Shown here: positions 1 to 58,167 of the stretch, piece after piece
Numbering within the stretch: position 1 is the stretch's first letter
How the letters are laid out: every line of letters begins with the position of its first letter
Assembly: GCA_029561735.1 (NCBI GenBank)
Contig: JAKQWZ010000024.1
Location: forward strand, 1 to 58,167
Reading direction: 5' to 3'
Length of the DNA: 58,167 nucleotides
Origin: Candidatus Omnitrophota bacterium
GTDB taxonomy: Bacteria; Omnitrophota; Gorgyraeia; Gygaellales; Profunditerraquicolaceae
Notes under the pieces: generated by a model
Database searches by the model: none
What the model was told of the DNA's origin: nothing
The model's input: only the letters and a program-made list of their open reading frames with translations
Position numbers and translations under genes: made by a program

Positions 1-303
1 ATCAATCTTCTTCTTTAATTCAGCCTTGCTTATTGCGCCCACCACCTGGCCATGGACTTTTCCCTGCTTAAAAAACATAAGCGTAGGTATTGACATTATT
101 CCGTAATGAGTCGCGATTTTAGGGCTTTCATCTATATTTACCTTGCATACTTTTATTTTTTTGGCGTATTCTTTTGCTGCGTCTTCAATAAAAGGGGTAA
201 TCATTTTACAGGGGCCGCACCAAGGAGCCCAAAAATCCACTAAAACCGGAAGAGCGGACTCCAGCACTTCTTTCTTAAAGTTTTCATCGGTTAAATTGAT
301 CAT
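1..303 (-). CDS. trxA: Thioredoxin (3' end runs off the window)
   Basis: Not in the ORF track. Manual translation from ATG at 303 gives MINLTDENFKKEVLESALPVLVDFWAPWCGPCKMI..., with a WCGPC active site and SIPTL cis-Pro loop. A GGAG SD lies upstream. Confidence 0.95.
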   Translation of the reverse strand, partial: MINLTDENFKKEVLESALPVLVDFWAPWCGPCKMITPFIEDAAKEYAKKIKVCKVNIDESPKIATHYGIMSIPTLMFFKQGKVHGQVVGAISKAELKKKID

Positions 304-394
304 TTCTGTTTTTCTCCCTTATTTTAAATGAAGTTATGAGAAATATAGACACATACATTACCACAGGCATGACGTTTTTTCAAGGAAAAATGCG

Positions 395-1738
395 CTAAAA
401 CTTCGGCAGGTCTTTAAGTGCTTTTTTTATTTCACACAAAGGCAGGGCGTAGTTTTTCAGCTCGCCGCTCAAGAATTTATCGTAAGATGCCAGGTCAAGG
501 AACCCGTGTCCGCTAAAGCATACGACTATGCATTTTCCTTTTTTATCCTGCCTGGCAATGTCTATTGCGGCTTTTACTGCGTGTGAAGTCTCCGGTGCAG
601 GCACTATGCCTTCTGTCTTGGCAAAGATGATTGCGGCTTTAAATACTTCCAGCTGATTAAAGGCCCGTGCCTGGATCAGGCCGTTATCATGCAAAGCGCT
701 GACCAAAGGCGAACACCCGTGGTACCTTAGCCCTCCGGCGTGAATCCCGGCAGGCATAAAATTATGGCCCAGCGTAAACATCTTCAACAAAGGCGTCAGG
801 CGCGCAGTATCCCCAAAATCATAATCATAAATTCCTCTGGTAAGGCTCGGGCAGGCAGTAGGCTCAACTGCAATAATATTTAAAGCGTTATTTTTGATCT
901 TATCTTTTATAAACGGAAAAACAAAACCGCCGAAATTACTCCCTCCGCCGACACAGGCTACCAGATAGTCCGGCTTCTCCTCAAAGGCTTTAAGCTGTTT
1001 CCTGGCCTCCTGGCCGATTATCGTCTGATGTAAAAGCACGTGGTTCAAAACACTTCCTAACGCATAGTTAGTGTGCTTATTTTTGGCCGCTTCCTCCACT
1101 GCTTCGGAAATAGCAATCCCTAAGCTTCCCTGGCAATGCGGCTCTTTTTTTAAAATCATTCTGCCGCTTTCAGTCAACTCAGACGGCGAAGCAACCACAT
1201 CCGAACCCCAGATATGCATAAGAGATTTACGAAAAGGTTTCTGATGGAAGCTGACCTTGACCATATACACGCGGCAGGCAAGGGAAAAAGCATTACAGGC
1301 ATAGCTTAATGCCGCCCCCCATTGCCCTGCGCCTGTTTCAGTAGAAAGTTTTTTTATGCCGGCTTTTTTATTATAATATGCCTGAGCTACTGCAGTATTG
1401 GTTTTGTGGCTGCCTGTAGGCGATGCGCTTTCATCCTTAAAGTAAATCCGGGATTTAGTTTTTAAGAATTTTTCCAACTGCCTTGCCCTTCTTAAAGGCG
1501 TGGGCCGCCATTGGCGGTAGATATCCCTTACTTCATCGGGAATGCCTATCCAGCGCTTCCTGCTCATTTCCTGCTCTATAAGAGAGGCGGGAAAAATCGC
1601 GCTTAGGTCCTCTTTTTTCAGCGGTTTTCCAGTAGCGGGATTAATCGGCGCAGGCAAATCAAAAGGTAGGTCAGCAACGACATTATACCACTCCCGTGGA
1701 ATATCTTTTTCGGATAATATGGCTTTATATTCGTTCAT
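395..1738 (-). CDS. trpB2: TrpB2-type tryptophan synthase beta-like PLP enzyme
   Basis: [11 protein letters not shown]-lysine motif, [17 protein letters not shown] and HAGGLRYHG; 447 aa; no trpA adjacent. Confidence 0.92.
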
Positions 1739-1747
1739 GGCTCAATG

Positions 1748-2233
1748 CTACTGATTACTGCCGGAGCTCCAATTTCCTCCGGATGTTTTTTTCCACCGGT
1801 AATCAGTATTTGTAGTTAAATCGGTGTAGAGGCCGTTTTTATATTCAATGTTCACCGGCTTGTTATCTTTATCTAAAAGGCTGATATGCAGTAATAAGTC
1901 TTTTTCGGGGTCTATTTTTTTAAACCGGCTGGTAAACAACTTTGCTATCGTATCCATACCTTTTTGAAGATTCTCTTCACTGGCCAGTTCTCCCGGGCCG
2001 CTTAGGTATATATGCACTTTTAAAGTGCTCCTGTCATATTCCATCCTTTCAAGCGTATACGGGTTAGTACCTTGAGTAGAATTACGCCAGGCAGCAGTCC
2101 AATTAAGCAATTGCCATTCTATTTGAGGAATATCATAAGGATAAGTGTAGTCTCTCATAACTGCCTGTGCATCGCTTACCAGCACAAAACAAAATACAAA
2201 AGATAAAACCAGCAACATTAATCTTGCGCGCAT
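1748..2233 (-). CDS. Hypothetical secreted protein
   Basis: Signal-peptide-like N-terminus (MRARLMLLVLSFVFCFVLVSDAQA). ATG at 2233 follows a GGAGG SD. No recognisable domain. Confidence 0.7.
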   Translation of the reverse strand: MRARLMLLVLSFVFCFVLVSDAQAVMRDYTYPYDIPQIEWQLLNWTAAWRNSTQGTNPYTLERMEYDRSTLKVHIYLSGPGELASEENLQKGMDTIAKLFTSRFKKIDPEKDLLLHISLLDKDNKPVNIEYKNGLYTDLTTNTDYRWKKTSGGNWSSGSNQ

Positions 2234-2278
2234 AGACACCTCCGCTTTTTTTATATTATAACATTTTTACCAAATAAC

Positions 2279-3835
2279 TCAAGTATTCCTCATTACCTGA
2301 GAAAAATAACCGCCTGTCAAAGCGTCAAGGCTGGCAGTGAGTTCTTTAAGTTTTATTTCCTTGTCCAGGCGCCTGCGCCTATCCTCAATCGGCAGGTTCT
2401 CCAGCTCTAACTTTACCCGCTGGCGTTCAAAATATAATTTTGTCACTTCATCAAGTATATCATTGCGCAGCTCAACCATCAGGCGCGAACGCACGTCTAT
2501 GGATGCCTGGGCGTCATTCCAGATAAGCTCGCTTAAATCCCAACTCATGCTTATATCCCACTCTATAGCAGGGCTTCCTTTTACCAAGACATCATCTCCG
2601 TTCTTGGTGCTGGAACCGGTCTCCCAATGCCACAGGTCAGTTACATTCCTTCCGACGCTAGTGGTTATTCTGGGCAATATGGCTTTTTTAGCTGCGGCTT
2701 TCCTCCAATTTTTTATCTTTTCAGGCTGGACTTCGGCATATTTAATAGCAGCCTTCTGGACATCCTCTATATCAGGTCCATCCTTAAATTCATTTAATTG
2801 AATTAACCCGGAATATAGATTCTGCGGGGCAGAAAATGTGCCCCTGAATAACCCCTCCTTGCAGGCGGCAAAAATGTTTCCGTTATTGTCAAATTTTATT
2901 TCATATATCTTTGTTGACAGCAAATCAAGCGTAAGTTCGCGCCATCTGTCTTGCCTGCGCTCAAAAGCCCCGCTGCTGATTACGGCAACCGGATTATTCT
3001 GCTGTGAATAGGCCAGATAATAAACATCTTTTTCCAGCAACCCGTAATCATCCAGAAAATCCCAAGCCATTCCGGAATTTATGCTGACTGCCACACCTAC
3101 TGTTGTCGATGCCACCAGGCATTGAGGGCTCTTAGAGCTGACTGCCAGATGCCTGATCCCGCAGGCCCGCTCCACATGCGCTTCATGAATTTCTTCCTGA
3201 TCCAAGGCTTCCTCTTTGCCTATGGCAACATATACCTTTTCCCAGCTTTTTGCGCTGTCAATACTTTTCAGAATGCCTTCAGAACAAGCCATATAGACGG
3301 TTTGGGGCTCGGCCTCAGAATTAACTAAAGCGGCTATGTTGCTATTGCTTTTTACAGCAGTAGATTTTTGCCATGTGCGGCCAAGGTCGCGGCTTTCAAA
3401 TAATCCGGACGCAGTGCCCAATAAAACCCTTGCCTGAAGCCCTAACACTGCGCTGCACTGCCTCTCTAAATAGTTTCTTCCTTTAAATACCCGCCTCCAG
3501 CTATTGCCGCTGTCGCCTGAATAGTATAATCCGTTAGAAGTCGCCGCCCAAATGCGCCTTGCATCTTGGTAAGAAAAACAAAAATTATTTACTGAATTAT
3601 CCGCACCGGGCAAAACCAGGGCCATTCTCCATTTTTTTCCTCCGTCAACGCTTTTATAAATTGCCTTATTTGTCCCGGCAAGGATTACGGATGGATCATT
3701 TTTCCAAAGCAATATTGATTTTACCGGGCTTACCGGAGCACTGCTTAATTGCTGCCACTGGCCTTGATTGGCAAAACACCTGCCTGCCACGATCAAACCA
3801 AACATAGCTGCCAGCACCAAAGACTTTGTTTTCAT
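2279..3835 (-). CDS. Secreted BNR/Asp-box (YCF48-like) beta-propeller protein with C-terminal single outer-membrane-efflux (TolC-like) repeat
   Basis: ATG at 3835 follows AAGGAGG. Signal peptide MKTKSLVL..CFA. Repeated Asp-box motifs (SVDGGKKW, SGDSGNSW, SRDLGRTW, SIDSAKSW, SINSGMAW). The C-terminus has an OEP-like pattern (AILPRITTSV...ISMSWDL...EVTKLYF...LDALTGG). Confidence 0.7.
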   Translation of the reverse strand: MKTKSLVLAAMFGLIVAGRCFANQGQWQQLSSAPVSPVKSILLWKNDPSVILAGTNKAIYKSVDGGKKWRMALVLPGADNSVNNFCFSYQDARRIWAATSNGLYYSGDSGNSWRRVFKGRNYLERQCSAVLGLQARVLLGTASGLFESRDLGRTWQKSTAVKSNSNIAALVNSEAEPQTVYMACSEGILKSIDSAKSWEKVYVAIGKEEALDQEEIHEAHVERACGIRHLAVSSKSPQCLVASTTVGVAVSINSGMAWDFLDDYGLLEKDVYYLAYSQQNNPVAVISSGAFERRQDRWRELTLDLLSTKIYEIKFDNNGNIFAACKEGLFRGTFSAPQNLYSGLIQLNEFKDGPDIEDVQKAAIKYAEVQPEKIKNWRKAAAKKAILPRITTSVGRNVTDLWHWETGSSTKNGDDVLVKGSPAIEWDISMSWDLSELIWNDAQASIDVRSRLMVELRNDILDEVTKLYFERQRVKLELENLPIEDRRRRLDKEIKLKELTASLDALTGGYFSQVMRNT

Positions 3836-3918
3836 TTGCCACCTCCTTAAATATACGCATAACCTCTTGCCTGGCTTAATTGACGCAAGAGATGGCAAAA
3901 TCTAACAAAGTTTTTTTA

Positions 3919-3949
3919 CAAAAAGGGCTGGACAATTAAGCCCAGCCCT
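3919..3949 (-). terminator. Intrinsic terminator after the first minor-pilin cassette
   Basis: 8-bp stem AGGGCTGG/CCAGCCCT (3924-3931/3942-3949), followed on the minus strand by a T5 tract. Confidence 0.75.
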
Positions 3950-4022
3950 GGTAAACCAATCTTAAACAGAAATTAAAGTTTTACCTTACGCTAATAATAA
4001 TTCTTCTGCCGGCGCAATCTAT

Positions 4023-4973
4023 TTAATATAAATTATGCGCCTCTTTCCATAAAATCTTAGGCCTTGTATTACTCATGCCCAAATTCTGCACCCCGGTCAT
4101 ATAAGACGCTTCATATTCAAGAGTAATGCCTCCGCTTAGGGTAGCATTACCACCCACCCAGATCCCTCCGGTTACATTTAAAGCGCCCCCGCCACCCTTA
4201 ACAGTAAAATCTCCCTGAGCATAAATACAGCCGTCTACGCTTACATTTCCCGCTATTGTCGTATCGTATATCGTCTCTCCTCCTACCACAAAGAATCCAT
4301 GGACACTATCATTGCCCTTAAGGGTAAGCGGCCCTTCTAAAAAGACAACGTTAGGCACACCCGGAGCATACCAAAAAGAATCCGGGAAAGGCCCGCTAAG
4401 GTTATCCGCATCGTGATAATTTCCCTGCGCCTTGCTTAATTCGCGCAATTCGTCAAACTTAAGCTGGTCAAGTTGAGTAATTGAAGGATCGTACGTAACC
4501 GTCCCTGTTATATTATCCGGCGCAGGTATGATCGGCGGATTAGCCTCGCCAGCATAAATAACATTGCCATCTATAGAATAAGAGGTTCCGTTAATGGTAA
4601 TATCGCCTACTACAAAAAGCACGCCGCCATAATAAGGAATGCTTAATTCAATAATACGCTCTGCGCGGTTGGATATTTGCGATGGCACAAAACCATGAGA
4701 CCAGATAGTGGAAGCATCTACTATTTCAACGCTGTATTGGCCATGTGATAAAGATGTAAGCGGTATATTAACCGGTTTCCAATCATTGGCCTCCATCTGG
4801 ACTAAGGCCTGGCTCACGCCGGCCTCAGCCAGCCAGAATGCCCGGGTTGAATCAAGGTACCTGCTGGCAACATTGCTTTCAGAAACGCTGCCCATAAAAA
4901 ATGCAGCTCCTAAAATAGTCAGGACCGCTATTACAATATAGCAAATAATCAGGGCTATGCCGCGTTTATTCAT
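4023..4973 (-). CDS. PilX/GspK-like minor pilin with C-terminal beta-rich domain
   Basis: MNKRG|IALIICYIVIAVLTILG: class III signal lacking Glu5, typical of PilX. AFWLAEAG helix; GNVIY/GPLTLKG beta repeats. Confidence 0.8.
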   Translation of the reverse strand: MNKRGIALIICYIVIAVLTILGAAFFMGSVSESNVASRYLDSTRAFWLAEAGVSQALVQMEANDWKPVNIPLTSLSHGQYSVEIVDASTIWSHGFVPSQISNRAERIIELSIPYYGGVLFVVGDITINGTSYSIDGNVIYAGEANPPIIPAPDNITGTVTYDPSITQLDQLKFDELRELSKAQGNYHDADNLSGPFPDSFWYAPGVPNVVFLEGPLTLKGNDSVHGFFVVGGETIYDTTIAGNVSVDGCIYAQGDFTVKGGGGALNVTGGIWVGGNATLSGGITLEYEASYMTGVQNLGMSNTRPKILWKEAHNLY

Positions 4974-4975
4974 AC

Positions 4976-5449
4976 TTATTGGTTCCTCACTCTCACTTGT
5001 TCAATCAAAGAAAATGTAAGCAGGCGCGAATGAACAGTTTTACTTGCCACCAAAGTAATTTTTTGCAAAGGGATATATTCATTGGCGGACGAATTAAAAG
5101 AAAGAGGGGCGAAATACAAACCTGCTATATCATTGGCTATTACCTGGCCTCCGGGAGACCTGCGCAATTGGCCCGCAATCAGGGAATACGTGATATTATC
5201 TTCACCCGGCCTGTTAAAAGTAATACTGTTTCTATTTAAGTCTTTATCCGTTATTGAGATTAAATAAGCCTGCCTTATTTCCCTGACTAACTGGCTCATG
5301 CCCTGCCTTACCTGGCGCTGAAGATTAAGCGAAACCAGGTTAGTATCATAATTAATTTTGGCTATATTCAAAGCCCCGTAAATTCCCCCTATGATTAAGG
5401 TAAAAATCAAAAAAGCCACTAATACCTCTAATAAAGTTAATCCTTTCAT
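4976..5449 (-). CDS. Minor pilin (PilW/GspJ-like)
   Basis: MKG|LTLLEVLVAF prepilin cleavage/methylation motif. Confidence 0.85.
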   Translation of the reverse strand: MKGLTLLEVLVAFLIFTLIIGGIYGALNIAKINYDTNLVSLNLQRQVRQGMSQLVREIRQAYLISITDKDLNRNSITFNRPGEDNITYSLIAGQLRRSPGGQVIANDIAGLYFAPLSFNSSANEYIPLQKITLVASKTVHSRLLTFSLIEQVRVRNQ

Positions 5450-5919
5450 CGTTTTGAAATTAAAGTTTCTAATTCTAAGTACCTCGTATTTGAATTATGC
5501 CTGTCTTTCCAGCTGACCGTTATAATAACACCTAAAGGATTTGAGCTGCCGGTGGCAGCAGCAACAATTGTTTCGCTATTTAAGATACAGGGATAGGCAT
5601 ACGGAGAAGGGCAACCCAATCGGTTTCCGATTGTGGCAGAATTCCAGTTCCAACTGTTTAAATCTATTGTGCTAAGCTCGTTAACCCTTGCATATTCCAT
5701 TATGTCTTCCATTACAAATTCGGCATGGGCCATCGCGATGCTTTTATTGCGGTTTGCCCGGTCAAGAAGCGCACAGGTTATAAATACTTGTAAAATACCC
5801 GCGATAACAAAAGCCAGGATCATGACTGCTATAAGCAACTCCGGAAGGGTGAACCCTTTCAGGGAAGGCTTACTAACCTTATTAAATAAGCGGTCTTTTA
5901 AGGCTAATATTTTATCCAA
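5446..5919 (-). CDS. Minor pilin (PilV/GspI-like)
   Basis: KG|FTLPELLIAV prepilin motif. TTG start follows GGAG; 4-bp overlap with the next gene. Confidence 0.85.
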   Translation of the reverse strand: MDKILALKDRLFNKVSKPSLKGFTLPELLIAVMILAFVIAGILQVFITCALLDRANRNKSIAMAHAEFVMEDIMEYARVNELSTIDLNSWNWNSATIGNRLGCPSPYAYPCILNSETIVAAATGSSNPLGVIITVSWKDRHNSNTRYLELETLISKR

Positions 5920-6015
5920 GGCAAAGCTCCTCTTTATTATTAAAATATATTATAGACCGCTTACTTTACTATATCAATGATTTTTAAGAAGGGCTGTTGG
6001 AAAATTATACCCCGA

Positions 6016-8217
6016 TTATTCATCCAGCGAAAGCAGGTCCTTGCGGATCTCTTGGTATGCTGGGGTGTCTATCTTGCGGTAAATTTCCTGTGCAGACCTG
6101 AAAAATTCACGGGCCTTATTTTTCTGGTTCTTTTCTTTATACAGTAATCCCGTATTATGATACGCCCAGGCCAGCTCTTGAGGCGCATCTATTTGCTTGC
6201 ATAATTTTATTGTTTTTCCATACTGCTCCAAAGCCTCATCCGGGGCCCCCATCTGCGCATAGAGCTCTCCCAGCATATTGTAATCAGCTGCCAAGGCAGG
6301 CAGATTTCCACGGCTTTGGTCTATTTTTATGCCTTTATCGTAATATTCCAGCGCCTTTTTATAGTCTTTTTCAAAACTGGCTATCTCTCCCATATTAAAA
6401 TAGCAGTCGCTTAATTCATGGGGCAGCTTTAATTTAACAAAGAGTTTCCTGCTTTTCTCATAAAATTCTTTGGCAGAGGCATAATCGTCCTTATCAGTAA
6501 AAACATAAGCCATGCTGAAATAGTCGCAGGCAAGATTATATTTATGTTCGCGGGAATTCGGATGGTTACGGTTTATCTCGGAACTTTTAGCCAGCAATTC
6601 CAGCGCCTTACCGTGTTCCTGTTTATCCACATACCAAGTAGCCATTCTTCTAAGCGATGCTGCCTCATTTAATTTATCGTTATACTTCCTGCTTATTTCC
6701 AGGGCTTTTTCATAGAATTCCATGGCTTTCGGGTAATTGCCGTTATTATAATAAAGCCAGCCGATACCGTTATAAGCAATAGCCAGGTTCTTCATGTCGG
6801 CTTTCTTCTGGCTGTGCAGCGCGTAGTCAAAATAATATTTTAATGCGCGGTCAAAATCCCCCTGGCGCTGATAGACATCCCCTAATAAAGCATATGCCGC
6901 CAGATACCGCGGATTTCTATCAATAATCCTGTTTACTGTTGCGGCTGCTGCGGTATTATCGCCTTTCAAATACATGTTCCGGGCGCGCGTATATAAATAC
7001 CTGTCCGTAGGGCTGATCTCCCTTATTAGCAAAAAAGACAAGGCCAGGCCTGCGGCAATGCCGGTAACTGCCAGCGCCCTTAATAGCCCTTTTTTATGCT
7101 TATGCAATAGTTGGCTCAAAGATAAATTGAAAGCCTTATTCTTAGACTTAAAAACCCTGAAATCCGGGTCTCCGTAGAAAAGATAATTTGCCCAGGATAA
7201 CCCGGCTGCATTATCCTGCCGGAAAAGCTTCAAGCGGGCCTGCCTTACTGCTTCGCCCATGCTTTGGCCGTTTAATAAGCGGGAATAAAACTCCCGGGCA
7301 AATATCAGCGCCTGTTTATCCTCTATCCGCCTGGCCACGCCGATGTAATGTTTGACGCCGGAAAATAAAAAAGCCGCCGCCAGATTATAGGCCCTGGTCT
7401 GGTAATCTTCTCCGATAGATTCATTCTGCTGGCTCGCCGAATTACACGCATTAGAAAATACCAGATTCGGCAGGCAGTGCGAATGGCCCAAGGCAAGTAT
7501 GTCTTCAATGCTAAACCTGCCGTCATTAAGCACCCATCCGCTTTTTTCCGGCTCATCAGCGTCATATTCGCAATGGCCGGCAAAATGGACAATATCATAA
7601 TCTCTTAAAGTTTTTTTAACATATATGGATTCCACGCGGTTGGATTTAAAATCAACATGCAGGCTCTGGCGTTTTTTATCAAATTGATTTCTGATATTCA
7701 GCCCTTCCTCATACGCAGACTTAAGGTCATTGGTGGGATTTGCCAATATAAGCATCTTGATCGTACTGTTTATATCGCGGTAAAGCGCCGGAACAACATA
7801 TTCCTTTGTACGCACAAGCCGTCCGATATTAAACTTCAGGCACAAAAATTCATGCCCGTCAAACACCAGTTCCCAAGGAATATCAATAAGCTCTTCATCT
7901 AAAGATAAAGTCAGCCCTGTTGAGGCTGAATTTTTAAGCCGGTCTTTTATCTGGCGCGGCAGTAAATGGTCCCAAAGCAGCTGCGCGGTTTTTTGGAAGC
8001 TTTTTAACAAGTCCGGTTCCGGGTCATAACTTCGTTCTATCCTGTTGAGTATAGAGACCGTTTCGCGGCTTAACATCTTTATTTCATTAAAAGATACCCG
8101 TTGCTGCTGATAATGCCTTACTGTTGAAGATGTATCGTTTTGGCTGAAAATACAGAATTTCAGCGCTTCATACTGCTTAAAGACCTCCAGGATTAACCCG
8201 TCAGAAGCTTTTATCAT
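6016..8217 (-). CDS. CHAT (caspase/HetF-like) protease with one TM helix and C-terminal TPR repeats
   Basis: IPWELVFDG, catalytic His in DIVHFAGH and catalytic Cys in LVFSNACNS, WANYLFYGDP. TM segment ALAVTGIAAGLALSFLLI. TPR repeats (AYNGIGWLYY, CYFNMGEI, DYNMLGELY, AYHNTGLLY). Confidence 0.9.
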   Translation of the reverse strand: MIKASDGLILEVFKQYEALKFCIFSQNDTSSTVRHYQQQRVSFNEIKMLSRETVSILNRIERSYDPEPDLLKSFQKTAQLLWDHLLPRQIKDRLKNSASTGLTLSLDEELIDIPWELVFDGHEFLCLKFNIGRLVRTKEYVVPALYRDINSTIKMLILANPTNDLKSAYEEGLNIRNQFDKKRQSLHVDFKSNRVESIYVKKTLRDYDIVHFAGHCEYDADEPEKSGWVLNDGRFSIEDILALGHSHCLPNLVFSNACNSASQQNESIGEDYQTRAYNLAAAFLFSGVKHYIGVARRIEDKQALIFAREFYSRLLNGQSMGEAVRQARLKLFRQDNAAGLSWANYLFYGDPDFRVFKSKNKAFNLSLSQLLHKHKKGLLRALAVTGIAAGLALSFLLIREISPTDRYLYTRARNMYLKGDNTAAAATVNRIIDRNPRYLAAYALLGDVYQRQGDFDRALKYYFDYALHSQKKADMKNLAIAYNGIGWLYYNNGNYPKAMEFYEKALEISRKYNDKLNEAASLRRMATWYVDKQEHGKALELLAKSSEINRNHPNSREHKYNLACDYFSMAYVFTDKDDYASAKEFYEKSRKLFVKLKLPHELSDCYFNMGEIASFEKDYKKALEYYDKGIKIDQSRGNLPALAADYNMLGELYAQMGAPDEALEQYGKTIKLCKQIDAPQELAWAYHNTGLLYKEKNQKNKAREFFRSAQEIYRKIDTPAYQEIRKDLLSLDE

Positions 8218-8912
8218 GATTTAATATCCACTGAAATATCGGCTAAGCCGGAATCCTGTGAGGATACCTCAAGGCTGTATTTGCCCAAAAGTACGTGCTC
8301 AAATGTAACCGCTGTTTTATCAATAACGTAAGATTCTAATTCCGCGCCGGACTGAATAAGGCTCACCCGGCAGTCTTTAAGAAGTTTTAATGTCTTTTTA
8401 TTCCTGACAGAGACAGTAACATTAAAACAGCCGCGCGAACAGGAATCTATTTTTACCTCAACCCTGATATTATTGATATCCTTTACAATTAAAACGCTGT
8501 CCTTAAAATCCCTGATATTGCGCGAACGCAAGCCCTGCATCGGGATCATTTCCTGCCCCATAAGCACCTGCCCGTTTGTATAAATAAGCTCAAAGATCTT
8601 TTCGGCATTCTTTAATATTATCTCAAATAACCTGCCCTTTTCAGAATCTGCTATTAGTTTTAACTTTGCCCTGAGTTCCTGGGGCAAATTATAATTTTTC
8701 CCCCTGGCAACCCTTATCTGCGTAAGCAATACTTCGGCACAAAAAGAACAGCTTTGCAGATGGCTGCTGACTTCAAGGCTTTCAGGCCCTGAAAGTAAGT
8801 TTTGCGCAAAACAAGCCAGTATTTCTTCATCAGGATGGCCCTGCGGCATTTTAAGGCAAGGGCCGTTTTTTTTATAAAACATCTTTAATAATTTTGGAAG
8901 TTTTTCAGCCAT
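8214..8912 (-). CDS. Soluble zinc-binding (zf-HC2/ZAS) anti-sigma factor-like protein with C-terminal beta-sandwich
   Basis: HPDEEILACF...HLQSCSFC (HxxxCxxC). No TM segment. Follows the ECF sigma gene and has an ATGA overlap with the CHAT gene. Confidence 0.78.
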   Translation of the reverse strand: MAEKLPKLLKMFYKKNGPCLKMPQGHPDEEILACFAQNLLSGPESLEVSSHLQSCSFCAEVLLTQIRVARGKNYNLPQELRAKLKLIADSEKGRLFEIILKNAEKIFELIYTNGQVLMGQEMIPMQGLRSRNIRDFKDSVLIVKDINNIRVEVKIDSCSRGCFNVTVSVRNKKTLKLLKDCRVSLIQSGAELESYVIDKTAVTFEHVLLGKYSLEVSSQDSGLADISVDIKS

Positions 8913-8946
8913 ATTATAACCTCTGCCTAAAATAGACGCAAAAAGC

Positions 8947-9552
8947 CTATAAATCTAACATAAAACCTTTACCTTGCATACAGTCCCTAAGCTTAGCTGT
9001 GGCGCGGGATTTACGCATATCCAAAGCAGACCTTTTAAGCCTAAAAATTAATTCCAGTTCTCTAGATGTCGCCTGCTGATAGTAGGCCAACTCCATAAGC
9101 CTTAATTCATCCGGATCAAGCTTGAGCATACAGTCCTTAAGTTCAAGAAAAAGCTCATCGTCAGCCAGATTCTGCCTTGCGGATTTCAAGTTGCTTTGTA
9201 AAAACTCATGCAGGCTTGAACCCGTGCTATTTTCTTCGTCAAGTGACAACAAGGGCTTGGTTTTTCTCAAATAACTTATCACGTAGTTAACCGTAACCTG
9301 CCGCAGCCACGTGGCAAGCCGGCATCCGTTTCTGGCTTGAAAGGTCTTTAACTTTGCGAAATCATTTTCCGCCAAAAGCAGGAATATCTCGTGGCAAAGG
9401 TCCTGTGCATCTTCAGGCGTAAAAACAACACCAATTGATCTGGAAGTCCGGAAGATATACGAATAAATCAGGCGGGAATAGCGGTCTACAAACTGGCTCC
9501 AGGCATTTTTATCCCGGCAGGATATCCGCCGGACAAATTCCAGCTCATCCAT
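8947..9552 (-). CDS. ECF RNA polymerase sigma factor
   Basis: AWSQFVDRYSRLIY, DAQDLCHEIFLLL (region 2.2), LATWLRQVTVNYVISYLRK, and a region 4 HTH; 201 aa. Confidence 0.9.
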   Translation of the reverse strand: MDELEFVRRISCRDKNAWSQFVDRYSRLIYSYIFRTSRSIGVVFTPEDAQDLCHEIFLLLAENDFAKLKTFQARNGCRLATWLRQVTVNYVISYLRKTKPLLSLDEENSTGSSLHEFLQSNLKSARQNLADDELFLELKDCMLKLDPDELRLMELAYYQQATSRELELIFRLKRSALDMRKSRATAKLRDCMQGKGFMLDL

Positions 9553-9568
9553 GGCAAAACAGTCAGCC

Positions 9569-9853
9569 CTATTTTATTTTCTTTCTATGCTTATTATCAA
9601 GGACCTGCGCCTCAATATCAATAGATCCTTTTCTTTTAGGAGAAACGTCCATGCCGGAACTGATCTTTTTGACAAAAAACCATGAAGTTAATAAAAACAA
9701 AACGACAAGCGCCGCCTCTATAATCAGCCAGGTCAGCGGCTTAAAAAACATCCAGCCAAAAAAAAGGTTTAAAATGATTAAAAAAGGCAGGAAACAGCCT
9801 GTTTGATTAAGCAATACGAAGGAACCAAATGAGGGCCTACTTGTCTGCGGCAT
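9569..9853 (-). CDS. Small membrane protein
   Basis: Two hydrophobic segments and a basic tail. It fills the gap between co-oriented genes; the start is uncertain. Confidence 0.6.
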   Translation of the reverse strand: MPQTSRPSFGSFVLLNQTGCFLPFLIILNLFFGWMFFKPLTWLIIEAALVVLFLLTSWFFVKKISSGMDVSPKRKGSIDIEAQVLDNKHRKKIK

Positions 9854-10694
9854 GGAGAATCCTCAAAACCTCCTCTGCCTGTTCCAGTTTTTCTTTAAGG
9901 CGGTTATACTCCTGCGCCGAAATTCCTGCCCGGGCAGGGGTATCTGAGAGCTTCTTTAAAAGCGTTTCTTTTTCTTCCAATCTGGCTTTTAAAACTTCAA
10001 GGTCTTTATTCCGGGCGTCCTCTTTTTCTTTATATGCGGCAATTTCCGCTTTCAGCTCTTCAGATTCTTTTCTTAAGGTATCGGTTTCTTGCGCCACAGA
10101 AGGCTGTGGCTGCCGGGTTTTGAGCTCTTCCAGCGCATCTGCCTGTGATTTCAGGGCTGTCCTATATTCGTTTACCTGCGCTTCCAAAGCGGATATTTTA
10201 TCAGTAAGTTCAGCTGATTTCTTTTCCTGAAGGACAAGTTTATTTATTTTTTCTTCAAGCTGGTTTTTCAATTCCGACCTCGTTGAAAGCTCTTTTTCCA
10301 GCTCCCGCTCTTTATTAAAGAGTTTTTCTTTTAGAGCCTGCGTATCTTCGCCAACGGGCTGAGGCGCTTTCATCCTCTCGGCATTAATCTGTTTAAAGCT
10401 ATCCAGTTCGCCTTTAAGCTCTGTTTCTATCTTCTTTGCCAGCTCCAGCTGTGCCTGCAAAGAGCGGTGCTCCAATACAAGTTTCTGCGTTTCAGCCTCA
10501 AGGGCAATTATCTGCTGTTCCAGTTTTTCCGCTGCCATATCGCTGACTGCAGGCAAAACCGGCCTGCTAACGCTTTTATCAATGCGCTGCCCTGAAGAAA
10601 ATAACGGATTTTCTTTATCCAGGACGCTATAGGCAATAAGCCCCAGCGCTGCCAATGCGCATAAAAAAGACAGGACTAAAGGATTCATTTCCAT
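9837..10694 (-). CDS. Membrane-anchored coiled-coil protein
   Basis: N-terminal TM (LVLSFLCALAALGLIAYSVL) followed by ~230 aa of E/K/L/Q-rich heptad sequence. Confidence 0.8.
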   Translation of the reverse strand: MEMNPLVLSFLCALAALGLIAYSVLDKENPLFSSGQRIDKSVSRPVLPAVSDMAAEKLEQQIIALEAETQKLVLEHRSLQAQLELAKKIETELKGELDSFKQINAERMKAPQPVGEDTQALKEKLFNKERELEKELSTRSELKNQLEEKINKLVLQEKKSAELTDKISALEAQVNEYRTALKSQADALEELKTRQPQPSVAQETDTLRKESEELKAEIAAYKEKEDARNKDLEVLKARLEEKETLLKKLSDTPARAGISAQEYNRLKEKLEQAEEVLRILHAADK

Positions 10695-10696
10695 TT

Positions 10697-11080
10697 TTAT
10701 TCCAATTTTAATTTTTTCCGCAGCTCATCAGGCATTGCCTTGGGCTTTAAATCGCATCCTACGCAAACCAAAAGCGACTGGCCTCTGCAGATAAGCACAT
10801 CAGCCTGATTTCTTACTTCATGCTCAAAATTTAATTTCACGCTTGAAAAATCAATAATGTTGCTTGTAATTTTAAGCTCATCAGAGTAACGGGCGGGAAA
10901 TTTATAATCCACTTCCTGATGCGCCACAACAAACATCACGCCCTGCCCTGCAAGCTCTTTAAGCTGCAGGCCTGCTTTCTCAAAATGTTCAGTGCGGGCA
11001 GCCTCAAAGTATTTTAAGTAATTAGCGTAATAGACTACGCCGCCGCAGTCAGTATCATGATAATATATCTTTACTTTCAT
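10697..11080 (-). CDS. ybgC: YbgC/FadM-family acyl-CoA thioesterase (hotdog fold)
   Basis: YYHDTDCGGVVYYANYLKYFEAAR signature. Confidence 0.85.
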   Translation of the reverse strand: MKVKIYYHDTDCGGVVYYANYLKYFEAARTEHFEKAGLQLKELAGQGVMFVVAHQEVDYKFPARYSDELKITSNIIDFSSVKLNFEHEVRNQADVLICRGQSLLVCVGCDLKPKAMPDELRKKLKLE

Positions 11081-11459
11081 TTTTCTTCTCTATCCTGAAA
11101 TCAGAACCAAACACATTTAAATCCCTGTTAAAGTCGTAAACATCATTAAAATCTTCTGTTGAATCGCTTTCGTTTTTACTCATCAGCCCGTGGTCAATCA
11201 TATTAAAAACGATCGCGCCGAAATCAGCTGTCTTTTCAACCCCCCAGCTGTTGAATACCGTCTTGGTCAAGGGGCCGAATTGGTCCATCCCGAACCTTCT
11301 GATGCCCTTTACTAATTCCTGCCCGCTGACATGGCCTTTTCTACTCAAGTCTTTCTGGGTACGCGTTAACGCCAGCATCACAAATTCATACGCATCGGCC
11401 TTGTAACGCGGGTCTTTTTCAACTATCCGGCTTACTTTCTTATTAAAATCGGTTTTCAT
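11055..11459 (-). CDS. Minf_1886-family protein (Verrucomicrobia/Planctomycetes-type)
   Basis: DPRYKADAYEFVMLAL...HVSGQEL...QFGPL...WGV...DFGAIVFNMI pattern. Confidence 0.8.
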   Translation of the reverse strand: MKTDFNKKVSRIVEKDPRYKADAYEFVMLALTRTQKDLSRKGHVSGQELVKGIRRFGMDQFGPLTKTVFNSWGVEKTADFGAIVFNMIDHGLMSKNESDSTEDFNDVYDFNRDLNVFGSDFRIEKKNESKDILS

Positions 11460-11689
11460 GGTTTTATGATTTGGACTGCCTTAAACCTGCTTTTCAACCC
11501 CTTTACAATACTGATCCTTGATTTAGGCAGGCCGAAATAATCGCTTAGCAGTTCCTTTACAGCCTCATTTGCCCTGCCTTCTTTGGCCTGCGGCCTTACT
11601 TTGGCGTAATATTGGCTGTCGCTTATTTTCTCTAATTCTTCTTTTTTTGAATTAGGCCTGACTTTAATTGTCAACCTGTATACTTTCAT
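11456..11689 (-). CDS. DUF167/YggU-family protein
   Basis: IKVRPNSKK...EGRANEAV...IVKGLKSRFK pattern; 77 aa. Confidence 0.85.
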   Translation of the reverse strand: MKVYRLTIKVRPNSKKEELEKISDSQYYAKVRPQAKEGRANEAVKELLSDYFGLPKSRISIVKGLKSRFKAVQIIKP

Positions 11690-11722
11690 TTAATTTTATC
11701 ACAGATTATACGGCTTAGGCAA

Positions 11723-14700
11723 CTATTCTTTGCTTTCTTTTTCTTTTTGTTTTTGTTCCACGATCCCGGCGGCGATCTCTTTGGGGACCTGGCCGTATTT
11801 CATAAATTCCATGCTGGCGTTCGCCCTGCCGCTGCTTAAAGACCTGAACATTGTTGCATATCCGAACATCTCCGCCAAGGGGACCTCGGCTGCAACCACC
11901 TTTTGATTTGCCTTGGCTTCCATACTTAATATTTTGCCTCTGCGCGAACAGATATTACCGACTATGGCGCTGACAAATTCCTCCGGAGTTGTCACAACCA
12001 GCGACATATAAGGCTCAAGCAAAACAGGCTCGCATTTTAAAAAACCATGTTTAAAACAGTTGATCGCCGCCAGCTTAAAAGCTATATCCGATGAATCAAC
12101 TTCATGATATGATCCGTCAACCAGATTAACCCGGACATCAACAACCGGAAAGCCGGCAAAAGCCCCTTTTTGCATTGCCTCAACCAGGCCCTTTTCAACC
12201 GAAGGAATAAAATTCTTGGGGATAGCCCCGCCTCTTATACTATCAATAAATTCAAGCCCCTTGCCGGTTTCAGCAGGAGAAAGTTCAAATACAACATGGC
12301 CGTACTGGCCGCGCCCTCCTGACTGCTTAACATGCTTATACTCTTCAGTAACCGATTTTAATATAGTTTCGCGGTATGCGACTTTTGGCTGGCCGACTAT
12401 TGCTTCAACCCCGAATTCGGTCTTAAGCCTGTCTACAATTATTTCCAGATGCAGCTCGCCCATGCCGGTAAGGATAGTTTCTTTGGTCTCTTCATCGCTT
12501 TTAACAATAAAAGTTGGGTCTTCTTCCATTAAGCGGTTAAGCGCCTTGCCCAGTTTATCCTGGTCTGAACGGGTCTTTGGGGAAATGCTCAATGATACAA
12601 CCGGGACAGGAAATTCAATTGATTCAAGCAAAACCGGGTTCTCCGGGTCACAAAGCGTATCCCCTGTCATTGTATTATTTAATCCTATGGCCGCAACTAT
12701 CTCTCCGGCTAAAGCATATTCCTTGATCTCGCGCTGGTTTGCATGCATCTGCAATATGCGCCCTACGCGCTCTTTTTTATCTTTAGTAGAATTTAGGACA
12801 TAGGAACCTGCATAAAGGCAGCCGGAATATACCCTTAAATAAACCAGTTTTCCCATATGGGGGTCTGACTGGACTTTAAAAGCAAGCGCGGAAAACGGCT
12901 CGTTTACGTCAGGGGCCCTTTGGCAGGTCTTTTCAAAATCTTCCACATCATGGGCAATTACCGCAGGCAGGTCCAGCGGCGAAGGCAAAAACATAACCAC
13001 TGCATCCAGTAATTTTTGTACTCCCTTGTTCTTAAAGGCTGAACCGCATACAACCGGGACAATCCTGTTGGCTATTACGGCCTTGCGCATCCCGGCGATG
13101 AGTTCTTCAATTGTGATCGTATCCGGAGCCTCCAGAAATTTTTTCGTAAGGGCTTCATCGCAAGAAGCAACCTTTTCTACCAGTTCATGCCTGTATTTAT
13201 CGGATACTTCCTTATAATCTGCGGGGATCTCTTCAATTACAAAATCCTTGCCCATGCCTTCTTCCTGATAGATATATGCCTTCATTTCCAAAAGGTCAAC
13301 CACTCCCCGGAAATTTTCTTCCTGCCCCAGTGGTATTTCAATAGGGGCGGCATTTGCGCCGAGTATATCAGTTATTGATTTGACCACTGAAAAAAAGTCT
13401 GCTCCGGTACGGTCCATTTTATTCACAAAGGCAATCTTCGGCACATTATATTTATTTGACTGGTGCCATACTGTTTCCGACTGCGGTTCAACTCCCCCTA
13501 CTGCGCAAAAAACCGCGACTGCCCCGTCTAATATGCGCAAAGACCTTTCCACCTCAACAGTAAAATCAACATGCCCGGGGGTATCAATCAGGTTTATCCT
13601 GTGGCCCTTCCAAAAACAGGTAGTTGCCGCGGAAGTAATTGTAATGCCTCTTTCCTGCTCCTGCTTCATCCAGTCCATCTGGGCTTTACCGTCATGCACC
13701 TCGCCGATCTTATGCGATCTGCCGGTATAAAAAAGGATGCGTTCGCTGGTTGTGGTTTTACCGGCATCAATATGCGCCATTATGCCGATATTGCGCACTT
13801 TGGTCAGGTCCTGCTTTGGCAAATCTGACGGCTTCTTAGGCGCAGGCTCTTTAGCCGATTCTGCTTGTGGTTCAGGTTCAGGTTTATTCTCAGGTTCAGG
13901 CTCTTTAGCCGGTTCTACTTGAGGCTCAGGTTCAGGTTTTTTCTCGGGTTCAGGCTCTTTAGCCAAGGCTTCAGGCTTGATATTTTCAACAGGGGTATTC
14001 TGCGCTGGCTCCGCAGCAGCTGCCAACTGAATTGGTGCAGAAGCTTGAGCAGCCTCCAATTCTTTTTCAATCAACGTATATTCGTCATTTAATTTATTAA
14101 ATTCCTGCCTGAATTTTTCATGCTCTTTTTTAAAATCATCAAATTTCTCCTGTAAGGCGTCGTATTCCTCTTTAGAAATCCAACCGCTTTTTTCATGCTC
14201 TTTTTTTAAATCATTGAGTTTATCAACCTGCGCCTTTAATTCGCCTGTGCGGGCTTCCAGCTCCCTGCTAAGTTTTTCGCCCTGTGCCTTAAAGCTCAAT
14301 ATCTCTTCAGACTTTTTCCTGCCCTCTTCAGTAAGATTTTTAACCTGACTATCAAGCTCCTGGATTTCTTTGGACAGCCGGACATTCTTGGTAAAAAGGT
14401 CTTTAAGTTCCTTTTCTTTTTCTATGTATTTATTGCGTAAATCCAGATTTTCATCTTTAACCCGCTTTAGCGCTTCATCGCTCTTAGCCACCCACTCCTG
14501 CCTGCGCCTGACCTCTTCCTCAAGCTCGCTGTCGCGCGCTTTTATAGACTGGGAGGAACTTTGCAAATCTGTAAATTCTTTTTTGGTTTTTTCTAATTCT
14601 GCTTCAAGCGCAGATATCCTTGATTCCTGGCGAGTATATTGTTCCAGCTTTGTCGGAGGGATTATGTTTGGGGCAGTGGATTTAACTGGTTTAGTTTTTT

Positions 14701-14788
14701 TTCTTGATGTGCTGGAAGGCGGGCTCATCAGGCCAAAAATAGCAAGCCCTACGCCCAATAACAACAGGCTGGACAGCAGTATTATCAT
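11723..14788 (-). CDS. fusA: Elongation factor G paralog with a ~322-aa N-terminal extension (TM helix + coiled coil + Pro/Glu linker)
   Basis: [57 protein letters not shown] and [11 protein letters not shown] are all intact. The reading frame is continuous from an ATG that overlaps the upstream stop (ATGA at 14785-14788). Confidence 0.93.
13845..13964 (-). repeat. 54-bp (18-aa) tandem repeat encoding the AKEPEPExKPEPEPQxEx linker
   Basis: GGCTCTTTAGCC recurs at 13845, 13899 and 13953 (54-bp period). Confidence 0.85.
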
Positions 14789-15408
14789 TTAGGCTCCGAG
14801 CATTTAGAAGAAATCTGCGGCTTTATTACGCCGCCGGAGATTACAATCTTAAAGGCTTCGGTAACCGAAATATCCAAAAATTTAACTTCCTGCTTTGGGA
14901 CAAAAATAAGAAATCCGCTCAATGGGCTGGGGGTGTTAGGAACCAGGACAGAAATGAAATCTTTGCCCAATACAGAGTCCAAACAGGAAAAATCCTCATT
15001 AGTTACAAAACCCATTGACCATATCCCCTTTGAAGGATACTGGACAAGCACTACGCTGCGAAAACCATAATCCCTTTGCGAAGCAATAAAAGAAACAATT
15101 TGCTTTAATCCCGGGTATATCTTTTTTACCAGAGGCAGGCTGCCAAACCATTTTTCAAAGGGCAAAAGCAGGCGTTTGAAGAAAAGCTGGTTGGCAATAT
15201 AACCGACGAACAGCAAAATGCATGCGGCAATGATAAAACCAACGCCCGGGATATAAAAGCCGAGTTTGTTCTGCAAATAGGTGTTCAGGTACCGGCCCAG
15301 TATATTATCGGAAAAACGAAAAATAGCCAGAAGCACAATTATAGTTATAAAAACCGGGGATACTACAACTAAGCCGGTGATAAAGTATTTTTTTATTTTT
15401 TTAAACAT
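14785..15408 (-). CDS. DUF502-family membrane protein
   Basis: KYFITGL..., [31 protein letters not shown] motifs. Confidence 0.85.
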
Positions 15409-15409
15409 A

Positions 15410-16876
15410 TTAGATCAAAAACCTTCTTTTTTTAATCAAAGGGCTGCTGTTAATATTTTTTCTTATTTCAGGCGCAATACCCGGCTTGCCTAATTTGACA
15501 TACATATAGTTCTTATAGCCTTCTACTCCGGGCTGGTCAAAGGCATTGATATTTAGCAACTCGCCTTCAAAAGCAATACTCAACTCAAAGAAAAACAGTA
15601 ATCCGCCCCAATAGAAAGCCGAAACTTCAGGCAGGGTTATCGTGCAATTAGGCCTCTGCTGCCTTACCAGCGCCCATTCAGTGGCCTCTTGCGCCAGCTT
15701 AAGCAGGCCTGAATAGGATTTACCGGATATAATTCCGCAGTTATGCGGCAGCATAATATCGGAAATAAATTTATCTACGCGGATAAAAGTTATCGCCTTA
15801 TCATTCTGCCCCTCAATATTGTTCTGCTGAATAGAGTGGAGATCGGTTGTCCCGCGGCAGGCAACAGGTGTTATGCCGGTATTGACCTTGCGGTTTTTAT
15901 CCGCAACCCAGCGTTCTGTGCCTTCGGGTAAAAGTACAACCTTACGAGCGTATTTTTTTCCGATACTCTCGCCTAAAAGCTGGCAATACCAGTCAGCAGT
16001 AGATTTAAGCCCTTCTGAAAAAGGCATGAGGATACTGATGCTTTTGCCTTTTTTACGGTAAAGTATATAATGCAGGGCCGCGTTCAGGTAAGCCGGGTTC
16101 TTGAATATATCAGGACTGCTGCAACGTTGATACATCGCAGCTGCTCCGTTTAAAACCTGTTTTATATCCACACCTATCAGGCTCAAATGCAGTAACCCCA
16201 TATTAAATTCGGAAAACCTGCCGCCGACCCCTTTTAATAATGGCAGACTTCTAAAGCTTAATTTGTCCTTTGCCTGCTCCTCGGCAACAAGCCTGCGCAG
16301 AGAGCCGTGTTCAGGATCGGTTATAGCAACTATCTGCCTGCCGTAATTACGGCCAATAGATCTTTTCAGCCATTGACGGACAACTTCAAATGCTGCCTTT
16401 GTCTCGGTTGTCTCGCCTGATTTGGAAATAACAACCACAAAAGTTTTTTTAGGTTTAAGATTTCTTAATAAAACCGAGAGTGTCTGCGGGTCAAGGTTAT
16501 TGCCGTCAAAATATATCTTTGGCCGGCCCTTTCTTAGAGCCGGGAATTCGTTATAATAAGGCTGGCTTAAAGCATCCTGGGCTGCCTTAAGCCCCAGATA
16601 AGACCCGCCTATGCCCAAAAATAAAACAGATTCAAACCTTGATATCAGCCGCGACAATTGCAAAATCTTATCAATATCAGCTTTGCTTTGAAACGGCAGA
16701 TTCGCCCACTCAAGGCCTAACGCAACCCTGTCTGACTGTGAATCAAGGCACTTGCTCAAGTGTTTATGCGCTAAAGCCGCAGGCTTAAGCATAGACATAA
16801 GATCAGCCTCGCTGGCCCCATGCCTGCCTACGCTAAAAGAAAACATACTGTTAAAGTCAAATTTTATCTCTTTCAT
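15410..16876 (-). CDS. pgi: Glucose-6-phosphate isomerase
   Basis: LGIGGSYLG, ISKSGET, GGRFS, QLLGESIGK and FDQPGVE motifs. Confidence 0.93.
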   Translation of the reverse strand: MKEIKFDFNSMFSFSVGRHGASEADLMSMLKPAALAHKHLSKCLDSQSDRVALGLEWANLPFQSKADIDKILQLSRLISRFESVLFLGIGGSYLGLKAAQDALSQPYYNEFPALRKGRPKIYFDGNNLDPQTLSVLLRNLKPKKTFVVVISKSGETTETKAAFEVVRQWLKRSIGRNYGRQIVAITDPEHGSLRRLVAEEQAKDKLSFRSLPLLKGVGGRFSEFNMGLLHLSLIGVDIKQVLNGAAAMYQRCSSPDIFKNPAYLNAALHYILYRKKGKSISILMPFSEGLKSTADWYCQLLGESIGKKYARKVVLLPEGTERWVADKNRKVNTGITPVACRGTTDLHSIQQNNIEGQNDKAITFIRVDKFISDIMLPHNCGIISGKSYSGLLKLAQEATEWALVRQQRPNCTITLPEVSAFYWGGLLFFFELSIAFEGELLNINAFDQPGVEGYKNYMYVKLGKPGIAPEIRKNINSSPLIKKRRFLI

Positions 16877-16942
16877 AATTATCCTTTCTTGATTCTTTAT
16901 TTTATCACAACCCAGTCAATCTTCAATATTTTAATAACGGCA

Positions 16943-19429
16943 TCACTGAAATATGGCTTCGGTTACGCTTTTTATGATATCTACAACCGCGGTTTTAAAT
17001 TGATGCCTTGGTTTCTGCAAAGTCCCGGTAATAGTGATAACGCCGAATCTGCCGGCTGAGCCCATAATTGCGGTAGCTACATCTTTAAAGGTGCCGGTAA
17101 CCGGGATCATTTTATCGCTTACCTGCACATTGATTAAAGCATCAATAGCAGAATCAAACCCGATCCGGCATTTGCCGGTCAACTTTGCCAGATCGCTGTT
17201 CATTATGATGTTATCGGAACTGACTGTTTTGTTGTTGACTGTAAAAAAACAAGATGCTTCTTTAAAATCAATATTGGCAAAATCCTTGGCAAAAATAAGT
17301 TTTCCCATGCCCTGAAACAGGTTCAACTGCCATAATTTTCCGTTTATGATATTGATTTTACCCACCCCGTTTAACTTAGCTGCATCTTCTAACTCGCCGC
17401 TTAAGGAAACCTCCGAGGATAAAGAGCCGGCGATATCGTTTTTCTTAAGCGCGGTATCATTTTTTAATTCTTTAATCTCAACCCGGTCAATCCATGCCTT
17501 AAGGGTAAAGGGAAACATTTTCTTATTATAATCAATGCCAACACTTCCCTTTAGAGAGCCTGAATAAAGCTTTATATCAACAGGATCAATTCTGCCAAAA
17601 CCATTTTCCTGAAGATAACCTATCAAAAGATTGTCCGCCTTTAAACCGAACAAACGCACATCCTGGGCTTTTGCGCTGCCCTTGATATAACATGATTTAA
17701 TATTATTTAAATTCCCGGATAAAGAAAATTTCGTTGCCACAAACCCTGCGGGATTAGCCTTCTGCAACTGTTTGGGGAAAATCTTAATCAGATTATTCAG
17801 TGAGACTTTAGCGTTAACAACAATATCAGCTAAAGGGGAATCGCTGCGGCTGATATCAACGGTGCCGCTTAAGCTGCCTTCAGAATCAAGATACGCGGCA
17901 TTGCATTGCAATATATCCAATACCTTATTATTGAGCTTGAACTCTGAATTTACAGAAATATCCCTGGATTTCAGCTTTACAGCCACTAAAGGCGCTTTAA
18001 AGCCGGCAACTGACCCCGTACTTGTATAATCAATCCCGTCATAGTTAAATGCCGGCAGTTTCCATTCCAGAGAATCCTGAGTAAAATCAATTCTTCCGCT
18101 GACGCCTGTAAATGGTTTTTTAAAAGCTTCTGCGCTGGCCACCGCATTATTGAATTCAAGGGCCCCGTTTATCAGGGGGGGCGTACCGCTGGAGACCTGT
18201 GAACGGATAGTAACTGTCAGATTGGAATTGCCTTTAAGTTTTACCGGCAGAGAAAATTTTGTTATACTTTTTAATAAACCGTGCATATTCTCCAATTCAG
18301 GAGCAGCAAAAATCTGTATAAATAATTTAGGGCTTTGGAAATTATCAATTTTAAGTTTTGCTTTGGCAGGAATACCTAAAATATCAGCTGTTATATTATC
18401 GCTGGCAAGAGCTGATTCATTGAATTTTATAACTGCGGATAACCCCTTAAGCGTGCCTGCAAATTCAAGCCCCGAGACCATTGCATTATTGATACGTGAC
18501 TGGCCGGAGAATTTACATACCCTGTTTTGCGGATTATAGTTAAGGTCAATATTGGTCTTAGAATCAAAGTTGGCTTTAATATTGTCCTTGCTGATTCCGC
18601 AGCCGGAAAGTAAAGCCTCGGCTTTAAAAGCTAAAAGATTGTTTTTACGCTGCAAATTTACAGTTATATCTGCATTGCCGGAATCTGCAATAAGGCCGTA
18701 ATTACTGATATATTCGCGCAGTTCAGTTAACTGCAAAGACTTGCCAGTGAAACTTGCCGAAAGCTCCTCTTTGGGAATATTATAGATGCCTGCGGCGCTG
18801 ACCTGCTGCGGCTCCTTTGATGGAACATACAGTTTAAAGTTAAACTTTATTTCAGAAGGCAAAGATAAATAAACAGACGCATTAATATTATCCAGCGTCT
18901 TATTAATGGCAGGATTAAATGTGCTATCTTTAAAATATAAGGAGCTATTTCTTATATTTATTCTTTTGACAATAAGGTTAAAACCGGATACGGGCCTGAC
19001 CGGCTGTTTCTTTTGCGTAGCTTCCTGCCGGGGGGGCTGCTGCGGCTGGCCCTGCATATCAAAAAAGTCAGCGATATCAAAAGTATTATCAGGGCGCCTT
19101 TCCAAAAATACTTGGGCCTGCCTGATATTAATCCAGGGAATTATTATTTCTTTTTTTAAAAACGGCAGTGGTAAAAAACTGCAGTCGGCCTCTGAAAGCG
19201 ATAAGATAACCTGCCCTTTATCCGAGACCACCAGCCCTTTTATGACCAACCCGCGAAAAAAAGAGAATTCAACTTTATCCAGTTTTACTTCTTTTTTAGT
19301 CTGTTTGGTAAGGCCGTCAATTATCAGGGCCTTGACCTTGGCAGGAATGACAAATCTGTTAACGATAAAACTCGCGCAGGAAATAAAGACAACGGATATT
19401 AAAAGAACAAGCAAAATTTTCTTCAACAT
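16943..19429 (-). CDS. AsmA-like / DUF748 envelope-spanning protein
   Basis: N-terminal TM anchor followed by ~800 aa of beta-rich repeats ending in an AsmA-like C-terminal module (ITITGTLQKP). Confidence 0.75.
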   Translation of the reverse strand: MLKKILLVLLISVVFISCASFIVNRFVIPAKVKALIIDGLTKQTKKEVKLDKVEFSFFRGLVIKGLVVSDKGQVILSLSEADCSFLPLPFLKKEIIIPWINIRQAQVFLERRPDNTFDIADFFDMQGQPQQPPRQEATQKKQPVRPVSGFNLIVKRINIRNSSLYFKDSTFNPAINKTLDNINASVYLSLPSEIKFNFKLYVPSKEPQQVSAAGIYNIPKEELSASFTGKSLQLTELREYISNYGLIADSGNADITVNLQRKNNLLAFKAEALLSGCGISKDNIKANFDSKTNIDLNYNPQNRVCKFSGQSRINNAMVSGLEFAGTLKGLSAVIKFNESALASDNITADILGIPAKAKLKIDNFQSPKLFIQIFAAPELENMHGLLKSITKFSLPVKLKGNSNLTVTIRSQVSSGTPPLINGALEFNNAVASAEAFKKPFTGVSGRIDFTQDSLEWKLPAFNYDGIDYTSTGSVAGFKAPLVAVKLKSRDISVNSEFKLNNKVLDILQCNAAYLDSEGSLSGTVDISRSDSPLADIVVNAKVSLNNLIKIFPKQLQKANPAGFVATKFSLSGNLNNIKSCYIKGSAKAQDVRLFGLKADNLLIGYLQENGFGRIDPVDIKLYSGSLKGSVGIDYNKKMFPFTLKAWIDRVEIKELKNDTALKKNDIAGSLSSEVSLSGELEDAAKLNGVGKINIINGKLWQLNLFQGMGKLIFAKDFANIDFKEASCFFTVNNKTVSSDNIIMNSDLAKLTGKCRIGFDSAIDALINVQVSDKMIPVTGTFKDVATAIMGSAGRFGVITITGTLQKPRHQFKTAVVDIIKSVTEAIFQ

Positions 19430-19846
19430 TTATTCACCGATTATCTTGATCAGGACCCTTTTCCTTCTCTGGCCGTCAAATTCCGCGTAGAAAACCTGCT
19501 CCCATGGCCCGAAATCAAGTTTACCGGCAGTAACTGCCACTACCACCTCCCTGCCCATAATTGTCCTTTTTAAATGCGCATCGCCGTTATCTTCTCCGGT
19601 CAGGTTATGTTTATATTTATCTGCTCCGTAAGGGGCCAGTTTTTCAAGCCAAACGCTAAAATCCTGATGCAGGCCGGATTCATTGTCATTTATAAAGACG
19701 CTTGAGGTAATATGCATGGAATTAACCAAACAAAGCCCTTCCTTGATCCTGCTTTTAACCACAGCCTCCTGGACCTGCGCGGTAATATTTACAAAATCGT
19801 ATCTTTTTTTAGTGTTGAGCCAGAGATACTCGGTATATGATTTCAT
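19430..19846 (-). CDS. yjbQ: YjbQ/UPF0047 family protein
   Basis: [36 protein letters not shown] motifs. Confidence 0.9.
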
Positions 19847-19854
19847 GGAAAGGC

Positions 19855-20286
19855 CTATTGCTGCAGTTTAAGTTCGGTTTCTTTGGAGCCATCGTCAATA
19901 ATTACGCTGTCGGGATTTATCCTGATTATCTGTTTTCCCTGAATAGTATCACCGGCCTTTAGTATGCGCTCATTAATCATTGCCAAGGGCTGATTCTTAT
20001 CCCAGATTATGCCGACTAAACGAAGCGCCGAAGCTTTTTTTTCTGACAGGTATAACCTGCCGCTAAACGGATCCCTGCCCCACTCAGCTTCTTCAGCATA
20101 TTGGCCGGCCACTGGCATAACGGCCTTAGCCGGCTTGCCTGCCTGCGTAGGCGCAGAAACATTAGCAGCAATTGGCGTACCGGGCTTTTTCTTTCTGGCC
20201 GCAACTTTAATGCTGTTAACTAAGGCAAAAACAAATATAACGACCAGTAAAGCGGTAACAGCTATTTCAATCTTTTTTTTCTCCAT
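19855..20286 (-). CDS. GspB/PilP-like pilus/T2SS accessory protein
   Basis: TM anchor, RDPF motif and LVGIIWD...AMIN...GD.I C-terminal domain; follows pilO. Confidence 0.7.
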
Positions 20287-20288
20287 GG

Positions 20289-20855
20289 CTATTTCCCGGA
20301 TGCTTCCCTGCCTAAATAAACATTTACTTTTAAATTAATATCCAGCTTTGAACGGCCTTCTCCTGTGCCGGATACATTCAATGATTTTAAGATAATCAAT
20401 ATTGAATCATCGTGCGTCAATGAATTTAAAAAGTCTCCCAAAGACCGGAAATCTCCGGTCAGGACCATGGCCACCGGAATCTCATCTATCTCTAAACCGG
20501 CAATCTTGTCCTTAAGTACCTTTTTCTCCGCCAGCACAATATTTTTAACCTCAATATTAAATCTTCTGGCATTATCCGATATATAATTCATTACAGTTTC
20601 CGGGCGAAGCGGTAATTTTGAGGCAAGCCTGCCAAGATCTTTGTTAAGCTTGGCCACTACATCTGAAAGCTCCCTACCTTGAGCCATTCTGTTGATTTGC
20701 GCAATTTGGTCTTCTGTATAGTTAAGTTTTTGTTTAATCTGGTTAAGTTTTTTACTAGCCGGGGCATAGACAAAAATCCAGAAAAGCAGTATAAAAACAA
20801 GGGCGCCGGAGGCAATATAGATTATCTTCTGTTGTTGTTTTGTAAGTTGTTTCAT
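20289..20855 (-). CDS. pilO: Type IV pilus alignment protein PilO/GspM-like
   Basis: TM + coiled coil + ferredoxin-like domain (LP...E...IPVAMVLTGDFRSLGDFL). Confidence 0.8.
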   Translation of the reverse strand: MKQLTKQQQKIIYIASGALVFILLFWIFVYAPASKKLNQIKQKLNYTEDQIAQINRMAQGRELSDVVAKLNKDLGRLASKLPLRPETVMNYISDNARRFNIEVKNIVLAEKKVLKDKIAGLEIDEIPVAMVLTGDFRSLGDFLNSLTHDDSILIILKSLNVSGTGEGRSKLDINLKVNVYLGREASGK

Positions 20856-22465
20856 TCTAGTTTAAAATCCACCTGGAATTTAGAAACCGGCTGCGCCCCT
20901 ATTTGCGCCTGCTGCATGGAGGCAATATTTACGTCTTTAAGATAAGCAGTGGCATTCATTGCATTTACCAGTTTCCCCAATACTGCATCAGGATTGAGGA
21001 TATTGGTGATATGGCCGGTAATAACTCCTGTCTTGGCATCGCAGTCAATATTAAGCTCGTCAAAAAACAGCTCAGCAGGGGTAATATTGCTGAACCGCTT
21101 CAAAACCTTTCCTGCTTCTACGTCAGAATCCCTTAATCCGGAAATAAAATTATTAAATGAATCCAGCCTGTTTTTCAGGATTCTTACCTGAGAAATGACC
21201 TGCAGGTGCACAAGCGAATTGTCCAGCCTTTTTTGATAAACTGCAGTTGTCCCGGAAGCAAAGATAAAAGAAACCAGCAGCAATAAAAACGCTATTCCTG
21301 CCAGCCAGCGCAAAGACAACTTCTGTAAAGTTTCAATTTTTTCACTGCGAAATTCTGCCGGCAGGATATTCAGGCCTGAAGAAAACCCTGCGGCAGCAGC
21401 CACATCGCAGCAGCTCTCTTCCAGCAGTTCTTTGGAAACAGCCGGATCCGCACTGAATTTACCAATAAAATCCGCTGAACTAACTGGCAGAGAAAGTTCA
21501 GCAGACAGGAATTTGTCTAAATTTATAATCTTTGAGGCTTTTCCGCAGATATGAATACTCTGCGCCGGTCCGGATTTATACTGTGAGTCATAATAAAGCA
21601 GGGAACGTTTTATTTCCTGGGACAACCGTTCCAGCCCCGGGCGTAATAAAGAAATTATCTGCCCGGCCAAAGCCTTATCGCTATAAGATGAGCCTTCTAC
21701 AGGCACGCCATCCTCAAACAATACCTTATTAATCTGCTCATCTGTTAACTGGACTTTCCCGCTTTCCGTAATAAGCGTATCTGCCAGAAGCTGGCGGAAT
21801 TTAGATATGGACACAGGCAATTCACGGTAAAAATCAAAGTGATTATCTTTATATAAAGCAAAAAAACTGGATTCCTCCTGCAGGTCAAGTATAGCAATTG
21901 CGCCGGGATCATTGCGGGCAAGATATCTTGTTGCCATAGCCGCATAAGCCGAGGCCGCAGGTGTAACTGCCACACAGCTCAGGCCTGCCTGTTTAATTAT
22001 ATTTACCAGGGTTGTCAGCTTATCTGAATCTCCGGCAGCAAGGATAATATCCAAAAGCTCTGAACCGTCTTCCTTGGTAAGCTTTTTTAGAATCTGAAAA
22101 TCTATTGCGGCTCTGGAATTGTCAAAAGCTGCTTCATCCTTTATCTGCCATCTTATGGATTGGGCTAATTCCGCTTTAGGCAAAGCCGGCAGCTGCAGGC
22201 GTTTGATAATAAAAGTATTATTTGGAGGTATTAATACGGCTTTTTTTTCTGAAACAGAAATATTTTTCAGGAAATTCTGGAGGGATTGCAGAATAAATGA
22301 TTCGGGTTTTTCCTGAGGCAAGTCAAGGAGCTCTAATTTCTTTACCTTATAATCCTTAAGAGAAACACACAACAACTTTAAGCCGGAACTCAAATCAACC
22401 ACAATTAACGAATTCGGATTTTTGGAAAAACCTAGACTAAAATTATGCCTTAATTTTTCAAGCAT
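20852..22465 (-). CDS. pilM: PilM actin-like domain fused to a TM + PilN-like periplasmic domain
   Basis: IVVDLSSGLK, IIKRLQLP, EIKRSLLYY, ICGKASKI and LNILP, then a TM helix and a PilN-like C-terminus; 537 aa. Confidence 0.8.
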   Translation of the reverse strand: MLEKLRHNFSLGFSKNPNSLIVVDLSSGLKLLCVSLKDYKVKKLELLDLPQEKPESFILQSLQNFLKNISVSEKKAVLIPPNNTFIIKRLQLPALPKAELAQSIRWQIKDEAAFDNSRAAIDFQILKKLTKEDGSELLDIILAAGDSDKLTTLVNIIKQAGLSCVAVTPAASAYAAMATRYLARNDPGAIAILDLQEESSFFALYKDNHFDFYRELPVSISKFRQLLADTLITESGKVQLTDEQINKVLFEDGVPVEGSSYSDKALAGQIISLLRPGLERLSQEIKRSLLYYDSQYKSGPAQSIHICGKASKIINLDKFLSAELSLPVSSADFIGKFSADPAVSKELLEESCCDVAAAAGFSSGLNILPAEFRSEKIETLQKLSLRWLAGIAFLLLLVSFIFASGTTAVYQKRLDNSLVHLQVISQVRILKNRLDSFNNFISGLRDSDVEAGKVLKRFSNITPAELFFDELNIDCDAKTGVITGHITNILNPDAVLGKLVNAMNATAYLKDVNIASMQQAQIGAQPVSKFQVDFKLE

Positions 22466-22471
22466 TGGTCC

Positions 22472-22480
22472 ATTATATCA
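22472..22480 (-). promoter_or_regulatory. Extended -10 promoter (TGA-TATAAT) 6 nt before the pilM ATG; probable leaderless mRNA
   Basis: Minus strand reads TGATATAATGGACCA-ATG. Confidence 0.5.
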
Positions 22481-22499
22481 TAAAAAACAAGAAAACTTA

Positions 22500-24005
22500 T
22501 TAAATTCCGCTCCAGGAATCTGGGTCTTTAGTGGCAAAACCATCAAACCCTTCCAACGGAGGGTCTGGCAACGCATCAGGATTATAAGTAATATTAGCAT
22601 TATCTATATCATTACCGTTAAACCCGTTAATGATCATTGAGCCGGTGATATTGACCCTGTTGGCGTTGTTTGAGCCTTGGATATTTGTCCTGCCTAAATT
22701 ATTAGTATCACGCTGATAAATCAGGCCGACAACGCTGGCTGTATCAGTTATATCCAGCGTCGGAGTGCCCCTGCCGATGCTAAAAACATTACACGGAGCT
22801 AAAATAGTCCCTACGCTTGTCCCTGAATCCTCTATTCTTAATAAATTATTTGCAGCGCTTCCCGGATCATTCAAAAAAATAGCAGAATCGGTAATGTTTG
22901 CACTTGACTGAATTATAATCCGGCGCGCAGCCAGAATTTGCGCGCCATCAATATTAGTTGTATTGTTTCTAATAGTTATTTCCCCGTTTGTTGCGCCGTC
23001 ACTTTTTGAATACATCCGCACTCCTGCGTTCATAGTAACCGAGGTGTCATTCTGGGTGGAATTTATCAATATGTCCCTGCCGGCTATAAGCACGATATTG
23101 CCTCCTAAAGGAGAAAAAGTCAATGTGCCGGAATCCCCGTTTGCAGAATGAAGCAATATATCACGATTGGCTACGATATAGCCGTTTCCGCTGATAGTAA
23201 TGGTATTATTGGTATTAAAATCCCTGCAGCAGATTGTATTACCGGCTAAAACCAGGCTTACATTCTGATCTGTATCACTGCCGGAAACACAAGCAGCTTC
23301 ACGGCCGTCATAATCACTCATCAAAGAAGTATAGTAGGTGGCGTCAAAGGGCGGCGTGGAATGAGTAGCGGTAGATCCGGAAAAATCGGAAAAATAAGGG
23401 AAACTTCCAACATCTACTTGGGTATAAGTCCCCCCTCCGGAAATATTTTCTGTTGTAGGCCTATAAGCATTGCCATTTAAGACAGAATTTCCCGCCCCTA
23501 TGGTTGTCGAGCCGATTGACCAAAAATCACCGTTTACAGTAACATTGGTAAAAGTAAGGTTTGCTACATCCCTGCCCCAGAATAAAGCAAATTTAGTGGC
23601 TGAAGGCAGTTTCCAGGCCCGTTGAGCCATGGTTCGTTTTATTGTAACTCCGTTTGCTCCGGCAACATTACCTATAACAGAAACATCCATTGCCGTTGCA
23701 GTTGTGCTATCGGTTTGCGGCGAAGCTTTATTACTCAAAGTCACATCAAATGTTCCCGGCCCTAAAACAACTCCGGCTTGATCAACTTCTGCTGTCCAAT
23801 CATCCGTATCGCATAATCTCTGCATATACCAGTTAAGCCCTGCCTGAGCAAGGCCTAAAGCCTGGCTGGAACGCAGGTAATCCGGAGTTGAACGCGTAGT
23901 CACTGCCACCAAAGAAGCCAACACCGTACTTAAAGCAGCTGTTATCAACATTATCGCGATTACAGCCACAAGCAAGACACCTTTTTTATTATTTAAATTT
24001 TTCAT
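22500..24005 (-). CDS. Large PilX-like minor pilin with Asn/Gly/Thr-rich beta-solenoid domain
   Basis: KKG|VLLVAVIAIML lacks Glu5; QALGLAQAGLNW; 501 aa. Confidence 0.78.
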   Translation of the reverse strand: MKNLNNKKGVLLVAVIAIMLITAALSTVLASLVAVTTRSTPDYLRSSQALGLAQAGLNWYMQRLCDTDDWTAEVDQAGVVLGPGTFDVTLSNKASPQTDSTTATAMDVSVIGNVAGANGVTIKRTMAQRAWKLPSATKFALFWGRDVANLTFTNVTVNGDFWSIGSTTIGAGNSVLNGNAYRPTTENISGGGTYTQVDVGSFPYFSDFSGSTATHSTPPFDATYYTSLMSDYDGREAACVSGSDTDQNVSLVLAGNTICCRDFNTNNTITISGNGYIVANRDILLHSANGDSGTLTFSPLGGNIVLIAGRDILINSTQNDTSVTMNAGVRMYSKSDGATNGEITIRNNTTNIDGAQILAARRIIIQSSANITDSAIFLNDPGSAANNLLRIEDSGTSVGTILAPCNVFSIGRGTPTLDITDTASVVGLIYQRDTNNLGRTNIQGSNNANRVNITGSMIINGFNGNDIDNANITYNPDALPDPPLEGFDGFATKDPDSWSGI

Positions 24006-24501
24006 TTAATCTTCTTAAATTCTGCGGCCGGGTTGAAAATTGAAAAGGCAAAGTATTGCTTCCGGAAAATACGGTTAAATTAACCTGGATCCTCCGGATA
24101 TCAGTATTATTCGCAGATACAACAGGCACAGCAATAGCTGCCTCATTGTCATTAATATAGGTGTAAGTAAGCGCGGAAACATTATCACTTAAGCCGTCGG
24201 AATTACGTCTAAGCAGATTACCGCTTCTATCAAAAGTAATAGCATTACTGTTAATATCATTAAAAGTATACACTGAAGCATTTGCGGTGGTAACCGAAGC
24301 ATCGTCTTTTAGCCTACGCATCTCCCGCGACATCCTGTTCATTGCCACTATTGCCGAAAAAACCGCATTATCCTGAAATTGGCTGTTATAACTCCAGGCA
24401 TCCACTGTCTGCATAAGCATTGGCACTCCTATGCCGGCTAAAATACCCACCAGCACCATGACCATTACTACCTCAATCAGAGTAAATCCGTGTTTTTTCA
24501 T
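23989..24501 (-). CDS. Minor pilin (PilW-like)
   Basis: MKKHG|FTLIEVVMV motif; alternative start at 24513. Confidence 0.85.
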   Translation of the reverse strand: MKKHGFTLIEVVMVMVLVGILAGIGVPMLMQTVDAWSYNSQFQDNAVFSAIVAMNRMSREMRRLKDDASVTTANASVYTFNDINSNAITFDRSGNLLRRNSDGLSDNVSALTYTYINDNEAAIAVPVVSANNTDIRRIQVNLTVFSGSNTLPFQFSTRPQNLRRLNEKFK

Positions 24502-24502
24502 A

Positions 24503-24904
24503 TTACCAGTCATTAGCTAATATAGTAACCAGCGTATTTGTGCCGGACATAGTATTGTTTACTCTTACCTGAATTCTTTTATAATCAGTAGGCCCTGCAA
24601 CCGCTGTATCCAGGGCTCCGGCATTGACATATTCAACTACTATTTGCTTTGTATACGCGGCAAACGGCGCGGAAAATGCTACAGCAGCCTCTGATACGCA
24701 TAAAGAAAAACGTTCGGCAGTCACTCTCTCCATCTCGCCTTCGGCAAGAGCAACAGCAGTTGCCTGCGCCTGAGAAAAACCGTTTTGCTGCGCCATAACA
24801 GTAGCCACCAGTATTGCAAAAGGCGTAATGGTAATAGCAATAATGATCATTGACATTACCGCTTCAATAATCGTAAAACTCTTTTTATTACGTAAAATCA
24901 TCAC
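24503..24904 (-). CDS. Minor pilin (PilV-like)
   Basis: KKS|FTIIEAVMSM motif. Confidence 0.82.
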   Translation of the reverse strand: MMILRNKKSFTIIEAVMSMIIIAITITPFAILVATVMAQQNGFSQAQATAVALAEGEMERVTAERFSLCVSEAAVAFSAPFAAYTKQIVVEYVNAGALDTAVAGPTDYKRIQVRVNNTMSGTNTLVTILANDW

Positions 24905-25383
24905 TGCACCTTGCCTGTATTCCTAGTAATAGTAATTATAACGCTGCCCACCCCTCTATTTAAAGTAATAGTGCCGCTGCTTGCCAAAGGAGTTATGCCA
25001 TCAGAAGGCTCGCCCAAATTGTTAAATTCAAGCCTGTTTCCAAAAGTCGGGGAAGTAAAAGTTACGCCCTGAAAACTGGTATCAGTTGCAAAATCCACAG
25101 TAAAAGGCGAATTAGTCAAAGGATCCTGGACTATATTTGTGGTGTTCTGGCTATAAACCGAATAGGTTGAGGCACCGGGGTCAAAAATAACACCGTGATT
25201 AAGCTGCTGAGTAACTGCGAGGTTTTGCGCGTAATGTATATCTGTGATCAGCTTCCACTTTGCAACTTCAAGATTGGTTGAGGCCAGGCTTGAGGCTATA
25301 TCGTTAATAATAGCAATAGAGAGTATTCCGGTTATCAACAGGACCATTACCAGTTCAACAAGCGAAAAAGCCCTTTTATGCAT
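24901..25383 (-). CDS. Minor pilin (FimT/GspH-like)
   Basis: KRA|FSLVELVMV, DIHYAQNLA and LEFNNLGEP motifs. Confidence 0.85.
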   Translation of the reverse strand: MHKRAFSLVELVMVLLITGILSIAIINDIASSLASTNLEVAKWKLITDIHYAQNLAVTQQLNHGVIFDPGASTYSVYSQNTTNIVQDPLTNSPFTVDFATDTSFQGVTFTSPTFGNRLEFNNLGEPSDGITPLASSGTITLNRGVGSVIITITRNTGKVQ

Positions 25384-25389
25384 AAAAAT

Positions 25390-25398
25390 ATTATAACA
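25390..25398 (-). promoter_or_regulatory. Extended -10 promoter (TGT-TATAAT) 6 nt before the fimT-like ATG; probable leaderless mRNA
   Basis: Minus strand reads TGTTATAATATTTTT-ATG, with no SD. Confidence 0.5.
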
Positions 25399-25404
25399 CC
25401 TTTC

Positions 25405-26112
25405 CTATTTCTTTCTATATTTTTTGAGACAATACCAAGATAAAACTCCCATTATCCCCAGCCCGTATTTTATTCCGGCTACAGGGCCGACTTCCGAGGC
25501 TTCGGGAAAATAACGCGTAGGTATGGGTATTTCAACGATACGCATTTTTTGTTCGGCTGCCTGGACAAGTATCTGGGCATCAAAAAGGAAGCCGTCGCAA
25601 TTTTTCTGCCAGTCAACAGTCTCAAGGAATTTTCTGGAATAAGAACGCAGGCCTGTGTGATATTCAGAGAGCTTCTGACCTAAAACCGCATTCTGGCAAA
25701 AAGTCAGAAACCTGTTTGATATATATTTATATAAGGGCATTCCCCCTTCCAGCGCTTTTCCTCCTAATATGCGCGAACCTAAAACACAATCCGCTTTGCC
25801 CTCTTTTATCGGCCGGGCCATCTCGGGTATTTTAGTGGCGTCATACTGGTTATCCGCGTGCAGCATAACAACTACATCAGCCCCTCTTTTTAACGCCTCG
25901 CGGTAAAGCGTCTTTTGATTTGCTCCGTAGCCCATATTCTTTTCGTGCACCATGACTTCAATTCCCAGCGAACGCGCAAGCTCTGCTGTCTTATCTGATG
26001 AAAAATCATCACAAAGGATTATTTCATCAACTATATCTTTACGGATATCTGCAAATACCGTTTTTAGCGTCCTCTCTGCGTTATATGCCGGCATCACTAC
26101 TATAGTCTTCAT
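25405..26112 (-). CDS. GT2 glycosyltransferase (DPM1/ArnC-like polyprenol-phosphate sugar synthase)
   Basis: VVMPAYNAE, DDFSSD, NMGYGA, HADNQYD, GSR and TGLRSY motifs. Confidence 0.88.
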   Translation of the reverse strand: MKTIVVMPAYNAERTLKTVFADIRKDIVDEIILCDDFSSDKTAELARSLGIEVMVHEKNMGYGANQKTLYREALKRGADVVVMLHADNQYDATKIPEMARPIKEGKADCVLGSRILGGKALEGGMPLYKYISNRFLTFCQNAVLGQKLSEYHTGLRSYSRKFLETVDWQKNCDGFLFDAQILVQAAEQKMRIVEIPIPTRYFPEASEVGPVAGIKYGLGIMGVLSWYCLKKYRKK

Positions 26113-28466
26113 TTCTTCATCCTTAGTATCAGCAAAATAATTACAGCTGACAGTAAAGCCGCTGCCGCAATAGCCAAACCGATCTTAAAAGATACAGGGT
26201 TATAAACAAATACCACCTTATGATTTCCTATTGGCAGGCTTACTGCGCGCAGGCAATAATTTGCTTTATAGAGTTTCTGCTTTTTCCCGTCCACATAGGC
26301 TTCCCACCCCGGATAGTAATTATCCGCCAATATCAGGAATTTCTGCTCTCCAACTACCTGCGCCTCTATCTCAACTTTATTCGCCTCATATTTTACCACA
26401 TTCACATACTCTTTTTCCTTTAACTTGTGGCTTGTAGCTTGTGGCTTGTGGCTCTCGTCTGGCCCTTCCTCCAATATCACCAGCCTATCCGGCTTAAAAT
26501 CTTTTGACTTCAGCTTTGCGGCAATATCCAATTCTTTTTTTACCACTACAAAATCTTTAACTAAATAAGCCCGGCCCAAACAATCCTTATTTTCATAAAT
26601 ATAGGCGTTTATCCCTTTATTTACCAGTTTACAGTGTGGGTCTTTTATTTTATCAGGCGTAATAATATATTTTACATTAAGCATATTCAACAAGTTGGTA
26701 CTTGACGGATAAGGCGAGGTATCAATAATATTCATCACTTTTGAATAATTATCATTGTGTATGGACAAATATCCCCGGGACTGTTGTATGCCGTATTCTA
26801 TATGGCGGTTAGGGCAAAGGCTGTCAAGGGATGCGGCAAAAGCATTTTCATATGTGTCTCCTCTTAAGACCTCGTTCTCTTTAATCATTTTATAAGAAGA
26901 ATAGATACGGTGAAGCGTTTTATCTTTTTTTAAGAATGCTATATTAGAGGTCTCCCTGCGCATTATTTCAGCCGGCAAAGTCGGATTGACCTCAATATTT
27001 TTTCCTCCTAAGAGGTCCGCGAATATCAAGCCGATAATAACTGCGCCCAGAAAGGCTTTTCTCATTTTAACCATTGAGCCGATAAATAGAAATGTACAAC
27101 CCAGCACTATAAAAAGCAAAAGCCGCCTAAAATTAAACAGATCAACCATAAAAATCAGGAAATACTGGTAATTCAGGGAATCATTTCCCAGTTTTAGCCC
27201 TTTTATGAAATTATCGGCATAAGAATACAGCTGGAATTTGTAGATATACAGGGCCAAGAATAACAGGGCAGCCAAAAAAGCCGCAACAAACATTCCTTTG
27301 ATAAATTTTTTAAAAATATGGGATTTATTTTCAATCCTATTGCAATATTCCTGCCATCCTGCTCCGGCCAGAAACGAAAAAGAAACCGCGCTTATAAAGA
27401 AAAACTTTATAGGATAGCGGATCATATTAAATCCGGGCAGAAAGTCATAAAATATTTTATACAGCGGCGTAAAGCGGCCGAAAACCAATAGCAGGCCCAG
27501 TAGGAACATAAGCTTGAAAAAGCTGCTCAAATCATCCCTTCTAAACACAAAGGCAATAAGAAACAATAAAACCGGAATCGCCCCAAAATACGTCAAAAGC
27601 AGCCAATCCTGGCGTATCGGGTCTCCCAAATTAAAAGTGAGCGGCCCATAGAAGAACGGCATAATAAGATTCACCAAATCGCGCGGATGAAAGCTCCAGC
27701 AGGCAGCCAGATTATAATCAGTAGAAAGCCGGGTAGAGTGCCTGATTAGCTCCGCAAAAGGCAATATCTGGAAACTAAACAATAGCAGCATTAGCACTAT
27801 CGGGCTTATAAAAATCAGGCAGATCTTAAAAACGTCTTTTGGGACGGCAATTATTTTTAAAAGAGAATACACTCCCAGCAAAAAAACCGTAGCATACAGC
27901 GGAGTCGGCTCGCCTCCTAAAAACATTACACCCATAAAAAAAGCAGTCAAAAATGCGTAAACCGCCTTTTGAGATAGAAACAGCCGGTTAAAAAAAAGAA
28001 AAACCAACGGAAACCATATAGCTGAAGATAGCGTAGTGGTCAGATTGATCACGCCGATAAGATAGCCGCTAAACATAAAGACAACCGCAGATATAACTGC
28101 GGCAATGTGATTAAATTTCAGGTCCCTCATCAAAATATAGAAAAACATCCCGCCTAAGAATATATGCAGGATTATGAAAAAGTTAAAAGCAAAATTGAAA
28201 TTAAAAACCAGATAGACAAAACTCAAGGGATATAACACAGCTGATTGTAGCGCGGCAAATAGCGGATGTCCCGAAGACACATATTGATTCCAAAACGGAA
28301 AGATTCCTGATTTAATCTGCTCAAAAGCAAACATGCGCATGGGATAATAATAACGGGAAAGGTCGCGGAAGGAAAAAATACGATCAGAGAATAAAATATC
28401 CGAAAAATATATAAAAGTTAGAATTGCTAAAGTTGATACGGCTAGAATATTACGTAATGGTCTCAT
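26109..28466 (-). CDS. YfhO-family multi-pass membrane protein (GT-C fold glycosyltransferase)
   Basis: DLSRYYYP, PFWNQYVSSGHPL, RYPIKF; C-terminal LADNYYPGWEAYVDG and RAVSLPIGNH signature. Confidence 0.85.
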   Translation of the reverse strand: MRPLRNILAVSTLAILTFIYFSDILFSDRIFSFRDLSRYYYPMRMFAFEQIKSGIFPFWNQYVSSGHPLFAALQSAVLYPLSFVYLVFNFNFAFNFFIILHIFLGGMFFYILMRDLKFNHIAAVISAVVFMFSGYLIGVINLTTTLSSAIWFPLVFLFFNRLFLSQKAVYAFLTAFFMGVMFLGGEPTPLYATVFLLGVYSLLKIIAVPKDVFKICLIFISPIVLMLLLFSFQILPFAELIRHSTRLSTDYNLAACWSFHPRDLVNLIMPFFYGPLTFNLGDPIRQDWLLLTYFGAIPVLLFLIAFVFRRDDLSSFFKLMFLLGLLLVFGRFTPLYKIFYDFLPGFNMIRYPIKFFFISAVSFSFLAGAGWQEYCNRIENKSHIFKKFIKGMFVAAFLAALLFLALYIYKFQLYSYADNFIKGLKLGNDSLNYQYFLIFMVDLFNFRRLLLFIVLGCTFLFIGSMVKMRKAFLGAVIIGLIFADLLGGKNIEVNPTLPAEIMRRETSNIAFLKKDKTLHRIYSSYKMIKENEVLRGDTYENAFAASLDSLCPNRHIEYGIQQSRGYLSIHNDNYSKVMNIIDTSPYPSSTNLLNMLNVKYIITPDKIKDPHCKLVNKGINAYIYENKDCLGRAYLVKDFVVVKKELDIAAKLKSKDFKPDRLVILEEGPDESHKPQATSHKLKEKEYVNVVKYEANKVEIEAQVVGEQKFLILADNYYPGWEAYVDGKKQKLYKANYCLRAVSLPIGNHKVVFVYNPVSFKIGLAIAAAALLSAVIILLILRMKK
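26424..26453. repeat. Heptamer tandem repeat (CTTGTGG x4, one copy CTTGTAG) inside the YfhO CDS
   Basis: cttgtgg cttgtag cttgtgg cttgtgg ct; encodes SHKPQATSHK. Confidence 0.8.
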
Positions 28467-28513
28467 TTTTTGAAGTTATCCACAATGTAGAGCAGGCTTA
28501 AACCTCCTCTACT

Positions 28514-28548
28514 AAAAAAGCCCTGATTTTTGGTCAGGGCTCTTTTTT
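28514..28548 (-). terminator. Intrinsic terminator after the major pilin gene
   Basis: GCCCTGA/TCAGGGC stem (28520-28526/28534-28540), with an A6 tract on one side and a T-rich tract on the other. Confidence 0.8.
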
Positions 28549-28572
28549 AAAAACATTATAAATTAAACAATA

Positions 28573-28980
28573 CTAAAAAACGCTTGAGTCGGTTGTTGCT
28601 CCCCAAATGCTTCCGCTGGCAGTATGGTACACCCATCCTGCACTGGCAGCAGTAGCCCTGGTAGTTGCAGCTGTAGTAACAATAGTAGTGGCATCAGTAG
28701 AAACAGCTACAAACGGATTCGGAGGAACGCTTCCGTTAAGCATAACTCCACCGGAAGTAGTAGTCATATCAGTCAAAGCTGGAAATGTCGGCACGCCGCT
28801 TGTGGCTTCTTTTGCATACCAGATAGATATGCCGCTGCGTAATCCGCCCAATGCGCCTTTGCAAGCCGCAATCTGCGCCTGATTCTGCAAATTAAAAAAT
28901 GTCGGCACTGCAACAGCAGCCAAAATCCCCAAAATCACTATAACCATTACTAGCTCAATTAAAGTAAAACCTTTACGCAT
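28573..28980 (-). CDS. pilA: Probable major type IV pilin
   Basis: MRKG|FTLIELVMVIVILGILAAVAVP; strong GGAGGA SD; followed by its own terminator; 131 aa mature. Confidence 0.8.
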   Translation of the reverse strand: MRKGFTLIELVMVIVILGILAAVAVPTFFNLQNQAQIAACKGALGGLRSGISIWYAKEATSGVPTFPALTDMTTTSGGVMLNGSVPPNPFVAVSTDATTIVTTAATTRATAASAGWVYHTASGSIWGATTDSSVF

Positions 28981-29002
28981 CTGTCCTCCTCCATTAATAT
29001 TA

Positions 29003-29401
29003 TTACCAATTATTACGGCCCGGCGTCTCTGTCCAAACCATGCCGCTAAGTTTATTATATCTGTATTTGTTAAAAAACGGGTCTAAAAGCGCGCCATCCC
29101 TGCCTATCCGGACAGCCTTTAAATAACTTTCATATGTCACTGTACCATCGGGATTTGCGCGAGTCAAGCTCTTTTTTAACAGCTCTTTCAAATCAGGCGG
29201 CAGCTTGTTATTTATTACCAAGTAATGCTGAATAGCCATACGGATTCCGCTTAATTCATTCTGCAACGCCAAATCTTTAGCCACCTTGAGAGTTGTATTG
29301 GCATAAGCGGCAAAAATCCCCATCAGAATAAAAATAATGCAAGCGGTTACTAAAAGCTCTAAAAGCGAAAATGCCTTTACTGCGCGTTTTAGGTTTCGCA
29401 T
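29003..29401 (-). CDS. Pilin/pseudopilin-like protein (GspG-like)
   Basis: KA|FSLLELLV motif; LPPDL and LDPFFNKY segments. Confidence 0.75.
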   Translation of the reverse strand: MRNLKRAVKAFSLLELLVTACIIFILMGIFAAYANTTLKVAKDLALQNELSGIRMAIQHYLVINNKLPPDLKELLKKSLTRANPDGTVTYESYLKAVRIGRDGALLDPFFNKYRYNKLSGMVWTETPGRNNW

Positions 29402-29408
29402 CCGCTGT

Positions 29409-30623
29409 TTATGCCGGTTTAAACACTTTGATCAGATTCCACATCGGCAGGAATACTGCCAGAGCCAGAAGTAGTACCATAACTGCCAGAATAAATATAA
29501 GCAGCGGCTCAATATATGTAGTCAGGTTTTTGATCATATACCCTGACTCAAGGTCATAATAATCAGCTACGCTCAATAATAATTCGTCCACTTTTCCGGT
29601 CTGCTCTCCGACATAAACCATCTGAACCACTGCCTCCGGAAAAAGTCCGCTTATTTTCATTGGCTCGGAAATACCTTTACCCTGACTAACACTTGCCCTG
29701 ATATTCAGTATAGCCCGCGAAATTATCACATTGCCTGCGGTCTTAGCAGACAATTCCAAAATCTCAAGTATAGGCACGCCGCTCTTCATTAATATAGCCG
29801 TGATCCGGGAAAAACGCGACATAGTCAGCATAGTTACCAGCGGCCCGAATACCGGAACTTTTAAACGGATATTATCCCAAAGCGAACGGCCAAAAGGAGT
29901 TTTTAAGAATTGAATAAATCCAACTGTTATTCCGGCAACAGCGATTAAAAATACATACCAGTAATTCTGTATGGCAACGTTTATGGCGATTAATATGCGT
30001 GTAGGCAGAGGCAAGAGAGCATTAAAATGGCTATAAACAAGCGCAAAACGCGGGATAACAAAAGAAACTATGATCATAAACCCCACGCAAAGCACAAAAA
30101 AAGCAATCATTGGATAACGTGTAGCTCCTTTGATCCGGCTTTTTGTGTCCATATCCTGCTCTATCAAAGAAGCCAGCCGCTCCAGGATATTAACCAGATT
30201 GCCTCCGGATTCCGCAGCATGCACCATGCTGATATATATTTCGTCAAAAATCCGGATATGCTTCCTTAGGGCTTCGGAAAAACTTAAGCCTCCGCGGATA
30301 TCCCGGGCAATATCGTCTATAGTTTTTTTGAAAAAAGGATTTTTAGTCTGCGCGGAAATGGCAGTAAGGCTGGTCAACAAAGGCAGGCCGGCTTTTTGCA
30401 AAGCATAAAGCTGGCGGGTAAACCCGCTAAGCTCATACAGGCTGATACGCTGAAACTTTTCTAAAAAACCGGCAGTGGCGGAAAAATGCACCTCTTCAAT
30501 AGACACGGGGACATACCCCATTTCCTGCAATTTACTTGCAGCAGATGCGCTTGTCTCAGCCACTACTTCTCCTGAAACAGCCCTAGCAAATTTATCCCGG
30601 GCTTTATATTTATAGTTAGGCAT
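29409..30623 (-). CDS. pilC: Pilus platform protein PilC/GspF
   Basis: FTRQLYALQKAGLPL, AAESGGNL, VGEQTGK and EPLLI motifs. Confidence 0.93.
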   Translation of the reverse strand: MPNYKYKARDKFARAVSGEVVAETSASAASKLQEMGYVPVSIEEVHFSATAGFLEKFQRISLYELSGFTRQLYALQKAGLPLLTSLTAISAQTKNPFFKKTIDDIARDIRGGLSFSEALRKHIRIFDEIYISMVHAAESGGNLVNILERLASLIEQDMDTKSRIKGATRYPMIAFFVLCVGFMIIVSFVIPRFALVYSHFNALLPLPTRILIAINVAIQNYWYVFLIAVAGITVGFIQFLKTPFGRSLWDNIRLKVPVFGPLVTMLTMSRFSRITAILMKSGVPILEILELSAKTAGNVIISRAILNIRASVSQGKGISEPMKISGLFPEAVVQMVYVGEQTGKVDELLLSVADYYDLESGYMIKNLTTYIEPLLIFILAVMVLLLALAVFLPMWNLIKVFKPA

Positions 30624-30626
30624 ATT

Positions 30627-30836
30627 TTAGTTCTTTAATGTCCATGCCAAATATAATAATACCGCTGCCATTATTAAAAGCACAGCCCCTAAAGCCTTAT
30701 TATGTTTTATGGCATCACCAGAAGCTATTATCGGCTTATTCAAAATCTCTTCCATTTTTTTTAAATCCTTTTTATCCATCATAAAAATTACACCTAAAAT
30801 CAGGCAGATGCCGCCAAAGATTCCTAATATAAGCAT
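30627..30836 (-). CDS. Small two-TM membrane protein
   Basis: ATG at 30836 follows AAGGAGGAG; two hydrophobic helices. Confidence 0.7.
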   Translation of the reverse strand: MLILGIFGGICLILGVIFMMDKKDLKKMEEILNKPIIASGDAIKHNKALGAVLLIMAAVLLYLAWTLKN

Positions 30837-30854
30837 ACTTACTCCTCCTTGCAA

Positions 30855-32528
30855 TTAAGTCTCTTCGGTTACCCTTAAGACCTCTTCTGCAGTGGTTACG
30901 CCGGTTTTTACTTTTTCCATGCCGTCGTCGCGTAACACACGCATTCCCTGTTCAATGGCCTTCTTTTTTATTTCATTGGCTGATCTTTTTGCAGTAACCA
31001 TATTCTTTATTTCCTCGGTTACAGTCAATAATTCAAAAATACCCAGCCTTCCGGTAAAGCCGGTATTGCGGCAATGCATACAACCCTTGCCGCGAAAAAG
31101 CTCTATCTTTTGGGACAAGCCCAGATCCTTTATTATCTCATCGCTGGGAATATATTTTTCTTTGCATTTAGGGCAGACCACCCGCACCAGCCTTTGCGCC
31201 AATATCCCTATTACCGAACTGGCAATAAGAAAAGGCTCAACCCCCATATCAACAAGCCGGGTCAGAGAACTTGCCGCGTCATTAGTATGCAAGGTTGATA
31301 AAACCAAATGCCCTGTCAAAGACGCCTGTATGGCAATGTCTGCTGTTTCTTTATCGCGGATCTCTCCTACCATTATTATATCCGGGTCCTGCCTTAAGAT
31401 ACTGCGCAGTCCATTGGCAAAAGTCAACCCTGCCCGGGGATTAACCTGCGTCTGGCGGATAAGCGGTATTTCATATTCAACCGGGTCTTCTATGGTAATT
31501 ATATTCTTCTCAATAGAATTAATCGCAGAAAGCGCTGCATAAAGCGTTGTGGTCTTTCCTGAACCAGTCGGGCCTGTAACCAGCACTATGCCGTTAGGGC
31601 GGCGGACTAATTTATCAAATTCAACCAGATCCTTACTAGAAAAACCCAGCTCTTTTAGGCCCAAAATCACCGAGCTCTTGTCAAGTATCCTCATTACTAT
31701 ATTCTCGCCGTGCATAGTCGGAAAAGTAGACACCCTTAAATCCAAAGATTTGCTTTCCATCTTCAACTGGATCCTGCCGTCCTGCGGATTGCGTATCTCG
31801 GCAATATCCATCTTAGCCATTACTTTTACGCGCGAGGCAAGTGCGCTCTGCAGATGTTTAGGGATCTGCTGGACTTCATGCAGGATCCCGTCAATACGGA
31901 AACGGATAAGCACTTTATCGTCCGCCGGCTCAATATGGACATCCGAGGCTTTATCTTTAACTGCCTGCAGTATTATTAAATTTACAAGTTTTATTACCGG
32001 CGCTTCTTCTGCTGCGCCGGCAAGGCCTTTTACGGACTTTGCCGAAGCATCCATCTTCTCTTTAGTCATGCCTTTAACCAGCTCTTCGGCGCTGCCAATA
32101 GCCCCGTAATACTGGTCAATAACGCCCTGGATCATATCCGGCGTAGATAAAACCGGCTCTACAATGTCAAATTTACTCTTTATCCTGATCTCGTCCAAAG
32201 CCGCAATATCTTCCGGATCAGCCATAGCCACTGTCAGGCTGCTGCCGATTTTAAATAAAGGCACGGCTTTATATTTATTTGCCACAGCTTCAGGGACCAG
32301 CTTGATTACTTCCGGGTCAATAAGATAATCCGATAAATCTATAAAAGGTATGCCTAAAGAATCTGCGTAAACAGTAGCAATATCTACTTCAGAAATAAAC
32401 CCGAGTTTTTCCAAAGCCTTTTCCGTAGTCATACCGGTTTTCATTGCTTCTTCTTTGGCTTTATTAATCTGGCCTTCTGTAATTATGCCTTTTTTGATCA
32501 ACAGGTCCGCGCTTACTCTACTGCTCAT
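30855..32528 (-). CDS. pilB: Pilus assembly ATPase PilB/GspE
   Basis: Walker A GPTGSGKT, TIEDPVE, LRQDPDIIMVGEIRD, TGHLVLSTLH and a tetracysteine motif (CPKC...CMHC). Confidence 0.95.
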   Translation of the reverse strand: MSSRVSADLLIKKGIITEGQINKAKEEAMKTGMTTEKALEKLGFISEVDIATVYADSLGIPFIDLSDYLIDPEVIKLVPEAVANKYKAVPLFKIGSSLTVAMADPEDIAALDEIRIKSKFDIVEPVLSTPDMIQGVIDQYYGAIGSAEELVKGMTKEKMDASAKSVKGLAGAAEEAPVIKLVNLIILQAVKDKASDVHIEPADDKVLIRFRIDGILHEVQQIPKHLQSALASRVKVMAKMDIAEIRNPQDGRIQLKMESKSLDLRVSTFPTMHGENIVMRILDKSSVILGLKELGFSSKDLVEFDKLVRRPNGIVLVTGPTGSGKTTTLYAALSAINSIEKNIITIEDPVEYEIPLIRQTQVNPRAGLTFANGLRSILRQDPDIIMVGEIRDKETADIAIQASLTGHLVLSTLHTNDAASSLTRLVDMGVEPFLIASSVIGILAQRLVRVVCPKCKEKYIPSDEIIKDLGLSQKIELFRGKGCMHCRNTGFTGRLGIFELLTVTEEIKNMVTAKRSANEIKKKAIEQGMRVLRDDGMEKVKTGVTTAEEVLRVTEET

Positions 32529-32543
32529 CTTGCCTCCAGTGCC

Positions 32544-32912
32544 TTATTTTAAAAAATCTTTTATTTTCATCAACAGTAGTTCCGGCTCAAAAGGCTTGGT
32601 AATATAATCATCAGCCCCTACTTCCATCCCTACTTTTTTATCAGCTTCCAGAGCCCGGGCAGTAAACAAAATAATAGGTATTTTTTTGTATTTTTCGTCA
32701 AATTTAAGCATCCGGCAGACTTTGTAGCCGTCTATCTTGGGCAACATCAGATCCAAAATGATCAAATCCGGCATTTCTTTTTTTGCCACATCCAGGGCCT
32801 CTTTGCCGTCATAAGCAGTGAGCACCTGATAACCGTTTGCCTCAAGCCGCATTTTGACCAGCTCAACCAGCTGTGCTTCATCATCCACTAAAAGTATTCT
32901 CTTCTTAGCCAC
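32544..32912 (-). CDS. Single-domain response regulator
   Basis: LVDDE, ILDLMLP (phospho-Asp), TA and KPF motifs; GTG start after GGAGG. Confidence 0.92.
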   Translation of the reverse strand: MAKKRILLVDDEAQLVELVKMRLEANGYQVLTAYDGKEALDVAKKEMPDLIILDLMLPKIDGYKVCRMLKFDEKYKKIPIILFTARALEADKKVGMEVGADDYITKPFEPELLLMKIKDFLK

Positions 32913-32927
32913 ATTGCCTCCGTATAA

Positions 32928-33314
32928 TTATTTCTTGTACCTATCCGATACGCTTAAAGCAGAAACTACATGCTCAACTTCCCTTTGCAGGTCTCCGGTT
33001 TTGACTATATAACCGCAAGAGCCGAATTTTTCGGATAATTTAAACATCTCATCGGTTGAATAAGCGCTTATCATAAAAACCGGCAGTTTCTTGTCTTTTT
33101 TGCGTATCCGCTTAAGCACTTCCAGCCCGTCAATGCCCGGCGGAAGCATCACATCCAGCAATACAGCATCGGGCTTTTCTTTGGCAATCTTCTCCAATGC
33201 CTCAATACCGTTTTGGGCAGTTACCACTTTAAACCCATTAGCCTCCATGCGTATAGAAAATAATTCAAGAAAGTCAGGCTCATCATCTACAATCAGAACT
33301 GTTTTGTTCCCCAC
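32928..33314 (-). CDS. Single-domain response regulator
   Basis: IVDDE, LLDVMLP, SA and conserved Lys; GTG start after GGGAG. Confidence 0.9.
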   Translation of the reverse strand: MGNKTVLIVDDEPDFLELFSIRMEANGFKVVTAQNGIEALEKIAKEKPDAVLLDVMLPPGIDGLEVLKRIRKKDKKLPVFMISAYSTDEMFKLSEKFGSCGYIVKTGDLQREVEHVVSALSVSDRYKK

Positions 33315-33381
33315 TTTATTTCTCCCTTACTGCATTCTAACAAGCAAAACGAACCTGTCAATAGGATATATTAGGGTGGAG

Positions 33382-36300
33382 TTAAGCTTTGGCCTTTTTG
33401 ATCAGCTCATCCTCGTTACGCGCATCATCAGGATAACTTGACGCACCCATATGAAGCTTTATTTTGTCTTTTAGGCCTTTTTGAGCAAGATAATCAATAA
33501 GCGCCTGCTCTATCCTGCCTTCAACTCTCAACACATCATCTTTACTGCAATCAATCAAAACGATGATAATCTCGCCGGTATCTCTTATAACCATATCGCC
33601 TTCACGGCGCAAAGCGCTCTTTATTATTTGTTCTAGGGCTTTGAGCATACCGCGAACCTCTGTTTCAGGGATTTCTTTGCGCAGGCGGTTAAAGTCATCA
33701 AGAGAAACCATGAGCACCGACATCTTAAGGTTCTTTTTTAAAGCTTCGCTCATCCCCTGCTTAACAGTATCCTTGAATAATTCAGCCGAAGAATACTTGG
33801 GTAGATAAAAACTAAAAACGCTCCCCTTTCCAAGTGAGCTTTCAACCTTCATCTGCCCCTTGTGCAACTCAACTAATGCCTTGGCAATTGATAAGCCCAG
33901 CCCTGTGCCTTTTTCGCCTGCCCCGTCAATACGGGAAAATTGCTGAAATTTTTCAAATACCCGCGGCAGATCATCCGCAGATATCCCCGCCCCCGTGTCA
34001 GAAACCGAACACTCTATCCTGTCTTCTTTCTCTGAGCAGGAGATCTCAATGCCGCCTTTTTGAGTAAATTTATAAGCATTGCCGATCAAATTGGTTAAAA
34101 CCTGCACAATCTTATCCGGGTCAACATACGCTATAATAGGCTTATCAGGCAACTTTAATTTCAAACCCAGGCCTTTTTCGCCTAATCTAAGCTCAAAATT
34201 AGCAGCAGTTTTTCTGGCCAATTCATTTATATCCACAGGTTCACGTTTTAATTCAATTTTTCCCGATTCAATTTTAGAAATATCCAGAAGATTATTAATA
34301 ATACGGGCAAGCCTATCCATATTGTCCCGTGAAGTAAGCAGGATCTTGCGCTGCTGCGGATTGATCTTTCCCGGAATGCCGTCCAACACAAGGCTGACGC
34401 CTTCTTTGGTAATTGATAACGGAGTACGCAATTCATGAGAAACAGTTGAAACAAACTCTGACTTCAAAGCGTCAATCTCTTTTTCTTTGGTAATATCCCG
34501 CAAAATAACCACCGTGCCGATAGCCACCTTAGCCGCATTTTTGACCGGAGTAAGTTCACAACGCAAAAAATGCCCCTGATAATTAGTAGCTTCTTGGCTA
34601 ATAAACCGGCGGCTGGTAATACATTCCTGATAGGCATTATCCAGTTTCAACGCCTTAAGCCTGTTTAAAAGCGTATTGCTGTCTATTTCCTCGTTAAAAC
34701 CAAAACCGAGCATCCACCTGGCCTGCGGGTTAATGATAACGATCTTATCTGATTCATCAAGCATTATCACGCCTTCAGCCATGCTGACTACCATACTCTC
34801 CATTTTTAGCTTATCTGAAACTATTTCTTCACGGGATTTGATTAAAGCTTCTTCTGCGTGTTTGCGCTGAGTAATATCAAGGCTAAAACCTATTATCCCT
34901 ATAACGTTACCCTGGGTATCCCTAAAAGGAATTTTATCTGTCTGGACCCAAAGTTCGCCCTTGACTGATTTCATTGTCTCAATAATGCCGAATTTAGGCT
35001 TGCCTGTTTTAATAATTTCAAGATCATCTTTCCAATACCTTTGCGCCTCTTCAAGGCTGTAAAGATCAAAACAGCTTTTGCCTTCAACTTTATCTTTCGG
35101 CATGCCGACAGCATCTTCAAGCGCTTTATTAGTGCGAATAAACCTGTTTTCCTTATCTTTAAAAAATACCATTGCCGGAACCGAATCCAGGATTATCTGC
35201 TGCTCGTCTTTCTGCTTACGCAATGCCTCTGCCATTCTTACCTGTTCGCTGATATCGCGTACCGTAGCCTGAATAATATCCTTTCCCTTGTATTTTAATG
35301 CGGTAAGAAGCACTTCTGCATTAAAATCAGGCCCGTTTTTACGTTTATGGACCCAATTAAAATCATCATGGCCTGTTTCAAATGCTTTCTTAATGTGGGC
35401 TTTTGAAGCAGAATCGGAATCTTGGCCATCAGGCTGGAGCGCAGGGGAAAAAACAGCAGGAGATGTATTGATAAACTCTTTAACATCTTTAATGCCGAAT
35501 ATTTCTAAAGTACGCTTGTTACAATCAAAGAAAACGCCTTTTTCATCCAGCAGCATTAATGCGTCCCCCGAAGATTCATAAAGTGCCCTGAATTTCTCTT
35601 CGCTGTCTTTTAGCTCTTCCTGGATCTTCTTTAACACGCTGATATCTTTGGCAATATGCACTGAACCGGTTAATTCTCCTTTCTCGTCAAAAATAGGCGA
35701 AGTAGTGATTAAAAGCGGCATTCCCAGGTGGGCATCATCAACTTCTTCGGTATGCGGCTGTTGATCTTGCAAGGTCTTTTTAAAGGGGCAATTCATCCAT
35801 GGGCTGCCGGTCTTATGCATTACCTCATGGCACTTCTTCCCCTCAATATCTTCGGGCTTAAGCCCAAGGGCCTTGCACATAGCCTGGTTGACCTTAATAA
35901 TTATAAAATCCTTATTCTGAATAAAAACCAAATCAGATATAGCATCAAATGTATTTTCCCATTTTTGCGTAGCCTGAAAAGCCTGAACCTGAGCGGCCTT
36001 ACGTTCAATAATTTCCTTTTCAAGTAATTTATTTGCCGAAGCCAGTTCATCTGTGCGCTGTAAAACCATTAGCTCTATTTTTTCGGCTCTTCGTATTATA
36101 ATAAACATTACTTCTGCCGAGAGCGCAGTGAGCAATAAGCCGCATATTAATATCAGCCATGCCTGCCAGAAATTCCATTGGCTAAAGAATAACGGATTAG
36201 CCTCTGCCACTATCTTCCATTTTCTGCCTGCAACATCAAATTCGCTCTCAATGGAAAACTTATCAAGCGACTTGGCAAATAAGACTATAGGGCTCAAACT

Positions 36301-37137
36301 AACCGGTTTATCCGGCAGCGTTTCGTAATGATAGAGCAGGCTTTCATCAGGCAAGGCGCTTTGATCGTAAATACCTACATTGATCCCTGCCCGAGACAGG
36401 CCTGCCAGAGAATTCTCCAGAGTTTTTTTAACTTCAAATACCAAAGCCAGGAAGCCTAATAGGTTATCCCGCCTTTGAATACTTGAATTTAGAAGCGCCC
36501 CCTTGCGGTATAAAGGATAAAAAATAAGGCAAGAATAATTTTCTGTTTCTACTCCGATCCTTTTTGTCCTGGCAGTAATGGCAGAAGAGCCCGTATCCCG
36601 CGCCATTTCCAAAGCAGCAGCGCGTACTGGCTCTGAAAGAAAATCAATCCCAAAAGGAGTAAGATTATTGTCAATTGCTTCAATAAACGTCACCGGATAA
36701 TAATGCGGCTTTTCGCGGCTTCTATTTATACTGCCATCCGGATATAATTCAAGTATTTCAAAATCAGAAGAAATATCTTTCCGAACACTCTGTTCAAAAG
36801 AAAGCCTGTCTTTACCTTTAACTGCGGGTATCCAGAATAAAAAAGTAATAGAGTCCCTGAATTTAAATATATTATTAGCAAATAGCTTGAATTCTTTGCG
36901 GTTAACCGCTTCGCTGGAATCAAAGAAACTGGCAACAGAATATAATGTTTCAAAATGGTCATCTAACCTTACCCTGAAAAGATGGATCCTGTCTTCGGCC
37001 AAACGCTCAAACTCTTCTTTATGCTGCTTAACCTCCCATCGGATATCAATAAAAAACACTAAAAAAGACAAAAAAAGGCCCACAATAATAGCGCCTAAAA
37101 CATAAAATGAGATGCCTCTGGTATATTTATTCTTCAT
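33382..37137 (-). CDS. Membrane sensor histidine kinase: CHASE + multiple PAS + HisKA/HATPase + degenerate GGDEF
   Basis: CHASE (YYPVTFIE, AALEMARDTG) between TM helices; 3-4 PAS/PAC domains; VSHELRTPL; NLIGNAYKF; GTGLGL. C-terminal RREGDMVIRDTGEII and MGASSYP. Confidence 0.9.
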   Translation of the reverse strand: MKNKYTRGISFYVLGAIIVGLFLSFLVFFIDIRWEVKQHKEEFERLAEDRIHLFRVRLDDHFETLYSVASFFDSSEAVNRKEFKLFANNIFKFRDSITFLFWIPAVKGKDRLSFEQSVRKDISSDFEILELYPDGSINRSREKPHYYPVTFIEAIDNNLTPFGIDFLSEPVRAAALEMARDTGSSAITARTKRIGVETENYSCLIFYPLYRKGALLNSSIQRRDNLLGFLALVFEVKKTLENSLAGLSRAGINVGIYDQSALPDESLLYHYETLPDKPVSLSPIVLFAKSLDKFSIESEFDVAGRKWKIVAEANPLFFSQWNFWQAWLILICGLLLTALSAEVMFIIIRRAEKIELMVLQRTDELASANKLLEKEIIERKAAQVQAFQATQKWENTFDAISDLVFIQNKDFIIIKVNQAMCKALGLKPEDIEGKKCHEVMHKTGSPWMNCPFKKTLQDQQPHTEEVDDAHLGMPLLITTSPIFDEKGELTGSVHIAKDISVLKKIQEELKDSEEKFRALYESSGDALMLLDEKGVFFDCNKRTLEIFGIKDVKEFINTSPAVFSPALQPDGQDSDSASKAHIKKAFETGHDDFNWVHKRKNGPDFNAEVLLTALKYKGKDIIQATVRDISEQVRMAEALRKQKDEQQIILDSVPAMVFFKDKENRFIRTNKALEDAVGMPKDKVEGKSCFDLYSLEEAQRYWKDDLEIIKTGKPKFGIIETMKSVKGELWVQTDKIPFRDTQGNVIGIIGFSLDITQRKHAEEALIKSREEIVSDKLKMESMVVSMAEGVIMLDESDKIVIINPQARWMLGFGFNEEIDSNTLLNRLKALKLDNAYQECITSRRFISQEATNYQGHFLRCELTPVKNAAKVAIGTVVILRDITKEKEIDALKSEFVSTVSHELRTPLSITKEGVSLVLDGIPGKINPQQRKILLTSRDNMDRLARIINNLLDISKIESGKIELKREPVDINELARKTAANFELRLGEKGLGLKLKLPDKPIIAYVDPDKIVQVLTNLIGNAYKFTQKGGIEISCSEKEDRIECSVSDTGAGISADDLPRVFEKFQQFSRIDGAGEKGTGLGLSIAKALVELHKGQMKVESSLGKGSVFSFYLPKYSSAELFKDTVKQGMSEALKKNLKMSVLMVSLDDFNRLRKEIPETEVRGMLKALEQIIKSALRREGDMVIRDTGEIIIVLIDCSKDDVLRVEGRIEQALIDYLAQKGLKDKIKLHMGASSYPDDARNEDELIKKAKA

Positions 37138-37148
37138 TGAATAAGAAA

Positions 37149-37192
37149 AAACCCGTATTTTCTATTTTATAAAAAAATAGAAAAACGGGTTT
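37149..37192 (-). terminator. Long AT-rich hairpin followed by a T tract, 12 bp before the kinase start
   Basis: AAACCCGT/ACGGGTTT plus TTTTCTATTT/AAATAGAAAA arms; TTTCTT follows on the minus strand. Confidence 0.55.
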
Positions 37193-37290
37193 CAATAAGT
37201 TCAGCTTTGGGCCTAAACAAGCGGACCGTATAATAATACCCCCCCCTGATTCCTTACACTAATCTATACGCAACAATAAGTTATATACAT

Positions 37291-37318
37291 ATATTATATA
37301 ATATTGTGTTTTTGTCAA
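37291..37318 (-). promoter_or_regulatory. Candidate sigma70 promoter TTGACA-N16-TAATAT
   Basis: Minus strand reads cattgacaaaaacacaatattatataatat. Confidence 0.45.
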
Positions 37319-37366
37319 TGGAATAAGTAGGAATAAGCCAATTGAGGCCCCAATAATTACAATAAC

Positions 37367-39307
37367 CTATGCACGAATTGATTTGAGGAATTTCGCGAGG
37401 TCTTTCTTGTCGGCCTTGCTTAAGCCTGAAAATTCAATACCGACTTTATACTGCTTTTTAAAATGATTTTTCGGCTCTGCTTCGCTGATCCAGGCAACCC
37501 TGCCAACGAGTTCAAGATTTTTTTTCCGGGTTGGGATCTTCAGCCGGACAACCAGTTTTGAATCAGTGGGCATTCTCTTATCAGAAGTAAAACATAATCC
37601 GCCTATGGATATATCAATCCCTTTGCCGTCATTGCTGCCAAACTGCGGATGCAAAATTTCAATCTGCCCGCGATAAATAAACCTTGTATTACGCCTTTTG
37701 TTAGCTCCGATATTAATTTTCTGCATCCTGATATTAGCCGGTACGTTCTGTGCAAAACCCTTAAAAGATTCGGTTGGAAAATCAATTAACCCGATATTAA
37801 AGAAAATATTATTCATTCCGGATTTCTGAAGGAACCTGCCCAGCCGCGCCTTTAATGAACCTGCCAATCTGGATGCCTGGGCCGGGTGGCTTGCCACAAA
37901 AATAACCCCGCATTCGCCCTCTTTAAAATCAGATATAAATAGGCGGCAGTCTTCTGTATTGCAGAGCTCTTTCAATACCTGCTCAATCAGCTTAATTATC
38001 CTGTTGAGCAGCCTCTGGTTGCGCCTGCCCAAAATTGATTGGAATTCTTTGTACCGGATAATCTTGACATTTAAAAGATAAAGCGCAAAGCCTTTCTTAA
38101 TCAGATCATTTATCTTGCTGCGGTTATCTTTATTCAGGACATTTGCAGTATAAAGCCTGGGGATAGTAAAATAAAATTTACTGCCTACGCCGGGGACAGA
38201 GTCCACCCAGATATCGCCGTTTATAATTTTAAGCAGCTCTTTGACTATTGATAAACCCAACCCGATTCCCCTGTTTTTTCCCGCAGCAGTATTAGATATT
38301 TGCAAAAACCTGTCAAAAATCTTCTGCTGGTCCTGTTTAGAAATACCAACGCCGGTATCAATGACCCCAAACCTGACCTTATCTTCAAATATTTTTACCT
38401 CTACCTGAACGCTGCCTCCTTCTTCGGTAAACTTTAATGCATTATCTATCAGGTTTATTAAAATCTGGGTTAATCTTTCCGCATCCACAAATATGTTCAA
38501 ATGCCGGTTAAAGAATTTACAAGACAGGATGATCCTTTTTTCCAAGGCAATCCTGTTAAAATGCTCAATAAGCTCTTTTACCAGATCTTTGATATTAATA
38601 AGCGAATAACACAGCCTGATCTTGCCTTTTTCAATGCGGGATATTTCCAGCAATTCCTCTATTATCTTATTCAGCCTTTCAGTACTGTCCTTTGCTTTTT
38701 GCAAAATATTCTTTTGCGATGGGTTAAGCTCGCCCTTAACACCGTCCAGGGCCAGAGTAACCGCTTCTTTGGCTATTGCCAAAGGAGTCCGCAATTCATG
38801 AGAAACCACAGAAATAAAATCAGTTTTTAACCGGTCTATTTCGCGCAATGATTCCAGCTGCTTTTTCATCTTCTCGCCCTGCCTGCGCAAAGCTTCCAAC
38901 TGCTGGCGGTGGGTAATATCCCGGGTAATCCCTATTAAGCCGATAATCCGCCCCTTCTCATCAAAACGCGGCACCTTTGTCGTTGAAACATAATTATCCA
39001 CGCCGTCCGGCCGCGTCGCCCTTTCAACCTTATCAATTATTGGCTTGCCTTTTTCCATTACCATACGGTCGTCTTTAGCCATCATCATTGCGCGCTCGCG
39101 TGGAAAAAAATCAAAATCGCTTTTTCCGGATACCTGCCCCGGCTCAAGGCCCAAGCCGCGGGCATGCGCCTTATTTACATAAATAAGTTTTCCTTTTTTA
39201 TCCTTAAAATATATAACATCAGGTACATTGTCCATCAGCTCCTGAAAAAGAACGCATTTTACTTTAGATCCCAAGCTCGTGGATTTAAGTGGTTTCTTTC
39301 TGCTCAT
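37367..39307 (-). CDS. Cytoplasmic PAS histidine kinase with degenerate GGDEF-like and C-terminal PilZ domain
   Basis: PAS (NVPDVIYFKD), VSHELRTPL, NLIDNALKF, GIGLGL. PilZ motifs RRNTR (RxxxR) and DISIGG (DxSxxG). Confidence 0.88.
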   Translation of the reverse strand: MSRKKPLKSTSLGSKVKCVLFQELMDNVPDVIYFKDKKGKLIYVNKAHARGLGLEPGQVSGKSDFDFFPRERAMMMAKDDRMVMEKGKPIIDKVERATRPDGVDNYVSTTKVPRFDEKGRIIGLIGITRDITHRQQLEALRRQGEKMKKQLESLREIDRLKTDFISVVSHELRTPLAIAKEAVTLALDGVKGELNPSQKNILQKAKDSTERLNKIIEELLEISRIEKGKIRLCYSLINIKDLVKELIEHFNRIALEKRIILSCKFFNRHLNIFVDAERLTQILINLIDNALKFTEEGGSVQVEVKIFEDKVRFGVIDTGVGISKQDQQKIFDRFLQISNTAAGKNRGIGLGLSIVKELLKIINGDIWVDSVPGVGSKFYFTIPRLYTANVLNKDNRSKINDLIKKGFALYLLNVKIIRYKEFQSILGRRNQRLLNRIIKLIEQVLKELCNTEDCRLFISDFKEGECGVIFVASHPAQASRLAGSLKARLGRFLQKSGMNNIFFNIGLIDFPTESFKGFAQNVPANIRMQKINIGANKRRNTRFIYRGQIEILHPQFGSNDGKGIDISIGGLCFTSDKRMPTDSKLVVRLKIPTRKKNLELVGRVAWISEAEPKNHFKKQYKVGIEFSGLSKADKKDLAKFLKSIRA

Positions 39308-40938
39308 TTTTTGCTCACTCTAAGTATATACTCATTGCCTTCAACGTGAAGCTTCTCTATCTTAAAGCCATAGCCTTTAAAACGCTCAAGCGTGCTTACT
39401 ATGCCTTTAGAAACTATGCAATAAGTAATTTTCTGTTCTTCCAGAAATCTTCTTGCATTTTCGTCAGTGTCAAGCACCGGTATCGGATGCGGGCTGAAAA
39501 ATGGCTTACCACCTATAATAATAACCGCCACCGGCATATCCGTGCCAAACCTTACCCCTCTGACAAACATCTTTGAGCAAAGAATCCTTCCCTGCACTTT
39601 ATGATTTTTAAGCAGGTATTCACAGGCCTTTTTGCTGGAAACCGAGCTCAAATAACTGTTGCTGGAAAGAAAGGCAAAGCCGATAAGCATTGGAACAAAA
39701 AGCGAAATCAGGCAGATATTCAACATATACTTCTTCTTGATAATTGAGTAAACCATTGCAGCCATCAGCAAAAGCTCGAACCCGGCAAAGACATAGACCG
39801 GTACACGCGAAGGCACATAGTCCGGATACTTAAAAGAACCTATTATCAAGGCAAAAGGAAATAATATTAGCAGTACCCATAATCCGGCTGACAATACCGT
39901 TATAAGCTTTCTTTTGAGGGTTATGCAATCATCAAGAAAATCTGCGGTGATTATAGCCAGCGCAGGAAACATCGGCAGGATATAGCTGACCAGTTTGGAA
40001 TGAGCAAACTGGAATGCCAGAAACACCATGAGTATCCAGCTGGCTAAAAATAAATATACCGGAGCGGCTTTTGAGATGATTTTCTTAATCAGATGCCAAA
40101 AGGCAAATAAAACAAATAAAGACCACGGGAACATACAGGCAATTAATGAAAATGGGTAAAAATACCAGGTGTCATTGCCGGCATGCTCAGAAGCTAACAG
40201 GCGCCTGATATGGTCATTGACAAAAAACTCCCTTATAAAAATATCCCCGTATTTATGGTAAATATAGATGTACCACGGCAAAGATATTGCCGAAAATATT
40301 ACAACACCCGCTAAAGAGGCACGGCAGAATATAAAACTGATTTCTTTTCTTAATAACAAGAATAATATAACTGCGGCCAGCGGGATTATCAGCCCTAACG
40401 GCCCCTTGGTCAAAACCGCCAAGGCCGTAAAGACAAAGAATCCTATTATTGCCGGCGTCTTTCTTTTTTTATCAGAATATCCCAGATAAAACGATACCAG
40501 CGACAAAAGAATAAAAACCGAAAAAATCATGTCTGTAAACACCGTGCGGGTCATTCCCACGTAAAACCCTGCGGAAGACAAAATCAAGCCGGAAATAAAA
40601 GCCTTTCTGTTATCCTTAAATGCGGCAAAGGCCAGCAGGTACACTGCCAGGACCCCGATCATACCAAACACCGCCGGAAAAAATCTTGAGCCAAAACTGG
40701 TCACGCCGAATACCAGAAAAGAAACCCGCAGCAGCCAGTAAGTCAAAATCGGCTTTTCAAACTGCGGCTGGTCAAAAAGATACGGCACCAGCCACGTCTT
40801 TTGAGCAGCCATTTCCTTGGCTGTCTGGACATAAAATACTTCGTCAGGGTTAGTCAGGCTAAGGATTCCATTTCCTAGCATCAGATACACATAAGAAATA
40901 ACTAATAGAATCAAAATATTTTTAAAATTAATCCTCAT
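39304..40938 (-). CDS. ArnT/GT39 (PMT_2) lipid-linked glycosyltransferase
   Basis: PDEVFY, FEKPILTYW, SRFFPA, TDMIF, LTKGPLG, LPWY and SKLVSYILP motifs. Confidence 0.88.
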   Translation of the reverse strand: MRINFKNILILLVISYVYLMLGNGILSLTNPDEVFYVQTAKEMAAQKTWLVPYLFDQPQFEKPILTYWLLRVSFLVFGVTSFGSRFFPAVFGMIGVLAVYLLAFAAFKDNRKAFISGLILSSAGFYVGMTRTVFTDMIFSVFILLSLVSFYLGYSDKKRKTPAIIGFFVFTALAVLTKGPLGLIIPLAAVILFLLLRKEISFIFCRASLAGVVIFSAISLPWYIYIYHKYGDIFIREFFVNDHIRRLLASEHAGNDTWYFYPFSLIACMFPWSLFVLFAFWHLIKKIISKAAPVYLFLASWILMVFLAFQFAHSKLVSYILPMFPALAIITADFLDDCITLKRKLITVLSAGLWVLLILFPFALIIGSFKYPDYVPSRVPVYVFAGFELLLMAAMVYSIIKKKYMLNICLISLFVPMLIGFAFLSSNSYLSSVSSKKACEYLLKNHKVQGRILCSKMFVRGVRFGTDMPVAVIIIGGKPFFSPHPIPVLDTDENARRFLEEQKITYCIVSKGIVSTLERFKGYGFKIEKLHVEGNEYILRVSKK

Positions 40939-41686
40939 GCAGGCTCTCCTCTTGTATTTTTAAAAGCTCGGAAACAGTCACAGGCCGGTAACCCATTTCC
41001 CGCAGCTGCTCAACCAGCCGGAAAATAGCCCTCACTGTCTCTTTTCTGTCCCCGCCTTCCGGCTTAAAAACTCCTCCGCTGTCATGAAAAAGAATAATGT
41101 CTCCCGGGCGCACATGCTTTAAAACGTATTTTCTTAAAAACTGGTCATCAAACCGTACCCAGTCTTTGGTATTGATAGACCATAAGACAACGGTAAACCC
41201 CATATCTGCAATGAGGCGTTTTTCATTTTTGGAAAGCCATGCCTTGGGCGGGCGGAAAAGCCTGGTCTCTTTTCCGGTAACGCTCTTAATAATCTCTGCG
41301 GTATGCAAAATGTCGCTTTTAAGCCACTGGGGGTCTGAAAACATTATTACTTTGTGGCTGTAAGTATGCACCCCTACATCGTGGCCTTCGTTGGCAACGC
41401 GGCGGGCAATATCCGGGTATTTTTCAACATGCTCGCCCACCATAAAAAATGTGGCCTTGGCTTTTGATTTTTCAAGTTCAATCAGAATACGCGGCGTCCA
41501 ATCCTCTGACGGTCCGTCATCAAAAGTAATCGCAACCACTTTCTCATGGACATGTGCCCGGAAAAAAGTCTTCTTGCGCACAAAGACTGCCTGATCAACA
41601 AAGATAGTAAAAACAACAAACAGCAATACCGCCGCTGAAGAGGCCAGGCTTGCCCTAAAAATAAATTTTTTTCTGCTTTTTTTCAT
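40928..41686 (-). CDS. Polysaccharide deacetylase (NodB/CE4) with N-terminal TM
   Basis: TFDDGP, HTYSH, FRPP and LFHD motifs. Confidence 0.9.
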   Translation of the reverse strand: MKKSRKKFIFRASLASSAAVLLFVVFTIFVDQAVFVRKKTFFRAHVHEKVVAITFDDGPSEDWTPRILIELEKSKAKATFFMVGEHVEKYPDIARRVANEGHDVGVHTYSHKVIMFSDPQWLKSDILHTAEIIKSVTGKETRLFRPPKAWLSKNEKRLIADMGFTVVLWSINTKDWVRFDDQFLRKYVLKHVRPGDIILFHDSGGVFKPEGGDRKETVRAIFRLVEQLREMGYRPVTVSELLKIQEESLHED

Positions 41687-41784
41687 AAGGCTTATATTTT
41701 AACACATATAAATCCTGATGCAATGAAAAACGGCCCGCCGAGATTTTTGTTGCGTTATGCGGATTTTAGGGTAAAATTAAAAAT

Positions 41785-42516
41785 ATGCGGGCAAATATTA
41801 AATTTATCTCAATAAGCGCAGGAATAGTAATTGTTTTAGCGCTGATAATATTTGCCTACCCCCTGCCCCAGTGGTTAAATAGAAACCATAGAAGTAACTT
41901 ACGCGAGAGAATATTACGCGGGGTTGCCTGGTTTGATTTTGGGCCGCATACCAACCTGTCCGAGTGGGAAGAAAAGATTTTTCAGGGCAGGGTCCAGTAC
42001 TCTATTAAATCCGACAAAAAAGGCACCTATCTTGACGCCTACAGTAAAAACGCCGCATCAGGAATAATTTACTGGCTGAAGTTCTCTCCGGTATCCAACC
42101 CGATGGTCAGCTGGAAATGGAAAGTGGTAAAATTCCCGCAAAAATCTCCGGCTGTGCAAACAGATAACTGGTGGATTGAAAAAGATGACTACGCTGCCAG
42201 GTTTTATGTTATATTCCCCCGTTTCCCCTTTTTTAGGATGCAATGCCTGGAATATGTCTGGGACCAATACCTTCCGGCTGAAACTATAATCACCAATCCT
42301 AATTTCAGCAATTTAAAAATCATTGTCGCTGAATCCGGAATAAAAAACCAGGGGAAATGGGTAACTGTAGAACGCAATATTTATCAGGATTTTAAAAAGG
42401 CCTTTGGCAGTGCGCCGGGTGAAGTCGGAGCGATAGCAATTATGACCGACTCCGACAATTCAGCCAGCGTTGCCGAGGCGCAGTACAACGATATCGAGGT
42501 GGGATATGGAAAGTAA
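41785..42516 (+). CDS. DUF3047-domain protein
   Basis: WKWKV, DDYAARFYV, LEYVWD and AIAIMTDSDN motifs; N-terminal TM. Confidence 0.82.
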   Translation: MRANIKFISISAGIVIVLALIIFAYPLPQWLNRNHRSNLRERILRGVAWFDFGPHTNLSEWEEKIFQGRVQYSIKSDKKGTYLDAYSKNAASGIIYWLKFSPVSNPMVSWKWKVVKFPQKSPAVQTDNWWIEKDDYAARFYVIFPRFPFFRMQCLEYVWDQYLPAETIITNPNFSNLKIIVAESGIKNQGKWVTVERNIYQDFKKAFGSAPGEVGAIAIMTDSDNSASVAEAQYNDIEVGYGK

Positions 42517-42919
42517 TAAAAGAAGGCGCAAGTACATGGGCACACCGTTTCAAAACAAACTGCTTTTTCTGGTATTTGCTTCAGCGGTAATACCAGCGGC
42601 AATAGTCACGCTATGTTTATACTACCTTATTTTTAACACCCTTGCCTGGCAAATGGTCATCCCTGAATCAATCGCATACAACCTGATACCTGTCCTGCAA
42701 AAAGTAAACCTTATTCTGGCTATTGCTGTTCCGATAAGCCTGCTGATCATCTGGTTTATAGCGCTTGAGCTTTCCCACCGGGTAGCCGGCCCCCTCTACC
42801 GTTTGGAAAAAGAACTGGATGAAAGGATAAATAAAACCAAACACGGGGAGATCCGATTGCGGGAAAAAGACGAATTTAAATCCCTGGCCGGAAAGATAAA
42901 CAAATTAATAGTAAAGTAA
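42506..42919 (+). CDS. Two-TM protein with C-terminal HAMP-like domain and no output domain
   Basis: ATG at 42506 follows GAGGTGG; SHRVAGPLYRL...IRLREKDEF..LA..INKL pattern. Confidence 0.72.
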   Translation: MESNKRRRKYMGTPFQNKLLFLVFASAVIPAAIVTLCLYYLIFNTLAWQMVIPESIAYNLIPVLQKVNLILAIAVPISLLIIWFIALELSHRVAGPLYRLEKELDERINKTKHGEIRLREKDEFKSLAGKINKLIVK

Positions 42920-42931
42920 TTTAAATCCCGC

Positions 42932-44161
42932 TTAACGCAGGCACAATTTTAACAACTCCACAACACTAACCAGGTCCTTATCGCTTAGAAAAACACTTGT
43001 GGATAAAGTAATATGTCTCATCGCGATACTGCGGGCATTAGGGCAATCCCGCACCGGGACAATACCCCGCAGATAATCATAATCACAGACAGGCTTGGCG
43101 TAAATGCGGGAAAAACCTAGGCCTGAACTCTCCAGTTTTGGCAAGATCTTATCCCTCTTAACCGCATCTTCTATCAAACAGGTAATAAAAGGATAATTGG
43201 AAATACTCTCAGGCAATTCCGTAATTAATTTTACATTGTTCAACCGGCTTAACCGGTCTATATAGAACCGGGCTTTTGTCCTTTGCCTGCGGATATTTTC
43301 CTCCAGCCTGCCGAATTGCTGCAAGGCCAGCTTTTTCCTGAAATCAGAAATCCGGTGGACTTCAAAATCAGGACTAAACTCTTCAATCATAGCCTTAAGC
43401 GGCCTGCCTCTTAAACGCCAATAAATATTAGGAAGCCGGAAAATATACCAAAACCCCATGGGCCGGTAAAATGCCCAATACCCGAAGATCTCAAAAATCT
43501 TTAAAGCCTCATTAAATTTATTTTCATTGAATAAATTCCGGAATGCATCATCCAGTGCTTGGACAAATTTATCCCTGCGGGTTACGGCAATTCCGCCTTC
43601 ATACAGGGTCATGCCTTTACCGCGGCAAAGGCTGAAAAAAGAAAAATCCCCTAAAGAGCCGGACTGAATACCCTGATAAACCGCACCCATTGATTGGGCG
43701 CAATCCTCAATAATAAAAATGCCGTATCTTGAAGCAATCGCTTTTATCCGCTCCATATCCAAAGGCAAACCGGCAATATGCGCCACGGTTATTGCCAATA
43801 TATCGGTATTGTCAGAACAGGCCTTTTCCAGAAGCGCATAATCAAAATCAAACCTGTCAGGAGCGATATCGCAGACCTCAATTTTTAACCCGGCGCGGTT
43901 TATTGCCAAAGGCACAAGCGGGCAGACAAAAGACGGGATAATCACAGTTCTGCGCAAAGACAGTAATTTCAATGCCTCCAAAATAAGGAAAAAGGCTGCT
44001 GTTCCGGAATTAACTGCTTTTGAATACATCGCGCCAAGATAAGCGCTGAATACCGCCTCAAAATCGGGGTCAAATTTACGGGATTTGCCATACGAGGCAA
44101 TAATGTCGCCGAGATTTACAGGCCAGCCGGCAGTAGGGGGAATTTCTCTGATTATGCTCAT
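42932..44161 (-). CDS. DegT/DnrJ/EryC1/StrS (ArnB-like) PLP aminotransferase
   Basis: NSGTAA, IEDCAQSMG, GDFSFFSLCRGKGMTLYEGG (Schiff-base Lys retained). Confidence 0.85.
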   Translation of the reverse strand: MSIIREIPPTAGWPVNLGDIIASYGKSRKFDPDFEAVFSAYLGAMYSKAVNSGTAAFFLILEALKLLSLRRTVIIPSFVCPLVPLAINRAGLKIEVCDIAPDRFDFDYALLEKACSDNTDILAITVAHIAGLPLDMERIKAIASRYGIFIIEDCAQSMGAVYQGIQSGSLGDFSFFSLCRGKGMTLYEGGIAVTRRDKFVQALDDAFRNLFNENKFNEALKIFEIFGYWAFYRPMGFWYIFRLPNIYWRLRGRPLKAMIEEFSPDFEVHRISDFRKKLALQQFGRLEENIRRQRTKARFYIDRLSRLNNVKLITELPESISNYPFITCLIEDAVKRDKILPKLESSGLGFSRIYAKPVCDYDYLRGIVPVRDCPNARSIAMRHITLSTSVFLSDKDLVSVVELLKLCLR

Positions 44162-44250
44162 CTTTTAGGATTCGGTAAAATTAGGTATTGCCTTTATTTG
44201 TTTTTATTCTATAATAAAACATCACCGCATACAAGGAGTAATCTTTAAAA

Positions 44251-44676
44251 ATGCCTGCAAGCAAAAACATAACTTTTAAGCTTTTTCTTTTCCTTATCTC
44301 AACGGACTTCCTGGAAACATTCACCCATTATTGTTTTAAACGCAGCGCCATGCCCCAGTCCGGATTTCAGGTGCTTAATATCGGCGACGCTTTCATGTTC
44401 GCCAAAATAAGCGCCCTCTCGCCTTTTCTCTGGCTTGGCCTTTTATCGGTACTATTGACCTTTATTATCTGGTCAACCATCCTGACCAAAATAGACTTAA
44501 GCGTGGCAGTACCTATAGCAAGTTTCAGCTATGTATTCATACCTTTAGTATCAATGGTGTTCTTGCACGAAACAATCGGCCCCTTAAGATGGACAGGAAT
44601 AGCTTTTATCCTTACCGGCGTGATTCTAGTCTCATTATCCAGCAAAGAAAAAGAAAAGGAGGCCCAAACTCCATGA
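44251..44676 (+). CDS. EamA/SMR-type (ArnE/F-like) small transporter
   Basis: Four TM helices; KIDLSVAVP...FLHETIGPLRWTG motif. Confidence 0.82.
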   Translation: MPASKNITFKLFLFLISTDFLETFTHYCFKRSAMPQSGFQVLNIGDAFMFAKISALSPFLWLGLLSVLLTFIIWSTILTKIDLSVAVPIASFSYVFIPLVSMVFLHETIGPLRWTGIAFILTGVILVSLSSKEKEKEAQTP

Positions 44677-45053
44677 GGCCGGGAATAATTTTTATTATCA
44701 GCCTGATCGTGCTTGAAAATATATTTGATACTCTAAGAGAGCTTATCCTAAAAACAGCGATCAACAACCTAAAAATCGAACGTTATACAATAAAAAATAT
44801 CATCGCCTTTATACTCAAGCTTATTTCAAACCCGTGGATATACCTGGCGCTTTTATTTAGCACCCTTTCTCTTTTTCTCTGGCTATTCATACTTTCAAGG
44901 ATAGATCTCAGCCTTGCCTTTTCCCTTGACAGCATGCATTATATTTTTATTGCTTTTGCTTCCGGTTTGTTTTTAAAAGAAAAACTGGGGGCCTTGCGCT
45001 GGTTGGGGACCATTTCTATAGTAATAGGTATAGTATTAGTTGCGTTTAGTTAA
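44673..45053 (+). CDS. Second EamA/SMR-type (ArnE/F-like) small transporter
   Basis: ATG at 44673 (ATGA overlap, GGAGG SD); RIDLSLAF...FLKEKLGALRWLG motif. Confidence 0.82.
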   Translation: MRPGIIFIISLIVLENIFDTLRELILKTAINNLKIERYTIKNIIAFILKLISNPWIYLALLFSTLSLFLWLFILSRIDLSLAFSLDSMHYIFIAFASGLFLKEKLGALRWLGTISIVIGIVLVAFS

Positions 45054-46544
45054 TAACCCTAAGGCTTTTTCTGCCGCATCTAATCCTGAAACAAAACAAG
45101 CATGCACTCCGCCGCCGGGCTGGGTCCATGCCCCGGCTAAAAATAAACCCTTAACACATGTATCCTGGCTCAAGCGGTTGATTCCTGACTGGGCGACTGT
45201 CTGGGCAAATCCGTAAATAGCCCCTTGCGGCGAAAGGGTATAACGCTGCATGGTTATAGGCGTGGCTACCTCGGTTACTTCAATGTTTGCCCAAAGCCCG
45301 GGCAGAAATTTCTCCGCCCTCTGAATAAGTATTTTTGCCGCTTCTGATTTTTTCCGGGCATATTCCTGCGGATCTAATCCCTGCCAATTAGCAAATGAAT
45401 CCAACGCCATTATTAAAAGAGTGCCTTTGCCTTCAGGTGCCTGCGCGGGATCTAACTGAGAATGGTCAACAATGGCTATTGAGCAATTTTTATAATCACC
45501 TTTTTGGCTATAAGAGAAATTTTTATCATGGTCATAGCCGGAATTAACCGAAAACATAAACTGATCCATGCCCAGTTGTTTAGCCGGTTTACTTAAGCCC
45601 AGATAAACCTGCGTAGCAGAGATGGATTTTTCCAAAGCCTCAAGCTCAGGCCTAACCCTGACTTTAACGGCTTGGTCATCTATCAGGCAGTCAAAAGTGT
45701 TTAACCCGGAGGCATTTGAAATCACAGTCTTAGCTAAAAATTCTTCAGCCTTTTCAGTAACTACCCCCTTAACATTCTTGCCTCTAAAAGTAATAATCTT
45801 TTCCACGGTAGTATTAAATCTGACTTCAGAGCCGTTAGCGCGGATATCGCTGACCATAGCATCAAACAGCCGGGACATCCCGCCTTTTATATAAGCAGTC
45901 CGGTTATTATAATAGCCGTTAAAGATAATGAAAAAATACAGCGCTGATAGCCTGCGCGGGCCCAGCCCGGCAAATTTCCAGATATCGGTTATTATTCCGT
46001 ATAGTTTGTCGTTTCTTATATATTTTCTTATATAGTTTTCAGCTGTACAAAAGCAAAATTTTACCACCAAAGGAGAGATAAGCGGGGACAACAGCAGTTT
46101 AAGCCAGTAAGGAGCGGGAAACCGGGTAAACCTCCGCATCTGCCTTGAAAAATCCCGGACACGGCTGAATAAAGAATCAATGCCTTTTGCCTCTTGGGGA
46201 AAAAATTTCTTTAAGGCAGCTGAATAATCGTCAAGGTTAAAATTTGCCACAAAATCATGCTCGGGATATATCAGGCGGGAAAAATCTTTTAACTGTACAA
46301 AATCAACCTTCTTATCCAGCCCGTATTCATGAAGCAGGCGCATTAATTCTTCATCGCCGTAAAGAGCGTCTACGCAATGCACAGAAGATTCAAACATAAA
46401 ACCTTTCCGGCGAAATGTTGTAGCGTAACCTCCGGCAACAGGCTGCCTTTCTATCAAAAGGACTTTCCTGCCTTCGCAGCTAAGCTTATATGCCGCGGCT
46501 AACCCGGCAACTCCGGCGCCTATGATTATAGAATCATATTCCAT
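45036..46544 (-). CDS. Phytoene desaturase (CrtI)-like FAD oxidoreductase
   Basis: IIIGAGVAGL Rossmann motif, GGYATTF, TPITMQRY, GAIYG and GAWTQPGGGV. Confidence 0.85.
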   Translation of the reverse strand: MEYDSIIIGAGVAGLAAAYKLSCEGRKVLLIERQPVAGGYATTFRRKGFMFESSVHCVDALYGDEELMRLLHEYGLDKKVDFVQLKDFSRLIYPEHDFVANFNLDDYSAALKKFFPQEAKGIDSLFSRVRDFSRQMRRFTRFPAPYWLKLLLSPLISPLVVKFCFCTAENYIRKYIRNDKLYGIITDIWKFAGLGPRRLSALYFFIIFNGYYNNRTAYIKGGMSRLFDAMVSDIRANGSEVRFNTTVEKIITFRGKNVKGVVTEKAEEFLAKTVISNASGLNTFDCLIDDQAVKVRVRPELEALEKSISATQVYLGLSKPAKQLGMDQFMFSVNSGYDHDKNFSYSQKGDYKNCSIAIVDHSQLDPAQAPEGKGTLLIMALDSFANWQGLDPQEYARKKSEAAKILIQRAEKFLPGLWANIEVTEVATPITMQRYTLSPQGAIYGFAQTVAQSGINRLSQDTCVKGLFLAGAWTQPGGGVHACFVSGLDAAEKALGLLTKRN

Positions 46545-46551
46545 AAATATT

Positions 46552-47388
46552 TTAATGGCTGTTCAGGAAATCAATTATCTCTTTGGCAACCCTGTCTTTA
46601 TCAAGGTCAATAGTAACCATATGGTAGCTGTTGGTTAATTCAATCAGCGCTTTATCTTTTGAACCGATATGGCTGTATACATATTTTGCGTTTTTAATGC
46701 TAGTCATATCGTCTTCTTTGGCGTGAATAATGAGGATGGGGCAATTTATCCGGGGCAATTCATTCTTAACCTGCCTGGCTAGAATATGGTGCTGATAAAG
46801 GCAGGCCAGGGGGAAAAACGGGCTGCCGAACAGCAGGACCTTATTGTCAAATTTTTTAGCCAGAGCGCCTTTATAAAACCTTTCAATCTGAGAACGCAAA
46901 GACTCGTCTTTAAGCCCGTACGGCCAGCCTTCGCGGATATCAATCATATTACGCAGGACAGGTATATGCCAGACCAGGTCCATTAAGGCCTTGCCCTTAT
47001 GCAATGCCCAGCCGTCATAAAACAAAGTCGGCGCTAAAGCTATTAAGCCGCTTATCCGCTGCGGGTATTTATAAGCCAAATGCATGGACATAACCGCTCC
47101 CATGGATAAGCCTCCGGCAAAGACCTTGCGATAATCGTTATTCAGCCTTATTAAATCGTTTTCGCAGGCAGCGGCAATTTCCTGCCAAGTCACTTTCTTA
47201 AGCTCGCCTAAAGTACTGCAGTGCCGCGGCAGGGTATTGCACATTACACTAAATCCGGCCTTATTCAGCGCTTTTGCCTGATAACGCATCTCCGAAGGCG
47301 TTCCGGTGATGCCGTGGATCAAAAGCACTGCCTTGTCACTATTGCCTTTGAGGAAAAAATTGAATTTATTTGCTGGATTATCTTCCAT
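46552..47388 (-). CDS. Alpha/beta-hydrolase (esterase/thioesterase)
   Basis: HGITG oxyanion motif, GLSMG nucleophile elbow, EDDM Asp and SYHM His. Confidence 0.88.
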   Translation of the reverse strand: MEDNPANKFNFFLKGNSDKAVLLIHGITGTPSEMRYQAKALNKAGFSVMCNTLPRHCSTLGELKKVTWQEIAAACENDLIRLNNDYRKVFAGGLSMGAVMSMHLAYKYPQRISGLIALAPTLFYDGWALHKGKALMDLVWHIPVLRNMIDIREGWPYGLKDESLRSQIERFYKGALAKKFDNKVLLFGSPFFPLACLYQHHILARQVKNELPRINCPILIIHAKEDDMTSIKNAKYVYSHIGSKDKALIELTNSYHMVTIDLDKDRVAKEIIDFLNSH

Positions 47389-47434
47389 AATGGTTTTTAA
47401 TTATAGCACAAAACATGCTTAAATAAACTTTTTA

Positions 47435-47462
47435 TTGTCCTGACATATTTTTTTGCTATACT
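47435..47462 (+). promoter_or_regulatory. Promoter TTGTCC-N16-TATACT with TG extension, 6 nt before the GNAT ATG
   Basis: ttgtcc tgacatatttttttgc tatact acacct ATG; no SD. Confidence 0.5.
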
Positions 47463-47468
47463 ACACCT

Positions 47469-48665
47469 ATGCATTTAACAGCCAACCAGCTTAGCGTATC
47501 GCTGATAAGCTCCGCCCGGGGCATCCCCCAACAGGATTGGGATCGCTTATTCGGCGCTAATTGCCTTGACAGCCGCGATTACCATATCGCGCTTGAAGAC
47601 GCAAAAATGCCCGAATTTGAACTGAGGTACCTTACTGTCAGCCGCAACAGTTCTTTAATAGCGGTTTTTCCGTTTTTCATCATGGATTTCTCCTTTACTA
47701 CTATAATACAGGGGAAGATACAAAAAATTATCTTTGCATTACAAAAAATATTTAAAAATTTTCTTAAAATAAAACTGCTTTTTATAGGCTTCCCTACCAC
47801 AGAAGAGCTCTGTATAGGCATAGACAAAACCGAGGATTACAACATGCTATCAGAGCTGGCGCTGGATAAATTCATGCAGTTCATCAAAGAGAAAAAAATC
47901 AATAACCTGCTTTATTACAATGTAACCGCCAACCAGTCCGGATTGGCCGCCTTGCTGGATAAAAAAGGTTTTGTGCGCATGGAAAATTTTCCCAATGCCC
48001 GGTTAAAAATACGCTCTGATTCCCTGGAAGGCTTTATTCAAGGCCTGAGTAAAAATATGCGCAAGAGCCTTAAAAAGAAATTAAGGTTGTCCCACGAGGC
48101 AGGTGACCTGAAAATTGAAGTGGCCGAAGACATAAACGGGGCGTATCCTGATATCTACAGGCTCTATATGAATAATTTTAATAATTCAAACGTGCGCCTG
48201 GAAACGCTCACCCCTGAATTTTTTCAAAACATCTGCAGGAATATGCCGGGAAAAGCCAAAATAATCCTGACCCGCCATAACACTAAATTGGTGGCTTTTA
48301 ACCTGTGCATCCTTAATGATGATACCTTTATTGATAAGGTGATAGGGTTTGACGATGAAGCGAGCCGCAGGTTTAATCTTTATTACACTACATTCTGCTA
48401 TAACCTGGAGTGGTGCATAAAAAACGGTTACCGCAATTACCAGCTGGGCATAATTGATTACCACCCTAAAATCCGGCTGGGCGCAGAACTGATACCGCTA
48501 TATATCTATTTTAAATCAACAAAGCCCTTGATGAATTTTCTGGCAAAAAAACTTGCCCGGTTCATTGAGCCTAAGAATTTTGACCCCACCCTAAAGCTCC
48601 TTGCCCGTAAATCTGCCCAAAACAAGGCAGGCATTGTTCCCTCCGAAAGCCGAAGCGCTGTTTAA
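47469..48665 (+). CDS. FemAB-like / GNAT-family acyl- or aminoacyl-transferase
   Basis: IPQQDWD, LRYL..., LSKNMRKSLKKKL and YQLG...YHPKIRLGAEL pattern; 398 aa. Confidence 0.72.
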   Translation: MHLTANQLSVSLISSARGIPQQDWDRLFGANCLDSRDYHIALEDAKMPEFELRYLTVSRNSSLIAVFPFFIMDFSFTTIIQGKIQKIIFALQKIFKNFLKIKLLFIGFPTTEELCIGIDKTEDYNMLSELALDKFMQFIKEKKINNLLYYNVTANQSGLAALLDKKGFVRMENFPNARLKIRSDSLEGFIQGLSKNMRKSLKKKLRLSHEAGDLKIEVAEDINGAYPDIYRLYMNNFNNSNVRLETLTPEFFQNICRNMPGKAKIILTRHNTKLVAFNLCILNDDTFIDKVIGFDDEASRRFNLYYTTFCYNLEWCIKNGYRNYQLGIIDYHPKIRLGAELIPLYIYFKSTKPLMNFLAKKLARFIEPKNFDPTLKLLARKSAQNKAGIVPSESRSAV

Positions 48666-49820
48666 AGCAATATCCACCTGTTTTTTGCGGGCTTGATTAG
48701 GCACGCAATCTATATCAATCTGCGGATCAGGAGTTTCAAAATTTATTGTAGGAGGAATAATGCCTTCTTGAATAGCCATACAGCAGGCTATTGTCTCTAA
48801 TGCCGAAGCTGCGCCCATAGTATGCCCCAGCATTGACTTGATTGAACTAACGGCGATTTTCTTATAATTATCTCCGAAGATGTTTTTTATGGCCTGCCCT
48901 TCCTCCCTGTCATTTGCCGGAGTGCCTGTGCCGTGCGCATTAAAATAATCCACCTCTTGAGCAGATACTCCGCTGTGCTTAAGCGCATTGCTAATGGAGC
49001 GCGCAATGCCATCGGCCTGCGGAGCAGTCATATGGTGCGCGTCGCAACTTATTCCGTAACCAAAAAGCTCGGCATAGATATGCGCCTTTCTTTTCAATGC
49101 ATTTTCAAGGGCCTCCATAATTATTATGCCTGCGCCTTCAGCCACCATCATGCCTTTTCTGTTTTTATCAAACGGCTGGCATTTTTCAGGCGCAACTGCA
49201 AACATCCGGTTAAATCCGATAAAGGCTATCCGGGAAAAAGCATCAGATCCTCCCACCAGCATCATATCTGCTTGGCCTGAGCTTATCAGGTCGCTTGCAT
49301 AACCAGCGGCAAAATTTGCCGCTGCGCAGGCATTAGGAATAGTCAGATTAGGCCCTTTGAGGTTATATTCTATAGCTAAATTGGCGGATAAAACATTGCA
49401 CGGATAACGGCAGATAAGCAGCGGATCCACGGCATCAGCGCCTTTGCGTATCCAGGCGTCATTGAGGACTTCAAGCACCTGCGATTCTCCCATTGTCGTG
49501 CCAAGGCAAACCCCGGTTTTCTGTTCATCCAAATCAGAAAGCTTTAATCCGGCGTCAACAAGGGCTAGTTTTGCCGCACTGAGAGTAAATTGCGAAGCGC
49601 GCCCGAGCATTGCGGATTTTCTCCGGCTCATAAATCTTAAAGGGTCAAAATTCTTAATCTCCCCGCCTTTATGAGTTGGGAATGCGCTGGTATCCAAAGA
49701 TTCAATCCTGCTGATCCCGGACTTCCCCCGGATAAGCGCATTCCAGAAATCATCCTTTCCGATGCCTATAGAAGTGACTGCGCCTAAACCGGTGATAACT
49801 ATGCGTTTTTTATTTTGCAT
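48591..49820 (-). CDS. fabF: Beta-ketoacyl-ACP synthase II (active KS)
   Basis: RIVITGLG; catalytic Cys in NACAAAN; His in AHGTGT; His in KSMLGH. ATG at 49820. Confidence 0.9.
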   Translation of the reverse strand: MQNKKRIVITGLGAVTSIGIGKDDFWNALIRGKSGISRIESLDTSAFPTHKGGEIKNFDPLRFMSRRKSAMLGRASQFTLSAAKLALVDAGLKLSDLDEQKTGVCLGTTMGESQVLEVLNDAWIRKGADAVDPLLICRYPCNVLSANLAIEYNLKGPNLTIPNACAAANFAAGYASDLISSGQADMMLVGGSDAFSRIAFIGFNRMFAVAPEKCQPFDKNRKGMMVAEGAGIIIMEALENALKRKAHIYAELFGYGISCDAHHMTAPQADGIARSISNALKHSGVSAQEVDYFNAHGTGTPANDREEGQAIKNIFGDNYKKIAVSSIKSMLGHTMGAASALETIACCMAIQEGIIPPTINFETPDPQIDIDCVPNQARKKQVDIALNSASAFGGNNACLVLGRFTGKEL

Positions 49821-50250
49821 CTTCTTTGGCCACAAAGCTCAATTCGCCGGAAGCGACTTCTGTATCAGCGACAAAGGCTTGGGCTTTGACGATTGCGGCA
49901 TTAGAGAGGATCTTCAGGGGTTCAATAACCAGCTTTAGCTGGTCGCCGGGCGTGACCGGCCGGGAAAACCTCACTTTAACTGCGCCTAAATAATAAATCA
50001 TGTCCTTTTCTTTAAGAGAAACCTTGCTTTCGTAAAAAAGGATTATAGAAGCCTGGGCCATGGCTTCTATAATTAACACGCCGGGCATAACAGGCCTGCC
50101 CGGAAAATGGCCTCCGAAAAATTCCTCATTAAAACTGATATTCTTTATAGCGACTACCCTTTTCTTCGGCTCAAGCTCTAAGATGCGGTCAATCATTACA
50201 AAAGGAAAACGCTGCGGAAGTATTTTGAATATTTCCTCAATATTAAGCAT
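49810..50250 (-). CDS. fabZ: 3-hydroxyacyl-ACP dehydratase
   Basis: LPQRFPFVMIDR, GHFPGRPVMPGVLIIEAMAQ motifs. Confidence 0.9.
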   Translation of the reverse strand: MLNIEEIFKILPQRFPFVMIDRILELEPKKRVVAIKNISFNEEFFGGHFPGRPVMPGVLIIEAMAQASIILFYESKVSLKEKDMIYYLGAVKVRFSRPVTPGDQLKLVIEPLKILSNAAIVKAQAFVADTEVASGELSFVAKEDAK

Positions 50251-50497
50251 GGTTGTCCTTTTTAGCCAGATTTTCTTTTACTACGGCCAAGGTATCATTT
50301 AAAGTCTTAAATTCCGCAAGCTTCTCTTCGGGAATAGATATCTTATACTTTTTCTCTATAGCAGCCAGGATTTCCAGCGCCATCATAGAATCCATGCCTA
50401 AGTCCTCCACAAACCTGGAATCCGGCTTAATCTCATCCGGAGTTTTCTCCACTATCTGCGCTACTAAATCCCTTATTTGCGTATCAATATCCTGCAT
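50243..50497 (-). CDS. acpP: Acyl carrier protein
   Basis: DLGMDSM phosphopantetheine motif; acidic; 84 aa. Confidence 0.92.
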   Translation of the reverse strand: MQDIDTQIRDLVAQIVEKTPDEIKPDSRFVEDLGMDSMMALEILAAIEKKYKISIPEEKLAEFKTLNDTLAVVKENLAKKDNHA

Positions 50498-50524
50498 CTG
50501 TTTCCTCCTTAATTAGCGCCGCTG

Positions 50525-51274
50525 TTATATTTTTATGGATAAACCGCCGTCAACCACTATGACCTGCCCGGTTATAAAACCGGCTGAATCGCTAAGCAAG
50601 AATCTTACTGCCTGCGCCACCTCAATTGCCTTGCCAAACCTGCTTAAAGGTATATTGGCAAGCATTGCTTCTTTATATTCCGGCTTTAAAGCGCTGACCA
50701 TATCAGTATCAATAAAACCCGGGGCCACGGCATTTACCCGGATATTATAAGCAGCTGTTTCCCGGGCCAGCGAACGCGTAAAGCCGATTATCCCGGCCTT
50801 TGATGAAGCGTAATTAACCTGCCGGCTCAAGCCGGTCATGCCGCTGACTGAAGTAATATTGACTATCCGGCCGCTTTTCTGTTTTAAAAAAGTAACTATT
50901 GCCTGCCGAGAAACATTAAACGTCCCGGTCAAATTAGTGTTTATGACATCGCCCCAGTCCTCTTTAGTCATAAACATCAGGGCTTTATCACGGGTAATGC
51001 CGGCATTATTAACTAAAATGTCAAGCCTGCCAAAAGCCTCTTTAGTCTTTTCAATTAAGGCCTTGGCCTGCTCAAAATCCGATGAGTCAATCTTTAAAGC
51101 CAGGGCCTTTGCGCCTTTATTGGTTATCTGAAGGGATAATTCCCGTGCCAGGGCCTCGTTGTTTAAATAAGTAAAAACCACAGCCGCCCCTTCATCAGCC
51201 AGCATCAAAGCTATTTCTTTGCCTATGCCTCTTGAGGCGCCTGTGACTATGGCTACTTTATCTTTAAAAATCAT
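50525..51274 (-). CDS. fabG: 3-oxoacyl-ACP reductase
   Basis: TGASRGIG, NNAG and YASSK motifs. Likely ATG at 51274. Confidence 0.9.
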   Translation of the reverse strand: MIFKDKVAIVTGASRGIGKEIALMLADEGAAVVFTYLNNEALARELSLQITNKGAKALALKIDSSDFEQAKALIEKTKEAFGRLDILVNNAGITRDKALMFMTKEDWGDVINTNLTGTFNVSRQAIVTFLKQKSGRIVNITSVSGMTGLSRQVNYASSKAGIIGFTRSLARETAAYNIRVNAVAPGFIDTDMVSALKPEYKEAMLANIPLSRFGKAIEVAQAVRFLLSDSAGFITGQVIVVDGGLSIKI

Positions 51275-51278
51275 ATTT

Positions 51279-52520
51279 TCATCCTGCGAATTTTGAAATG
51301 ACCATTGCCGCATTATTGCCGTCCGGCCCAAAGGAATTTATAAGGACATTCTCCAGCTTTATTTGGCGCGGATTGCTCGGCACATAATCCAGCACGCAAT
51401 CCGGGTCTTTTTCCCGGTAGTTGATTGTTGCCGGGACCAACTGGTTCTCCAGCGCCGCTACTGCGGCTGCTGCCTGCATTGAAGCCGAAGCGCTTAGGCA
51501 TTCTCCCAGCATTGACTTAACCGCGCTAACCGGTTTTTTTTCTGCCTGCGCTGCAAAAACTTCCCGTATAGCGTCTGTTTCTATTTTGTCCGCATCAGGG
51601 CTTGAATTGGCCGAAGCCAGAATACAATCTATTTTTTCAACAGGCAGCCCAGCATTGCTTATAGCGCCGCGCATGGATTTTTTTAGCCCTTCTGCAGAGG
51701 CTTTATATTTATTTATCCTGTAAGGGGTAAAAGATACGCCTATGCCGGTAATCTCAGCTAAAATCCTTGCCTTGCGCGCCATGGCTGATTCCAGCCTCTC
51801 CAAGACCATCAGGCAGCACGCCTCTGCTAAAATAATTCCGTTTCGCCTTTTATCAAACGGACAGGAAATTTCCTCTGCCTGTGCCTTTATCCCGGCTAAA
51901 TATTTTGTCCGGTAAAGGCCCAAGAAAGTCTGCTCGGATAACTCCTCAACTCCGCCCGCCAATACAGCCCGGGCCCTGTTATTTTTCAGGTATTCGCAGG
52001 CATATGCAAATGCCTCAAGGCTGCTGGTAAATCCGGAGGAAATAGTGGCATTAAAACCTTTAATATTAAACCTGATAGAAACCTGGCTGGCCGGAGAATT
52101 AATTACTGTATTCGGAAAAAGCGCAGGATTGACATACTGCACGCCTTCTCTGATGGCTTCAGCATCAAAATCACTCATGCTCTTAATACTGCCAAGGGTT
52201 GAACCAATTGCTACCCCGATATCAACGCAATTTTCTTCAGTTATACTTAAAGCTGCGTCATCCAAAGCCATCTTTGCCGCGCAACTAGCTAATTTGGTGC
52301 TGCGGTCCATATTCCGCAGGCCTTTAGGCCCTAGAATATCCTGAGGGGAAAAACCGGATATTTCTCCTGCCAGTTTGGATTTATACCCTGAAGTATCAAA
52401 AAGAGTAATCGGCTTTATTCCGGATATTGATGCGCACATTGCCCTGCCAAAAGCATCTTTACCTGTTGCATTAGGGCAGATTACACCCATACCCGTAATA
52501 ACTATTCGCGTGTCTTTCAT
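51279..52520 (-). CDS. Catalytically inactive ketosynthase homolog (chain-length-factor-like)
   Basis: Full-length KS fold, but the triad positions read SGFTSS (Cys to Phe), ASANSS (His to Ser) and KSMLGE (His to Glu). Confidence 0.85.
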   Translation of the reverse strand: MKDTRIVITGMGVICPNATGKDAFGRAMCASISGIKPITLFDTSGYKSKLAGEISGFSPQDILGPKGLRNMDRSTKLASCAAKMALDDAALSITEENCVDIGVAIGSTLGSIKSMSDFDAEAIREGVQYVNPALFPNTVINSPASQVSIRFNIKGFNATISSGFTSSLEAFAYACEYLKNNRARAVLAGGVEELSEQTFLGLYRTKYLAGIKAQAEEISCPFDKRRNGIILAEACCLMVLERLESAMARKARILAEITGIGVSFTPYRINKYKASAEGLKKSMRGAISNAGLPVEKIDCILASANSSPDADKIETDAIREVFAAQAEKKPVSAVKSMLGECLSASASMQAAAAVAALENQLVPATINYREKDPDCVLDYVPSNPRQIKLENVLINSFGPDGNNAAMVISKFAG

Positions 52521-52559
52521 AATATTGAGTAATTATTATATTACCAATAAGGCTGCTTC

Positions 52560-53492
52560 TCAAGCAGATTCTAGGGCTTTAAGGATGGCAATATTTGTCG
52601 CCTGATTAATAGAGTTTATCTGTTGCGGCGATTTATTTTTCGCGTTATAGCCAGTTGGATGGTCAAGCCGGGATATAAGCGATTTAAAAATACTGCTGAA
52701 ACCCGGTTGCGAATATTCTCCTGTTATATCCAAGCCTACTATATCCAAATGGCCCCTGATTTGGCCCAACAATAACAATAACATGCTTAAGGGCATACGC
52801 CCTTCTTCCCAATTCGTGCAAGCCGCATCAGCGCTTAAACAGTCCTTATCTATGCTCACATAAGTTTTTCTGGCCTCAAGCCGCGGCAACAATTGAGGAA
52901 TAAGATTATCCGGGTTAATATTTTTCAGCTGATTCCAGTTTATAACGGTTGAAAATAATTTTTTTGTTAACCTGACTGACACATTGGGGGCAAGCCTGCG
53001 CAAAAAAACACGGGTCGGCTCATGTTCATAAGGATAAATTTCAATCCTGTTATCTTTAAGCCCGGATAAATTTGCGCTTTTGATAGCCGGCCAGGAAATA
53101 TCCTGTGAAGAAATACCCAATAATATTATTTTTTTAATATTCGGCTGTTCCAGCGCCCGGCTGACCCATGAACCACAGCCGAATTTCGGAGGCAGGATAT
53201 CCCAATCCGGATGGTGGTCAAATACGATCAGATTTAACGGTTCCTTAAATTGCTCCAAAAGCAGGCTGGTAACATTATGGTAATCTCCGGAACCAAGAAA
53301 TGTAACGGCATTTTTCAACTCCGGGCCTAATGCAGAGCTTATTGCTTGGCACGTTTTTCTATTCATCCACATCCGTGCATCTGAAGAAAACCGGGTCAGA
53401 TCAACTATGTGCGCAGAGTAACCGGATACAAGCTGTTCTTGCAGCAATAGGCTGTTATCAAAATTAAGTATCCGGGGGGTTTTTGAAAGCAT
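52560..53492 (-). CDS. Arginase/ureohydrolase-fold metalloenzyme
   Basis: GSGDYH, FDHHPD (DxHxD) and SIDKD (DxD) metal ligands. Confidence 0.8.
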   Translation of the reverse strand: MLSKTPRILNFDNSLLLQEQLVSGYSAHIVDLTRFSSDARMWMNRKTCQAISSALGPELKNAVTFLGSGDYHNVTSLLLEQFKEPLNLIVFDHHPDWDILPPKFGCGSWVSRALEQPNIKKIILLGISSQDISWPAIKSANLSGLKDNRIEIYPYEHEPTRVFLRRLAPNVSVRLTKKLFSTVINWNQLKNINPDNLIPQLLPRLEARKTYVSIDKDCLSADAACTNWEEGRMPLSMLLLLLGQIRGHLDIVGLDITGEYSQPGFSSIFKSLISRLDHPTGYNAKNKSPQQINSINQATNIAILKALESA

Positions 53493-53553
53493 TAAGGCGA
53501 GTTTTAATCCGTTTATGCTTACTGCTTAAATTAACCGGCTTTTGCCTGTGTTC

Positions 53554-54228
53554 TTACGCCAGCTTCCTCAAATAGCCCAACACATCGGCAAATCCGTTAA
53601 AAGCAATACAAAATCTTTTCTTTCTTTTAAGGAATTTCAGCAGGTATCCTTTTGCGAAAACTATACCGGCTTCCTGCGCCGGGCATACATCCGAGTGGCC
53701 GTCGCCGACATACATTAAGATTTTATCGCGGAACTCCTGTTTTTTCAATTGATTCTTCTTGCAGTGGCCGCATTTACCGCATTTATTATTGGAATACGGG
53801 AAAGACGGTATCACCTTAGAGCCGCTGAATTTAAGGGTATTGGCAAAGATCCTGACTCCCTTGATCCCGTTAGATTTTAATATGCGCCTGATGATAAATG
53901 AAAAACTATCACTTAAAATAACCGGGGTTATGCCTTTTTGTTTTAGAAATAAGACCAATTTATCAAAATCAGGCAAGAGCCTCACTGTGGATAGATACTC
54001 ATCCAGCTGCTGGGTAGAAATCCTGACTTTAGACAACTGCCTTTTCAGGCATTCTTTAGAGCCTATTTTTCCGGATTTCCAAAGCCTCTCGGTTTTCTCC
54101 CAATCCCTGCTAATTGAAAATCTTCTGATCAACCCGTCAAGGACATCAAACGTAGTGATAGTATTATCAAAATCAAAAAATATGCGGCTATCTGAAATCT
54201 TATGCAATCTTAAGGGCGGCTGCTTCAT
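53554..54228 (-). CDS. MtnX-like HAD-IB phosphatase
   Basis: FDFDNTIT motif I, SD motif II, CxxCGxCK cap and GDGHSD motif IV. Confidence 0.85.
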   Translation of the reverse strand: MKQPPLRLHKISDSRIFFDFDNTITTFDVLDGLIRRFSISRDWEKTERLWKSGKIGSKECLKRQLSKVRISTQQLDEYLSTVRLLPDFDKLVLFLKQKGITPVILSDSFSFIIRRILKSNGIKGVRIFANTLKFSGSKVIPSFPYSNNKCGKCGHCKKNQLKKQEFRDKILMYVGDGHSDVCPAQEAGIVFAKGYLLKFLKRKKRFCIAFNGFADVLGYLRKLA

Positions 54229-54267
54229 AATTGGAGTAATTATATATCAGGCAGGGCCTGTCCGCAA

Positions 54268-54301
54268 TAAAAAAAGCGCCTCCTGCCAAGGCAGGAAGCG
54301 C
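54268..54301 (-). terminator. Intrinsic terminator after the 54331-54825 gene
   Basis: Minus strand GCGCTTCCTGCC-TT-GGCAGGAGGCGC, then a T tract. Confidence 0.8.
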
Positions 54302-54330
54302 CTAAAACCTCCAGGGAGTTTATCAGCCAG

Positions 54331-54825
54331 CTACCATCTTAACAATGCGACCTTATACCCATCCTGCTGCGGTTTGTCTACCTTATATTCCGGCTTAACA
54401 GACGGCTCATCATAAGGAGATACCGGAAAAGTTGCCACATCAACTACTCCGGCTACACCCCGGGTGAAGCCTGAAGCTATTCCCTGGCCAAGGCCATACG
54501 TAATACCCCAAAACACGTTGTCCTGCTCAGAGACATCGGCTACATCCCGCGGTATATCGGTCCATGAAGTTACCGTATTAAGCACCCCGTCGCCTAATTT
54601 TTCTGCAGGGGTATTTGCCATAGAATCTTCTTTCACAGGATTTCCATTGATCGCCTTCAGGAAATCCGAATTGCCAAGGGCTTTATCCTGCTGTTTCCAT
54701 CCCGGCATATAATAGGTATTAAAGCCTGCCGCTGCCATTGCCTCAGGTTGCGCCCAGGCGCTAATATCTTTTAAGAACAAAACCGTTGCTGCCGCTATAC
54801 ACAAAATCAATAATGCCTTCTTCAT
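54331..54825 (-). CDS. Secreted/membrane protein with a TIGR04073 (exosortase-associated)-like domain
   Basis: Signal peptide; KLGDGVLN..TSW.DIP...G..YG.GQG...G..RG.AG..DVATFP glycine-zipper pattern; AGGGGG SD. Confidence 0.65.
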   Translation of the reverse strand: MKKALLILCIAAATVLFLKDISAWAQPEAMAAAGFNTYYMPGWKQQDKALGNSDFLKAINGNPVKEDSMANTPAEKLGDGVLNTVTSWTDIPRDVADVSEQDNVFWGITYGLGQGIASGFTRGVAGVVDVATFPVSPYDEPSVKPEYKVDKPQQDGYKVALLRW

Positions 54826-54848
54826 CTTACACCCCCTATTTTGCGATA

Positions 54849-54926
54849 ACCATTCGACTCTAAAACCCGGGCTATTAAGCCCGGGGCACCAGCTTGGGGT
54901 TATGCCAAGCGGCGGAGTCGAACCAT
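54849..54926 (-). other. Three-way-junction RNA structure in the 5' leader
   Basis: Outer stem TTCGACTC/GAGTCGAA (54853-54860/54915-54922) encloses hairpins CCCGGGCT/AGCCCGGG (54866-54885) and GCTTGG/CCAAGC (54892-54910). Confidence 0.55.
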
Positions 54927-54971
54927 AAAAAAGGCCCTAATTGTTGCCTGCCTGCGGCAAACCCTTAGGGC
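54927..54971 (-). terminator. Second leader terminator-like hairpin
   Basis: GCCCTAA/TTAGGGC outer stem with inner TTGCC/GGCAA stem, then CTTTTTT on the minus strand. Confidence 0.6.
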
Positions 54972-54986
54972 GCTTTTTGTACTTAC

Positions 54987-55017
54987 AAAAAATAAACCTT
55001 GAGGGACGCTCAAGGTT
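54987..55017 (-). terminator. Riboswitch expression-platform terminator
   Basis: AACCTTGAG-CGTCC-CTCAAGGTT (9-bp stem), then TATTTTTT. Confidence 0.85.
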
Positions 55018-55021
55018 ATCT

Positions 55022-55100
55022 CTTTTGGCAGCCAGGCTGCCCTTTACAGGGCCCTTGGCTTTGCGTCCCAAGATTGCTCTTGGTTTGCCGTTTCAACAGT
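55022..55100 (-). ncRNA. Cyclic di-GMP-I (GEMM-I) riboswitch aptamer
   Basis: Minus strand GGCAAAC-CAAGA-GCAA-TCTTG-GGACGCAAAG-CCA-AGG-GCCCT-GTAA-AGGGC-AGCC-TGGCTGCC. It has the GGCAAAC and GACGCAAAG consensus blocks, a GNRA-capped P2 and a paired P3. Confidence 0.88.
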
Positions 55101-55133
55101 ACTCCAAATTGTCTTTTCTTCTATTCCATTAAG

Positions 55134-55162
55134 ACTATAACATATATCCGGACAATTGTCAA
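55134..55162 (-). promoter_or_regulatory. Sigma70 promoter TTGACA-N17-TATAGT (TG extension) driving the riboswitch leader
   Basis: Minus strand TTGACA attgtccggatatatgt TATAGT, about 35 nt upstream of the aptamer. Confidence 0.8.
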
Positions 55163-55175
55163 GTTCAGGCAGGCA

Positions 55176-55538
55176 TTATCTTATATTATCCAGATAATCC
55201 CATCCCCAACCGACTAGTTTTCCTTTTTCAAGAACAATCGGGATAAGCTCATTTTCATCAATAATACCGTCATCGGTAACAACTTTAACAACATAATAAA
55301 AAACCTCATACATGCTGTCGGAACTGCGCAGCATAGACACGCGAAACGGATTGGCAATCGTCATATTGTTCCAGATAAACGGCTCAGTCCCCATTGTTTC
55401 CAAAACCTGCTCTTTAGTCATTCCGATTGATAATTTTTGCAGGTTTTCGCGGTTGGGTTTAAGCGTCCTATAAAGCGAAATAGTAGTGCACCCGGATATA
55501 AGCAATACTGCCATCAATAAACATATTTTTTTCTTCAT
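55176..55538 (-). CDS. Lipoprotein, DUF3192/BamE-like
   Basis: Lipobox LISGC; NRENLQKLSIGMTKEQVLETMG motif. Confidence 0.72.
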   Translation of the reverse strand: MKKKICLLMAVLLISGCTTISLYRTLKPNRENLQKLSIGMTKEQVLETMGTEPFIWNNMTIANPFRVSMLRSSDSMYEVFYYVVKVVTDDGIIDENELIPIVLEKGKLVGWGWDYLDNIR

Positions 55539-55618
55539 CTTTTGCCTCCGATAATGTTTAAGCCTTATTTATATTCCGGTATTATTATAACTCAATAATA
55601 AAGAAAACAACAAATATT

Positions 55619-57550
55619 TTAGGCATTATCCTTGATCTGCTTTTTCAGCGCCCTTATCCGGTCATTAATATCAGCCATCAGTTTCTGTAACTCCTCAACC
55701 CGCAGCATATATTCCTCCAGAGACGCATCATCCCTGTAGCCGCGCGGATTAGATATTGCCCGGGATTTCGCCAGTCTTTCCAGATTCAGTTTTTCCCTCT
55801 CTGATGCCAGTTCTTTTATCTGATTTTTAAGCAATGTGTTTTGCTCTTTGCGCAGGCGTTCCTGCTGCTTATGCGCCAAATCCTGCTGTTTTTTTAATAC
55901 TGCTGCCTGTGAAACTTTATCATGCGCAGGTCTTGGATGGGCAGCAGCCACAAAATGTTCGTAATCTGCGGATTTTTTCTTATCAAGGTAATAATCAAAA
56001 TTTCCCGCAAATGTCCTTACCTGCCCGGACTTTACCTCAAATACAATATTTGCCACAGAGCGCACAAAATGGATATCATGGCTTATAAAAACTATAGTGC
56101 CTTCATATTCGGTCAGGGCTTTTATCAAAGCATCTACCGCATCCACATCCAGATGCGTAGTCGGTTCATCCAGCAAAAGAAAATTCGGCGGCTTGATCAA
56201 AAGCTTTGCCAGGATTAACCTGCTTTTTTCTCCTCCGGAAAGAACCTTGACTCTCTTATCGGCGTCATCCCCGGTAAAAAGAAAAGCGCCCAATATCGTG
56301 CGGATTGCCTCCTGGGACATCAAACCCGGGGCAGCTGAATATGCCTCTTCCAGTACGGTATTTTCCAGGTTTAATACATCAGTGCGGGTTTGCGAAAAAT
56401 AACCCGCCTCAACATGGTGCCCGGTGATCCTTTCTCCGGAATCTATATCTATGACGCCGGCAAGAATCTTAAGCAAGGTGGATTTACCTGCCCCGTTTTC
56501 TCCGGCCAAAACCGCTTTTTGGCCTTGAGTTACTTCAAAATCAAAATCTTTATAAACCTGATTAGCCCCGTATGATTTTGATACCTTATTCAGGCTGACT
56601 ACGCGATGGCCGCTTTTACGCGTCTGGGGAAAATGAAAGTTCTTTATGCTTTCTCTCGGGTCTTTTAGGAGGACTACCTCTTCCATCCTTTCCAGTTCAG
56701 ATCTTTTTGCCCTGACCTGCTGCGCTTTATTGGGTTGGGCATGGAAACGGGCGATAAATTCTTCCAGCTGTTTGCGCTTTTTTTCCTGCTCTTTAAACTG
56801 GCGCAAGAGGAATATCCGCTTCTGGTCTTTTATCTGTTCGTAGTGCTGATAATTGCCCCGGACTTTGAAAATTGAACCGTTTTCCAAAATCAGAGTATAG
56901 TTAGTCACTTCATTCAAAAAGGCCTTATCATGGGAGATCATCAGAAAAGTGCCCCTGAATTGCGCCAGATATTCCTTCAGCCACAAAGCAGCATTCAGGT
57001 CAAGGTAATTCGTAGGCTCGTCAAGCAAAAGCAGGTCATAATCAAAGGTGAGCAGTTTACCCAGCAAAGTGCGCATCTGCCATCCGCCGCTAAGATCAGC
57101 CACAGGGCGGTTAAAATCTTCTTCTTTAAAACCAAGCCCGGCAAGGATTTTTTTAGCTTTATGCTCTAATTCAAAATAACCCAATACTTCCAGTTCATGC
57201 AGAATCTCCCCGTAGCGGCCTGAACCGGCTTTATTATCAGCCTCAAGCCTGTACTTTTCGGCCTTTAGGCGCATAAGGGTTGCATCGCCTTCTGTTAATT
57301 CAGCCAGCACTGTGTGCGCGGATTTAAAACTGGACTCCTGAGGCAAATAACCTATGCGCGTGCCCTTGATAACCTGCACACTGCCTGATGAAGGTTCATT
57401 ATCCTGCAGGATAATGGAAAAAAGCGTACTTTTTCCCGAGCCGTTCGGGCCGATAAGCCCGATCTTTTCGCCGCGGTTGATATTAAGATTCAGCCCGTCA
57501 AAAAGAATTTTTTTTCCGTAATTCTTAGAGAGATTTGATATGGAAATCAT
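55619..57550 (-). CDS. ABC-F family ATPase with C-terminal coiled coil
   Basis: Two NBDs (GPNGSGKST, LSGGW, LLLDEPTN; GENGAGKST, LSGGE, LLLDEPTT); no TM domain. Confidence 0.92.
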   Translation of the reverse strand: MISISNLSKNYGKKILFDGLNLNINRGEKIGLIGPNGSGKSTLFSIILQDNEPSSGSVQVIKGTRIGYLPQESSFKSAHTVLAELTEGDATLMRLKAEKYRLEADNKAGSGRYGEILHELEVLGYFELEHKAKKILAGLGFKEEDFNRPVADLSGGWQMRTLLGKLLTFDYDLLLLDEPTNYLDLNAALWLKEYLAQFRGTFLMISHDKAFLNEVTNYTLILENGSIFKVRGNYQHYEQIKDQKRIFLLRQFKEQEKKRKQLEEFIARFHAQPNKAQQVRAKRSELERMEEVVLLKDPRESIKNFHFPQTRKSGHRVVSLNKVSKSYGANQVYKDFDFEVTQGQKAVLAGENGAGKSTLLKILAGVIDIDSGERITGHHVEAGYFSQTRTDVLNLENTVLEEAYSAAPGLMSQEAIRTILGAFLFTGDDADKRVKVLSGGEKSRLILAKLLIKPPNFLLLDEPTTHLDVDAVDALIKALTEYEGTIVFISHDIHFVRSVANIVFEVKSGQVRTFAGNFDYYLDKKKSADYEHFVAAAHPRPAHDKVSQAAVLKKQQDLAHKQQERLRKEQNTLLKNQIKELASEREKLNLERLAKSRAISNPRGYRDDASLEEYMLRVEELQKLMADINDRIRALKKQIKDNA

Positions 57551-57558
57551 TTAAAAAC

Positions 57559-58167
57559 TTACCTGTTGAATTCTATTAAGCGGATAAAAGCGTCAGGCTT
57601 TATGCTATTAGCCCCGCTAAAAGGATAATCCAGCTCAAGCACGGTGAATAATATAAACGCAATAATAGCTGCCAATAAAATAGTCATAACTTTCTGGGTA
57701 TCAAAATTCTTAGTCCCGAATAAAAAACTGATCAACATTGTTATAACAGCACCGGATATCAGCGTAAACCACAATATAGGATGTACCCCTTCTTTGGCAT
57801 TAAGGAGGCGGACATTGCGGTAATCCAGCAGCTCATTTAATTTGCTGACAGATTCCTGCAGGTATATATCCTGCGTCCTGCCATTAGGCAGCATGCTGCT
57901 ATAAAAATTGCGTATCTCGTGCATCTTATCAGCGGCCATCCTGCTTGAAGAACCAAAACTCATTTTTGGCCATTCGTCTTTGACTATTGCTTTTGCATAA
58001 TCCCGCAGTAAGCCCCTGATTTTTAGTTGCTGGTGCTGTTCAAAAGCATCGGAATCGCTGTATAAAGAAGCAAGGCAGCTGGCCTCTTTTTCCACGCCAA
58101 GATTTACCCTGTCAAAATTCTGCCAGGTAACAATAACAACAAATGCCAGTATTACGGCATAAATCAC
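57559..58167 (-). CDS. DUF4239 (bestrophin-like) membrane protein, 5' end off the window
   Basis: IYAVILAFVVIVTW...EA..L, DEWP and LDYPFSG motifs. Confidence 0.75.
   Translation of the reverse strand: MIYAVILAFVVIVTWQNFDRVNLGVEKEASCLASLYSDSDAFEQHQQLKIRGLLRDYAKAIVKDEWPKMSFGSSSRMAADKMHEIRNFYSSMLPNGRTQDIYLQESVSKLNELLDYRNVRLLNAKEGVHPILWFTLISGAVITMLISFLFGTKNFDTQKVMTILLAAIIAFILFTVLELDYPFSGANSIKPDAFIRLIEFNR

Follow-up and report, generated by a model that had tools for sequence, protein, structure and literature searches.

ECF sigma factors are classically released from their anti-sigma factors by a two-step membrane protease cascade or by conformational sensing. To our knowledge, CRISPR systems (Craspase) are the sole setting in which sigma release has been linked to caspase-like CHAT proteases, the link for the fused, periplasmic DdvA being still a hypothesis, and we know of no genetics in the phylum Omnitrophota. 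In streptococci and staphylococci, the alternative sigma factors ComX/SigX and SigH, respectively, serve comEA/comEC, dprA, recA and related genes through one shared promoter box, and their own control lies in pheromone circuits, adaptor-mediated degradation or cryptic expression.

The described systems nearest to the locus reported here are HetF/PatU3, DdvS/DdvA and Craspase. HetF of Anabaena sp. PCC 7120 combines a cytoplasmic CHAT domain, one transmembrane helix and periplasmic TPRs, and cuts PatU3, which inhibits cell division and heterocyst formation and is not an anti-sigma factor, between R117 and S118 (PMC9457339). In Myxococcus xanthus, DdvS/DdvA links an ECF sigma factor, a zinc anti-sigma domain and a TPR-CHAT part across the inner membrane; DdvA is one polypeptide whose periplasmic CHAT domain has an incomplete site, release is believed to require intramembrane cleavage by RseP, and the pair controls a CBASS/CRISPR island with no CRISPR trigger (PMC11506125, PMC6061681). 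Craspase comprises Cas7-11, the TPR-CHAT protein Csx29, Csx30 and CASP-sigma/RpoE, all of them soluble; its protease is activated by RNA-guided target binding and cuts a sigma-sequestering protein, freeing an ECF-like sigma, and Csx30 is not a zinc anti-sigma (PMC10028731). The type III-B systems CalpL-CalpT-CalpS and SAVED-CHAT/PCaspase place a signal-activated protease, a Lon-type one in CalpL, on an anti-sigma-like or sigma-like protein beside an ECF-type sigma, with cytoplasmic cyclic oligoadenylate as the activating signal and defence as the context (10.1101/2023.06.23.546230).

The window, by which we mean the whole 58,167-nucleotide stretch of Candidatus Omnitrophota DNA that was analysed, carries three consecutive genes on the minus strand: an ECF-type sigma factor gene (8947..9552, 201 aa), a gene for a soluble zinc anti-sigma-like protein (8214..8912, 232 aa) and a gene for a CHAT-TM-TPR protein (6016..8217, 733 aa), the start of which overlaps the anti-sigma stop in an ATGA at 8217-8214. 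The sequence-only reading had proposed both this succession and the ATGA coupling, and the three open reading frames and the overlap were confirmed directly, as were the motifs it named in the translations (HFAGH at residues 211-215, SNAC at 255-258 and KHKK at 372-375 of the CHAT protein; HLQSCSFC at 51-58 and MQGLRSR at 125-131 of the anti-sigma). The sigma factor belongs to the ECF type (group 4), scoring 72.5 bits against TIGR02937 sigma70-ECF over residues 17-192 (cut-off 42.9), and also matches Pfam Sigma70_r2 (E 1.5e-7). We found no description in the literature of such a wiring, in which a receptor CHAT protease, a soluble zinc anti-sigma and a competence sigma would be combined.

The order sigma, anti-sigma, CHAT was kept in 20/20 loci and then in all of about 70 with enough contig, the sigma gene immediately preceding that of the anti-sigma in 69/70 and the remaining locus being cut by the contig end. 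Because the identical order recurs in this many related loci, the arrangement is far beyond chance. Within the Omnitrophota family of the window, the triad is syntenic and present in one copy in each of the 18 sampled genomes, while it is rare in other Omnitrophota genomes (3/183). This co-occurrence, which had been proposed as a check, supports the view that the three genes form a conserved functional unit, as judged from genomic sequence. More than 700 homologues of the CHAT-TM-TPR protein exist (about 733 aa, about 50% identity), nearly all labelled Omnitrophota, and the outer part of the protein varies within the phylum, being a 1500-aa TPR region, an F5/8-type C domain or nothing. Among divergent anti-sigma relatives (20-25% identity), a CHAT gene follows in three of four contexts, the fourth lying on a short contig with no CHAT gene, and the CHAT proteins beside them carry other extra domains, as Guanylate_cyc+CHAT or with CHAT first. 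The sporadic triads outside the family adjoin serine recombinase or other mobile-element-like genes.

The CHAT-TM-TPR protein consists of a caspase-like CHAT domain (residues 75-350; 7168..7995, minus strand; Pfam PF12770, E 6e-35), a single transmembrane helix at about residues 376-398 (7024..7092, minus strand; hydropathy and AF2) and a putatively extracytoplasmic TPR array (residues 400-733; 6019..7020, minus strand; TPR_12, E 1.8e-39, and other TPR families). Its PF12770 score of 121.5 bits (cut-off 24) and its dyad of His215 (7575..7573, minus strand) and Cys258 (7446..7444, minus strand) place it in the CHAT group of clan CD caspase-like peptidases. Both residues are invariant in two alignments, of 43 and of 20 sequences, as are the HFAGH and SNAC motifs among relatives, so that the intact dyad noted earlier extends to every relative examined; this invariance indicates that catalysis is under selection. 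The Kyte-Doolittle 19-mer maximum is 1.96, at residue 380, and a transmembrane segment is also found in 19/20 CHAT relatives (scores 1.9-2.9), with 3-8 Lys/Arg on its N-terminal flank versus 0-4 on the C-terminal flank. AF2 places a helix over residues 368-400 and models the TPR array with pLDDT above 90 and the CHAT core with pLDDT below 50; a PDB sequence search with the CHAT domain returned nothing relevant. The protein has no signal peptide, and this, together with the positive-inside pattern of the relatives and the swappable outer domain, supports the orientation suggested in the sequence-only reading, with the CHAT domain predicted to be cytoplasmic and the C-terminal part outside. Since neither the sigma nor the anti-sigma has a hydrophobic 19-mer above 1.8, the topology signals suggest that these two and the CHAT domain share one compartment.

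This domain order is that of HetF, although the protein was rejected as a HetF equivalog (NF045509, 23 bits versus a cut-off of 1200) and no sigma factor is involved in the HetF/PatU3 pair. CHAT-dependent sigma release has been proposed for DdvS/DdvA too; here, in contrast, two proteins, a cytoplasmic CHAT domain, a soluble anti-sigma and DNA-uptake targets would be involved, and a DdvA-type anti-sigma was rejected because the anti-sigma has no transmembrane segment and the CHAT protein, which has no signal peptide, carries its CHAT domain ahead of the helix.

An ECF-type promoter lies before the anti-sigma/CHAT genes (8929..8964; PWM score 35.0), its -35 box GTTAGA (8959..8954) overlapping the last sigma codons M-L-D and its -10 box CGTCTA standing at 8938..8933. 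A second copy (3876..3911; -35 GTTAGA at 3906..3901, -10 CGTCAA at 3885..3880), which has the genome's top PWM score of 45.4, precedes a predicted target gene for a BNR/Sortilin-like secreted beta-propeller (2279..3835; Pfam Sortilin-Vps10 and PSII_BNR), all these features being on the minus strand. For this gene, a start at TTG 3898 was rejected, as the SD sequence and ATG 3835 come after the promoter. The BNR gene is downstream of the triad in 39/70 loci, many of the others being contig-limited, and sites upstream of BNR genes alone served to train the PWM. Upstream of it, the regular expression T[TA]AGA-N13-17-[CG]GTC matched in 37/39 loci, a count amended to about 35/39 or more, at least two matches looking spurious and two missed loci carrying the motif by eye.

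The shared motif, GTTAGA-N15-CGTCTATT, is found upstream of the anti-sigma gene in 57/70 loci, and divergent triads have GTTGGT- or GCAAGA-N15-CGTCTATT at the corresponding place, so that the -35 boxes are lineage-specific. Both elements of an ECF cognate promoter are present, a -35 box and a -10 box that contains CGT, and they stand before the anti-sigma and not the sigma gene. The sigma gene itself lacks a GTTAGA-type motif, and its relatives carry there a sigma-70-type TGnTATAAT box, which is unusual for ECF systems. Because the genome encodes further ECF-like sigma factors, the link between the motif and this sigma rests on adjacency and co-distribution.

A PWM scan of the 1.2-Mb genome gave eight sites, seven of them scoring at least 23 and the spoVG site 18.4, compared with 0-1 sites (maximum 19.5) in shuffled controls; a ninth site, with the exact pattern, precedes comM. 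All sit just upstream of genes, namely comEA-comEC(-pilB-pilC), comM, spoVG-aroK-dprA-topA and recA-recX, as well as the BNR gene, two ORF6N genes, a Y1 transposase gene and the anti-sigma/CHAT genes. Of about 25 genera, 20 carry the motif ahead of comEA; the corresponding counts are 17/25 for recA and 11/16 for spoVG-aroK-dprA, and the promoter before these competence/recombination genes spans about 30 genera. The exact pattern is present in 17/18 triad-bearing family genomes (1-12 copies each), and in 183 other Omnitrophota genomes it has 0-1 copies, equal to the reversed control. In model transformable bacteria, natural-competence regulons have one regulator-specific box for comEA, comEC, comM, dprA and recA, and here one motif stands before comEA-comEC, comM, spoVG-aroK-dprA and recA, conserved across genera. 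This gene set therefore points to a natural-competence-like programme as the output, and genes for DNA uptake and recombination seem to be turned on by the freed sigma. It would differ from ComX/SigX/SigH, which are not governed by an anti-sigma together with a caspase-like receptor and have no sequence relationship to it beyond the sigma-70 family.

The same gene set bears on whether the triad instead serves in phage defence or abortive infection, in the manner of Craspase or DdvS/DdvA, and is not a housekeeping regulator. The nearest published CHAT/sigma systems serve defence, the sporadic triads have the mobile-element-like neighbours mentioned above, and ORF6N and Y1-transposase genes are part of the regulon; against this, 18/18 family genomes have one syntenic copy of the triad, its conserved targets are comEA-comEC, comM, dprA and recA, and the genome contains no Cas1. 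A defence role is accordingly very improbable in our judgement. Against PADLOC-DB 2.0, the three proteins matched nothing but a generic TPR model, apart from two weak hits (E at least 2e-5). The window has no CRISPR array and the 1.2-Mb, 82%-complete genome no Cas1, which supports the earlier suggestion of a CRISPR-independent system, and a type III-E Craspase module was rejected on these grounds and because the sigma scores 22 bits against the CASP-sigma model (NF041236 CAS_III-E_sigma) at a cut-off of 100. The likeness to Craspase lies in the proposed cutting of a sigma-sequestering protein by a TPR-CHAT protease, whereas the receptor here is membrane-anchored; likewise, the type III-B systems respond to cyclic oligoadenylate in defence, while a receptor for an outside signal is proposed here.

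Three minor-pilin-like genes (4023..5919, minus strand), with weak ComGE-, ComGF- and PilX-like matches (N_methyl, NF041013, NF041002), lie between the CHAT and BNR genes. They have a sigma-70-like promoter of their own (5977..5949, minus strand) and are followed by an intrinsic terminator (3924..3949, minus strand; 10-bp stem with 7 GC pairs, T-run), and a scan of the gap between the CHAT gene and the first pilin gene found no terminator. These genes are missing from all 69 related loci and were rejected as part of the conserved module, being context only.

The anti-sigma has a helical domain at residues ~25-90, in which AF2 places four helices between 29 and 89, a conserved segment (97-136; AF2 pLDDT <50) and an Ig-like beta-sandwich (139-230). 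An H51-x3-C55-x2-C58 zinc motif (8739..8762, minus strand), invariant in alignments A1 and A3, lies within the N-terminal helical domain, and an ECF sigma gene adjoins, as in ZAS proteins. The window protein gave nothing at E <0.01 against Pfam zf-HC2 (PF13490), which its homologues carry, and matched the ChrR N-terminus weakly (E 0.003); its profile found weak PDB matches, the best to the DdvA N-terminus (E 0.1) and another to RsiW (E 0.55). The zinc ligands and the lack of a transmembrane segment agree with the soluble HxxxCxxC anti-sigma first proposed. An RsrA-like thiol or zinc-stress sensor, with the CHAT-TM-TPR protein as a downstream regulon member (for example for the processing of envelope or pilus proteins, or for shut-off), would account for the ZAS-type motif and for the place of the CHAT gene behind a sigma-dependent promoter. 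We consider it improbable: the one relative without zinc ligands (L043) retains the rest of the protein and its CHAT partner, the best-conserved part of the anti-sigma is outside the zinc domain, and the tie of CHAT to this family of anti-sigmas persists even between deeply diverged lineages, as one would not expect of an ordinary target gene.

That best-conserved part, residues 108-145 (8478..8591, minus strand), has 21/38 positions that are invariant or at least 90% conserved, and includes the candidate cleavage site between R129 and S130 (nt 8528..8523, minus strand). In alignment A3, which has 26 anti-sigma sequences of 20-30% identity, only six columns are invariant, namely the three zinc ligands, Arg129 and two beta-sandwich residues, and the residue after R129 is small. 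The MQGLRSR linker, initially a guess, has thereby become a good candidate, with a following residue as in the Arg-Ser cut of HetF, so that a small cytoplasmic regulator cut at such a bond would be a further likeness to PatU3. The CHAT protease probably cuts the anti-sigma after this invariant arginine, and the fact that the segment is best conserved yet unplaced in the AF2 monomer speaks for it; however, the invariance could have another cause, such as contact with the sigma or the CHAT protein.

A further alternative is a signalling unit in which the anti-sigma is not cleaved. The CHAT protein might hold or release it by binding, acting as a membrane scaffold or as a partner switch that docks on the conserved R129 segment and the beta-sandwich, or it might cut another substrate, for instance the sigma or a competence protein. 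Strict co-occurrence and translational coupling show partnership and not catalysis on the anti-sigma, a conserved segment would be unplaced in a monomer model for any binding interface, the two genes are co-induced from one promoter, and a type III-B caspase cuts the sigma-like protein itself (10.1101/2023.06.23.546230). We nevertheless regard this alternative as rather unlikely, since the dyad is invariant in every relative examined, the sole invariant non-zinc linker residue is an Arg with a small residue after it, as HetF and clan CD family C50 prefer, and the anti-sigma/CHAT pairing outlasts swaps of every other domain.

We therefore favor, at a probability of about 0.55, a mechanism in which an outside signal leads the cytoplasmic CHAT domain to cleave the anti-sigma, freeing a competence-type sigma. 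The ECF sigma would be made constitutively, and the N-terminal four-helix domain of the soluble zinc anti-sigma would keep it bound. The CHAT-TM-TPR protein would act as a single-pass receptor, with its TPR array in the periplasm, and an outside cue would activate the caspase-like domain in the cytoplasm, probably by gathering receptor molecules. A cut after Arg129 in the L-R-S motif, between the sigma-binding domain and the beta-sandwich, would then release the sigma, which with RNA polymerase would read GTTAGA-N15-CGTCTATT promoters, and the promoter before the anti-sigma/CHAT genes would provide feedback and reset. What the sequences show is the gene content, the topology signals, strict co-occurrence, the invariant residues and how the promoter is distributed; from these we infer sigma/anti-sigma binding, R129 cleavage, the activating signal and the reading of the motif by this sigma. 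Co-induction of the protease with the anti-sigma weighs against this mechanism, as it would suit feedback no less than activation.

A broader proposal, which we offer tentatively and place on the doubtful side of even, is that this large Omnitrophota family runs natural competence, with DNA taken up by way of ComEA/ComEC and with ComM, DprA and RecA, by one master switch of a new type, a single-pass receptor whose cytoplasmic caspase-like output frees an ECF sigma directly by cutting a soluble zinc anti-sigma at an invariant Arg, without an intramembrane protease or CRISPR. The protease and anti-sigma would form an ancient, portable cassette, accepting TPR, discoidin, cyclase-homology or no sensor domain. 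These cells are ultra-small and possibly host-dependent, and the cue could be prey or host contact, which would couple attachment to DNA scavenging.

The triad would represent a free-standing, chromosomal and vertically inherited version of the CHAT/sigma pairing, in which a transmembrane receptor has an enzyme of the caspase family as its output on the cytoplasmic side. Because there is a clear candidate substrate and cut site, it is directly testable with three cloned genes. It would also offer a first concrete handle on Omnitrophota gene regulation, with a defined promoter, a small DNA-uptake/recombination regulon and a controlling switch. If confirmed, it would show that caspase-like signalling in bacteria reaches further than is known and explain how Omnitrophota nanobacteria decide the timing of DNA uptake.

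Three tightly packed genes, all on the minus strand of the window, make up the triad. The first (9552..8947) encodes an ECF-type sigma factor of 201 aa that matches TIGR02937 at 72.5 bits against a cut-off of 42.9, the second (8912..8214) an anti-sigma-like protein of 232 aa that carries H51-x3-C55-x2-C58 and is without a hydrophobic segment, and the third (8217..6016) a CHAT-TM-TPR protein of 733 aa, whose ATG overlaps the anti-sigma TGA in the ATGA at 8217-8214. In this last protein, residues 75-350 make up the CHAT domain (Pfam E 6e-35), which includes the HFAGH and SNAC motifs, a single strongly hydrophobic helix preceded by KHKK lies at residues ~380-398, and TPRs recognized by Pfam profiles occupy the ~330 residues that follow. 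Base composition is even across the window; the source MAG, an Omnitrophota genome of 1.2 Mb that is 82% complete, yielded no Cas1 gene, and no CRISPR-like array was found within the window. The sequence-only reading had the open reading frames, the motifs and the ATGA overlap correct in every detail, and its proposal of a CRISPR-independent signalling system agrees with these negative results.

More than 700 relatives of the CHAT-TM-TPR protein, of near-identical length and about 50% identity, were found, almost all labelled Omnitrophota. Some matches carry the labels Planctomycetales, Margulisiibacteriota or Patescibacteria, which look like labelling of Omnitrophota-like MAGs, and a pattern-based scan of named genomes went no further than close relatives. 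In an even sample of 201 Omnitrophota genomes, each of the 18 from the window's own family, Profunditerraquicolaceae, has a single copy of the protein, and three genomes outside it have a match, limited to the CHAT part. The triad is therefore confined, within this sample, to one genus-rich family and three sporadic cases, rather than spanning the whole phylum. The order sigma, anti-sigma, CHAT is unbroken in 20 of 20 loci from the surveyed genomes. With 53 further loci collected using the anti-sigma as bait, 69 of the 70 loci scanned include sigma and 68 include CHAT, every gap being a contig end, so that the co-occurrence which the sequence-only reading proposed to check holds, in the same order, wherever the contig allows. 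On gene order, the triad is a conserved unit.

Two of the sporadic triads lie in surroundings of another kind. One (L041, 3255-4967) has a gene for a large serine recombinase alongside, together with an XRE-like one, while the neighbours of the other (L042, 2504-5697), judged by eye, resemble replication/relaxation-type mobile-element genes, one of which bears a GTTAGA-N15-CGTCTA site. Such mobile-element-like surroundings suggest occasional horizontal transfer of the cassette.

The part of the CHAT protein that would act as sensor differs among three distant Omnitrophota triads, where it is a 1500-aa TPR region, an F5/8-type C (discoidin) domain or almost nothing. A library-wide profile search with the anti-sigma returned 486 cluster representatives at E <=1e-10, of ~225-245 aa, and no natural fusion among the best 150 of them. 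Among four members at 20-25% identity, two lie in operons of sigma, anti-sigma and a gene joining cyclase-homology and CHAT domains, one directly precedes a CHAT gene, and the last has no CHAT gene on its 3.9-kb contig; the pairing of anti-sigma and CHAT thus outlasts deep divergence and the swap of every other domain. In two divergent metagenomic loci (L192, 3022-4767; L195, 1591-3327), an N-terminal adenylate/guanylate-cyclase-homology domain on CHAT replaces the outer sensor, so that there the whole switch would be cytoplasmic.

In the window protein, the CHAT domain is N-terminal and without a signal peptide. A 19-residue hydrophobic maximum (KD 1.9-2.9) lies C-terminal to it in 19 of 20 relatives, where the 15 residues preceding the segment include 3-8 Lys/Arg, against 0-4 after it, and the C-terminal discoidin domain of one relative would fit an extracytoplasmic location. 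Signal-peptide absence, charge bias and this relative together place CHAT, anti-sigma and sigma in the cytoplasm and the variable domain outward, as predicted, and a cytoplasmic CHAT domain with TPRs outside, as proposed beforehand, is supported by the same features. In the AF2 model of the full protein, residues 368-400 form an unbroken helix and the TPRs a solenoid predicted with confidence, the TPRs and TM helix being modelled well and the CHAT core not; a PDB sequence search with the CHAT half gave no relevant match. HetF of Anabaena has the same CHAT-TM-TPR layout, with CHAT in the cytoplasm and TPRs outside (PMC9457339); it shares this architecture with the window protease, yet is not its orthologue.

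An AF2 model of the anti-sigma, built on a 40-sequence alignment, predicts four helices at residues 29-89 (pLDDT 70-85), in keeping with a class I anti-sigma domain, and an Ig-like beta-sandwich at residues 139-230 (pLDDT 80-87), with pLDDT below 50 at residues 97-136. A fold search of the model against the PDB returned generic Ig-like sandwiches alone, with TM-scores <=0.3 on the query. Of the 38 positions at residues 108-145, 21 show full or at least 90% conservation, against ~20% in the helical domain and ~32% in the sandwich, which, by alignment, makes the low-pLDDT linker the best-conserved part of the protein. Six columns do not vary across 26 members that share 20-30% identity with the window protein, namely H51, C55, C58, R129, F204 and Y212; the residue after R129 is Ser, Gly, Asn, Thr, Ala or Asp, and in distant members its flanks are polar segments of variable length. 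HetF cleaves PatU3 between R117 and S118, and its authors point to an Arg preference in family C50, clan CD (PMC9457339). The stretch MQGLRSR, earlier guessed as the cut site, contains R129, the one residue picked out by these comparisons. These comparisons show that R129 matters, and they make a circumstantial case for it as a candidate P1 residue.

Other roles for the pair can be weighed against the same residues. That CHAT acts on the anti-sigma by binding alone, or cuts another substrate, is doubtful, since the dyad (H215/C258) and the arginine are both invariant and the pair persists. These three observations also speak against the anti-sigma being a thiol or zinc sensor with CHAT as a downstream gene, which we consider unlikely. 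Cleavage of the anti-sigma by CHAT remains our preferred reading.

The DNA upstream of the gene for a secreted BNR/Sortilin-like protein was aligned, in the many loci where this gene follows the triad. A two-box motif, tGTTAGAttt-N12-CGTCtATT, emerged, with a terminator before it and a Shine-Dalgarno sequence (SD) and ATG after it. In the window it lies at 3906..3880, ahead of the true start of the BNR gene at 3835; the longest-ORF call, from a TTG at 3898, is wrong because it begins inside the promoter. The BNR/Sortilin-like gene (2279-3835) is the most constant neighbour, as well as a predicted target, of the module.

A weight matrix from 25 BNR-upstream sites, trained without any non-BNR site, found eight sites in the whole genome of the window, seven scoring at least 23 and one, before spoVG, 18.4, while shuffled genomes gave 0 or 1 site with a maximum of 19.5; a ninth site, an exact pattern, precedes comM. 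Each of them lies just upstream of a gene. One precedes the anti-sigma/CHAT pair, its -35 box (8959..8954) overlapping the last sigma codons, and of 70 loci, 57 have a match to the same matrix ahead of the anti-sigma gene. In divergent triads, CGTCTATT is kept at the same spot and the -35 box is GTTGGT or GCAAGA instead, a kept -10 with a changed -35, as would follow from conservation of sigma region 2 and drift in region 4. The box is written in the final codons of sigma, ATG TTA GAT TTA TAG (M L D L stop, 8947-8959), and in distant triads GTTGGT likewise codes V-G-F ahead of the sigma stop, so that the sigma C-terminus and its own promoter constrain each other.

Of the 18 family genomes that bear the triad, 17 contain the exact 14-base pattern, in 1-12 copies; the 183 other sampled Omnitrophota genomes have 0-1 copies, no more than the reversed control. 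Among its few outside occurrences, one falls in a distant genome, on the contig that carries the triad. Because other ECF-like sigmas are encoded in the window's genome, the link between motif and triad sigma is inferred, on the grounds of adjacency, co-distribution and an ancestral site position, and we consider it very probable.

Besides the triad and the BNR gene, the motif marks genes for DNA uptake and recombination. The genome scan placed it before comEA-comEC-pilB-pilC, recA-recX and, at the lower score, spoVG-aroK-dprA-topA, with the exact pattern before comM. In related genomes, it precedes comEA in 20 of ~25 genera, recA in 17 of 25 and spoVG-aroK-dprA in 11 of 16. The sequence-only reading was right in outline and incomplete as to regulatory output, this apparent DNA-uptake and recombination regulon being missing from it. 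That the module is a defence system is very improbable in view of the core, single-copy, syntenic inheritance of the triad and its competence-type targets; PADLOC gave no defence-system match for the triad, and the lack of Cas1 points the same way.

Two ORF6N genes and a Y1 (IS200/REP-type) transposase gene, at C13:18540, C65:96772 and C93:48531 of the window's genome (G000), also carry the competence-gene promoter, with SD and ATG at the usual distance. At recA (G000:C43:7596-7731), the ECF-type promoter is followed by an SD and an 8-codon ORF and then by a good sigma-70 promoter, TTGACA-N17-TATAAT, before the gene, so that recA seems to have two tandem promoters.

No positive autoregulation of the sigma gene was found, the matrix giving no site upstream of it. 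In most relatives (loci L025-L043), a membrane pyrophosphatase-like gene lies ahead of the sigma gene, and its terminator is followed by an extended -10, TGnTATAAT, which ends 6-10 nt before the ATG, so close that the sigma mRNA would be leaderless or nearly so. The window differs in that sigma starts 16 nt past a 94-aa membrane-protein ORF, inside which sigma-70-like boxes lie at 9621..9571.

After CHAT come two minor-pilin-like genes (4976-5919), which give weak matches to ComGE and ComGF, minor pilins of the competence pilus, and are confined to this genome's locus and with no terminator between CHAT and the pair. The pseudopilin genes at 5919..4023 were rejected as a conserved part of the module, being missing from all 69 related loci and having their own sigma-70-like promoter. 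On another contig (G000:C93:66872-100183), an 11,104-codon open frame runs off the end and contains several stretches above the sigma-70/ECF profile cut-off, with recognizable region 2 and region 4.

Most probably, a caspase-like receptor protease frees a competence-type ECF sigma. The sigma would be made constitutively and held by the anti-sigma until a cue outside the cell, acting on the TPR array, activates the cytoplasmic CHAT domain, perhaps by bringing protomers together, as the examples of caspases and the DdvA dimer suggest. CHAT would then cut the anti-sigma at R129|S130, and the freed sigma would read the motif, so that the genes for DNA uptake and recombination are expressed, together with the secreted BNR protein, and DNA may actually be taken up; fresh anti-sigma and protease would be made as well, resetting the switch.

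Full-text searches of the literature found no paper on a split, membrane-anchored sigma/anti-sigma/CHAT arrangement and none on an Omnitrophota sigma or on competence regulation in Omnitrophota, and CHAT goes unmentioned in the 2021 paper that classifies ECF sigmas. DdvS/DdvA combines all three functional parts as well, but fused in one protein and with a periplasmic CHAT. In Craspase and the type III-B protease systems, a protease likewise acts on a protein that holds a sigma, yet these systems are soluble and CRISPR-driven, and ComX/SigX and SigH resemble the triad sigma in output alone. The triad would be a case of regulated proteolysis of an anti-sigma, for which HetF-type proteases are the nearest model.

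Follow-up and report, generated by a model that had tools for sequence, protein, structure and literature searches.

Introduction

Elongation factor G (EF-G) is known from textbooks as a translation factor that diffuses freely. Its canonical form (FusA, EFG I, TIGR00484) combines a five-domain fold with GTPase motifs, a catalytic histidine and tip loops in domain IV. A design in which an enzyme of gene expression is held at the membrane is represented by RNase Y, which consists of an N-terminal transmembrane (TM) helix, a coiled-coil dimerisation region and an RNA-processing enzyme.

An extra EF-G beside the copy in the str operon has been described for P. aeruginosa (EF-G1A/EF-G1B, PMC3832671) as well as for spdEFG1/2 and EFG II (PMC3150367). 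All of these proteins are soluble and no membrane anchor has been described for them. A survey of translational GTPases (PMC4342817) makes no mention of membrane, transmembrane or coiled coil. EF4/LepA, a translational GTPase of the EF-G family, has been reported to be "stored at the membrane" (PMC4324249 and references therein). This association is peripheral and reversible, and LepA has no TM anchor. Outside translation, E. coli ZipA carries a bitopic anchor in N-out/C-in orientation, followed by a charged region, an unstructured P/Q linker and a cytoplasmic globular head (PMC6904479).

Here we analyse a gene for a putatively membrane-tethered EF-G in a 58,167 nucleotide long stretch of DNA (the window) from an uncultured, ultra-small Omnitrophota bacterium. 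The encoded protein shares the fold, the GTPase motifs, the catalytic histidine and the domain-IV tip loops of canonical EF-G and adds 325 N-terminal residues that form an anchor, a stalk and a linker. In contrast to canonical EF-G its gene lies outside the str operon, belongs to a separate clade that is 54% identical to the canonical one and is dispensable in some lineages. Like the paralogues listed above it is an extra EF-G, such that specialisation is plausible, but it is anchored. Being attached by a TM helix it also differs from LepA.

As in ZipA, only a few residues are periplasmic, a single TM helix is followed by a charged segment and a disordered, Pro-rich linker, and the working domain lies in the cytoplasm. 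However, the sequences are unrelated, the tethered EF-G has an additional coiled coil of ~200 aa, and its head is a GTPase of translation where ZipA has an FtsZ-binding domain. The likeness to RNase Y, already proposed in the original prediction, holds as that of a membrane-tethered gene-expression enzyme with a coiled coil and is an analogy only: the tethered EF-G has no KH or HD domain, its stalk is much longer and a disordered linker is added. No Pfam match to ZipA, KH or HD domains was found in the protein. From the sequences, both resemblances are thus of design and not of homology. In the literature searched we found no published description of a membrane-tethered EF-G, in agreement with the earlier statement that no characterised EF-G of such architecture was known.

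Results

The fusion is a single reading frame

On either side of the gene lie DUF502/PGI and YggU genes (Table 1). Between positions 11723 and 14788 no stop codon or frameshift separates the stalk from the EF-G half. The frame is likewise intact across the junction in near-identical strains, for which three independent assemblies exist; one of these differs by exactly one in-frame repeat of the linker: this sister strain is short of a single 54-nt unit. Among 57 public species-level Omnitrophota loci, 48 carry stalk and EF-G in one unbroken frame, including one from a single-cell genome; within the same family, the fusion is also found in about 100 genomes. Six homologues from metagenomes, 999-1076 aa long, further show the same tethered design. 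Since the frame recurs this widely, the fusion is, judged from the sequences, a genuine single ORF and not an assembly artefact, and the continuity at the junction that had been claimed from the window alone extends to the strain assemblies and to 48 other species.

At the start of the gene (aaATGAtaa) the ATG shares bases with the TGA of the DUF502 gene. This overlap had been pointed out before and is real, but it is lineage-specific. In none of the 57 related loci does a DUF502, PGI or YggU gene adjoin the fusion, and the ATGA overlap was rejected as a general functional link to DUF502 (0/57 loci). The gene order in relatives is pheS-pheT-rarA-(gene)-cyclophilin-uvrD, and the stalk module keeps this one syntenic slot whether it is fused or alone.

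Table 1. Positions of the features in the window; residue numbers refer to the tethered EF-G.
Feature	Position	Strand	Basis or remark
Tethered EF-G gene	11723-14788	minus	single ATG-initiated ORF, 1021 aa
Shine-Dalgarno-like GGAG	14794..14797	minus	5 nt 5' of ATG, within DUF502 gene 3' end
Signal-anchor TM helix, residues 2-20	14729..14785	minus	hydrophobic 19-mer; AlphaFold2 models
Basic disordered juxtamembrane segment, residues 21-46 (RKKTKPVK...)	14651..14728	minus	pLDDT <50 at 26-43
Coiled-coil helix 1, residues 47-200, ~23 nm	14189..14650	minus	AlphaFold2, periodicity
Conserved kink, residues 201-205, SGWIS (consensus SEWVP; W203 invariant)	14174..14188	minus	alignment, AlphaFold2
Coiled-coil helix 2, residues 206-250	14039..14173	minus	AlphaFold2, periodicity
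Disordered Pro/Glu-rich (acidic) linker, residues 251-325, 75 aa	13814..14038	minus	pLDDT 31-38
In-frame tandem repeat in linker, 54 nt, 2.3 copies, 18-aa unit	13843..13964		
Complete EF-G, residues 326-1021 + stop codon	11723..13813	minus	
Domain G/G' (GTP_EFTU, residues 330-603)	12980-13801	minus	Pfam
Domain II (EF-G_D2, residues 631-714)	12647-12898	minus	Pfam
Domain III (EFG_III, residues 726-799)	12392-12613	minus	Pfam
Domain IV (EFG_IV, residues 801-919)	12032-12388	minus	Pfam
Domain V (EFG_C, residues 922-1006)	11771-12025	minus	Pfam
Stand-alone 285-aa TM + coiled-coil protein	9837..10694	minus	distant stalk paralogue, 1 kb from fusion gene
DUF502 membrane-protein gene, upstream	14785..15408	minus	TGA overlaps tethered EF-G ATG

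Anchor, stalk and linker

The protein is composed of five parts: a signal-anchor helix, a basic disordered segment, a heptad coiled coil, a Pro/Glu linker and EF-G. The predicted order of parts, in which a TM anchor, a coiled coil and a Pro/Glu linker precede an intact EF-G, was recovered with Pfam, TIGR00484, AlphaFold2 and a 3.5-residue periodicity. No charged residue precedes the anchor helix, which suggests that the N-terminus faces out, and RKKTK follows directly after it as part of a basic segment that marks the cytoplasmic side. In all 70 family members considered, Lys and Arg residues are more numerous after the helix than before it (70/70; mean of 5.24 within 25 aa compared to 0.03). 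The predicted topology is thus N-out/C-in with a single N-terminal TM helix, and the positive-inside bias agrees with what had been proposed for this protein.

The coiled coil of the stalk totals ~200 aa, and its hydrophobic residues recur with a sharp peak at 3.5 residues (power of 89 compared to a median of 3.2). Helix 1 contains a conserved RRQEWV motif in which W99 is invariant; helix 2 is ~7 nm long and has the consensus K.EFN.LNEEYT.LEKELE. In the AlphaFold2 model residues 252-321 of the linker lack secondary structure and stay under a pLDDT of 50. Both length and sequence of the linker drift freely across homologues, from 46 to 199 aa.

The head is an EF-G of the EFG I type

All five EF-G domains pass the Pfam cut-offs and the C-terminal region is folded according to the AlphaFold2 secondary structure. 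The EF-G equivalog profile TIGR00484 scores 1048.2 bits (cut-off 659.4) over residues 326-1014 and profile positions 5-690. The head carries the G1-G4 motifs, the catalytic His of switch II and the domain-IV tip loops including GSYHEVDSS. Throughout the tethered clade G1-G4 and the catalytic His are intact (22/22), and so are loop 1 and loop 2 of domain IV in 20 and 21 of the 22 sequences, respectively. The head aligns end to end with EF-G of E. coli (4v7d, 874 bits) and of T. thermophilus (1dar, 846 bits) and is far less alike to mitochondrial EF-G1 and EF-G2 (573 and 499 bits). By sequence it belongs to EF-G of the EFG I type. Three other assignments were rejected: EF-G2/EFG II (NF009377, 513.6 bits at a cut-off of 890; 392 bits to T. 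thermophilus EF-G-2, 1wdt), tetracycline ribosomal protection proteins (NF012153, 367.7 bits at a cut-off of 775) and LepA/EF4 (TIGR01393, 182.3 bits at a cut-off of 533.9).

The comparison of structures and sequences included chimeras with L9 at the N-terminus of EF-G, for which solved structures exist (e.g. 4wpo) that we take to be ribosome-bound. An N-terminal fusion should thus be compatible with ribosome binding.

Over 78 genome pairs the tethered EF-G part diverged about as much as the canonical copy (median ratio of 1.08), and the stalk more than twice as fast as the EF-G part. Between the proteins of one strain pair there are 13 substitutions, all within the first 325 aa; the EF-G part, 696 aa long, has none. 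There are 21 clade-specific residues in the tethered EF-G; these are mostly conservative and gave no clue to a sub-function.

The tethered protein is an accessory paralogue

Genomes of the same family encode EF-G copies of ~700 aa, 1007-1137 aa and ~660 aa. The ~700-aa canonical copy of relatives sits in the order rpoC-rpsL-rpsG-fusA-tuf-rpsJ, and in a count by hand a canonical EF-G was found in every fusion-bearing genome that is at least 90% complete among the family genomes compared (n = 17). In addition to this fusA, relatives usually contain a further divergent EF-G in which the catalytic His is replaced by Tyr; it co-occurs with the fusion in 89 of 103 genomes, compared to 2 of 30 without it.

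The metagenome-assembled genome (MAG) that contains the window has no canonical fusA, since it simply lacks the str-operon region: neither rpsG nor tuf occurs anywhere in the MAG, whether near the tethered gene or not. The original prediction had concluded from the missing neighbours that this is not the str-operon copy. The conclusion stands but rests on relatives, where the str-operon slot holds the separate ~700-aa copy of the canonical clade. A housekeeping fusA in the arrangement rpsL-rpsG-fusA-tuf is thereby rejected for the gene in the window, which lies elsewhere. The search for a separate canonical fusA, negative in the MAG, was successful in the str operon of relatives. The idea that the tethered copy is the only EF-G was rejected as well, given that the MAG also lacks tuf and rpsG and that relatives carry the canonical str-operon copy. 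A separate 602-aa open frame on another contig of the MAG (C62) gave matches to EF-G/EF-Tu-like G domains and is possibly LepA.

In the phylogenetic tree the tethered and canonical clades are separated with SH-aLRT values of 100 and 99, respectively. The tethered EF-G therefore appears as an old paralogue clade; it represents, on the sequence evidence, a third, accessory EF-G and not a relocated housekeeping copy. Two unfused proteins of ~698 aa fall within this clade. In one sublineage, mainly genus g24, the EF-G part has been lost and the stalk with a Pro/Glu tail retained, such that the canonical protein is the sole EF-G left. This loss is why we regard the fusion as dispensable in some lineages.

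The stalk module forms its own family

A profile of the stalk module matched 190 of the 201 genomes of the order, whether fused to EF-G or not, and 346 representatives in a library of 1.84 billion proteins. Stand-alone modules occur in other families. As defined by an alignment of 48 sequences, the family has an N-terminal anchor, a heptad coil of ~200 aa and invariant residues, all of which (W99, F132, W203, K206, L212 and E236) are present in the protein studied here. The 285-aa protein encoded nearby matches the module with E = 6.5e-15 and an hhalign probability of 97.6%. By sequence the anchor-stalk module is an independent gene family that is more widespread than the EF-G fusion.

Searches for the identity of the stalk yielded only sub-threshold coiled-coil matches in Pfam, only generic coiled coils in a profile search of the PDB (E at least 0.0026) and no structural match with Foldseek against the PDB. 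Most stalk matches in the protein library are fragments, and eight of the ten longest intermediate ones are incomplete EF-G fusions. Fusions to other enzymes were sought in the library, where only two proteins with distantly related anchors turned up; they bear MshEN and PilZ, receptor domains for c-di-GMP, and for one of them the neighbouring genes provided no clue. Taken together, the stalk is the older element, a membrane protein that this Omnitrophota order also encodes on its own, and an old EF-G paralogue became fused to it.

Discussion

We favour, with a probability of about 0.6, the reading that the protein is an accessory EF-G of the EFG I type that is suspended in the cytoplasm from the inner membrane, with a predicted competent head that serves ribosomes in the peripheral cytoplasm. 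The link to the membrane would be provided by the N-out/C-in anchor helix, the heptad stalk and the acidic Pro/Glu linker of variable length. The stalk, with helices of ~23 nm and 7 nm, is predicted to oligomerise through its coiled coil, such that two or more EF-G heads would be present per stalk. The heads are presumably catalytically competent and may act in translocation and/or RRF-dependent recycling. Through the tether, a pool of EF-G would then remain with the membrane-bound stalk protein. Ribosomes would be retained only transiently, while this EF-G engages them.

Omnitrophota cells are ~0.2 μm across (PMC10066038), and a tether of 35-55 nm would reach most of the cytoplasm of such a cell. 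Given the ~23 + 7 nm of helix and the 75-aa linker, no confinement to a thin membrane layer is expected, which weakens the idea that only ribosomes engaged in making membrane, pilus or secretory proteins are served. The rescue of membrane-stalled ribosomes, likewise put forward in the original prediction, would be a further putative task. Retention or positioning is the more likely effect of the tether, rather than strict restriction to translocon-bound ribosomes. As the stalk is more widespread than the fusion, it may itself be the functional core that EF-G serves. A related reading in the manner of a Rosetta stone, which we regard as distinctly unlikely, takes the stand-alone stalk as a hitherto overlooked membrane docking platform for EF-G or ribosomes whose contact is hard-wired by the fusion; if true, oligomeric stalks would keep part of translation at a constant distance of ~30 nm from the inner membrane. 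Under this reading the His-to-Tyr EF-G might work together with the fusion as its partner.

The stalk might instead be a core membrane scaffold with an envelope- or division-related role, in which case the fused EF-G would be a sensor, regulator or ribosome recruiter that reports the GTP level or the ribosome state to the scaffold and not a translocase. We consider this unlikely. It would account for the near-ubiquity of the module in the order, its stand-alone occurrence in other families, its persistence where the EF-G part was lost, its invariant Trp and other motifs, the identical syntenic slot of fused and lone stalks, the second stalk paralogue in the window and the c-di-GMP receptor domains on distantly related anchors. 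However, the EF-G part is constrained like the essential canonical copy, with catalytic and tip-loop motifs intact, and mere sensing or binding would seem to need less; the stalk also matches no known scaffold family. The fusion could also serve for delivery or co-expression, with linker cleavage or an internal start releasing a soluble second EFG I paralogue specialised for translocation or recycling like P. aeruginosa EF-G1A/1B, a division of function between two EFG I paralogues that has precedent (PMC3832671). The unfused members of the tethered clade, a long disordered linker accessible to proteases and, in this genome, a candidate GTG immediately 5' of RNIGI (weak AGGA 10 nt upstream), a potential start for a soluble product, are in line with this. 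Among the homologues, however, no conserved internal start was found, nor any conserved cleavage motif at the junction besides the usual EF-G N-terminus. The single frame has been kept in over 100 species though the linker drifts freely, which points to selection on the covalent connection as such. We consider release quite improbable.

Two further explanations we hold to be extremely improbable. A joining of a coiled-coil gene to fusA by assembly, binning or gene calling may be suspected for a metagenome-assembled contig with a tandem repeat in the linker, but 48 species show the same frame, across many studies and assemblers and also in the single-cell genome, and the three assemblies of the same species agree. 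Moreover, the repeat unit of 54 nt is divisible by three, and the tethered EF-G forms its own clade apart from the str-operon fusA. A periplasm-spanning protein in N-in/C-out orientation would place rod, Pro/Glu spacer and EF-G outside the cytoplasm. TolA and TonB possess a TM helix, a long helix and a Glu-Pro/Lys-Pro spacer, and the protein is superficially like them. Yet all 70 proteins lack positive charges before the helix and have a basic cluster after it, EF-G requires GTP and ribosomes, and the head is under canonical EF-G constraint. Owing to the opposite charge bias, and with no TolA_C or TonB_C domain found, this orientation was rejected.

For the membrane-tethered EF-G, an anchored and putatively oligomeric factor kept under the constraint of the canonical copy in more than 100 species would amount to an experiment by nature on how bacterial translation is organised in space. 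If so, it would demonstrate that a tethered factor is able to perform translocation or recycling. The fusion would also offer a handle on how ribosomes are arranged relative to the envelope in ultra-small cells, and it defines a previously unannotated family of membrane-stalk proteins. Finally, the three EF-G paralogues of these bacteria, free, tethered and His-to-Tyr, may represent a system with division of labour that is amenable to study in vitro.

Architecture of the tethered EF-G

The tethered EF-G is encoded by a single open reading frame with an ATG start. As originally noted, this ATG overlaps the TGA that ends the DUF502 gene lying upstream (…GAG CCT AAA TGA / ATG ATA ATA…), and a GGAG is found 5 nt 5' of it. 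All five EF-G domains are located within residues 330-1006 (Pfam). Residues 326-1014 match TIGR00484, the EF-G equivalog of NCBIfam, with 1048 bits (cut-off 659). The protein remains far under the cut-offs of the EF-G2, tetracycline-protection, LepA, RF3 and BipA models. Aligned end to end, the head gives 874 bits against E. coli EF-G and 846 bits against T. thermophilus EF-G. On all sequence tests run the head is classified as EF-G, namely EFG I; the str-operon copy, EF-G2, LepA and a Tet-type protein were all rejected as its identity. The motifs G1-G4 and the catalytic His are intact in all 22 members of the tethered clade, of which 20 match domain-IV loop 1 and 21 match loop 2. The 21 sites specific to this clade are conservative for the most part.

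The N-terminal 325 residues were modelled with AlphaFold2 on a 48-sequence alignment of the module, i.e. anchor plus stalk (mean pLDDT 86), and on a 38-sequence full-length alignment. Along the long helix the family-averaged hydrophobicity peaks sharply at a period of exactly 3.5 residues (power 89; median 3.2, and 3.2 at period 3.6). This periodicity marks a genuine heptad coiled coil whose register is never interrupted, and it implies an oligomeric stalk. Lys and Arg are nearly absent ahead of the anchor helix (mean 0.03) and form a basic cluster after it (mean 5.2 per 25 aa), a pattern seen in 70 of 70 family members. This charge bias supports the proposed topology: by the positive-inside rule the anchor is predicted to be an N-out/C-in signal anchor, with EF-G on the cytoplasmic side. 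The linker measures 46-199 aa in the family (median 83) and consists of 15% Pro and 27% Asp+Glu. In the window it contains a 54-nt in-frame tandem repeat (18-aa unit, 2.3 copies). The protein of a sister strain (P0159, Logan assembly) has exactly one 18-aa repeat fewer, which makes the length of the linker a polymorphic trait in this species.

Features of the tethered EF-G, of other EF-G copies and of nearby genes in the window
Feature	Position	Strand	Length or score	Source or remark
Tethered EF-G	window 11723-14788	-	1021 aa
TM helix	residues 2-20			both AlphaFold2 models
Basic segment, disordered	residues 21-46			family charge counts, module model
Single unbroken helix	residues 47-200		pLDDT 96-99	module model
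Kink, conserved SGW/SEW-x-P motif	residues 201-205			alignment, module model
Helix 2	residues 206-250			module model
Linker without secondary structure	residues 252-321		pLDDT 31-38	full-length model
Linker tandem repeat	window 13843-13964
TM + coiled-coil protein, stand-alone	window 9837-10694	-	285 aa	distant module paralogue (genome search E = 6.5e-15; hhalign probability 97.6%)
Small ORF	window 11055-11459	-	134 aa	no Pfam match
Divergent EF-G paralogue	contig C4:6010-7977 of the window's MAG	-	655 aa	outside the window
EF-G copy 1 in relatives			~700 aa; 1020-1065 bits
EF-G copy 2 (long) in relatives			1007-1137 aa; 1025-1056 bits
EF-G copy 3 (divergent) in relatives			~660 aa

The fusion is conserved among independent assemblies

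The fusion is not an artefact. Its architecture is shared by six metagenome proteins of 999-1076 aa with N-terminal identities of 31-96%. A degenerate-pattern scan with one genome per species provided 57 public loci, one of them from a single-cell genome. Module and EF-G lie in one unbroken frame in 48 loci, the other nine encoding a module of 236-345 aa without EF-G. The same long ORF occurs in three independent assemblies (NCBI, ENA, Logan) from strains of at least 90% identity. The Logan strain differs from the window protein by 13 substitutions, all in the N-terminal 325 residues, with the 696-aa EF-G part identical. The 48 loci and the three assemblies bear out a junction free of stops and frameshifts. 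Full-text literature searches found no description of a membrane-anchored or coiled-coil EF-G, in line with the original remark that no characterised example was known. EF-G goes unmentioned in the main Omnitrophota paper, and a trGTPase survey (PMC4342817) is silent on membrane, transmembrane and coiled coil. We consider the architecture real and conserved, and it appears to be undescribed; the structural claim is very secure (about 0.95).

Most of the 57 records are titled Candidatus Omnitrophota, whereas 'uncultured Planctomycetales' appears in some titles and 'Margulisiibacteriota' in one. Loci L048, L053, L055, L058 and others carry the fusion under titles of the latter two kinds. The N-terminal sequence of L058 equals that of the long EF-G of G002, a genome grouped in the window's family. 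These titles are probably taxonomic label discrepancies.

The tethered protein is an accessory EF-G

The window's MAG (1.23 Mb, 82% complete) contains a second, divergent EF-G. Genes for EF-Tu and ribosomal protein S7 were found nowhere in it, so the whole str/S10 region is absent from the assembly; it is simply unassembled. Relatives of the window's family usually possess three EF-G copies. Their ~700-aa copy occupies the site rpoC-rpsL-rpsG-fusA-tuf-rpsJ-rplC-rplD (S12, S7 and EF-Tu verified by Pfam), and a canonical copy was also counted manually in 17 of 17 fusion-bearing genomes of at least 90% completeness among the relatives compared. The separate canonical fusA therefore exists in the relatives' str operon, and the tethered protein, rightly predicted not to be the str-operon copy, is an accessory, third EF-G. 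For this family, the finding contradicts a reading of the tethered protein as the sole EF-G.

The divergent paralogue has the P-loop GHAQSGKTS, Tyr in place of the switch-II catalytic His (DTPGYADF), and lacks ~50 residues of the G' region; its best match is NF009381 (837 bits). Counting partial hits, 137 of the order's 201 genomes have it, with identities of 59-76%. In a table compiled by hand for the window's family, it is present in 89 of 103 genomes with a fused module and in 2 of 30 with a stand-alone one (Fisher's exact p = 4e-16, a test that ignores phylogeny, most stand-alone cases coming from one genus). A noticeable number of orthologues (e.g. in G011, G076, G146, G124 and G070) contain one in-frame TAA, TAG or TGA, which could be a start-region artefact of six-frame read-through or gene decay.

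Evolution of head and stalk

In a maximum likelihood tree of 71 EF-G domains the tethered clade (SH-aLRT 100) is separated by ~0.58 substitutions per site from a canonical clade covering all families of the order (SH-aLRT 99), and the two carry different 15-residue signatures. Sequences share on average 72% identity inside the tethered clade, 77% inside the family's canonical clade and 54% across the two. Over 78 genome pairs with both copies the median distance ratio of tethered to canonical heads was 1.08, i.e. both are equally conserved. The stalk diverged more than twice as much as the head (p-distance 0.63 vs 0.29). The tethered clade also takes in a pair of unfused ~698-aa proteins of other families, and on this branching the EF-G duplication probably preceded the fusion; alternatively, these members may stem from secondary fission.

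The module profile matches 190 of 201 genomes of the order, and in a phylum-wide sample only 15 of 141, comprising the window's order and five other families of the class. Among those from the five other families, two proteins of 1081 and 1056 aa repeat the TM-coil-linker-EF-G design and carry the IGIM signature. Elsewhere in the order, outside the window's family, the module forms a gene of its own (210-285 aa) with unrelated neighbours. A sublineage of the window's family, chiefly genus g24, has a stand-alone module of about 290-345 aa that retains the Pro/Glu tail; these genomes contain canonical EF-G only. Fused and stand-alone genes share the slot pheS-pheT-rarA/MgsA-[gene]-exported cyclophilin-uvrD, and therefore the EF-G part was gained or lost in place. 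The window neighbours DUF502, PGI and YggU recur in this arrangement in 0 of 57 loci and represent a local rearrangement. Searches with the module yielded no Pfam family above cut-off, and neither a sequence relative in PDB nor a match by Foldseek.

The stand-alone paralogue in the window is devoid of the module's two conserved Trp motifs. The window's thioesterase and coiled-coil arrangement recurs after the fused gene in locus L071, and the small ORF lies between the YggU-like and thioesterase genes. Proteins P0140 (L162:482-2656) and P0091 combine an N-out anchor of similar type with a repeated coiled coil akin to the module's first part. Both are fused to c-di-GMP receptor domains, MshEN in each and PilZ in P0140 only, which hints that such stalks bear varied cytoplasmic heads. 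The genomic context examined, with riboflavin genes and nusB, was uninformative.

Functional implications of the tether

In tethering design the protein works like ZipA and RNase Y, with homology to neither; the likeness to RNase Y drawn originally holds in this sense. In ZipA, 6 periplasmic residues precede a TM helix, which is followed by a charged region, an unstructured P/Q linker and a head in the cytoplasm (PMC6904479). LepA has reported membrane storage (PMC4324249), but is peripheral. Two EFG-I paralogues of P. aeruginosa have divided functions (PMC3832671).

Our analysis shows one polypeptide, oriented towards the cytoplasm by charge bias, that joins a heptad stalk, a disordered linker whose length drifts and a head constrained like canonical EF-G. 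We consider the following functional reading moderately likely. The head would bind ribosomes and hydrolyse GTP as EF-G does, and may serve translocation, recycling or both. An N-terminal fusion need not stand in the way, because N-terminal L9-EF-G chimeras are among the solved structures (4wpo and related entries). These chimeras were reportedly solved on ribosomes. By arithmetic, helix 1 spans ~23 nm (154 aa at ~0.148 nm per residue) and helix 2 (45 aa) ~7 nm more, and a 75-aa linker adds ~7 nm as random coil or at most ~27 nm fully extended. Omnitrophota cells are ~0.2 μm wide (PMC10066038), so that a tether reaching 35-55 nm gives access to most of the cytoplasm. Of the original proposal, TM and coiled-coil tethering of EF-G at the membrane stands, while this reach makes a restriction to translocon-bound ribosomes less likely. 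More plausibly, the tether would retain or position a pool of EF-G, each stalk bearing at least two heads, and ribosomes engaged by these heads would be kept transiently near the membrane-bound stalk.

Follow-up and report, generated by a model that had tools for sequence, protein, structure and literature searches.

Gene content of the block

The window, a 58,167-nucleotide contig stretch from a Candidatus Omnitrophota bacterium, carries 17 genes between 39304 and 54228. All 17 reading frames are open at the positions given by the initial annotation, and each fits the family it proposed, as judged by Pfam and NCBIfam profile matches. The genes, and a strong terminator next to them, are:

39304-40938, minus strand: ArnT-like GT-C glycosyltransferase (Pfam PMT/PMT_2; best NCBIfam match ArnT, at 186.7 bits against a cut-off of 567)
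40928-41686, minus: CE4 polysaccharide or lipid-linked-sugar deacetylase with N-terminal membrane anchor (Pfam Polysacc_deac_1, 1e-34)
41785-42516, plus: DUF3047 protein (Pfam DUF3047, 1.8e-43), specific to this lineage's arrangement
42470-42919, plus: orf149, a 149-residue membrane protein with no Pfam or NCBIfam match, also specific to this arrangement
42932-44161, minus: DegT-family PLP aminotransferase (Pfam DegT_DnrJ_EryC1, 1.2e-51)
44251-44676, plus: EamA half-transporter 1, ArnE/F-like (Pfam EamA; best NCBIfam matches ArnE and ArnF, below cut-off)
44589-45053 as called, likely 44673-45053, plus: EamA half-transporter 2, ArnE/F-like (Pfam EamA; best NCBIfam matches ArnE/ArnF)
45036-46544, minus: CrtI/phytoene-desaturase-family flavoprotein (Pfam Amino_oxidase; 182 bits against NCBIfam crtI_fam, whose cut-off is 238)
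46552-47388, minus: alpha/beta hydrolase, monoacylglycerol-lipase-like (Pfam Hydrolase_4; GLSMG nucleophile elbow)
47469-48665, plus: tandem-GNAT transferase of Fem/MprF fold, the hub of the cluster (Pfam Acetyltransf_6 and FemAB_like)
48591-49835, minus: KS1, active FabF-like ketosynthase of a KS/CLF pair (Cys-His-His present)
49810-50250, minus: FabZ dehydratase, anammox type (Ile at the tunnel position, QASIIL)
50243-50497, minus: dedicated acyl carrier protein, ACP (Pfam PP-binding)
50525-51331, minus: FabG-type ketoreductase (311.7 bits against NCBIfam TIGR01830, passing its cut-off of 297.75)
51279-52520, minus: KS2, dead FabF-like partner, chain-length-factor-like (Cys and both His replaced)
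52560-53492, minus: arginase-fold (ureohydrolase) enzyme (Pfam Arginase, 37.7 bits)
53554-54228, minus: HAD-IB phosphatase, phosphoserine-phosphatase/MtnX-like (99.9 bits against NCBIfam TIGR01489, passing its cut-off of 81.55)
54274-54303, minus: intrinsic terminator (13-pair stem with 8 G-C pairs, T-run)

Strand alternation divides the genes into seven blocks, so that they are not one operon; likewise, the Fem-like gene and the FAS operon run towards each other and are therefore not co-transcribed. The start of EamA half 2 is most likely at 44673: it overlaps the stop codon of EamA half 1 (ATGA), and AAGGAGG precedes it by about 10 nt, which suggests translational coupling; homologues of half 2 are 127 residues long. 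The terminator, read from 54303 to 54274, ends the neighbouring upstream TIGR04073 gene and sets it apart from the HAD gene.

Among the putative head-group enzymes, the DegT protein comes closest in NCBIfam to the PseC, LegC and ArnB types without reaching any of their cut-offs, and the HAD-IB phosphatase, with its DxDxT motif present as DFDNT, has phosphoserine phosphatases and MtnX as best solved relatives. The AlphaFold2 model of the arginase-fold protein (pLDDT 86.9) finds agmatinase, formimidoylglutamase and guanidinopropionase as top Foldseek matches at TM about 0.55, and its metal ligands (D70, H72, D92, H94, D96, D215, D217 and D255) are invariant in 26 sequences. Among solved structures the hydrolase is nearest to bacterial monoacylglycerol lipases, LipS and Est30, and the flavoprotein to Pantoea CrtI (4dgk). 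The Fem-like transferase matches no NCBIfam family, lacks both a Pfam LPG_synthase_C match and a membrane domain, and, modelled by AlphaFold2 at pLDDT 84.7, has FemX, Sbb17/Sba18, the C-terminal domain of MprF, and FemA as its top Foldseek matches. Judged by the retention of the KS1 Cys-His-His, the arginase ligands, the HAD motif, the hydrolase GxSxG and the CE4 motifs (TFDDGP, HTYSH, RPP and LFHD, all present), these enzymes look active.

The FAS genes are of the anammox Cluster-I type. The best solved relatives of FabZ (7QV0, 8AYB, 8AYI, 8AYC and 8AYD) are amxFabZ, for which the role of the tunnel residue Ile69 has been described (PMC10139942), and those of the ACP are 7auf/7ax5 and 7qv0_D (amxACP); the FabZ and ACP entry codes agree with those given in that paper. 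KS1 matches 9s5h_B best, at 496 bits (runner-up 6kxd, a type II PKS-like 'Ketosynthase', 363 bits), and KS2 matches 9s5h_C at 390 bits (runner-up 244 bits). By inference 9S5H/9S5I is the amxFabF heterodimer, the codes not being printed in the preprint. These anammox enzymes prefer short chains (PMC10139942; bioRxiv 10.64898/2026.05.19.726425).

Recurrence and inheritance of the units

The block was compared with about 80 related loci and, for genome-level counts, with a sample of 150 genomes, all compared genomes being metagenome bins. Thirteen of the 17 genes recur jointly in other genomes more than chance would have it, and among the related loci the remaining four do not. It had been proposed that the whole block is one pathway; this is a reasonable reading for the 13 genes at 42932-54228, which recur together, and is not supported for ArnT, CE4, DUF3047 and orf149, each absent from all 40 related loci. 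We give about an even chance to the reading that the 15-kb block is a juxtaposition of three separately inherited units, of which the third works as proposed below.

The CE4 and ArnT-like genes (39304-41686) are a portable pair that turns up elsewhere in the phylum too, evolutionarily independent of the rest. ArnT orthologues, at 41-51% identity, occur in about 11 of the 150 sampled genomes. In six of nine other loci a CE4 gene (49-62% identity) lies immediately upstream of the orthologue; the flanks are unrelated, and none of the nine has a cluster gene within 9 kb. Conversely, ArnT and CE4 were found near the Fem-like gene in none of 40 related Fem loci, and of the 10 ArnT-orthologue genomes in the sample, eight have no Fem-like gene at all (Fisher p = 0.5). 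ArnT orthologue and dead-KS gene co-occur in six of 10 genomes (p = 4e-4, uncorrected). The ArnT-like transferase is not part of the conserved 13-gene cluster, and these counts do not support the proposal that it uses the cluster's product as donor in a final step. By itself the pair might act like the Arn/Lgm end-steps, a polyprenyl-phosphate-linked amino sugar being de-N-acylated and then transferred to an envelope acceptor.

DUF3047 and orf149 (41785-42919) make up the second unit, found only in the window's arrangement. Two paralogues of orf149 lie on contig C12, and matches at 28-29% adjoin the dead-KS gene in two other loci (L073 and L074).

The third unit, at 42932-54228, is a recurring, undescribed 13-gene cluster of uncultured Omnitrophota bacteria, conserved in one well-supported clade in three arrangements. 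It is a merger of a head-group module (HAD-IB, arginase-fold, DegT, Fem-like transferase, hydrolase and EamA pair) with an acyl-chain module (the KS/dead-KS, KR, ACP and DH set plus the CrtI-like flavoprotein, with no enoyl reductase), and either also exists alone. The 168 homologues of the Fem-like transferase, where named by organism, are all from Omnitrophota/Omnitrophica, and one 100/100 clade of the Fem tree contains every CrtI- or FAS-linked locus. The order DegT, EamA pair, CrtI, hydrolase, Fem, KS1, FabZ, ACP, FabG, KS2, arginase, HAD is identical in the window and three other loci (L008, L010 and L025). In type B loci the Fem-like gene is followed by the arginase-fold gene, a class-III PLP enzyme gene and HAD, with a complete FAS operon about 4 kb to the left of DegT. 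In type C loci CrtI, hydrolase, Fem and FAS genes adjoin the housekeeping plsX-fabHDG-acpP-fabF operon, in conserved surroundings that also hold rsmD, coaD and recG. Smaller associations recur too: the hydrolase adjoins the Fem-like gene divergently in 34 of 41 loci, the CrtI-like gene is kept downstream of the hydrolase in 30, the EamA halves stay paired in 19, and DegT adjoins that pair in 16. A PagL-like outer-membrane gene adjoins the conserved cluster in seven other loci, at several positions, and a TolC-like gene lies within the Nitrospirota version.

Loci with the head-group module only are L031, L032, L075-L077 and the Nitrospirota locus L036 (one genome); those with the FAS operon only are L068-L074. 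The HAD-arginase-GNAT-esterase-EamA-DegT core, whose co-occurrence the initial annotation had proposed to follow, thus occurs both with FAS genes (L008, L010, L025, the window and type B) and without them (the six head-group-only loci). In the 150-genome sample, the Fem-like gene is missing from 13 of 20 dead-KS genomes, and the dead-KS gene from 17 of the 24 that have a Fem-like gene; the modules are mostly apart, and therefore each can work alone. Inherited synteny could explain why the two adjoin in one clade. Fem-like and arginase-fold genes occur together in nine of the 150 genomes, the Fem-like gene alone in 15 and the arginase-fold gene alone in two (Fisher p = 7e-7; like the other co-occurrence statistics, uncorrected for phylogeny). 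Within the Fem clade of the window, 18 genomes have no arginase-fold gene at the Fem locus, and 16 of them carry one elsewhere.

Proposed function and alternatives

Because the core occurs with and without FAS genes, a reading in which an acyl chain, an amine, a transferase and a flippase work together is reasonable for 42932-54228, and that part of the earlier proposal is plausible for the 13 genes, the ArnT end-step being dropped. The probable role of the cluster is to link an amine head group to a short custom acyl chain, or to an amino acid, and to export what results. In the pathway that we infer, the KS/dead-KS heterodimer, FabG, Ile-tunnel FabZ and dedicated ACP would build a short chain, roughly C6-C8, without an enoyl reductase, and the CrtI-like flavoprotein would modify it. 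The HAD-IB phosphatase, arginase-fold hydrolase, DegT and class-III PLP enzyme, here encoded on contig C91 and possibly a racemase rather than a transaminase, may supply an amine-bearing head group, amino-acid-like or amino-sugar-like. The Fem-like transferase would form an amide or ester bond with acyl-ACP or aminoacyl-tRNA as donor, the hydrolase would release or edit the product, and the ArnE/F-like pair would carry it across the inner membrane. The 47469 protein, for which N-acylation was first suggested, is a tandem GNAT whose closest folds are aminoacyl-tRNA-dependent transferases, and aminoacylation is therefore equally open. Several features speak against the scheme: the two modules are mostly apart in the sampled genomes, the Fem-like gene and the FAS operon are not co-transcribed, the closest folds of the transferase use aminoacyl-tRNA and not acyl-ACP, and the nearest families of DegT act on nucleotide sugars, in a cluster with no glycosyltransferase or dehydratase.

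A single pathway of all 17 genes, its flipped product passed to the ArnT-like enzyme and on to lipid A or another surface acceptor, would account for ArnB-, ArnD-, ArnE/F- and ArnT-like genes within 6 kb, for the PagL-like neighbours, and for the co-occurrence of ArnT orthologue and dead-KS gene; LpxC is fused to FabZ in this organism, and lipid A is therefore made. Nevertheless it is very unlikely, given the separate distribution of ArnT and CE4, a block with no equivalent of ArnA or ArnC, and DUF3047 and orf149 standing on the opposite strand between the two parts. Rather less improbable, though still doubtful, is that two unrelated systems lie side by side by inherited synteny: a Cluster-I-like FAS with the CrtI-like protein, making a special membrane fatty acid, and a split MprF-like system in which the tandem-GNAT synthase, hydrolase and EamA flippase aminoacylate an existing membrane lipid while phosphatase, ureohydrolase and PLP enzymes supply or trim the amino acid. 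In most sampled genomes either module occurs without the other, a conserved housekeeping neighbourhood surrounds the type C loci, and the folds closest to the transferase are consistent with it; aminoacyl-phosphatidylglycerol systems, too, have a synthase adjoining an alpha/beta hydrolase. Yet all three arrangements (types A, B and C) keep the FAS operon no more than about 10 kb away from the Fem-like gene, the CrtI-like gene is transcribed together with the hydrolase and not with FAS genes, and the transferase has neither LPG_synthase_C match nor membrane domain.

The 13 genes might instead make a small molecule, a short polyene acyl chain from a reductase-less KS/CLF being amidated onto an amine and exported through EamA as a diffusible signal or antibiotic rather than a surface lipid. 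The missing enoyl reductase, the 6kxd match of KS1, the short-chain preference of the anammox-type enzymes, the common role of EamA proteins in metabolite export (with a weak NCBIfam match to MdtJ) and the TolC-like gene of the Nitrospirota version would all fit. We regard this too as very unlikely, since the hydrolase is nearest to lipid-ester hydrolases, the EamA halves score highest against ArnE and ArnF, the cluster keeps to lipid and envelope neighbourhoods (housekeeping fab genes, PagL-like genes), and its broad conservation in the clade resembles a core trait and not a patchy secondary metabolite.

Relationship to known systems

Cluster I of anammox bacteria (ladderane Cluster I; Kuenenia KustE3603-3608) comprises amxACP, amxFabZ, amxFabF2, amxFabFmut, a phytoene-dehydrogenase homologue and a B12 radical-SAM protein. 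It shares with the window an active KS with a partner lacking Cys-His-His, a dedicated ACP, an Ile-tunnel FabZ and a CrtI-family flavoprotein, and its proteins appear, by sequence comparison, to be the best solved relatives of the window's FabZ, ACP, KS1 and KS2. Unlike Cluster I, the block has no B12 radical-SAM gene and has FabG, the hydrolase and Fem-like genes stand between its flavoprotein gene and the FAS genes, and its host does not belong to the anammox bacteria.

With MprF and the aminoacyl-PG synthases the window shares the tandem-GNAT fold (5vrv, 6lv0, 4v34 and 4v36 are matched by Foldseek at E 2e-10 to 1e-8), an adjoining alpha/beta hydrolase (in those systems an aminoacyl-PG hydrolase) and a membrane component as possible flippase. 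However, the window's transferase is separate and soluble, its candidate flippase is an EamA pair rather than the MprF membrane domain, and there are extra phosphatase, ureohydrolase and aminotransferase genes.

DegT (ArnB-like), the EamA halves (ArnE/F-like), CE4 (ArnD/LgmC-like) and the GT-C protein (ArnT/LgmB-like) are counterparts to members of the Arn pathway (ArnBCADTEF) and of the Lgm system, which modifies Bordetella lipid A with glucosamine, but all score far below the NCBIfam equivalog cut-offs, the block has neither ArnA nor an ArnC/LgmA GT2, and the CE4-ArnT pair is inherited separately from the DegT-EamA genes.

The Fem-like transferase has no Acetyltransf_5 (Pfam) or OlsB (NCBIfam) match, and the ornithine-lipid synthases OlsB/OlsF and the bacterial ceramide synthase bCerS, in which an enzyme of GNAT type couples an acyl chain carried by ACP to an amine, are analogues in working only. 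By that analogy an ornithine-like head group would fit the arginase-fold and class-III PLP enzymes.

Layout of the region

All genes named in the initial annotation, which had read 39304-54228 as perhaps a single amino-lipid surface-modification pathway, were recovered in place by ORF listing and by Pfam and NCBIfam scans. Changes of strand divide them into seven blocks, which makes the region a neighbourhood and not an operon. The 13 genes of 42932-54228, here called the cluster, combine a head-group module with an acyl-chain (FAS) module. The source genome is a bin of 1.2 Mb at 82% completeness.

Features of the region and its edges
37367-39307: PAS histidine-kinase gene
39304-40938: ArnT-like (GT-C) gene; with the CE4 deacetylase gene, 39304-41686
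42470-42919: orf149
42932-44161: DegT aminotransferase-like gene
45036-46544: CrtI-like gene
46552-47388: alpha/beta hydrolase gene
47469-48665: Fem-like (tandem-GNAT) transferase gene
52560-53492: arginase-fold gene
53554-54228: HAD phosphatase-like gene
54303-54274, minus strand: strong terminator, ending the neighbouring TIGR04073 gene ahead of the HAD gene

A promoter and terminator scan gave counts no higher than shuffled expectation, the 54303-54274 terminator alone being convincing. A common operator was sought in the divergent promoter regions 44162-44250, 47389-47468, 54229-54330 and 41687-41784; these share A/T-rich 8-10-mers and nothing else, and thus make no case for co-regulation. 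The second EamA gene has an ATGA overlap with the stop of the first and AAGGAGG upstream, and its start is most likely at 44673, judged from these signals.

The kinase gene shares 4 bases with the stop of the ArnT-like gene, an overlap that implies one transcript carrying CE4, ArnT-like and kinase genes in that order; elsewhere the ArnT orthologue is followed by different genes (MFS transporter, PIG-L deacetylase). No NCBIfam family matches orf149, DUF3047, the Fem-like protein or the PagL-like proteins considered below. The product of orf149, a family-less membrane protein of 149 aa, has two paralogues elsewhere in the genome (C12:3384-5920), and weak relatives (28-29%) lie directly beside a gene for a catalytically dead ketosynthase (KS) in two other genomes (L073:11812-12249 and L074:9113-9499).

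Recurrence and modularity

Thirty-six loci were collected from species-representative genomes through alignment of Fem-like homologues, four more came from assemblies, and all were compared by tblastn of every window protein and by clustering of all ORFs. None of these 40 Fem-like loci contains ArnT, CE4, DUF3047 or orf149, and the remaining 13 genes recur in three arrangements.

Arrangements of the cluster genes
Type A (L008, L010, L025): the window's order and orientation
Type B: Fem / Argin (arginase-fold), class-III PLP enzyme, HAD; complete FAS operon about 4 kb left of DegT
Type C: CrtI-hydrolase-Fem-FAS; adjoins the housekeeping plsX-fabH-fabD-fabG-acpP-fabF operon

The modules also occur singly. 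A compact head-group module (HAD, class-III PLP enzyme, Argin / hydrolase, DegT / Fem, EamA, EamA) stands alone in genomes of the window's own family, in other genomes and in one Nitrospirota bin, and the FAS operon stands alone in seven sampled genomes. In the Fem-like tree all CrtI- or FAS-linked loci form, with the window, one clade with 100/100 support, and the lone head-group versions fall outside it. The main rival to the pathway proposed below is that the FAS and head-group modules have separate functions and are only syntenic in one clade. What favours a coupling pathway is the varying company of two genes, since the Fem-like transferase and the hydrolase occur with head-group genes, with FAS and CrtI genes, or with both; this divergently transcribed pair is most likely the hub.

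Among 150 genomes drawn from the phylum, the Fem-like gene is present in 24, the arginase-fold gene in 11, the dead KS in 20 and the ArnT orthologue in 10. The Fem-like gene is found together with the arginase-fold gene in 9 (Fisher p = 7e-7), with the dead KS in 7 (p = 0.02) and with the ArnT orthologue in 2 (p = 0.5), all p values ignoring phylogeny. Where the window's Fem clade has no arginase-fold gene at the Fem locus, 16 of the 18 genomes carry one elsewhere. Homologues of the transferase and the arginase-fold protein are almost all labelled Omnitrophota where databases name the organism.

Five sampled genomes of the window's family have only the lone head-group version (32-38% identity; L031, L032 and L075 among the compared loci). 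Set against this, the place of the window's Fem-like sequence in the FAS-linked clade suggests cluster replacement or lateral transfer within the phylum, or a binning problem. In the Nitrospirota locus (L036:5051-14731) an OmpR-type regulator and a 2CSK_N sensor kinase precede the module, and a TolC-like outer-membrane efflux gene sits between the arginase-fold gene and the hydrolase.

The initial annotation had offered ArnT as one possible end-step of the block, a role at odds with its absence from every Fem-like locus and with the genome-level p of 0.5. Around nine ArnT orthologues, CE4, whose catalytic motifs are complete in the window, is immediately upstream in six, cluster genes are within 9 kb of none, and the flanks are unrelated (helicase, MFS transporter, CbiM, glycine-cleavage genes, PIG-L deacetylase); the CE4-ArnT pair is thus a mobile module complete in itself, resembling the Arn/Lgm end-steps. 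There is a small probability that the ArnT side is linked to the cluster after all, as the dead-KS gene is present in 6 of the 10 genomes with an ArnT orthologue (Fisher p = 4e-4, uncorrected) and a PagL-like outer-membrane gene adjoins the conserved cluster in seven loci; against this, recG-batD-dus-PagL is in several loci a conserved string of its own, so that the adjacency is a weaker argument for a connection with lipid A.

PagL-like genes (lipid A 3-O-deacylase family), at varied positions beside the cluster
L008:3704-4441
L009:4749-5456
L010:4304-5041
L025:4618-5271
L022:14324-14905
L031:11943-12533
L035:17508-18134

The window genome's own PagL-like gene is on a different contig (G000 C47:8524-9132). 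The six genomes with both ArnT and dead KS are G065, G079, G091, G103, G123 and G149; in G079 and G091 the two genes are 17-20 kb apart on one contig.

Head-group enzymes and the proposed pathway

The arginase-fold protein passes the Pfam Arginase cut-off (37.7 against 22 bits), and the Asp and His of its binuclear metal ligands (His, DxHxD, DxD) are invariant across 26 homologues. Because a PDB sequence search with it was empty, a fold search was used instead: in Foldseek the confidently predicted model (pLDDT 87) resembles agmatinases, formimidoylglutamase, guanidinopropionase and arginases, with probability 1.0 for agmatinases and arginases and 10-19% identity in the fold matches. It falls in none of the characterised arginase, agmatinase or formimidoylglutamase subfamilies (agmatinase NF002564, 25 bits against a 302-bit cut-off). 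The nearest relatives of the HAD protein are phosphoserine phosphatase and MtnX, and those of the alpha/beta hydrolase are bacterial monoacylglycerol lipases; a PDB sequence search with DegT at 1e-25 was empty. The class-III PLP gene, inside the cluster in other genomes, is at a contig edge in the window's genome (C91:3-1154), where MscS-like and beta-lactamase-family genes follow it. Its product is also GABA-transaminase-like, but the solved structures closest to it are alanine/serine racemases of the class-III fold, and it may therefore be something other than a transaminase.

The Fem-like protein was modelled as a tandem GNAT (pLDDT 85), and its best fold matches in Foldseek are FemX, Sbb17/Sba18 (aminoacyl-tRNA-dependent peptide synthases), the domains of MprF-type aminoacyl-phosphatidylglycerol synthases (aaPGS) and FemA. 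The tandem-GNAT fold is thus common to it and MprF (TM 0.45-0.5 against the MprF and aaPGS soluble domains), with FemX and Sbb17 scoring slightly higher. Unlike MprF, the 398-aa protein has no transmembrane segment and lacks the fused flippase domain; it matches PF13480 and PF04339 only, and not Pfam LPG_synthase_C.

In the proposed pathway, the phosphatase, ureohydrolase and PLP enzymes would make an amine, and the transferase would couple it to an acyl group, in the window's clade a short chain from a Cluster-I-type synthase; release or editing of the product would fall to the hydrolase, and its transport across the inner membrane to the ArnE/F-like EamA pair. The phosphoserine-phosphatase-like, Ala/Ser-racemase- or GABA-transaminase-like, ureohydrolase and sugar-aminotransferase-like enzymes suggest that the head group may be either an amino sugar or an amino acid, for example ornithine, arginine or serine. 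Alternatively, the transferase might couple an aminoacyl group from tRNA. An explicit version of this, which we consider unlikely, has a free-standing MprF-like, tRNA-dependent tandem GNAT arginylating a lipid or short acyl-amine, the arginase-fold enzyme trimming the arginine to ornithine and the ArnE/F-like pair flipping the product, with the clade's acyl part again from the Cluster I-type synthase; if true, an ornithine-type surface lipid would here be made in a tRNA-dependent way.

Omnitrophota are widespread, uncultured and often ultra-small bacteria. Literature searches found no account of this cluster or of what the transferase family does, nothing on FemAB with arginase and aminotransferase or on PF04339, and nothing relevant on Omnitrophota lipid gene clusters. 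For COG3146 they gave one GNAT, from the argolaphos cluster, and a guess at a 'pterin-dependent enzyme' that has been invalidated, and no more. All parts come from known superfamilies. The clade-conserved set of Fem/MprF-fold transferase, divergent ureohydrolase, lipase-like hydrolase and ArnE/F-like pair suggests that the product is an envelope lipid or an acyl-amine not described before.

Comparison with Arn and anammox Cluster I

That 39.3-45.1 kb looks like an Arn locus is a coincidence of gene neighbours. The ArnT-like protein scores 186.7 bits against the ArnT equivalog NF009784 (cut-off 567 bits), with residues 7-395 alone aligned, and the 17 genes include neither an ArnA-type formyltransferase/decarboxylase nor an ArnC-type GT2, the genome's GT2 genes being elsewhere (C63:25618-26100 and on C24). 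Nor are the counterparts of ArnB, ArnE/F, ArnD and ArnT jointly inherited here: the CE4-ArnT pair never accompanies DegT-EamA in the 40 and nine loci. This result guards against annotating such genomes as aminoarabinose modifiers.

Two further systems were ruled out. For exosortase/PEP-CTERM, TIGR03019 (FemAB) is unmatched and CE4 scores 57.6 bits against the TIGR03006 cut-off of 276.2; a TIGR04073 gene adjoins the block. For aryl polyenes, there are faint ApeI/ApeP matches to the dehydratase only, and the other hallmark genes are absent.

A housekeeping FabF-ACP-FabG set lies apart on C17, and a further KS/KS-like pair has its own ACP and FabG-like gene (C45:187-7530); with the Cluster-I type of the window, three ketosynthase sets are thus present in 1.2 Mb. 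LpxC and the housekeeping FabZ share one 434-aa frame (C51:18729-19988), a bifunctional LpxC/FabZ; the organism thus makes lipid A, and the cluster's FabZ is an extra copy. In one type B genome (L081, G169:C23:146000-157000), two tandem Cluster-I-type FAS operons and a further KS/ACP/CrtI-like set lie directly upstream of the conserved cluster.

The FAS module itself resembles anammox Cluster I. KS1 retains Cys-His-His and KS2 lacks all three, making a KS/chain-length-factor-type pair, and an active KS with a triad-less partner is also the Cluster I arrangement. Among solved structures KS1 is closest to 9s5h_B and KS2 to 9s5h_C, which lead the next best by 133 and 146 bits; 9S5H/9S5I are taken to be the amxFabF2/amxFabFmut heterodimer of bioRxiv 10.64898/2026.05.19.726425, although the preprint does not print the codes. 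For the window FabZ the highest scores are those with amxFabZ structures of Scalindua and Kuenenia (entry codes confirmed in PMC10139942), above canonical FabZ, and its QASIIL aligns with the region of amxFabZ Ile69, the bulky residue that replaces the canonical tunnel Gly (PMC10139942). Both systems have a dedicated carrier, the window's being amxACP-like (best solved relatives 7auf/7ax5 and 7qv0_D), and the CrtI-family gene may be the counterpart of the phytoene-dehydrogenase homologue KustE3607. The cobalamin-dependent (B12) radical-SAM gene of Cluster I has no counterpart in 39304-54228, and the YgiQ-type radical SAM near type B loci belongs to a different family. The anammox enzymes favour C6-C8 chains, and Cluster I has been called exclusive to ladderane producers (both PMC10139942 and bioRxiv 10.64898/2026.05.19.726425). 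If a Cluster I-type synthase supplies the acyl part here, the synthase would not be ladderane-specific. Lying outside anammox bacteria and next to a candidate acyl-accepting enzyme, these genes offer a tractable handle on their product.

Follow-up and report, generated by a model that had tools for sequence, protein, structure and literature searches.

We consider it likely that a gene cassette in an Omnitrophota genome is the Omnitrophota version of the FAS-like core of anammox Cluster I (kuste3603-3607), and that it would constitute a dedicated, self-priming module for the synthesis of a short or medium acyl chain. The cassette spans positions 45036-52520 of the window, the 58,167-nucleotide stretch of DNA analysed here, which belongs to a Candidatus Omnitrophota bacterium of the class holding Velamenicoccus, represented by a 1.2 Mb MAG with 82% completeness. 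Cluster I (kuste3603-3608) comprises amxACP, amxFabZ, the amxFabF2/amxFabFmut pair, a CrtI-like flavoenzyme (PDH) and a B12 radical-SAM enzyme.

Organization of the cassette

ORF calls and Pfam searches placed all the cassette genes on the minus strand, with the exception of a plus-strand GNAT. A dead ketosynthase (KS) of the amxFabFmut type, resembling a chain-length factor (51279..52520, minus; 413 aa, Pfam ketoacyl-synt N and C domains), is followed by the 3-oxoacyl-ACP reductase FabG (KR; 50525..51331, minus; adh_short_C2, 1e-68), the true start of which is probably the ATG at 51274, 5 nt past the dead-KS stop. Next come a dedicated, amxACP-like acyl carrier protein (50243..50497, minus; 84 aa, PP-binding, with a DSM phosphopantetheine site), an amxFabZ-type 3-hydroxyacyl-ACP dehydratase FabZ (49810..50250, minus; FabA-like domain) and an active, amxFabF2-type KS (48591..49835, minus; 414 aa, Cys170/His301/His338) that probably starts at the ATG at 49820. 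The remaining genes encode a FemAB-like tandem GNAT (47469..48665, plus; 398 aa, Pfam Acetyltransf_6 and FemAB_like), an alpha/beta serine hydrolase (46552..47388, minus; Pfam Hydrolase_4, GLSMG nucleophile elbow) and a CrtI-like FAD oxidoreductase, the PDH (45036..46544, minus; Pfam Amino_oxidase). Just 5' of the dead-KS start, a consensus scan alone yielded a sigma-70-like match (52535..52563, minus; TTGAGA-17-TATAAT, 11/12) that is suggestive of a promoter and is treated as a candidate. The genes named in the first-pass annotation were all recovered by ORF calling and Pfam at their positions; the GNAT had been missed. In the window, the cassette is flanked by Arn-like envelope genes (an ArnT-like glycosyltransferase, a CE4 deacetylase, a DegT aminotransferase and an EamA pair), not by a fab operon.

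The cassette is separate from housekeeping fatty-acid synthesis

A housekeeping set of fatty-acid genes is also present in the genome: contig C87 carries plsX-fabH, contig C17 carries fabD-fabG-acpP-fabF, and a canonical FabZ is split across the ends of C51 and C66. The AcpP of C17 shares 73% identity with its E. coli counterpart. The cassette is therefore not the sole fab locus of the genome, and the original proposal of a dedicated type II KS/dead-KS system, together with its call to look for a separate housekeeping locus, is borne out by these contigs. Cassette FabG and FabZ score above their NCBIfam equivalog cut-offs (FabG, 311.7 bits to TIGR01830 against a cut-off of 297.75), FabG being 47% identical to E. 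coli FabG and occupying the same position in most related loci. The two ketosynthases (KS 441, dead KS 343) fall below the NCBIfam fabF cut-off of 493.75, and the ACP (59.8) falls below the acyl_carrier cut-off of 70.45. The assignment of the cassette to canonical housekeeping FAS II was rejected, since KS, dead KS and ACP lie below equivalog cut-offs and a separate fab set exists. FabI, FabK and FabV went unrecognised in this genome (82% complete) and in six out of the nine relatives examined; fatty-acid synthesis in the class is thus atypical in any case.

Ketosynthases, ACP and FabZ are specific relatives of anammox proteins

Alignment to the FabF proteins of B. subtilis (4ls5) and E. coli revealed Phe/Ser/Glu at the Cys-His-His positions of the dead KS and an intact triad in the active KS, upholding the initial description of one intact and one full-length, substituted ketosynthase. 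In searches of solved structures, the dead KS matched best a chain of the crystallised Brocadia amxFabF2/amxFabFmut heterodimer (PDB 9s5h/9s5i), namely the amxFabFmut chain 9s5h_C (1e-116, 47% identity; next match 3e-71), and the active KS matched best the amxFabF2 chain 9s5h_B (8e-148, 54% identity), followed by Iga11 (6kxd_A, 2e-107). The tunnel-lining residues Phe135, Thr138 and Val139 of the dead subunit are all three the same in the window protein, and in the family alignment (A1) Phe135 is invariant and Val139 nearly so. The active KS retains Ala164, Phe203, Met337 and Phe394 of 9s5h_B, but two tunnel positions are changed, Ala110 to Met and a neighbouring Ile to Ser, which may allow a different chain length. 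On the inferred tree, the dead KSs are united in a single clade with SH-aLRT 100, and a second clade (SH-aLRT 95) holds the partner KSs, anammox FabF2 among them; the C17 FabF of the same genome groups with E. coli FabF outside both. This tree places both window synthases in the same two clades as the anammox proteins.

The best solved relatives of the cluster ACP are the anammox amxACP entries 7auf, 7qv0_D and 9s5i_E; it shares 44% identity with the Brocadia cluster ACP, of which it is the sole match in the genome. Likewise, the four best solved relatives of the cluster FabZ (7qv0_A, 8ayb, 8ayi and 8ayc; up to 5e-42) bear the depositors' name of amxFabZ entries, 7qv0_A being chain A of the FabZ-ACP complex. 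Published work defines the amxFabZ signature by two positions, 69, where Ile stands instead of Gly, and 115, which is hydrophobic (PMC10139942). The cluster FabZ has Ile at 69, replacing the canonical tunnel Gly, and Leu at 115; Ile69 is also found in 39 of 39 anammox cluster FabZs, and the genome's other FabZ has Gly at this position. According to published biochemistry, amxFabZ acts on amxACP, not on canonical ACP. When the cluster proteins of Brocadia pituitae are searched reciprocally against this genome, their best matches are the cassette genes. By sequence comparison, KS, dead KS, ACP and FabZ are shown to be specific relatives of amxFabF2, amxFabFmut, amxACP and amxFabZ with their diagnostic residues, and the likeness to the anammox cluster is, on these sequences, one of homology, not analogy. 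The resemblance to the ladderane cluster that the first-pass annotation had pointed to is hence stronger than it supposed.

The cassette recurs in a subset of Omnitrophota

Of the 200 Omnitrophota genomes sampled, 30 have the dead KS, every one of them from the window's class; within the window's own family it is present in 4 of 17 genomes. All 88 Omnitrophota dead-KS homologues lack the triad and all 41 adjacent partner KSs have it, and the cassette gene order is kept in 11 related loci; this recurrence of order and the strict split of the triad indicate that the cassette is more than a chance assembly. Two genomes of the window's family (G193 and G157) have the cassette directly 5' of the housekeeping fab operon (plsX-fabH-fabD-fabG-acpP-fabF) and in the same orientation, as do three further loci (L014, L047 and L065). 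In Ca. Aceula, a reduced version with three genes (dead KS-FabG-FabZ) lies among housekeeping genes. The order HAD-arginase-like-cassette-EamA-EamA-DegT recurs in loci L074 and L080, which amount to about one observation because they are nearly identical to each other.

The flavoenzyme, the hydrolase and the GNAT

The window PDH shares 29% identity with the Brocadia PDH (E 1e-49) and maps to a clade (SH-aLRT 100) shared with the PDHs of anammox bacteria and of other Omnitrophota clusters and with plasmid-borne Bacillus oxidoreductases that belong to ACP/NRPS clusters; a long branch parts it from Pantoea and Roseobacter CrtI. Its assignment as a genuine phytoene desaturase CrtI was rejected, as it scores 182 against a crtI_fam cut-off of 238 (NCBIfam) and stands apart from true CrtI on the tree. 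The early association of the CrtI-like enzyme with an anammox-like acyl system held in part: its clade occurs beside acyl-carrier systems, but the window protein lies outside the anammox subclade, the anammox PDH grouping instead with other Omnitrophota "type C" PDHs. The anammox protein kuste3607 is without assigned activity and showed no CrtI activity in vivo (PMC4790861).

The hydrolase is a candidate thioesterase or acyltransferase releasing the chain; its best solved relatives are the monoacylglycerol lipase of Bacillus, LipS and Est30. In relatives without the GNAT, the hydrolase gene is directly 3' of the KS gene (gap of -2 to 51 nt). In the window, the GNAT gene sits between the two, convergent to KS and divergent from the hydrolase. 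A sequence search of solved structures returned no match for the GNAT, and its AlphaFold model (pLDDT 68) best matched FemX, Sbb17, the MprF C-domain and VipF with low TM-scores (0.3-0.45). Present in seven related loci in total, including 5 of 11 complete type-A loci, the GNAT is an optional insert of the cassette.

Proposed function and alternative explanations

The amxFabF2/amxFabFmut pair is an obligate heterodimer that decarboxylates malonyl-ACP and forms acetoacetyl-ACP; by a crosslinking proxy it prefers C6/C8 over C16, and no elongation past acetoacetyl-ACP was observed in vitro (bioRxiv 10.64898/2026.05.19.726425). By extension from these proteins, the KS and dead KS of the cassette would form an obligate heterodimer that self-primes through malonyl-ACP decarboxylation and makes acetoacetyl-ACP on the dedicated carrier. 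Processing of the chain by the cluster FabG and by FabZ of the Ile69 type would then take place on the cluster ACP alone, apart from the housekeeping AcpP, and, if the anammox precedent holds, the narrowed tunnels (Phe135/Val139 in the dead subunit, Ile69 in FabZ) would favour short or medium chains of about C6-C8. The "long" chain of the first-pass annotation is thereby revised, the same residues pointing by homology to short or medium lengths. The cassette lacks an enoyl reductase gene, and hence either the chain stays unsaturated or the CrtI-like flavoenzyme sets its redox state; the product is possibly unsaturated. The hydrolase, translationally coupled to KS in relatives, may release or transfer the product. 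Given the sister-genome cassettes directly 5' of the fab operon, this product most likely feeds membrane lipids and is not a diffusible metabolite. Overall, the probable role of the cassette is to supply a lipid with a dedicated acyl chain of short length.

A highly reducing type II PKS, in which KS/CLF iterates with KR and DH in the absence of an ER and the flavoenzyme extends conjugation to give a polyene pigment or lipid of the aryl-polyene, flexirubin or ishigamide-like kind, appears rather unlikely. The pairing of KS/CLF with KR and DH and no ER fits such a system, as do the rank of the ishigamide ketosynthase Iga11 among the KS relatives, reported by the anammox authors as the closest structural homologue of amxFabF2 (bioRxiv 10.64898/2026.05.19.726425), and the match of FabG to the model of the flexirubin reductase FlxB (257.6 bits, short of the cut-off of 340). 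Pfam searches, however, identified no ammonia lyase, aryl-starter ligase, LolA-like/MMPL export or ApeH-type thioesterase in the window, the 60 top-ranking solved structures for the dead KS do not include Iga12 and place the dead KS closest to FabF-like proteins and amxFabFmut, and the narrowing of the FabZ and KS/CLF tunnels speaks against long polyenes. With no accessory genes in the window and Iga11 just the second-best KS relative, the aryl-polyene frame of the first-pass annotation reduces to analogy. Production of ladderanes or similar cyclobutane lipids by this bacterium is highly improbable, even though it has five of the six gene families of Cluster I. As the first-pass annotation had observed, the radical-SAM gene is missing: Pfam detected no such domain in any large ORF of the window, and the genome (82% complete) has no orthologue of the B12 radical-SAM enzyme (kuste3608), its best match being 26% identical, against at least 71% identity to the Brocadia pituitae protein among anammox orthologues. 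This gene is present in every anammox locus that extends far enough, and ladderanes have been found in anammox bacteria alone (PMC10139942). Because the MAG is only 82% complete, the absence of the radical-SAM gene and of an enoyl reductase is provisional.

The cassette could also be an accessory arm of membrane fatty-acid synthesis, either an anaerobic route to unsaturated or modified chains (FabA/FabB- or FabN/FabO-like) or a source of primer for the housekeeping FabF. The five loci with an adjacent fab operon, the reduced form in Ca. Aceula and the atypical pathway of the class, lacking recognisable FabI/FabK/FabV, are in line with this reading, which we nonetheless hold to be unlikely: the patchy spread of the dead KS is an ill fit to an essential route, the ACP is dedicated, the change at FabZ position 115 implies separation from AcpP, and amxFabZ has no reported isomerase activity. 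It is decidedly unlikely that the cassette serves as the acyl-donor arm of an envelope block of about 15 kb, combining the Arn-like genes and the FemAB-like GNAT to yield an N-acylated or aminoacylated amino-sugar lipid. The Arn-like genes do adjoin the cassette in the window, the EamA-EamA-DegT flank recurs in L074 and L080, and the modelled GNAT is similar to transferases that depend on aminoacyl-tRNA, FemX and MprF among them; against this, those two loci count as roughly one, the fab operon, not Arn-like genes, follows the cassette in the other type-A loci with a post-PDH flank and in two same-family genomes, the GNAT is confined to under half of the complete type-A loci, and its fold matches have low TM-scores.

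The occurrence of these true relatives of the anammox genes without a radical-SAM enzyme means that the enzyme set proposed to start ladderane synthesis is not exclusive to ladderane producers. More tentatively, and with less confidence than in the main reading, KS/CLF-ACP-FabZ(Ile69) may be an older self-priming short-chain synthase common to Omnitrophota (Velamenicoccia) and anammox bacteria, the ladderane pathway having arisen when the latter added the B12 radical-SAM enzyme. An Acidobacteria relative is also counted in this scenario. If it is true, Omnitrophota would provide natural radical-SAM-free versions of the system and carry an undescribed membrane lipid, the structure of which would show the product of the module, the linear C6-C8 or unsaturated ladderane precursor.

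Comparison with known systems

The cassette resembles highly reducing type II PKSs (Iga11/Iga12, ApeO/ApeC) in its heterodimeric KS/CLF logic, its discrete KR, DH and ACP and its lack of an ER, but by solved-structure search its dead subunit is not a CLF of the Iga12/ApeC type. Folds and chemistry are shared with canonical FAS II (FabF, FabG, FabZ, AcpP), from which the cassette differs in having one dead KS and in coexisting with a separate canonical set. Relative to anammox Cluster I, it contains an added FabG and alpha/beta hydrolase and, in the window, the GNAT; its dead KS heads the operon instead of following KS, and has Phe/Ser/Glu instead of Val/Asn/Glu at the triad positions; its flavoenzyme belongs to a different subclade; and its host is an Omnitrophota bacterium without anammox metabolism or known ladderanes. 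Common to both are the local order ACP-FabZ-KS and a CrtI-like flavoenzyme of one broad clade.

Gene content of the cassette and its host

Open reading frame and Pfam assignments, together with an alignment to the FabF proteins of B. subtilis and E. coli, confirm the gene set proposed in the first-pass annotation, including its dead and intact ketosynthases. The cassette (45036-52520, minus strand) runs from a 413-aa ketosynthase homologue (51279-52520) through FabG (50525-51331, with a likely true start at ATG 51274), an 84-aa acyl carrier protein (ACP; 50243-50497), FabZ (49810-50250) and a 414-aa ketosynthase (KS; 48591-49835, with a likely true start at ATG 49820) to an alpha/beta hydrolase (46552-47388) and a CrtI-like flavoenzyme of the amine-oxidase fold (PDH; 45036-46544). 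The 414-aa protein keeps the Cys-His-His triad, and the corresponding positions of the 413-aa protein, hereafter the dead KS, hold Phe, Ser and Glu. A 398-aa FemAB-like tandem GNAT missing from the initial gene list (47469-48665, plus strand) forms a convergent pair with the KS and a divergent pair with the hydrolase, and a promoter-like match (11/12) is found immediately upstream of the dead KS.

The assembly containing the cassette comprises 1.23 Mb in 95 contigs at 44% G+C, with an estimated completeness of 82%. The nearest loci belong to Omnitrophota metagenome-assembled genomes (MAGs), or to MAGs that carry the label 'uncultured Planctomycetales' and cluster with the Omnitrophota ones, and Candidatus Velamenicoccus archaeovorus falls in the same class as the window; the host is therefore a member of the Omnitrophota, in the class that includes Velamenicoccus.

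The interval directly upstream of the dead KS (52560-54228, same strand) encodes an arginase-fold protein, assigned from a weak Pfam match, together with an MtnX-like HAD-IB phosphatase. This pairing recurs in three of the loci retrieved (L031, L074 and L080), and the phosphatase alone in a fourth (L032). Outside the window, the Arn-like neighbours of the cassette were seen again only in the near-identical pair L074 and L080. Further upstream, a c-di-GMP-I-GGC riboswitch (55023-55098, minus strand; 66.9 bits against a gathering score of 59), which we count as real, is preceded by a strong promoter match and followed by a terminator (55017-54995). Since it leads into a single small ORF, of 164 aa and without a Pfam family (54331-54825), that ends at a strong terminator (54303-54274), we did not count the riboswitch as a regulator of the cassette.

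Four core proteins are related to anammox Cluster I

Searches of solved structures returned 9s5h_B as the top relative of the KS (8e-148), followed by the ishigamide KS 6kxd_A (2e-107), and 9s5h_C as that of the dead KS (1e-116), followed by a FabF (3e-71). A literature search on the entry code 9s5h gave no hit, and the sole published match that we found is a preprint of 2026 describing the amxFabF2/amxFabFmut heterodimer of Brocadia fulgida; numbering rebuilt from both 9s5h chains reproduces its Cys165, His298, His335, Phe394, Phe135 and Val139. The top solved relatives of the ACP are the anammox amxACP entries 7auf, 7qv0_D and 9s5i_E, and the four top relatives of FabZ are 7qv0_A, 8ayb, 8ayi and 8ayc, which we take to be amxFabZ structures. 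The annotated Brocadia pituitae cluster has the order ACP-FabZ-FabF2-FabFmut-PDH-B12 radical-SAM, in agreement with the published kuste3603-3608 layout, and the best match of each of its first five proteins in the genome under study is the corresponding cassette gene.

Phylogenetic inference on 92 KS sequences, with SH-aLRT as the only branch support here and in all other trees, placed all dead KSs, whether from Omnitrophota, from anammox bacteria or from a single Acidobacteria MAG, in one clade (SH-aLRT 100), with the anammox and Omnitrophota groups as sisters within it. Their active partner KSs form a second clade (SH-aLRT 95), in which anammox FabF2 and the Acidobacteria sequence adjoin the Omnitrophota KSs of the window type (SH-aLRT 91). 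Canonical FabFs, including that of the host genome, fall outside both clades. The Acidobacteria locus (L146, 6636-12800) presents an ACP-KS-dead KS-FabG-PDH arrangement of the same family, with its KS sister to the anammox FabF2 clade.

Residue-level comparison revealed that the dead KS retains Phe135, Thr138 and Val139. In the crystal structure all three sit in the wall of the substrate tunnel, and mutation of Phe135 and Val139 shifted chain-length preference (bioRxiv 10.64898/2026.05.19.726425). The KS retains Ala164, Phe203, Met337 and the gate residue Phe394, with Ala110 replaced by Met. FabZ carries Ile in place of the Gly of canonical FabZ and Leu in place of the canonical Arg or Lys, substitutions that constitute the two amxFabZ signatures (PMC10139942). 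For the KS, dead KS, ACP and FabZ, the anammox likeness raised at first pass thus holds across solved relatives, reciprocal matches, tree and residues; judged from their sequences, these four are true relatives of the anammox core proteins and carry their diagnostic residues.

A separate housekeeping fatty-acid set

The first-pass annotation had called for a check on whether this was the sole fab locus of the genome. A separate canonical set is present, so this is not the case: plsX-fabH lies on one contig (C87) and fabD-fabG-acpP-fabF on another (C17), with AcpP and FabF 73% and 51% identical to their E. coli counterparts, and a single canonical FabZ, its customary Gly in place in the tunnel, is split over the ends of two more (C51 and C66). 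The cassette is not the housekeeping fatty-acid system.

In a survey of ten genomes of the class, FabV was found only in G091 and a FabK-like gene only in G157 and G119. No FabI, FabK or FabV was recognised in the other seven (the host genome G000, Velamenicoccus G149, G193, G199, G155, G143 and G103), the fab operons of which are otherwise complete. Either this class uses an enoyl reductase so far unrecognised, or its fatty-acid pathway is incomplete. We considered the CrtI-like enzyme as a substitute for the missing reductase and rejected it, because its occurrence across genomes does not follow the absence of FabI, FabK and FabV; Velamenicoccus, for example, has neither the flavoenzyme nor any of these reductases.

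Distribution and architecture of the module

A pattern scan of species-representative genomes, derived from the dead-KS alignment, returned 372 loci, the best 80 of which are almost all from Omnitrophota. Clear orthologues (at least 46% identity and more than 340 bits) were detected in 30 of 200 evenly sampled Omnitrophota genomes (~15%), all 30 in the class of the window, and in 4 of 17 genomes of its family, which marks the module as accessory and patchily distributed. The triad is missing in all 88 Omnitrophota dead KSs, the usual pattern being Phe first, then a variable residue, then Glu or Asp; Cys-His-His is kept in all 41 adjacent partner KSs.

The type A architecture, that of the window, follows the order dead KS-FabG-ACP-FabZ-KS-(GNAT)-hydrolase-PDH (11 loci), with a KS-hydrolase gap of -2 to 51 nt where the GNAT is absent. 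Type C loci contain the five-gene core with an anammox-like PDH or none, Velamenicoccus having the core alone. Type B, found in Ca. Aceula, consists only of dead KS-FabG-FabZ amid housekeeping genes. The example in Ca. Aceula meridiana (L091, 9992-12426) and about 29 other loci have no adjacent ACP or partner KS; this three-gene form sits amid riboflavin genes, nusB and ligA, and the tunnel position of its FabZ is often Cys rather than Ile. In two genomes of the window's family (G193 and G157), the type A cassette immediately precedes, and is co-oriented with, plsX-fabH-fabD-fabG-acpP-fabF, and adjacency to the fab operon is also seen in loci L014, L047 and L065.

Accessory enzymes and radical-SAM genes

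The flavoenzyme is 29% identical to the Brocadia PDH and belongs to a well-supported clade, set apart from genuine CrtI, that unites the anammox PDH, other Omnitrophota cluster PDHs and Bacillus plasmid oxidoreductases; within it, the window enzyme lies outside the anammox subclade. The Bacillus plasmid oxidoreductases lie inside ACP or NRPS clusters, and the closest plasmid relatives, from Pseudalkalibacillus (L160) and B. cereus (L161), in clusters with ACP, KAS III, FabZ or NRPS genes, so the clade seems to be generally tied to carrier-protein-bound acyl chains. The hydrolase is monoacylglycerol-lipase-like. The GNAT had no match in a sequence search of solved structures; in a fold search, its predicted model (pLDDT 68) resembled aminoacyl-tRNA-dependent transferases, with low TM-scores only.

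The B12 radical-SAM gene of the anammox cluster (kuste3608) is present in every anammox locus that reaches far enough, with copies at least 71% identical to the Brocadia pituitae protein. Its absence from the window, already remarked on at first pass, extends to the whole host assembly, a MAG at 82% completeness, where a search for a kuste3608 orthologue found none (best match 26% identical). Some genomes of the class harbor B12 radical-SAM genes, in part tandemly arrayed, whose identity to the anammox kuste3608 orthologue is 35-41%, and one of these genes adjoins a homologue of the window's GNAT. Radical-SAM loci were noted in L163 (365-2727), L094 (13421-14530) and L013 (16231-17343). In L094, dead KS-ACP-FabZ-KS is directly followed by a radical-SAM gene 30% identical to that of anammox bacteria, an anammox-like layout without FabG.

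A second KS pair in the host genome (contig C45, 127-7536) was rejected as part of the same system, being an actinorhodin-like aromatic type II PKS. The top solved relative of its KS-alpha is the actinorhodin KS (5e-114), and for its KS-beta the actinorhodin CLF (7e-74) comes after several FabFs. The cluster also encodes an ACP, a PF04199 cyclase, an SRPBCC polyketide cyclase, an SDR, an MFS transporter and an embedded B12-binding radical-SAM enzyme, 24% identical to that of anammox bacteria. A cluster of this aromatic type is unusual in a 1.2 Mb Omnitrophota genome.

Proposed function

Going by the biochemistry of the anammox proteins, the KS and dead KS would form an obligate heterodimer that primes itself by decarboxylating malonyl-ACP, with the dedicated ACP as the only carrier used by FabZ and KS and with a preference for short or medium chains. 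Given that the cassette contains no enoyl reductase, the chain would be left unsaturated or adjusted by the flavoenzyme, and the hydrolase may free or transfer it. The adjacency to the fab operon seen in related genomes points to a membrane lipid as the probable destination of the product.

Comparison with anammox Cluster I

Ladderane biosynthesis is, to our knowledge, still unsolved. antiSMASH 'ladderane' calls are frequent in unrelated taxa. In Omnitrophota MAGs such calls have been reported and not analysed (PMC9902471); the main Omnitrophota genomics paper makes no mention of the cluster, and we found no account in the literature of orthologues with the signature residues, of their variants or of their association with the fab operon. 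The modules described here offer a concrete reading of these unexplained calls. Cluster I is regarded in the field as conserved among ladderane producers and confined to them (PMC10139942), and the 2026 Barends preprint likewise describes it as exclusive to them (bioRxiv 10.64898/2026.05.19.726425). The existence of Omnitrophota versions that lack the radical-SAM gene, and that in sister genomes stand beside an ordinary fab operon, confines the chemistry specific to ladderanes to the radical-SAM step. Omnitrophota modules thereby provide simpler comparison systems for finding the product of the KS/CLF pair, among them the enrichment-cultured Ca. Velamenicoccus archaeovorus LiM, which carries the five-gene core in a complete genome.
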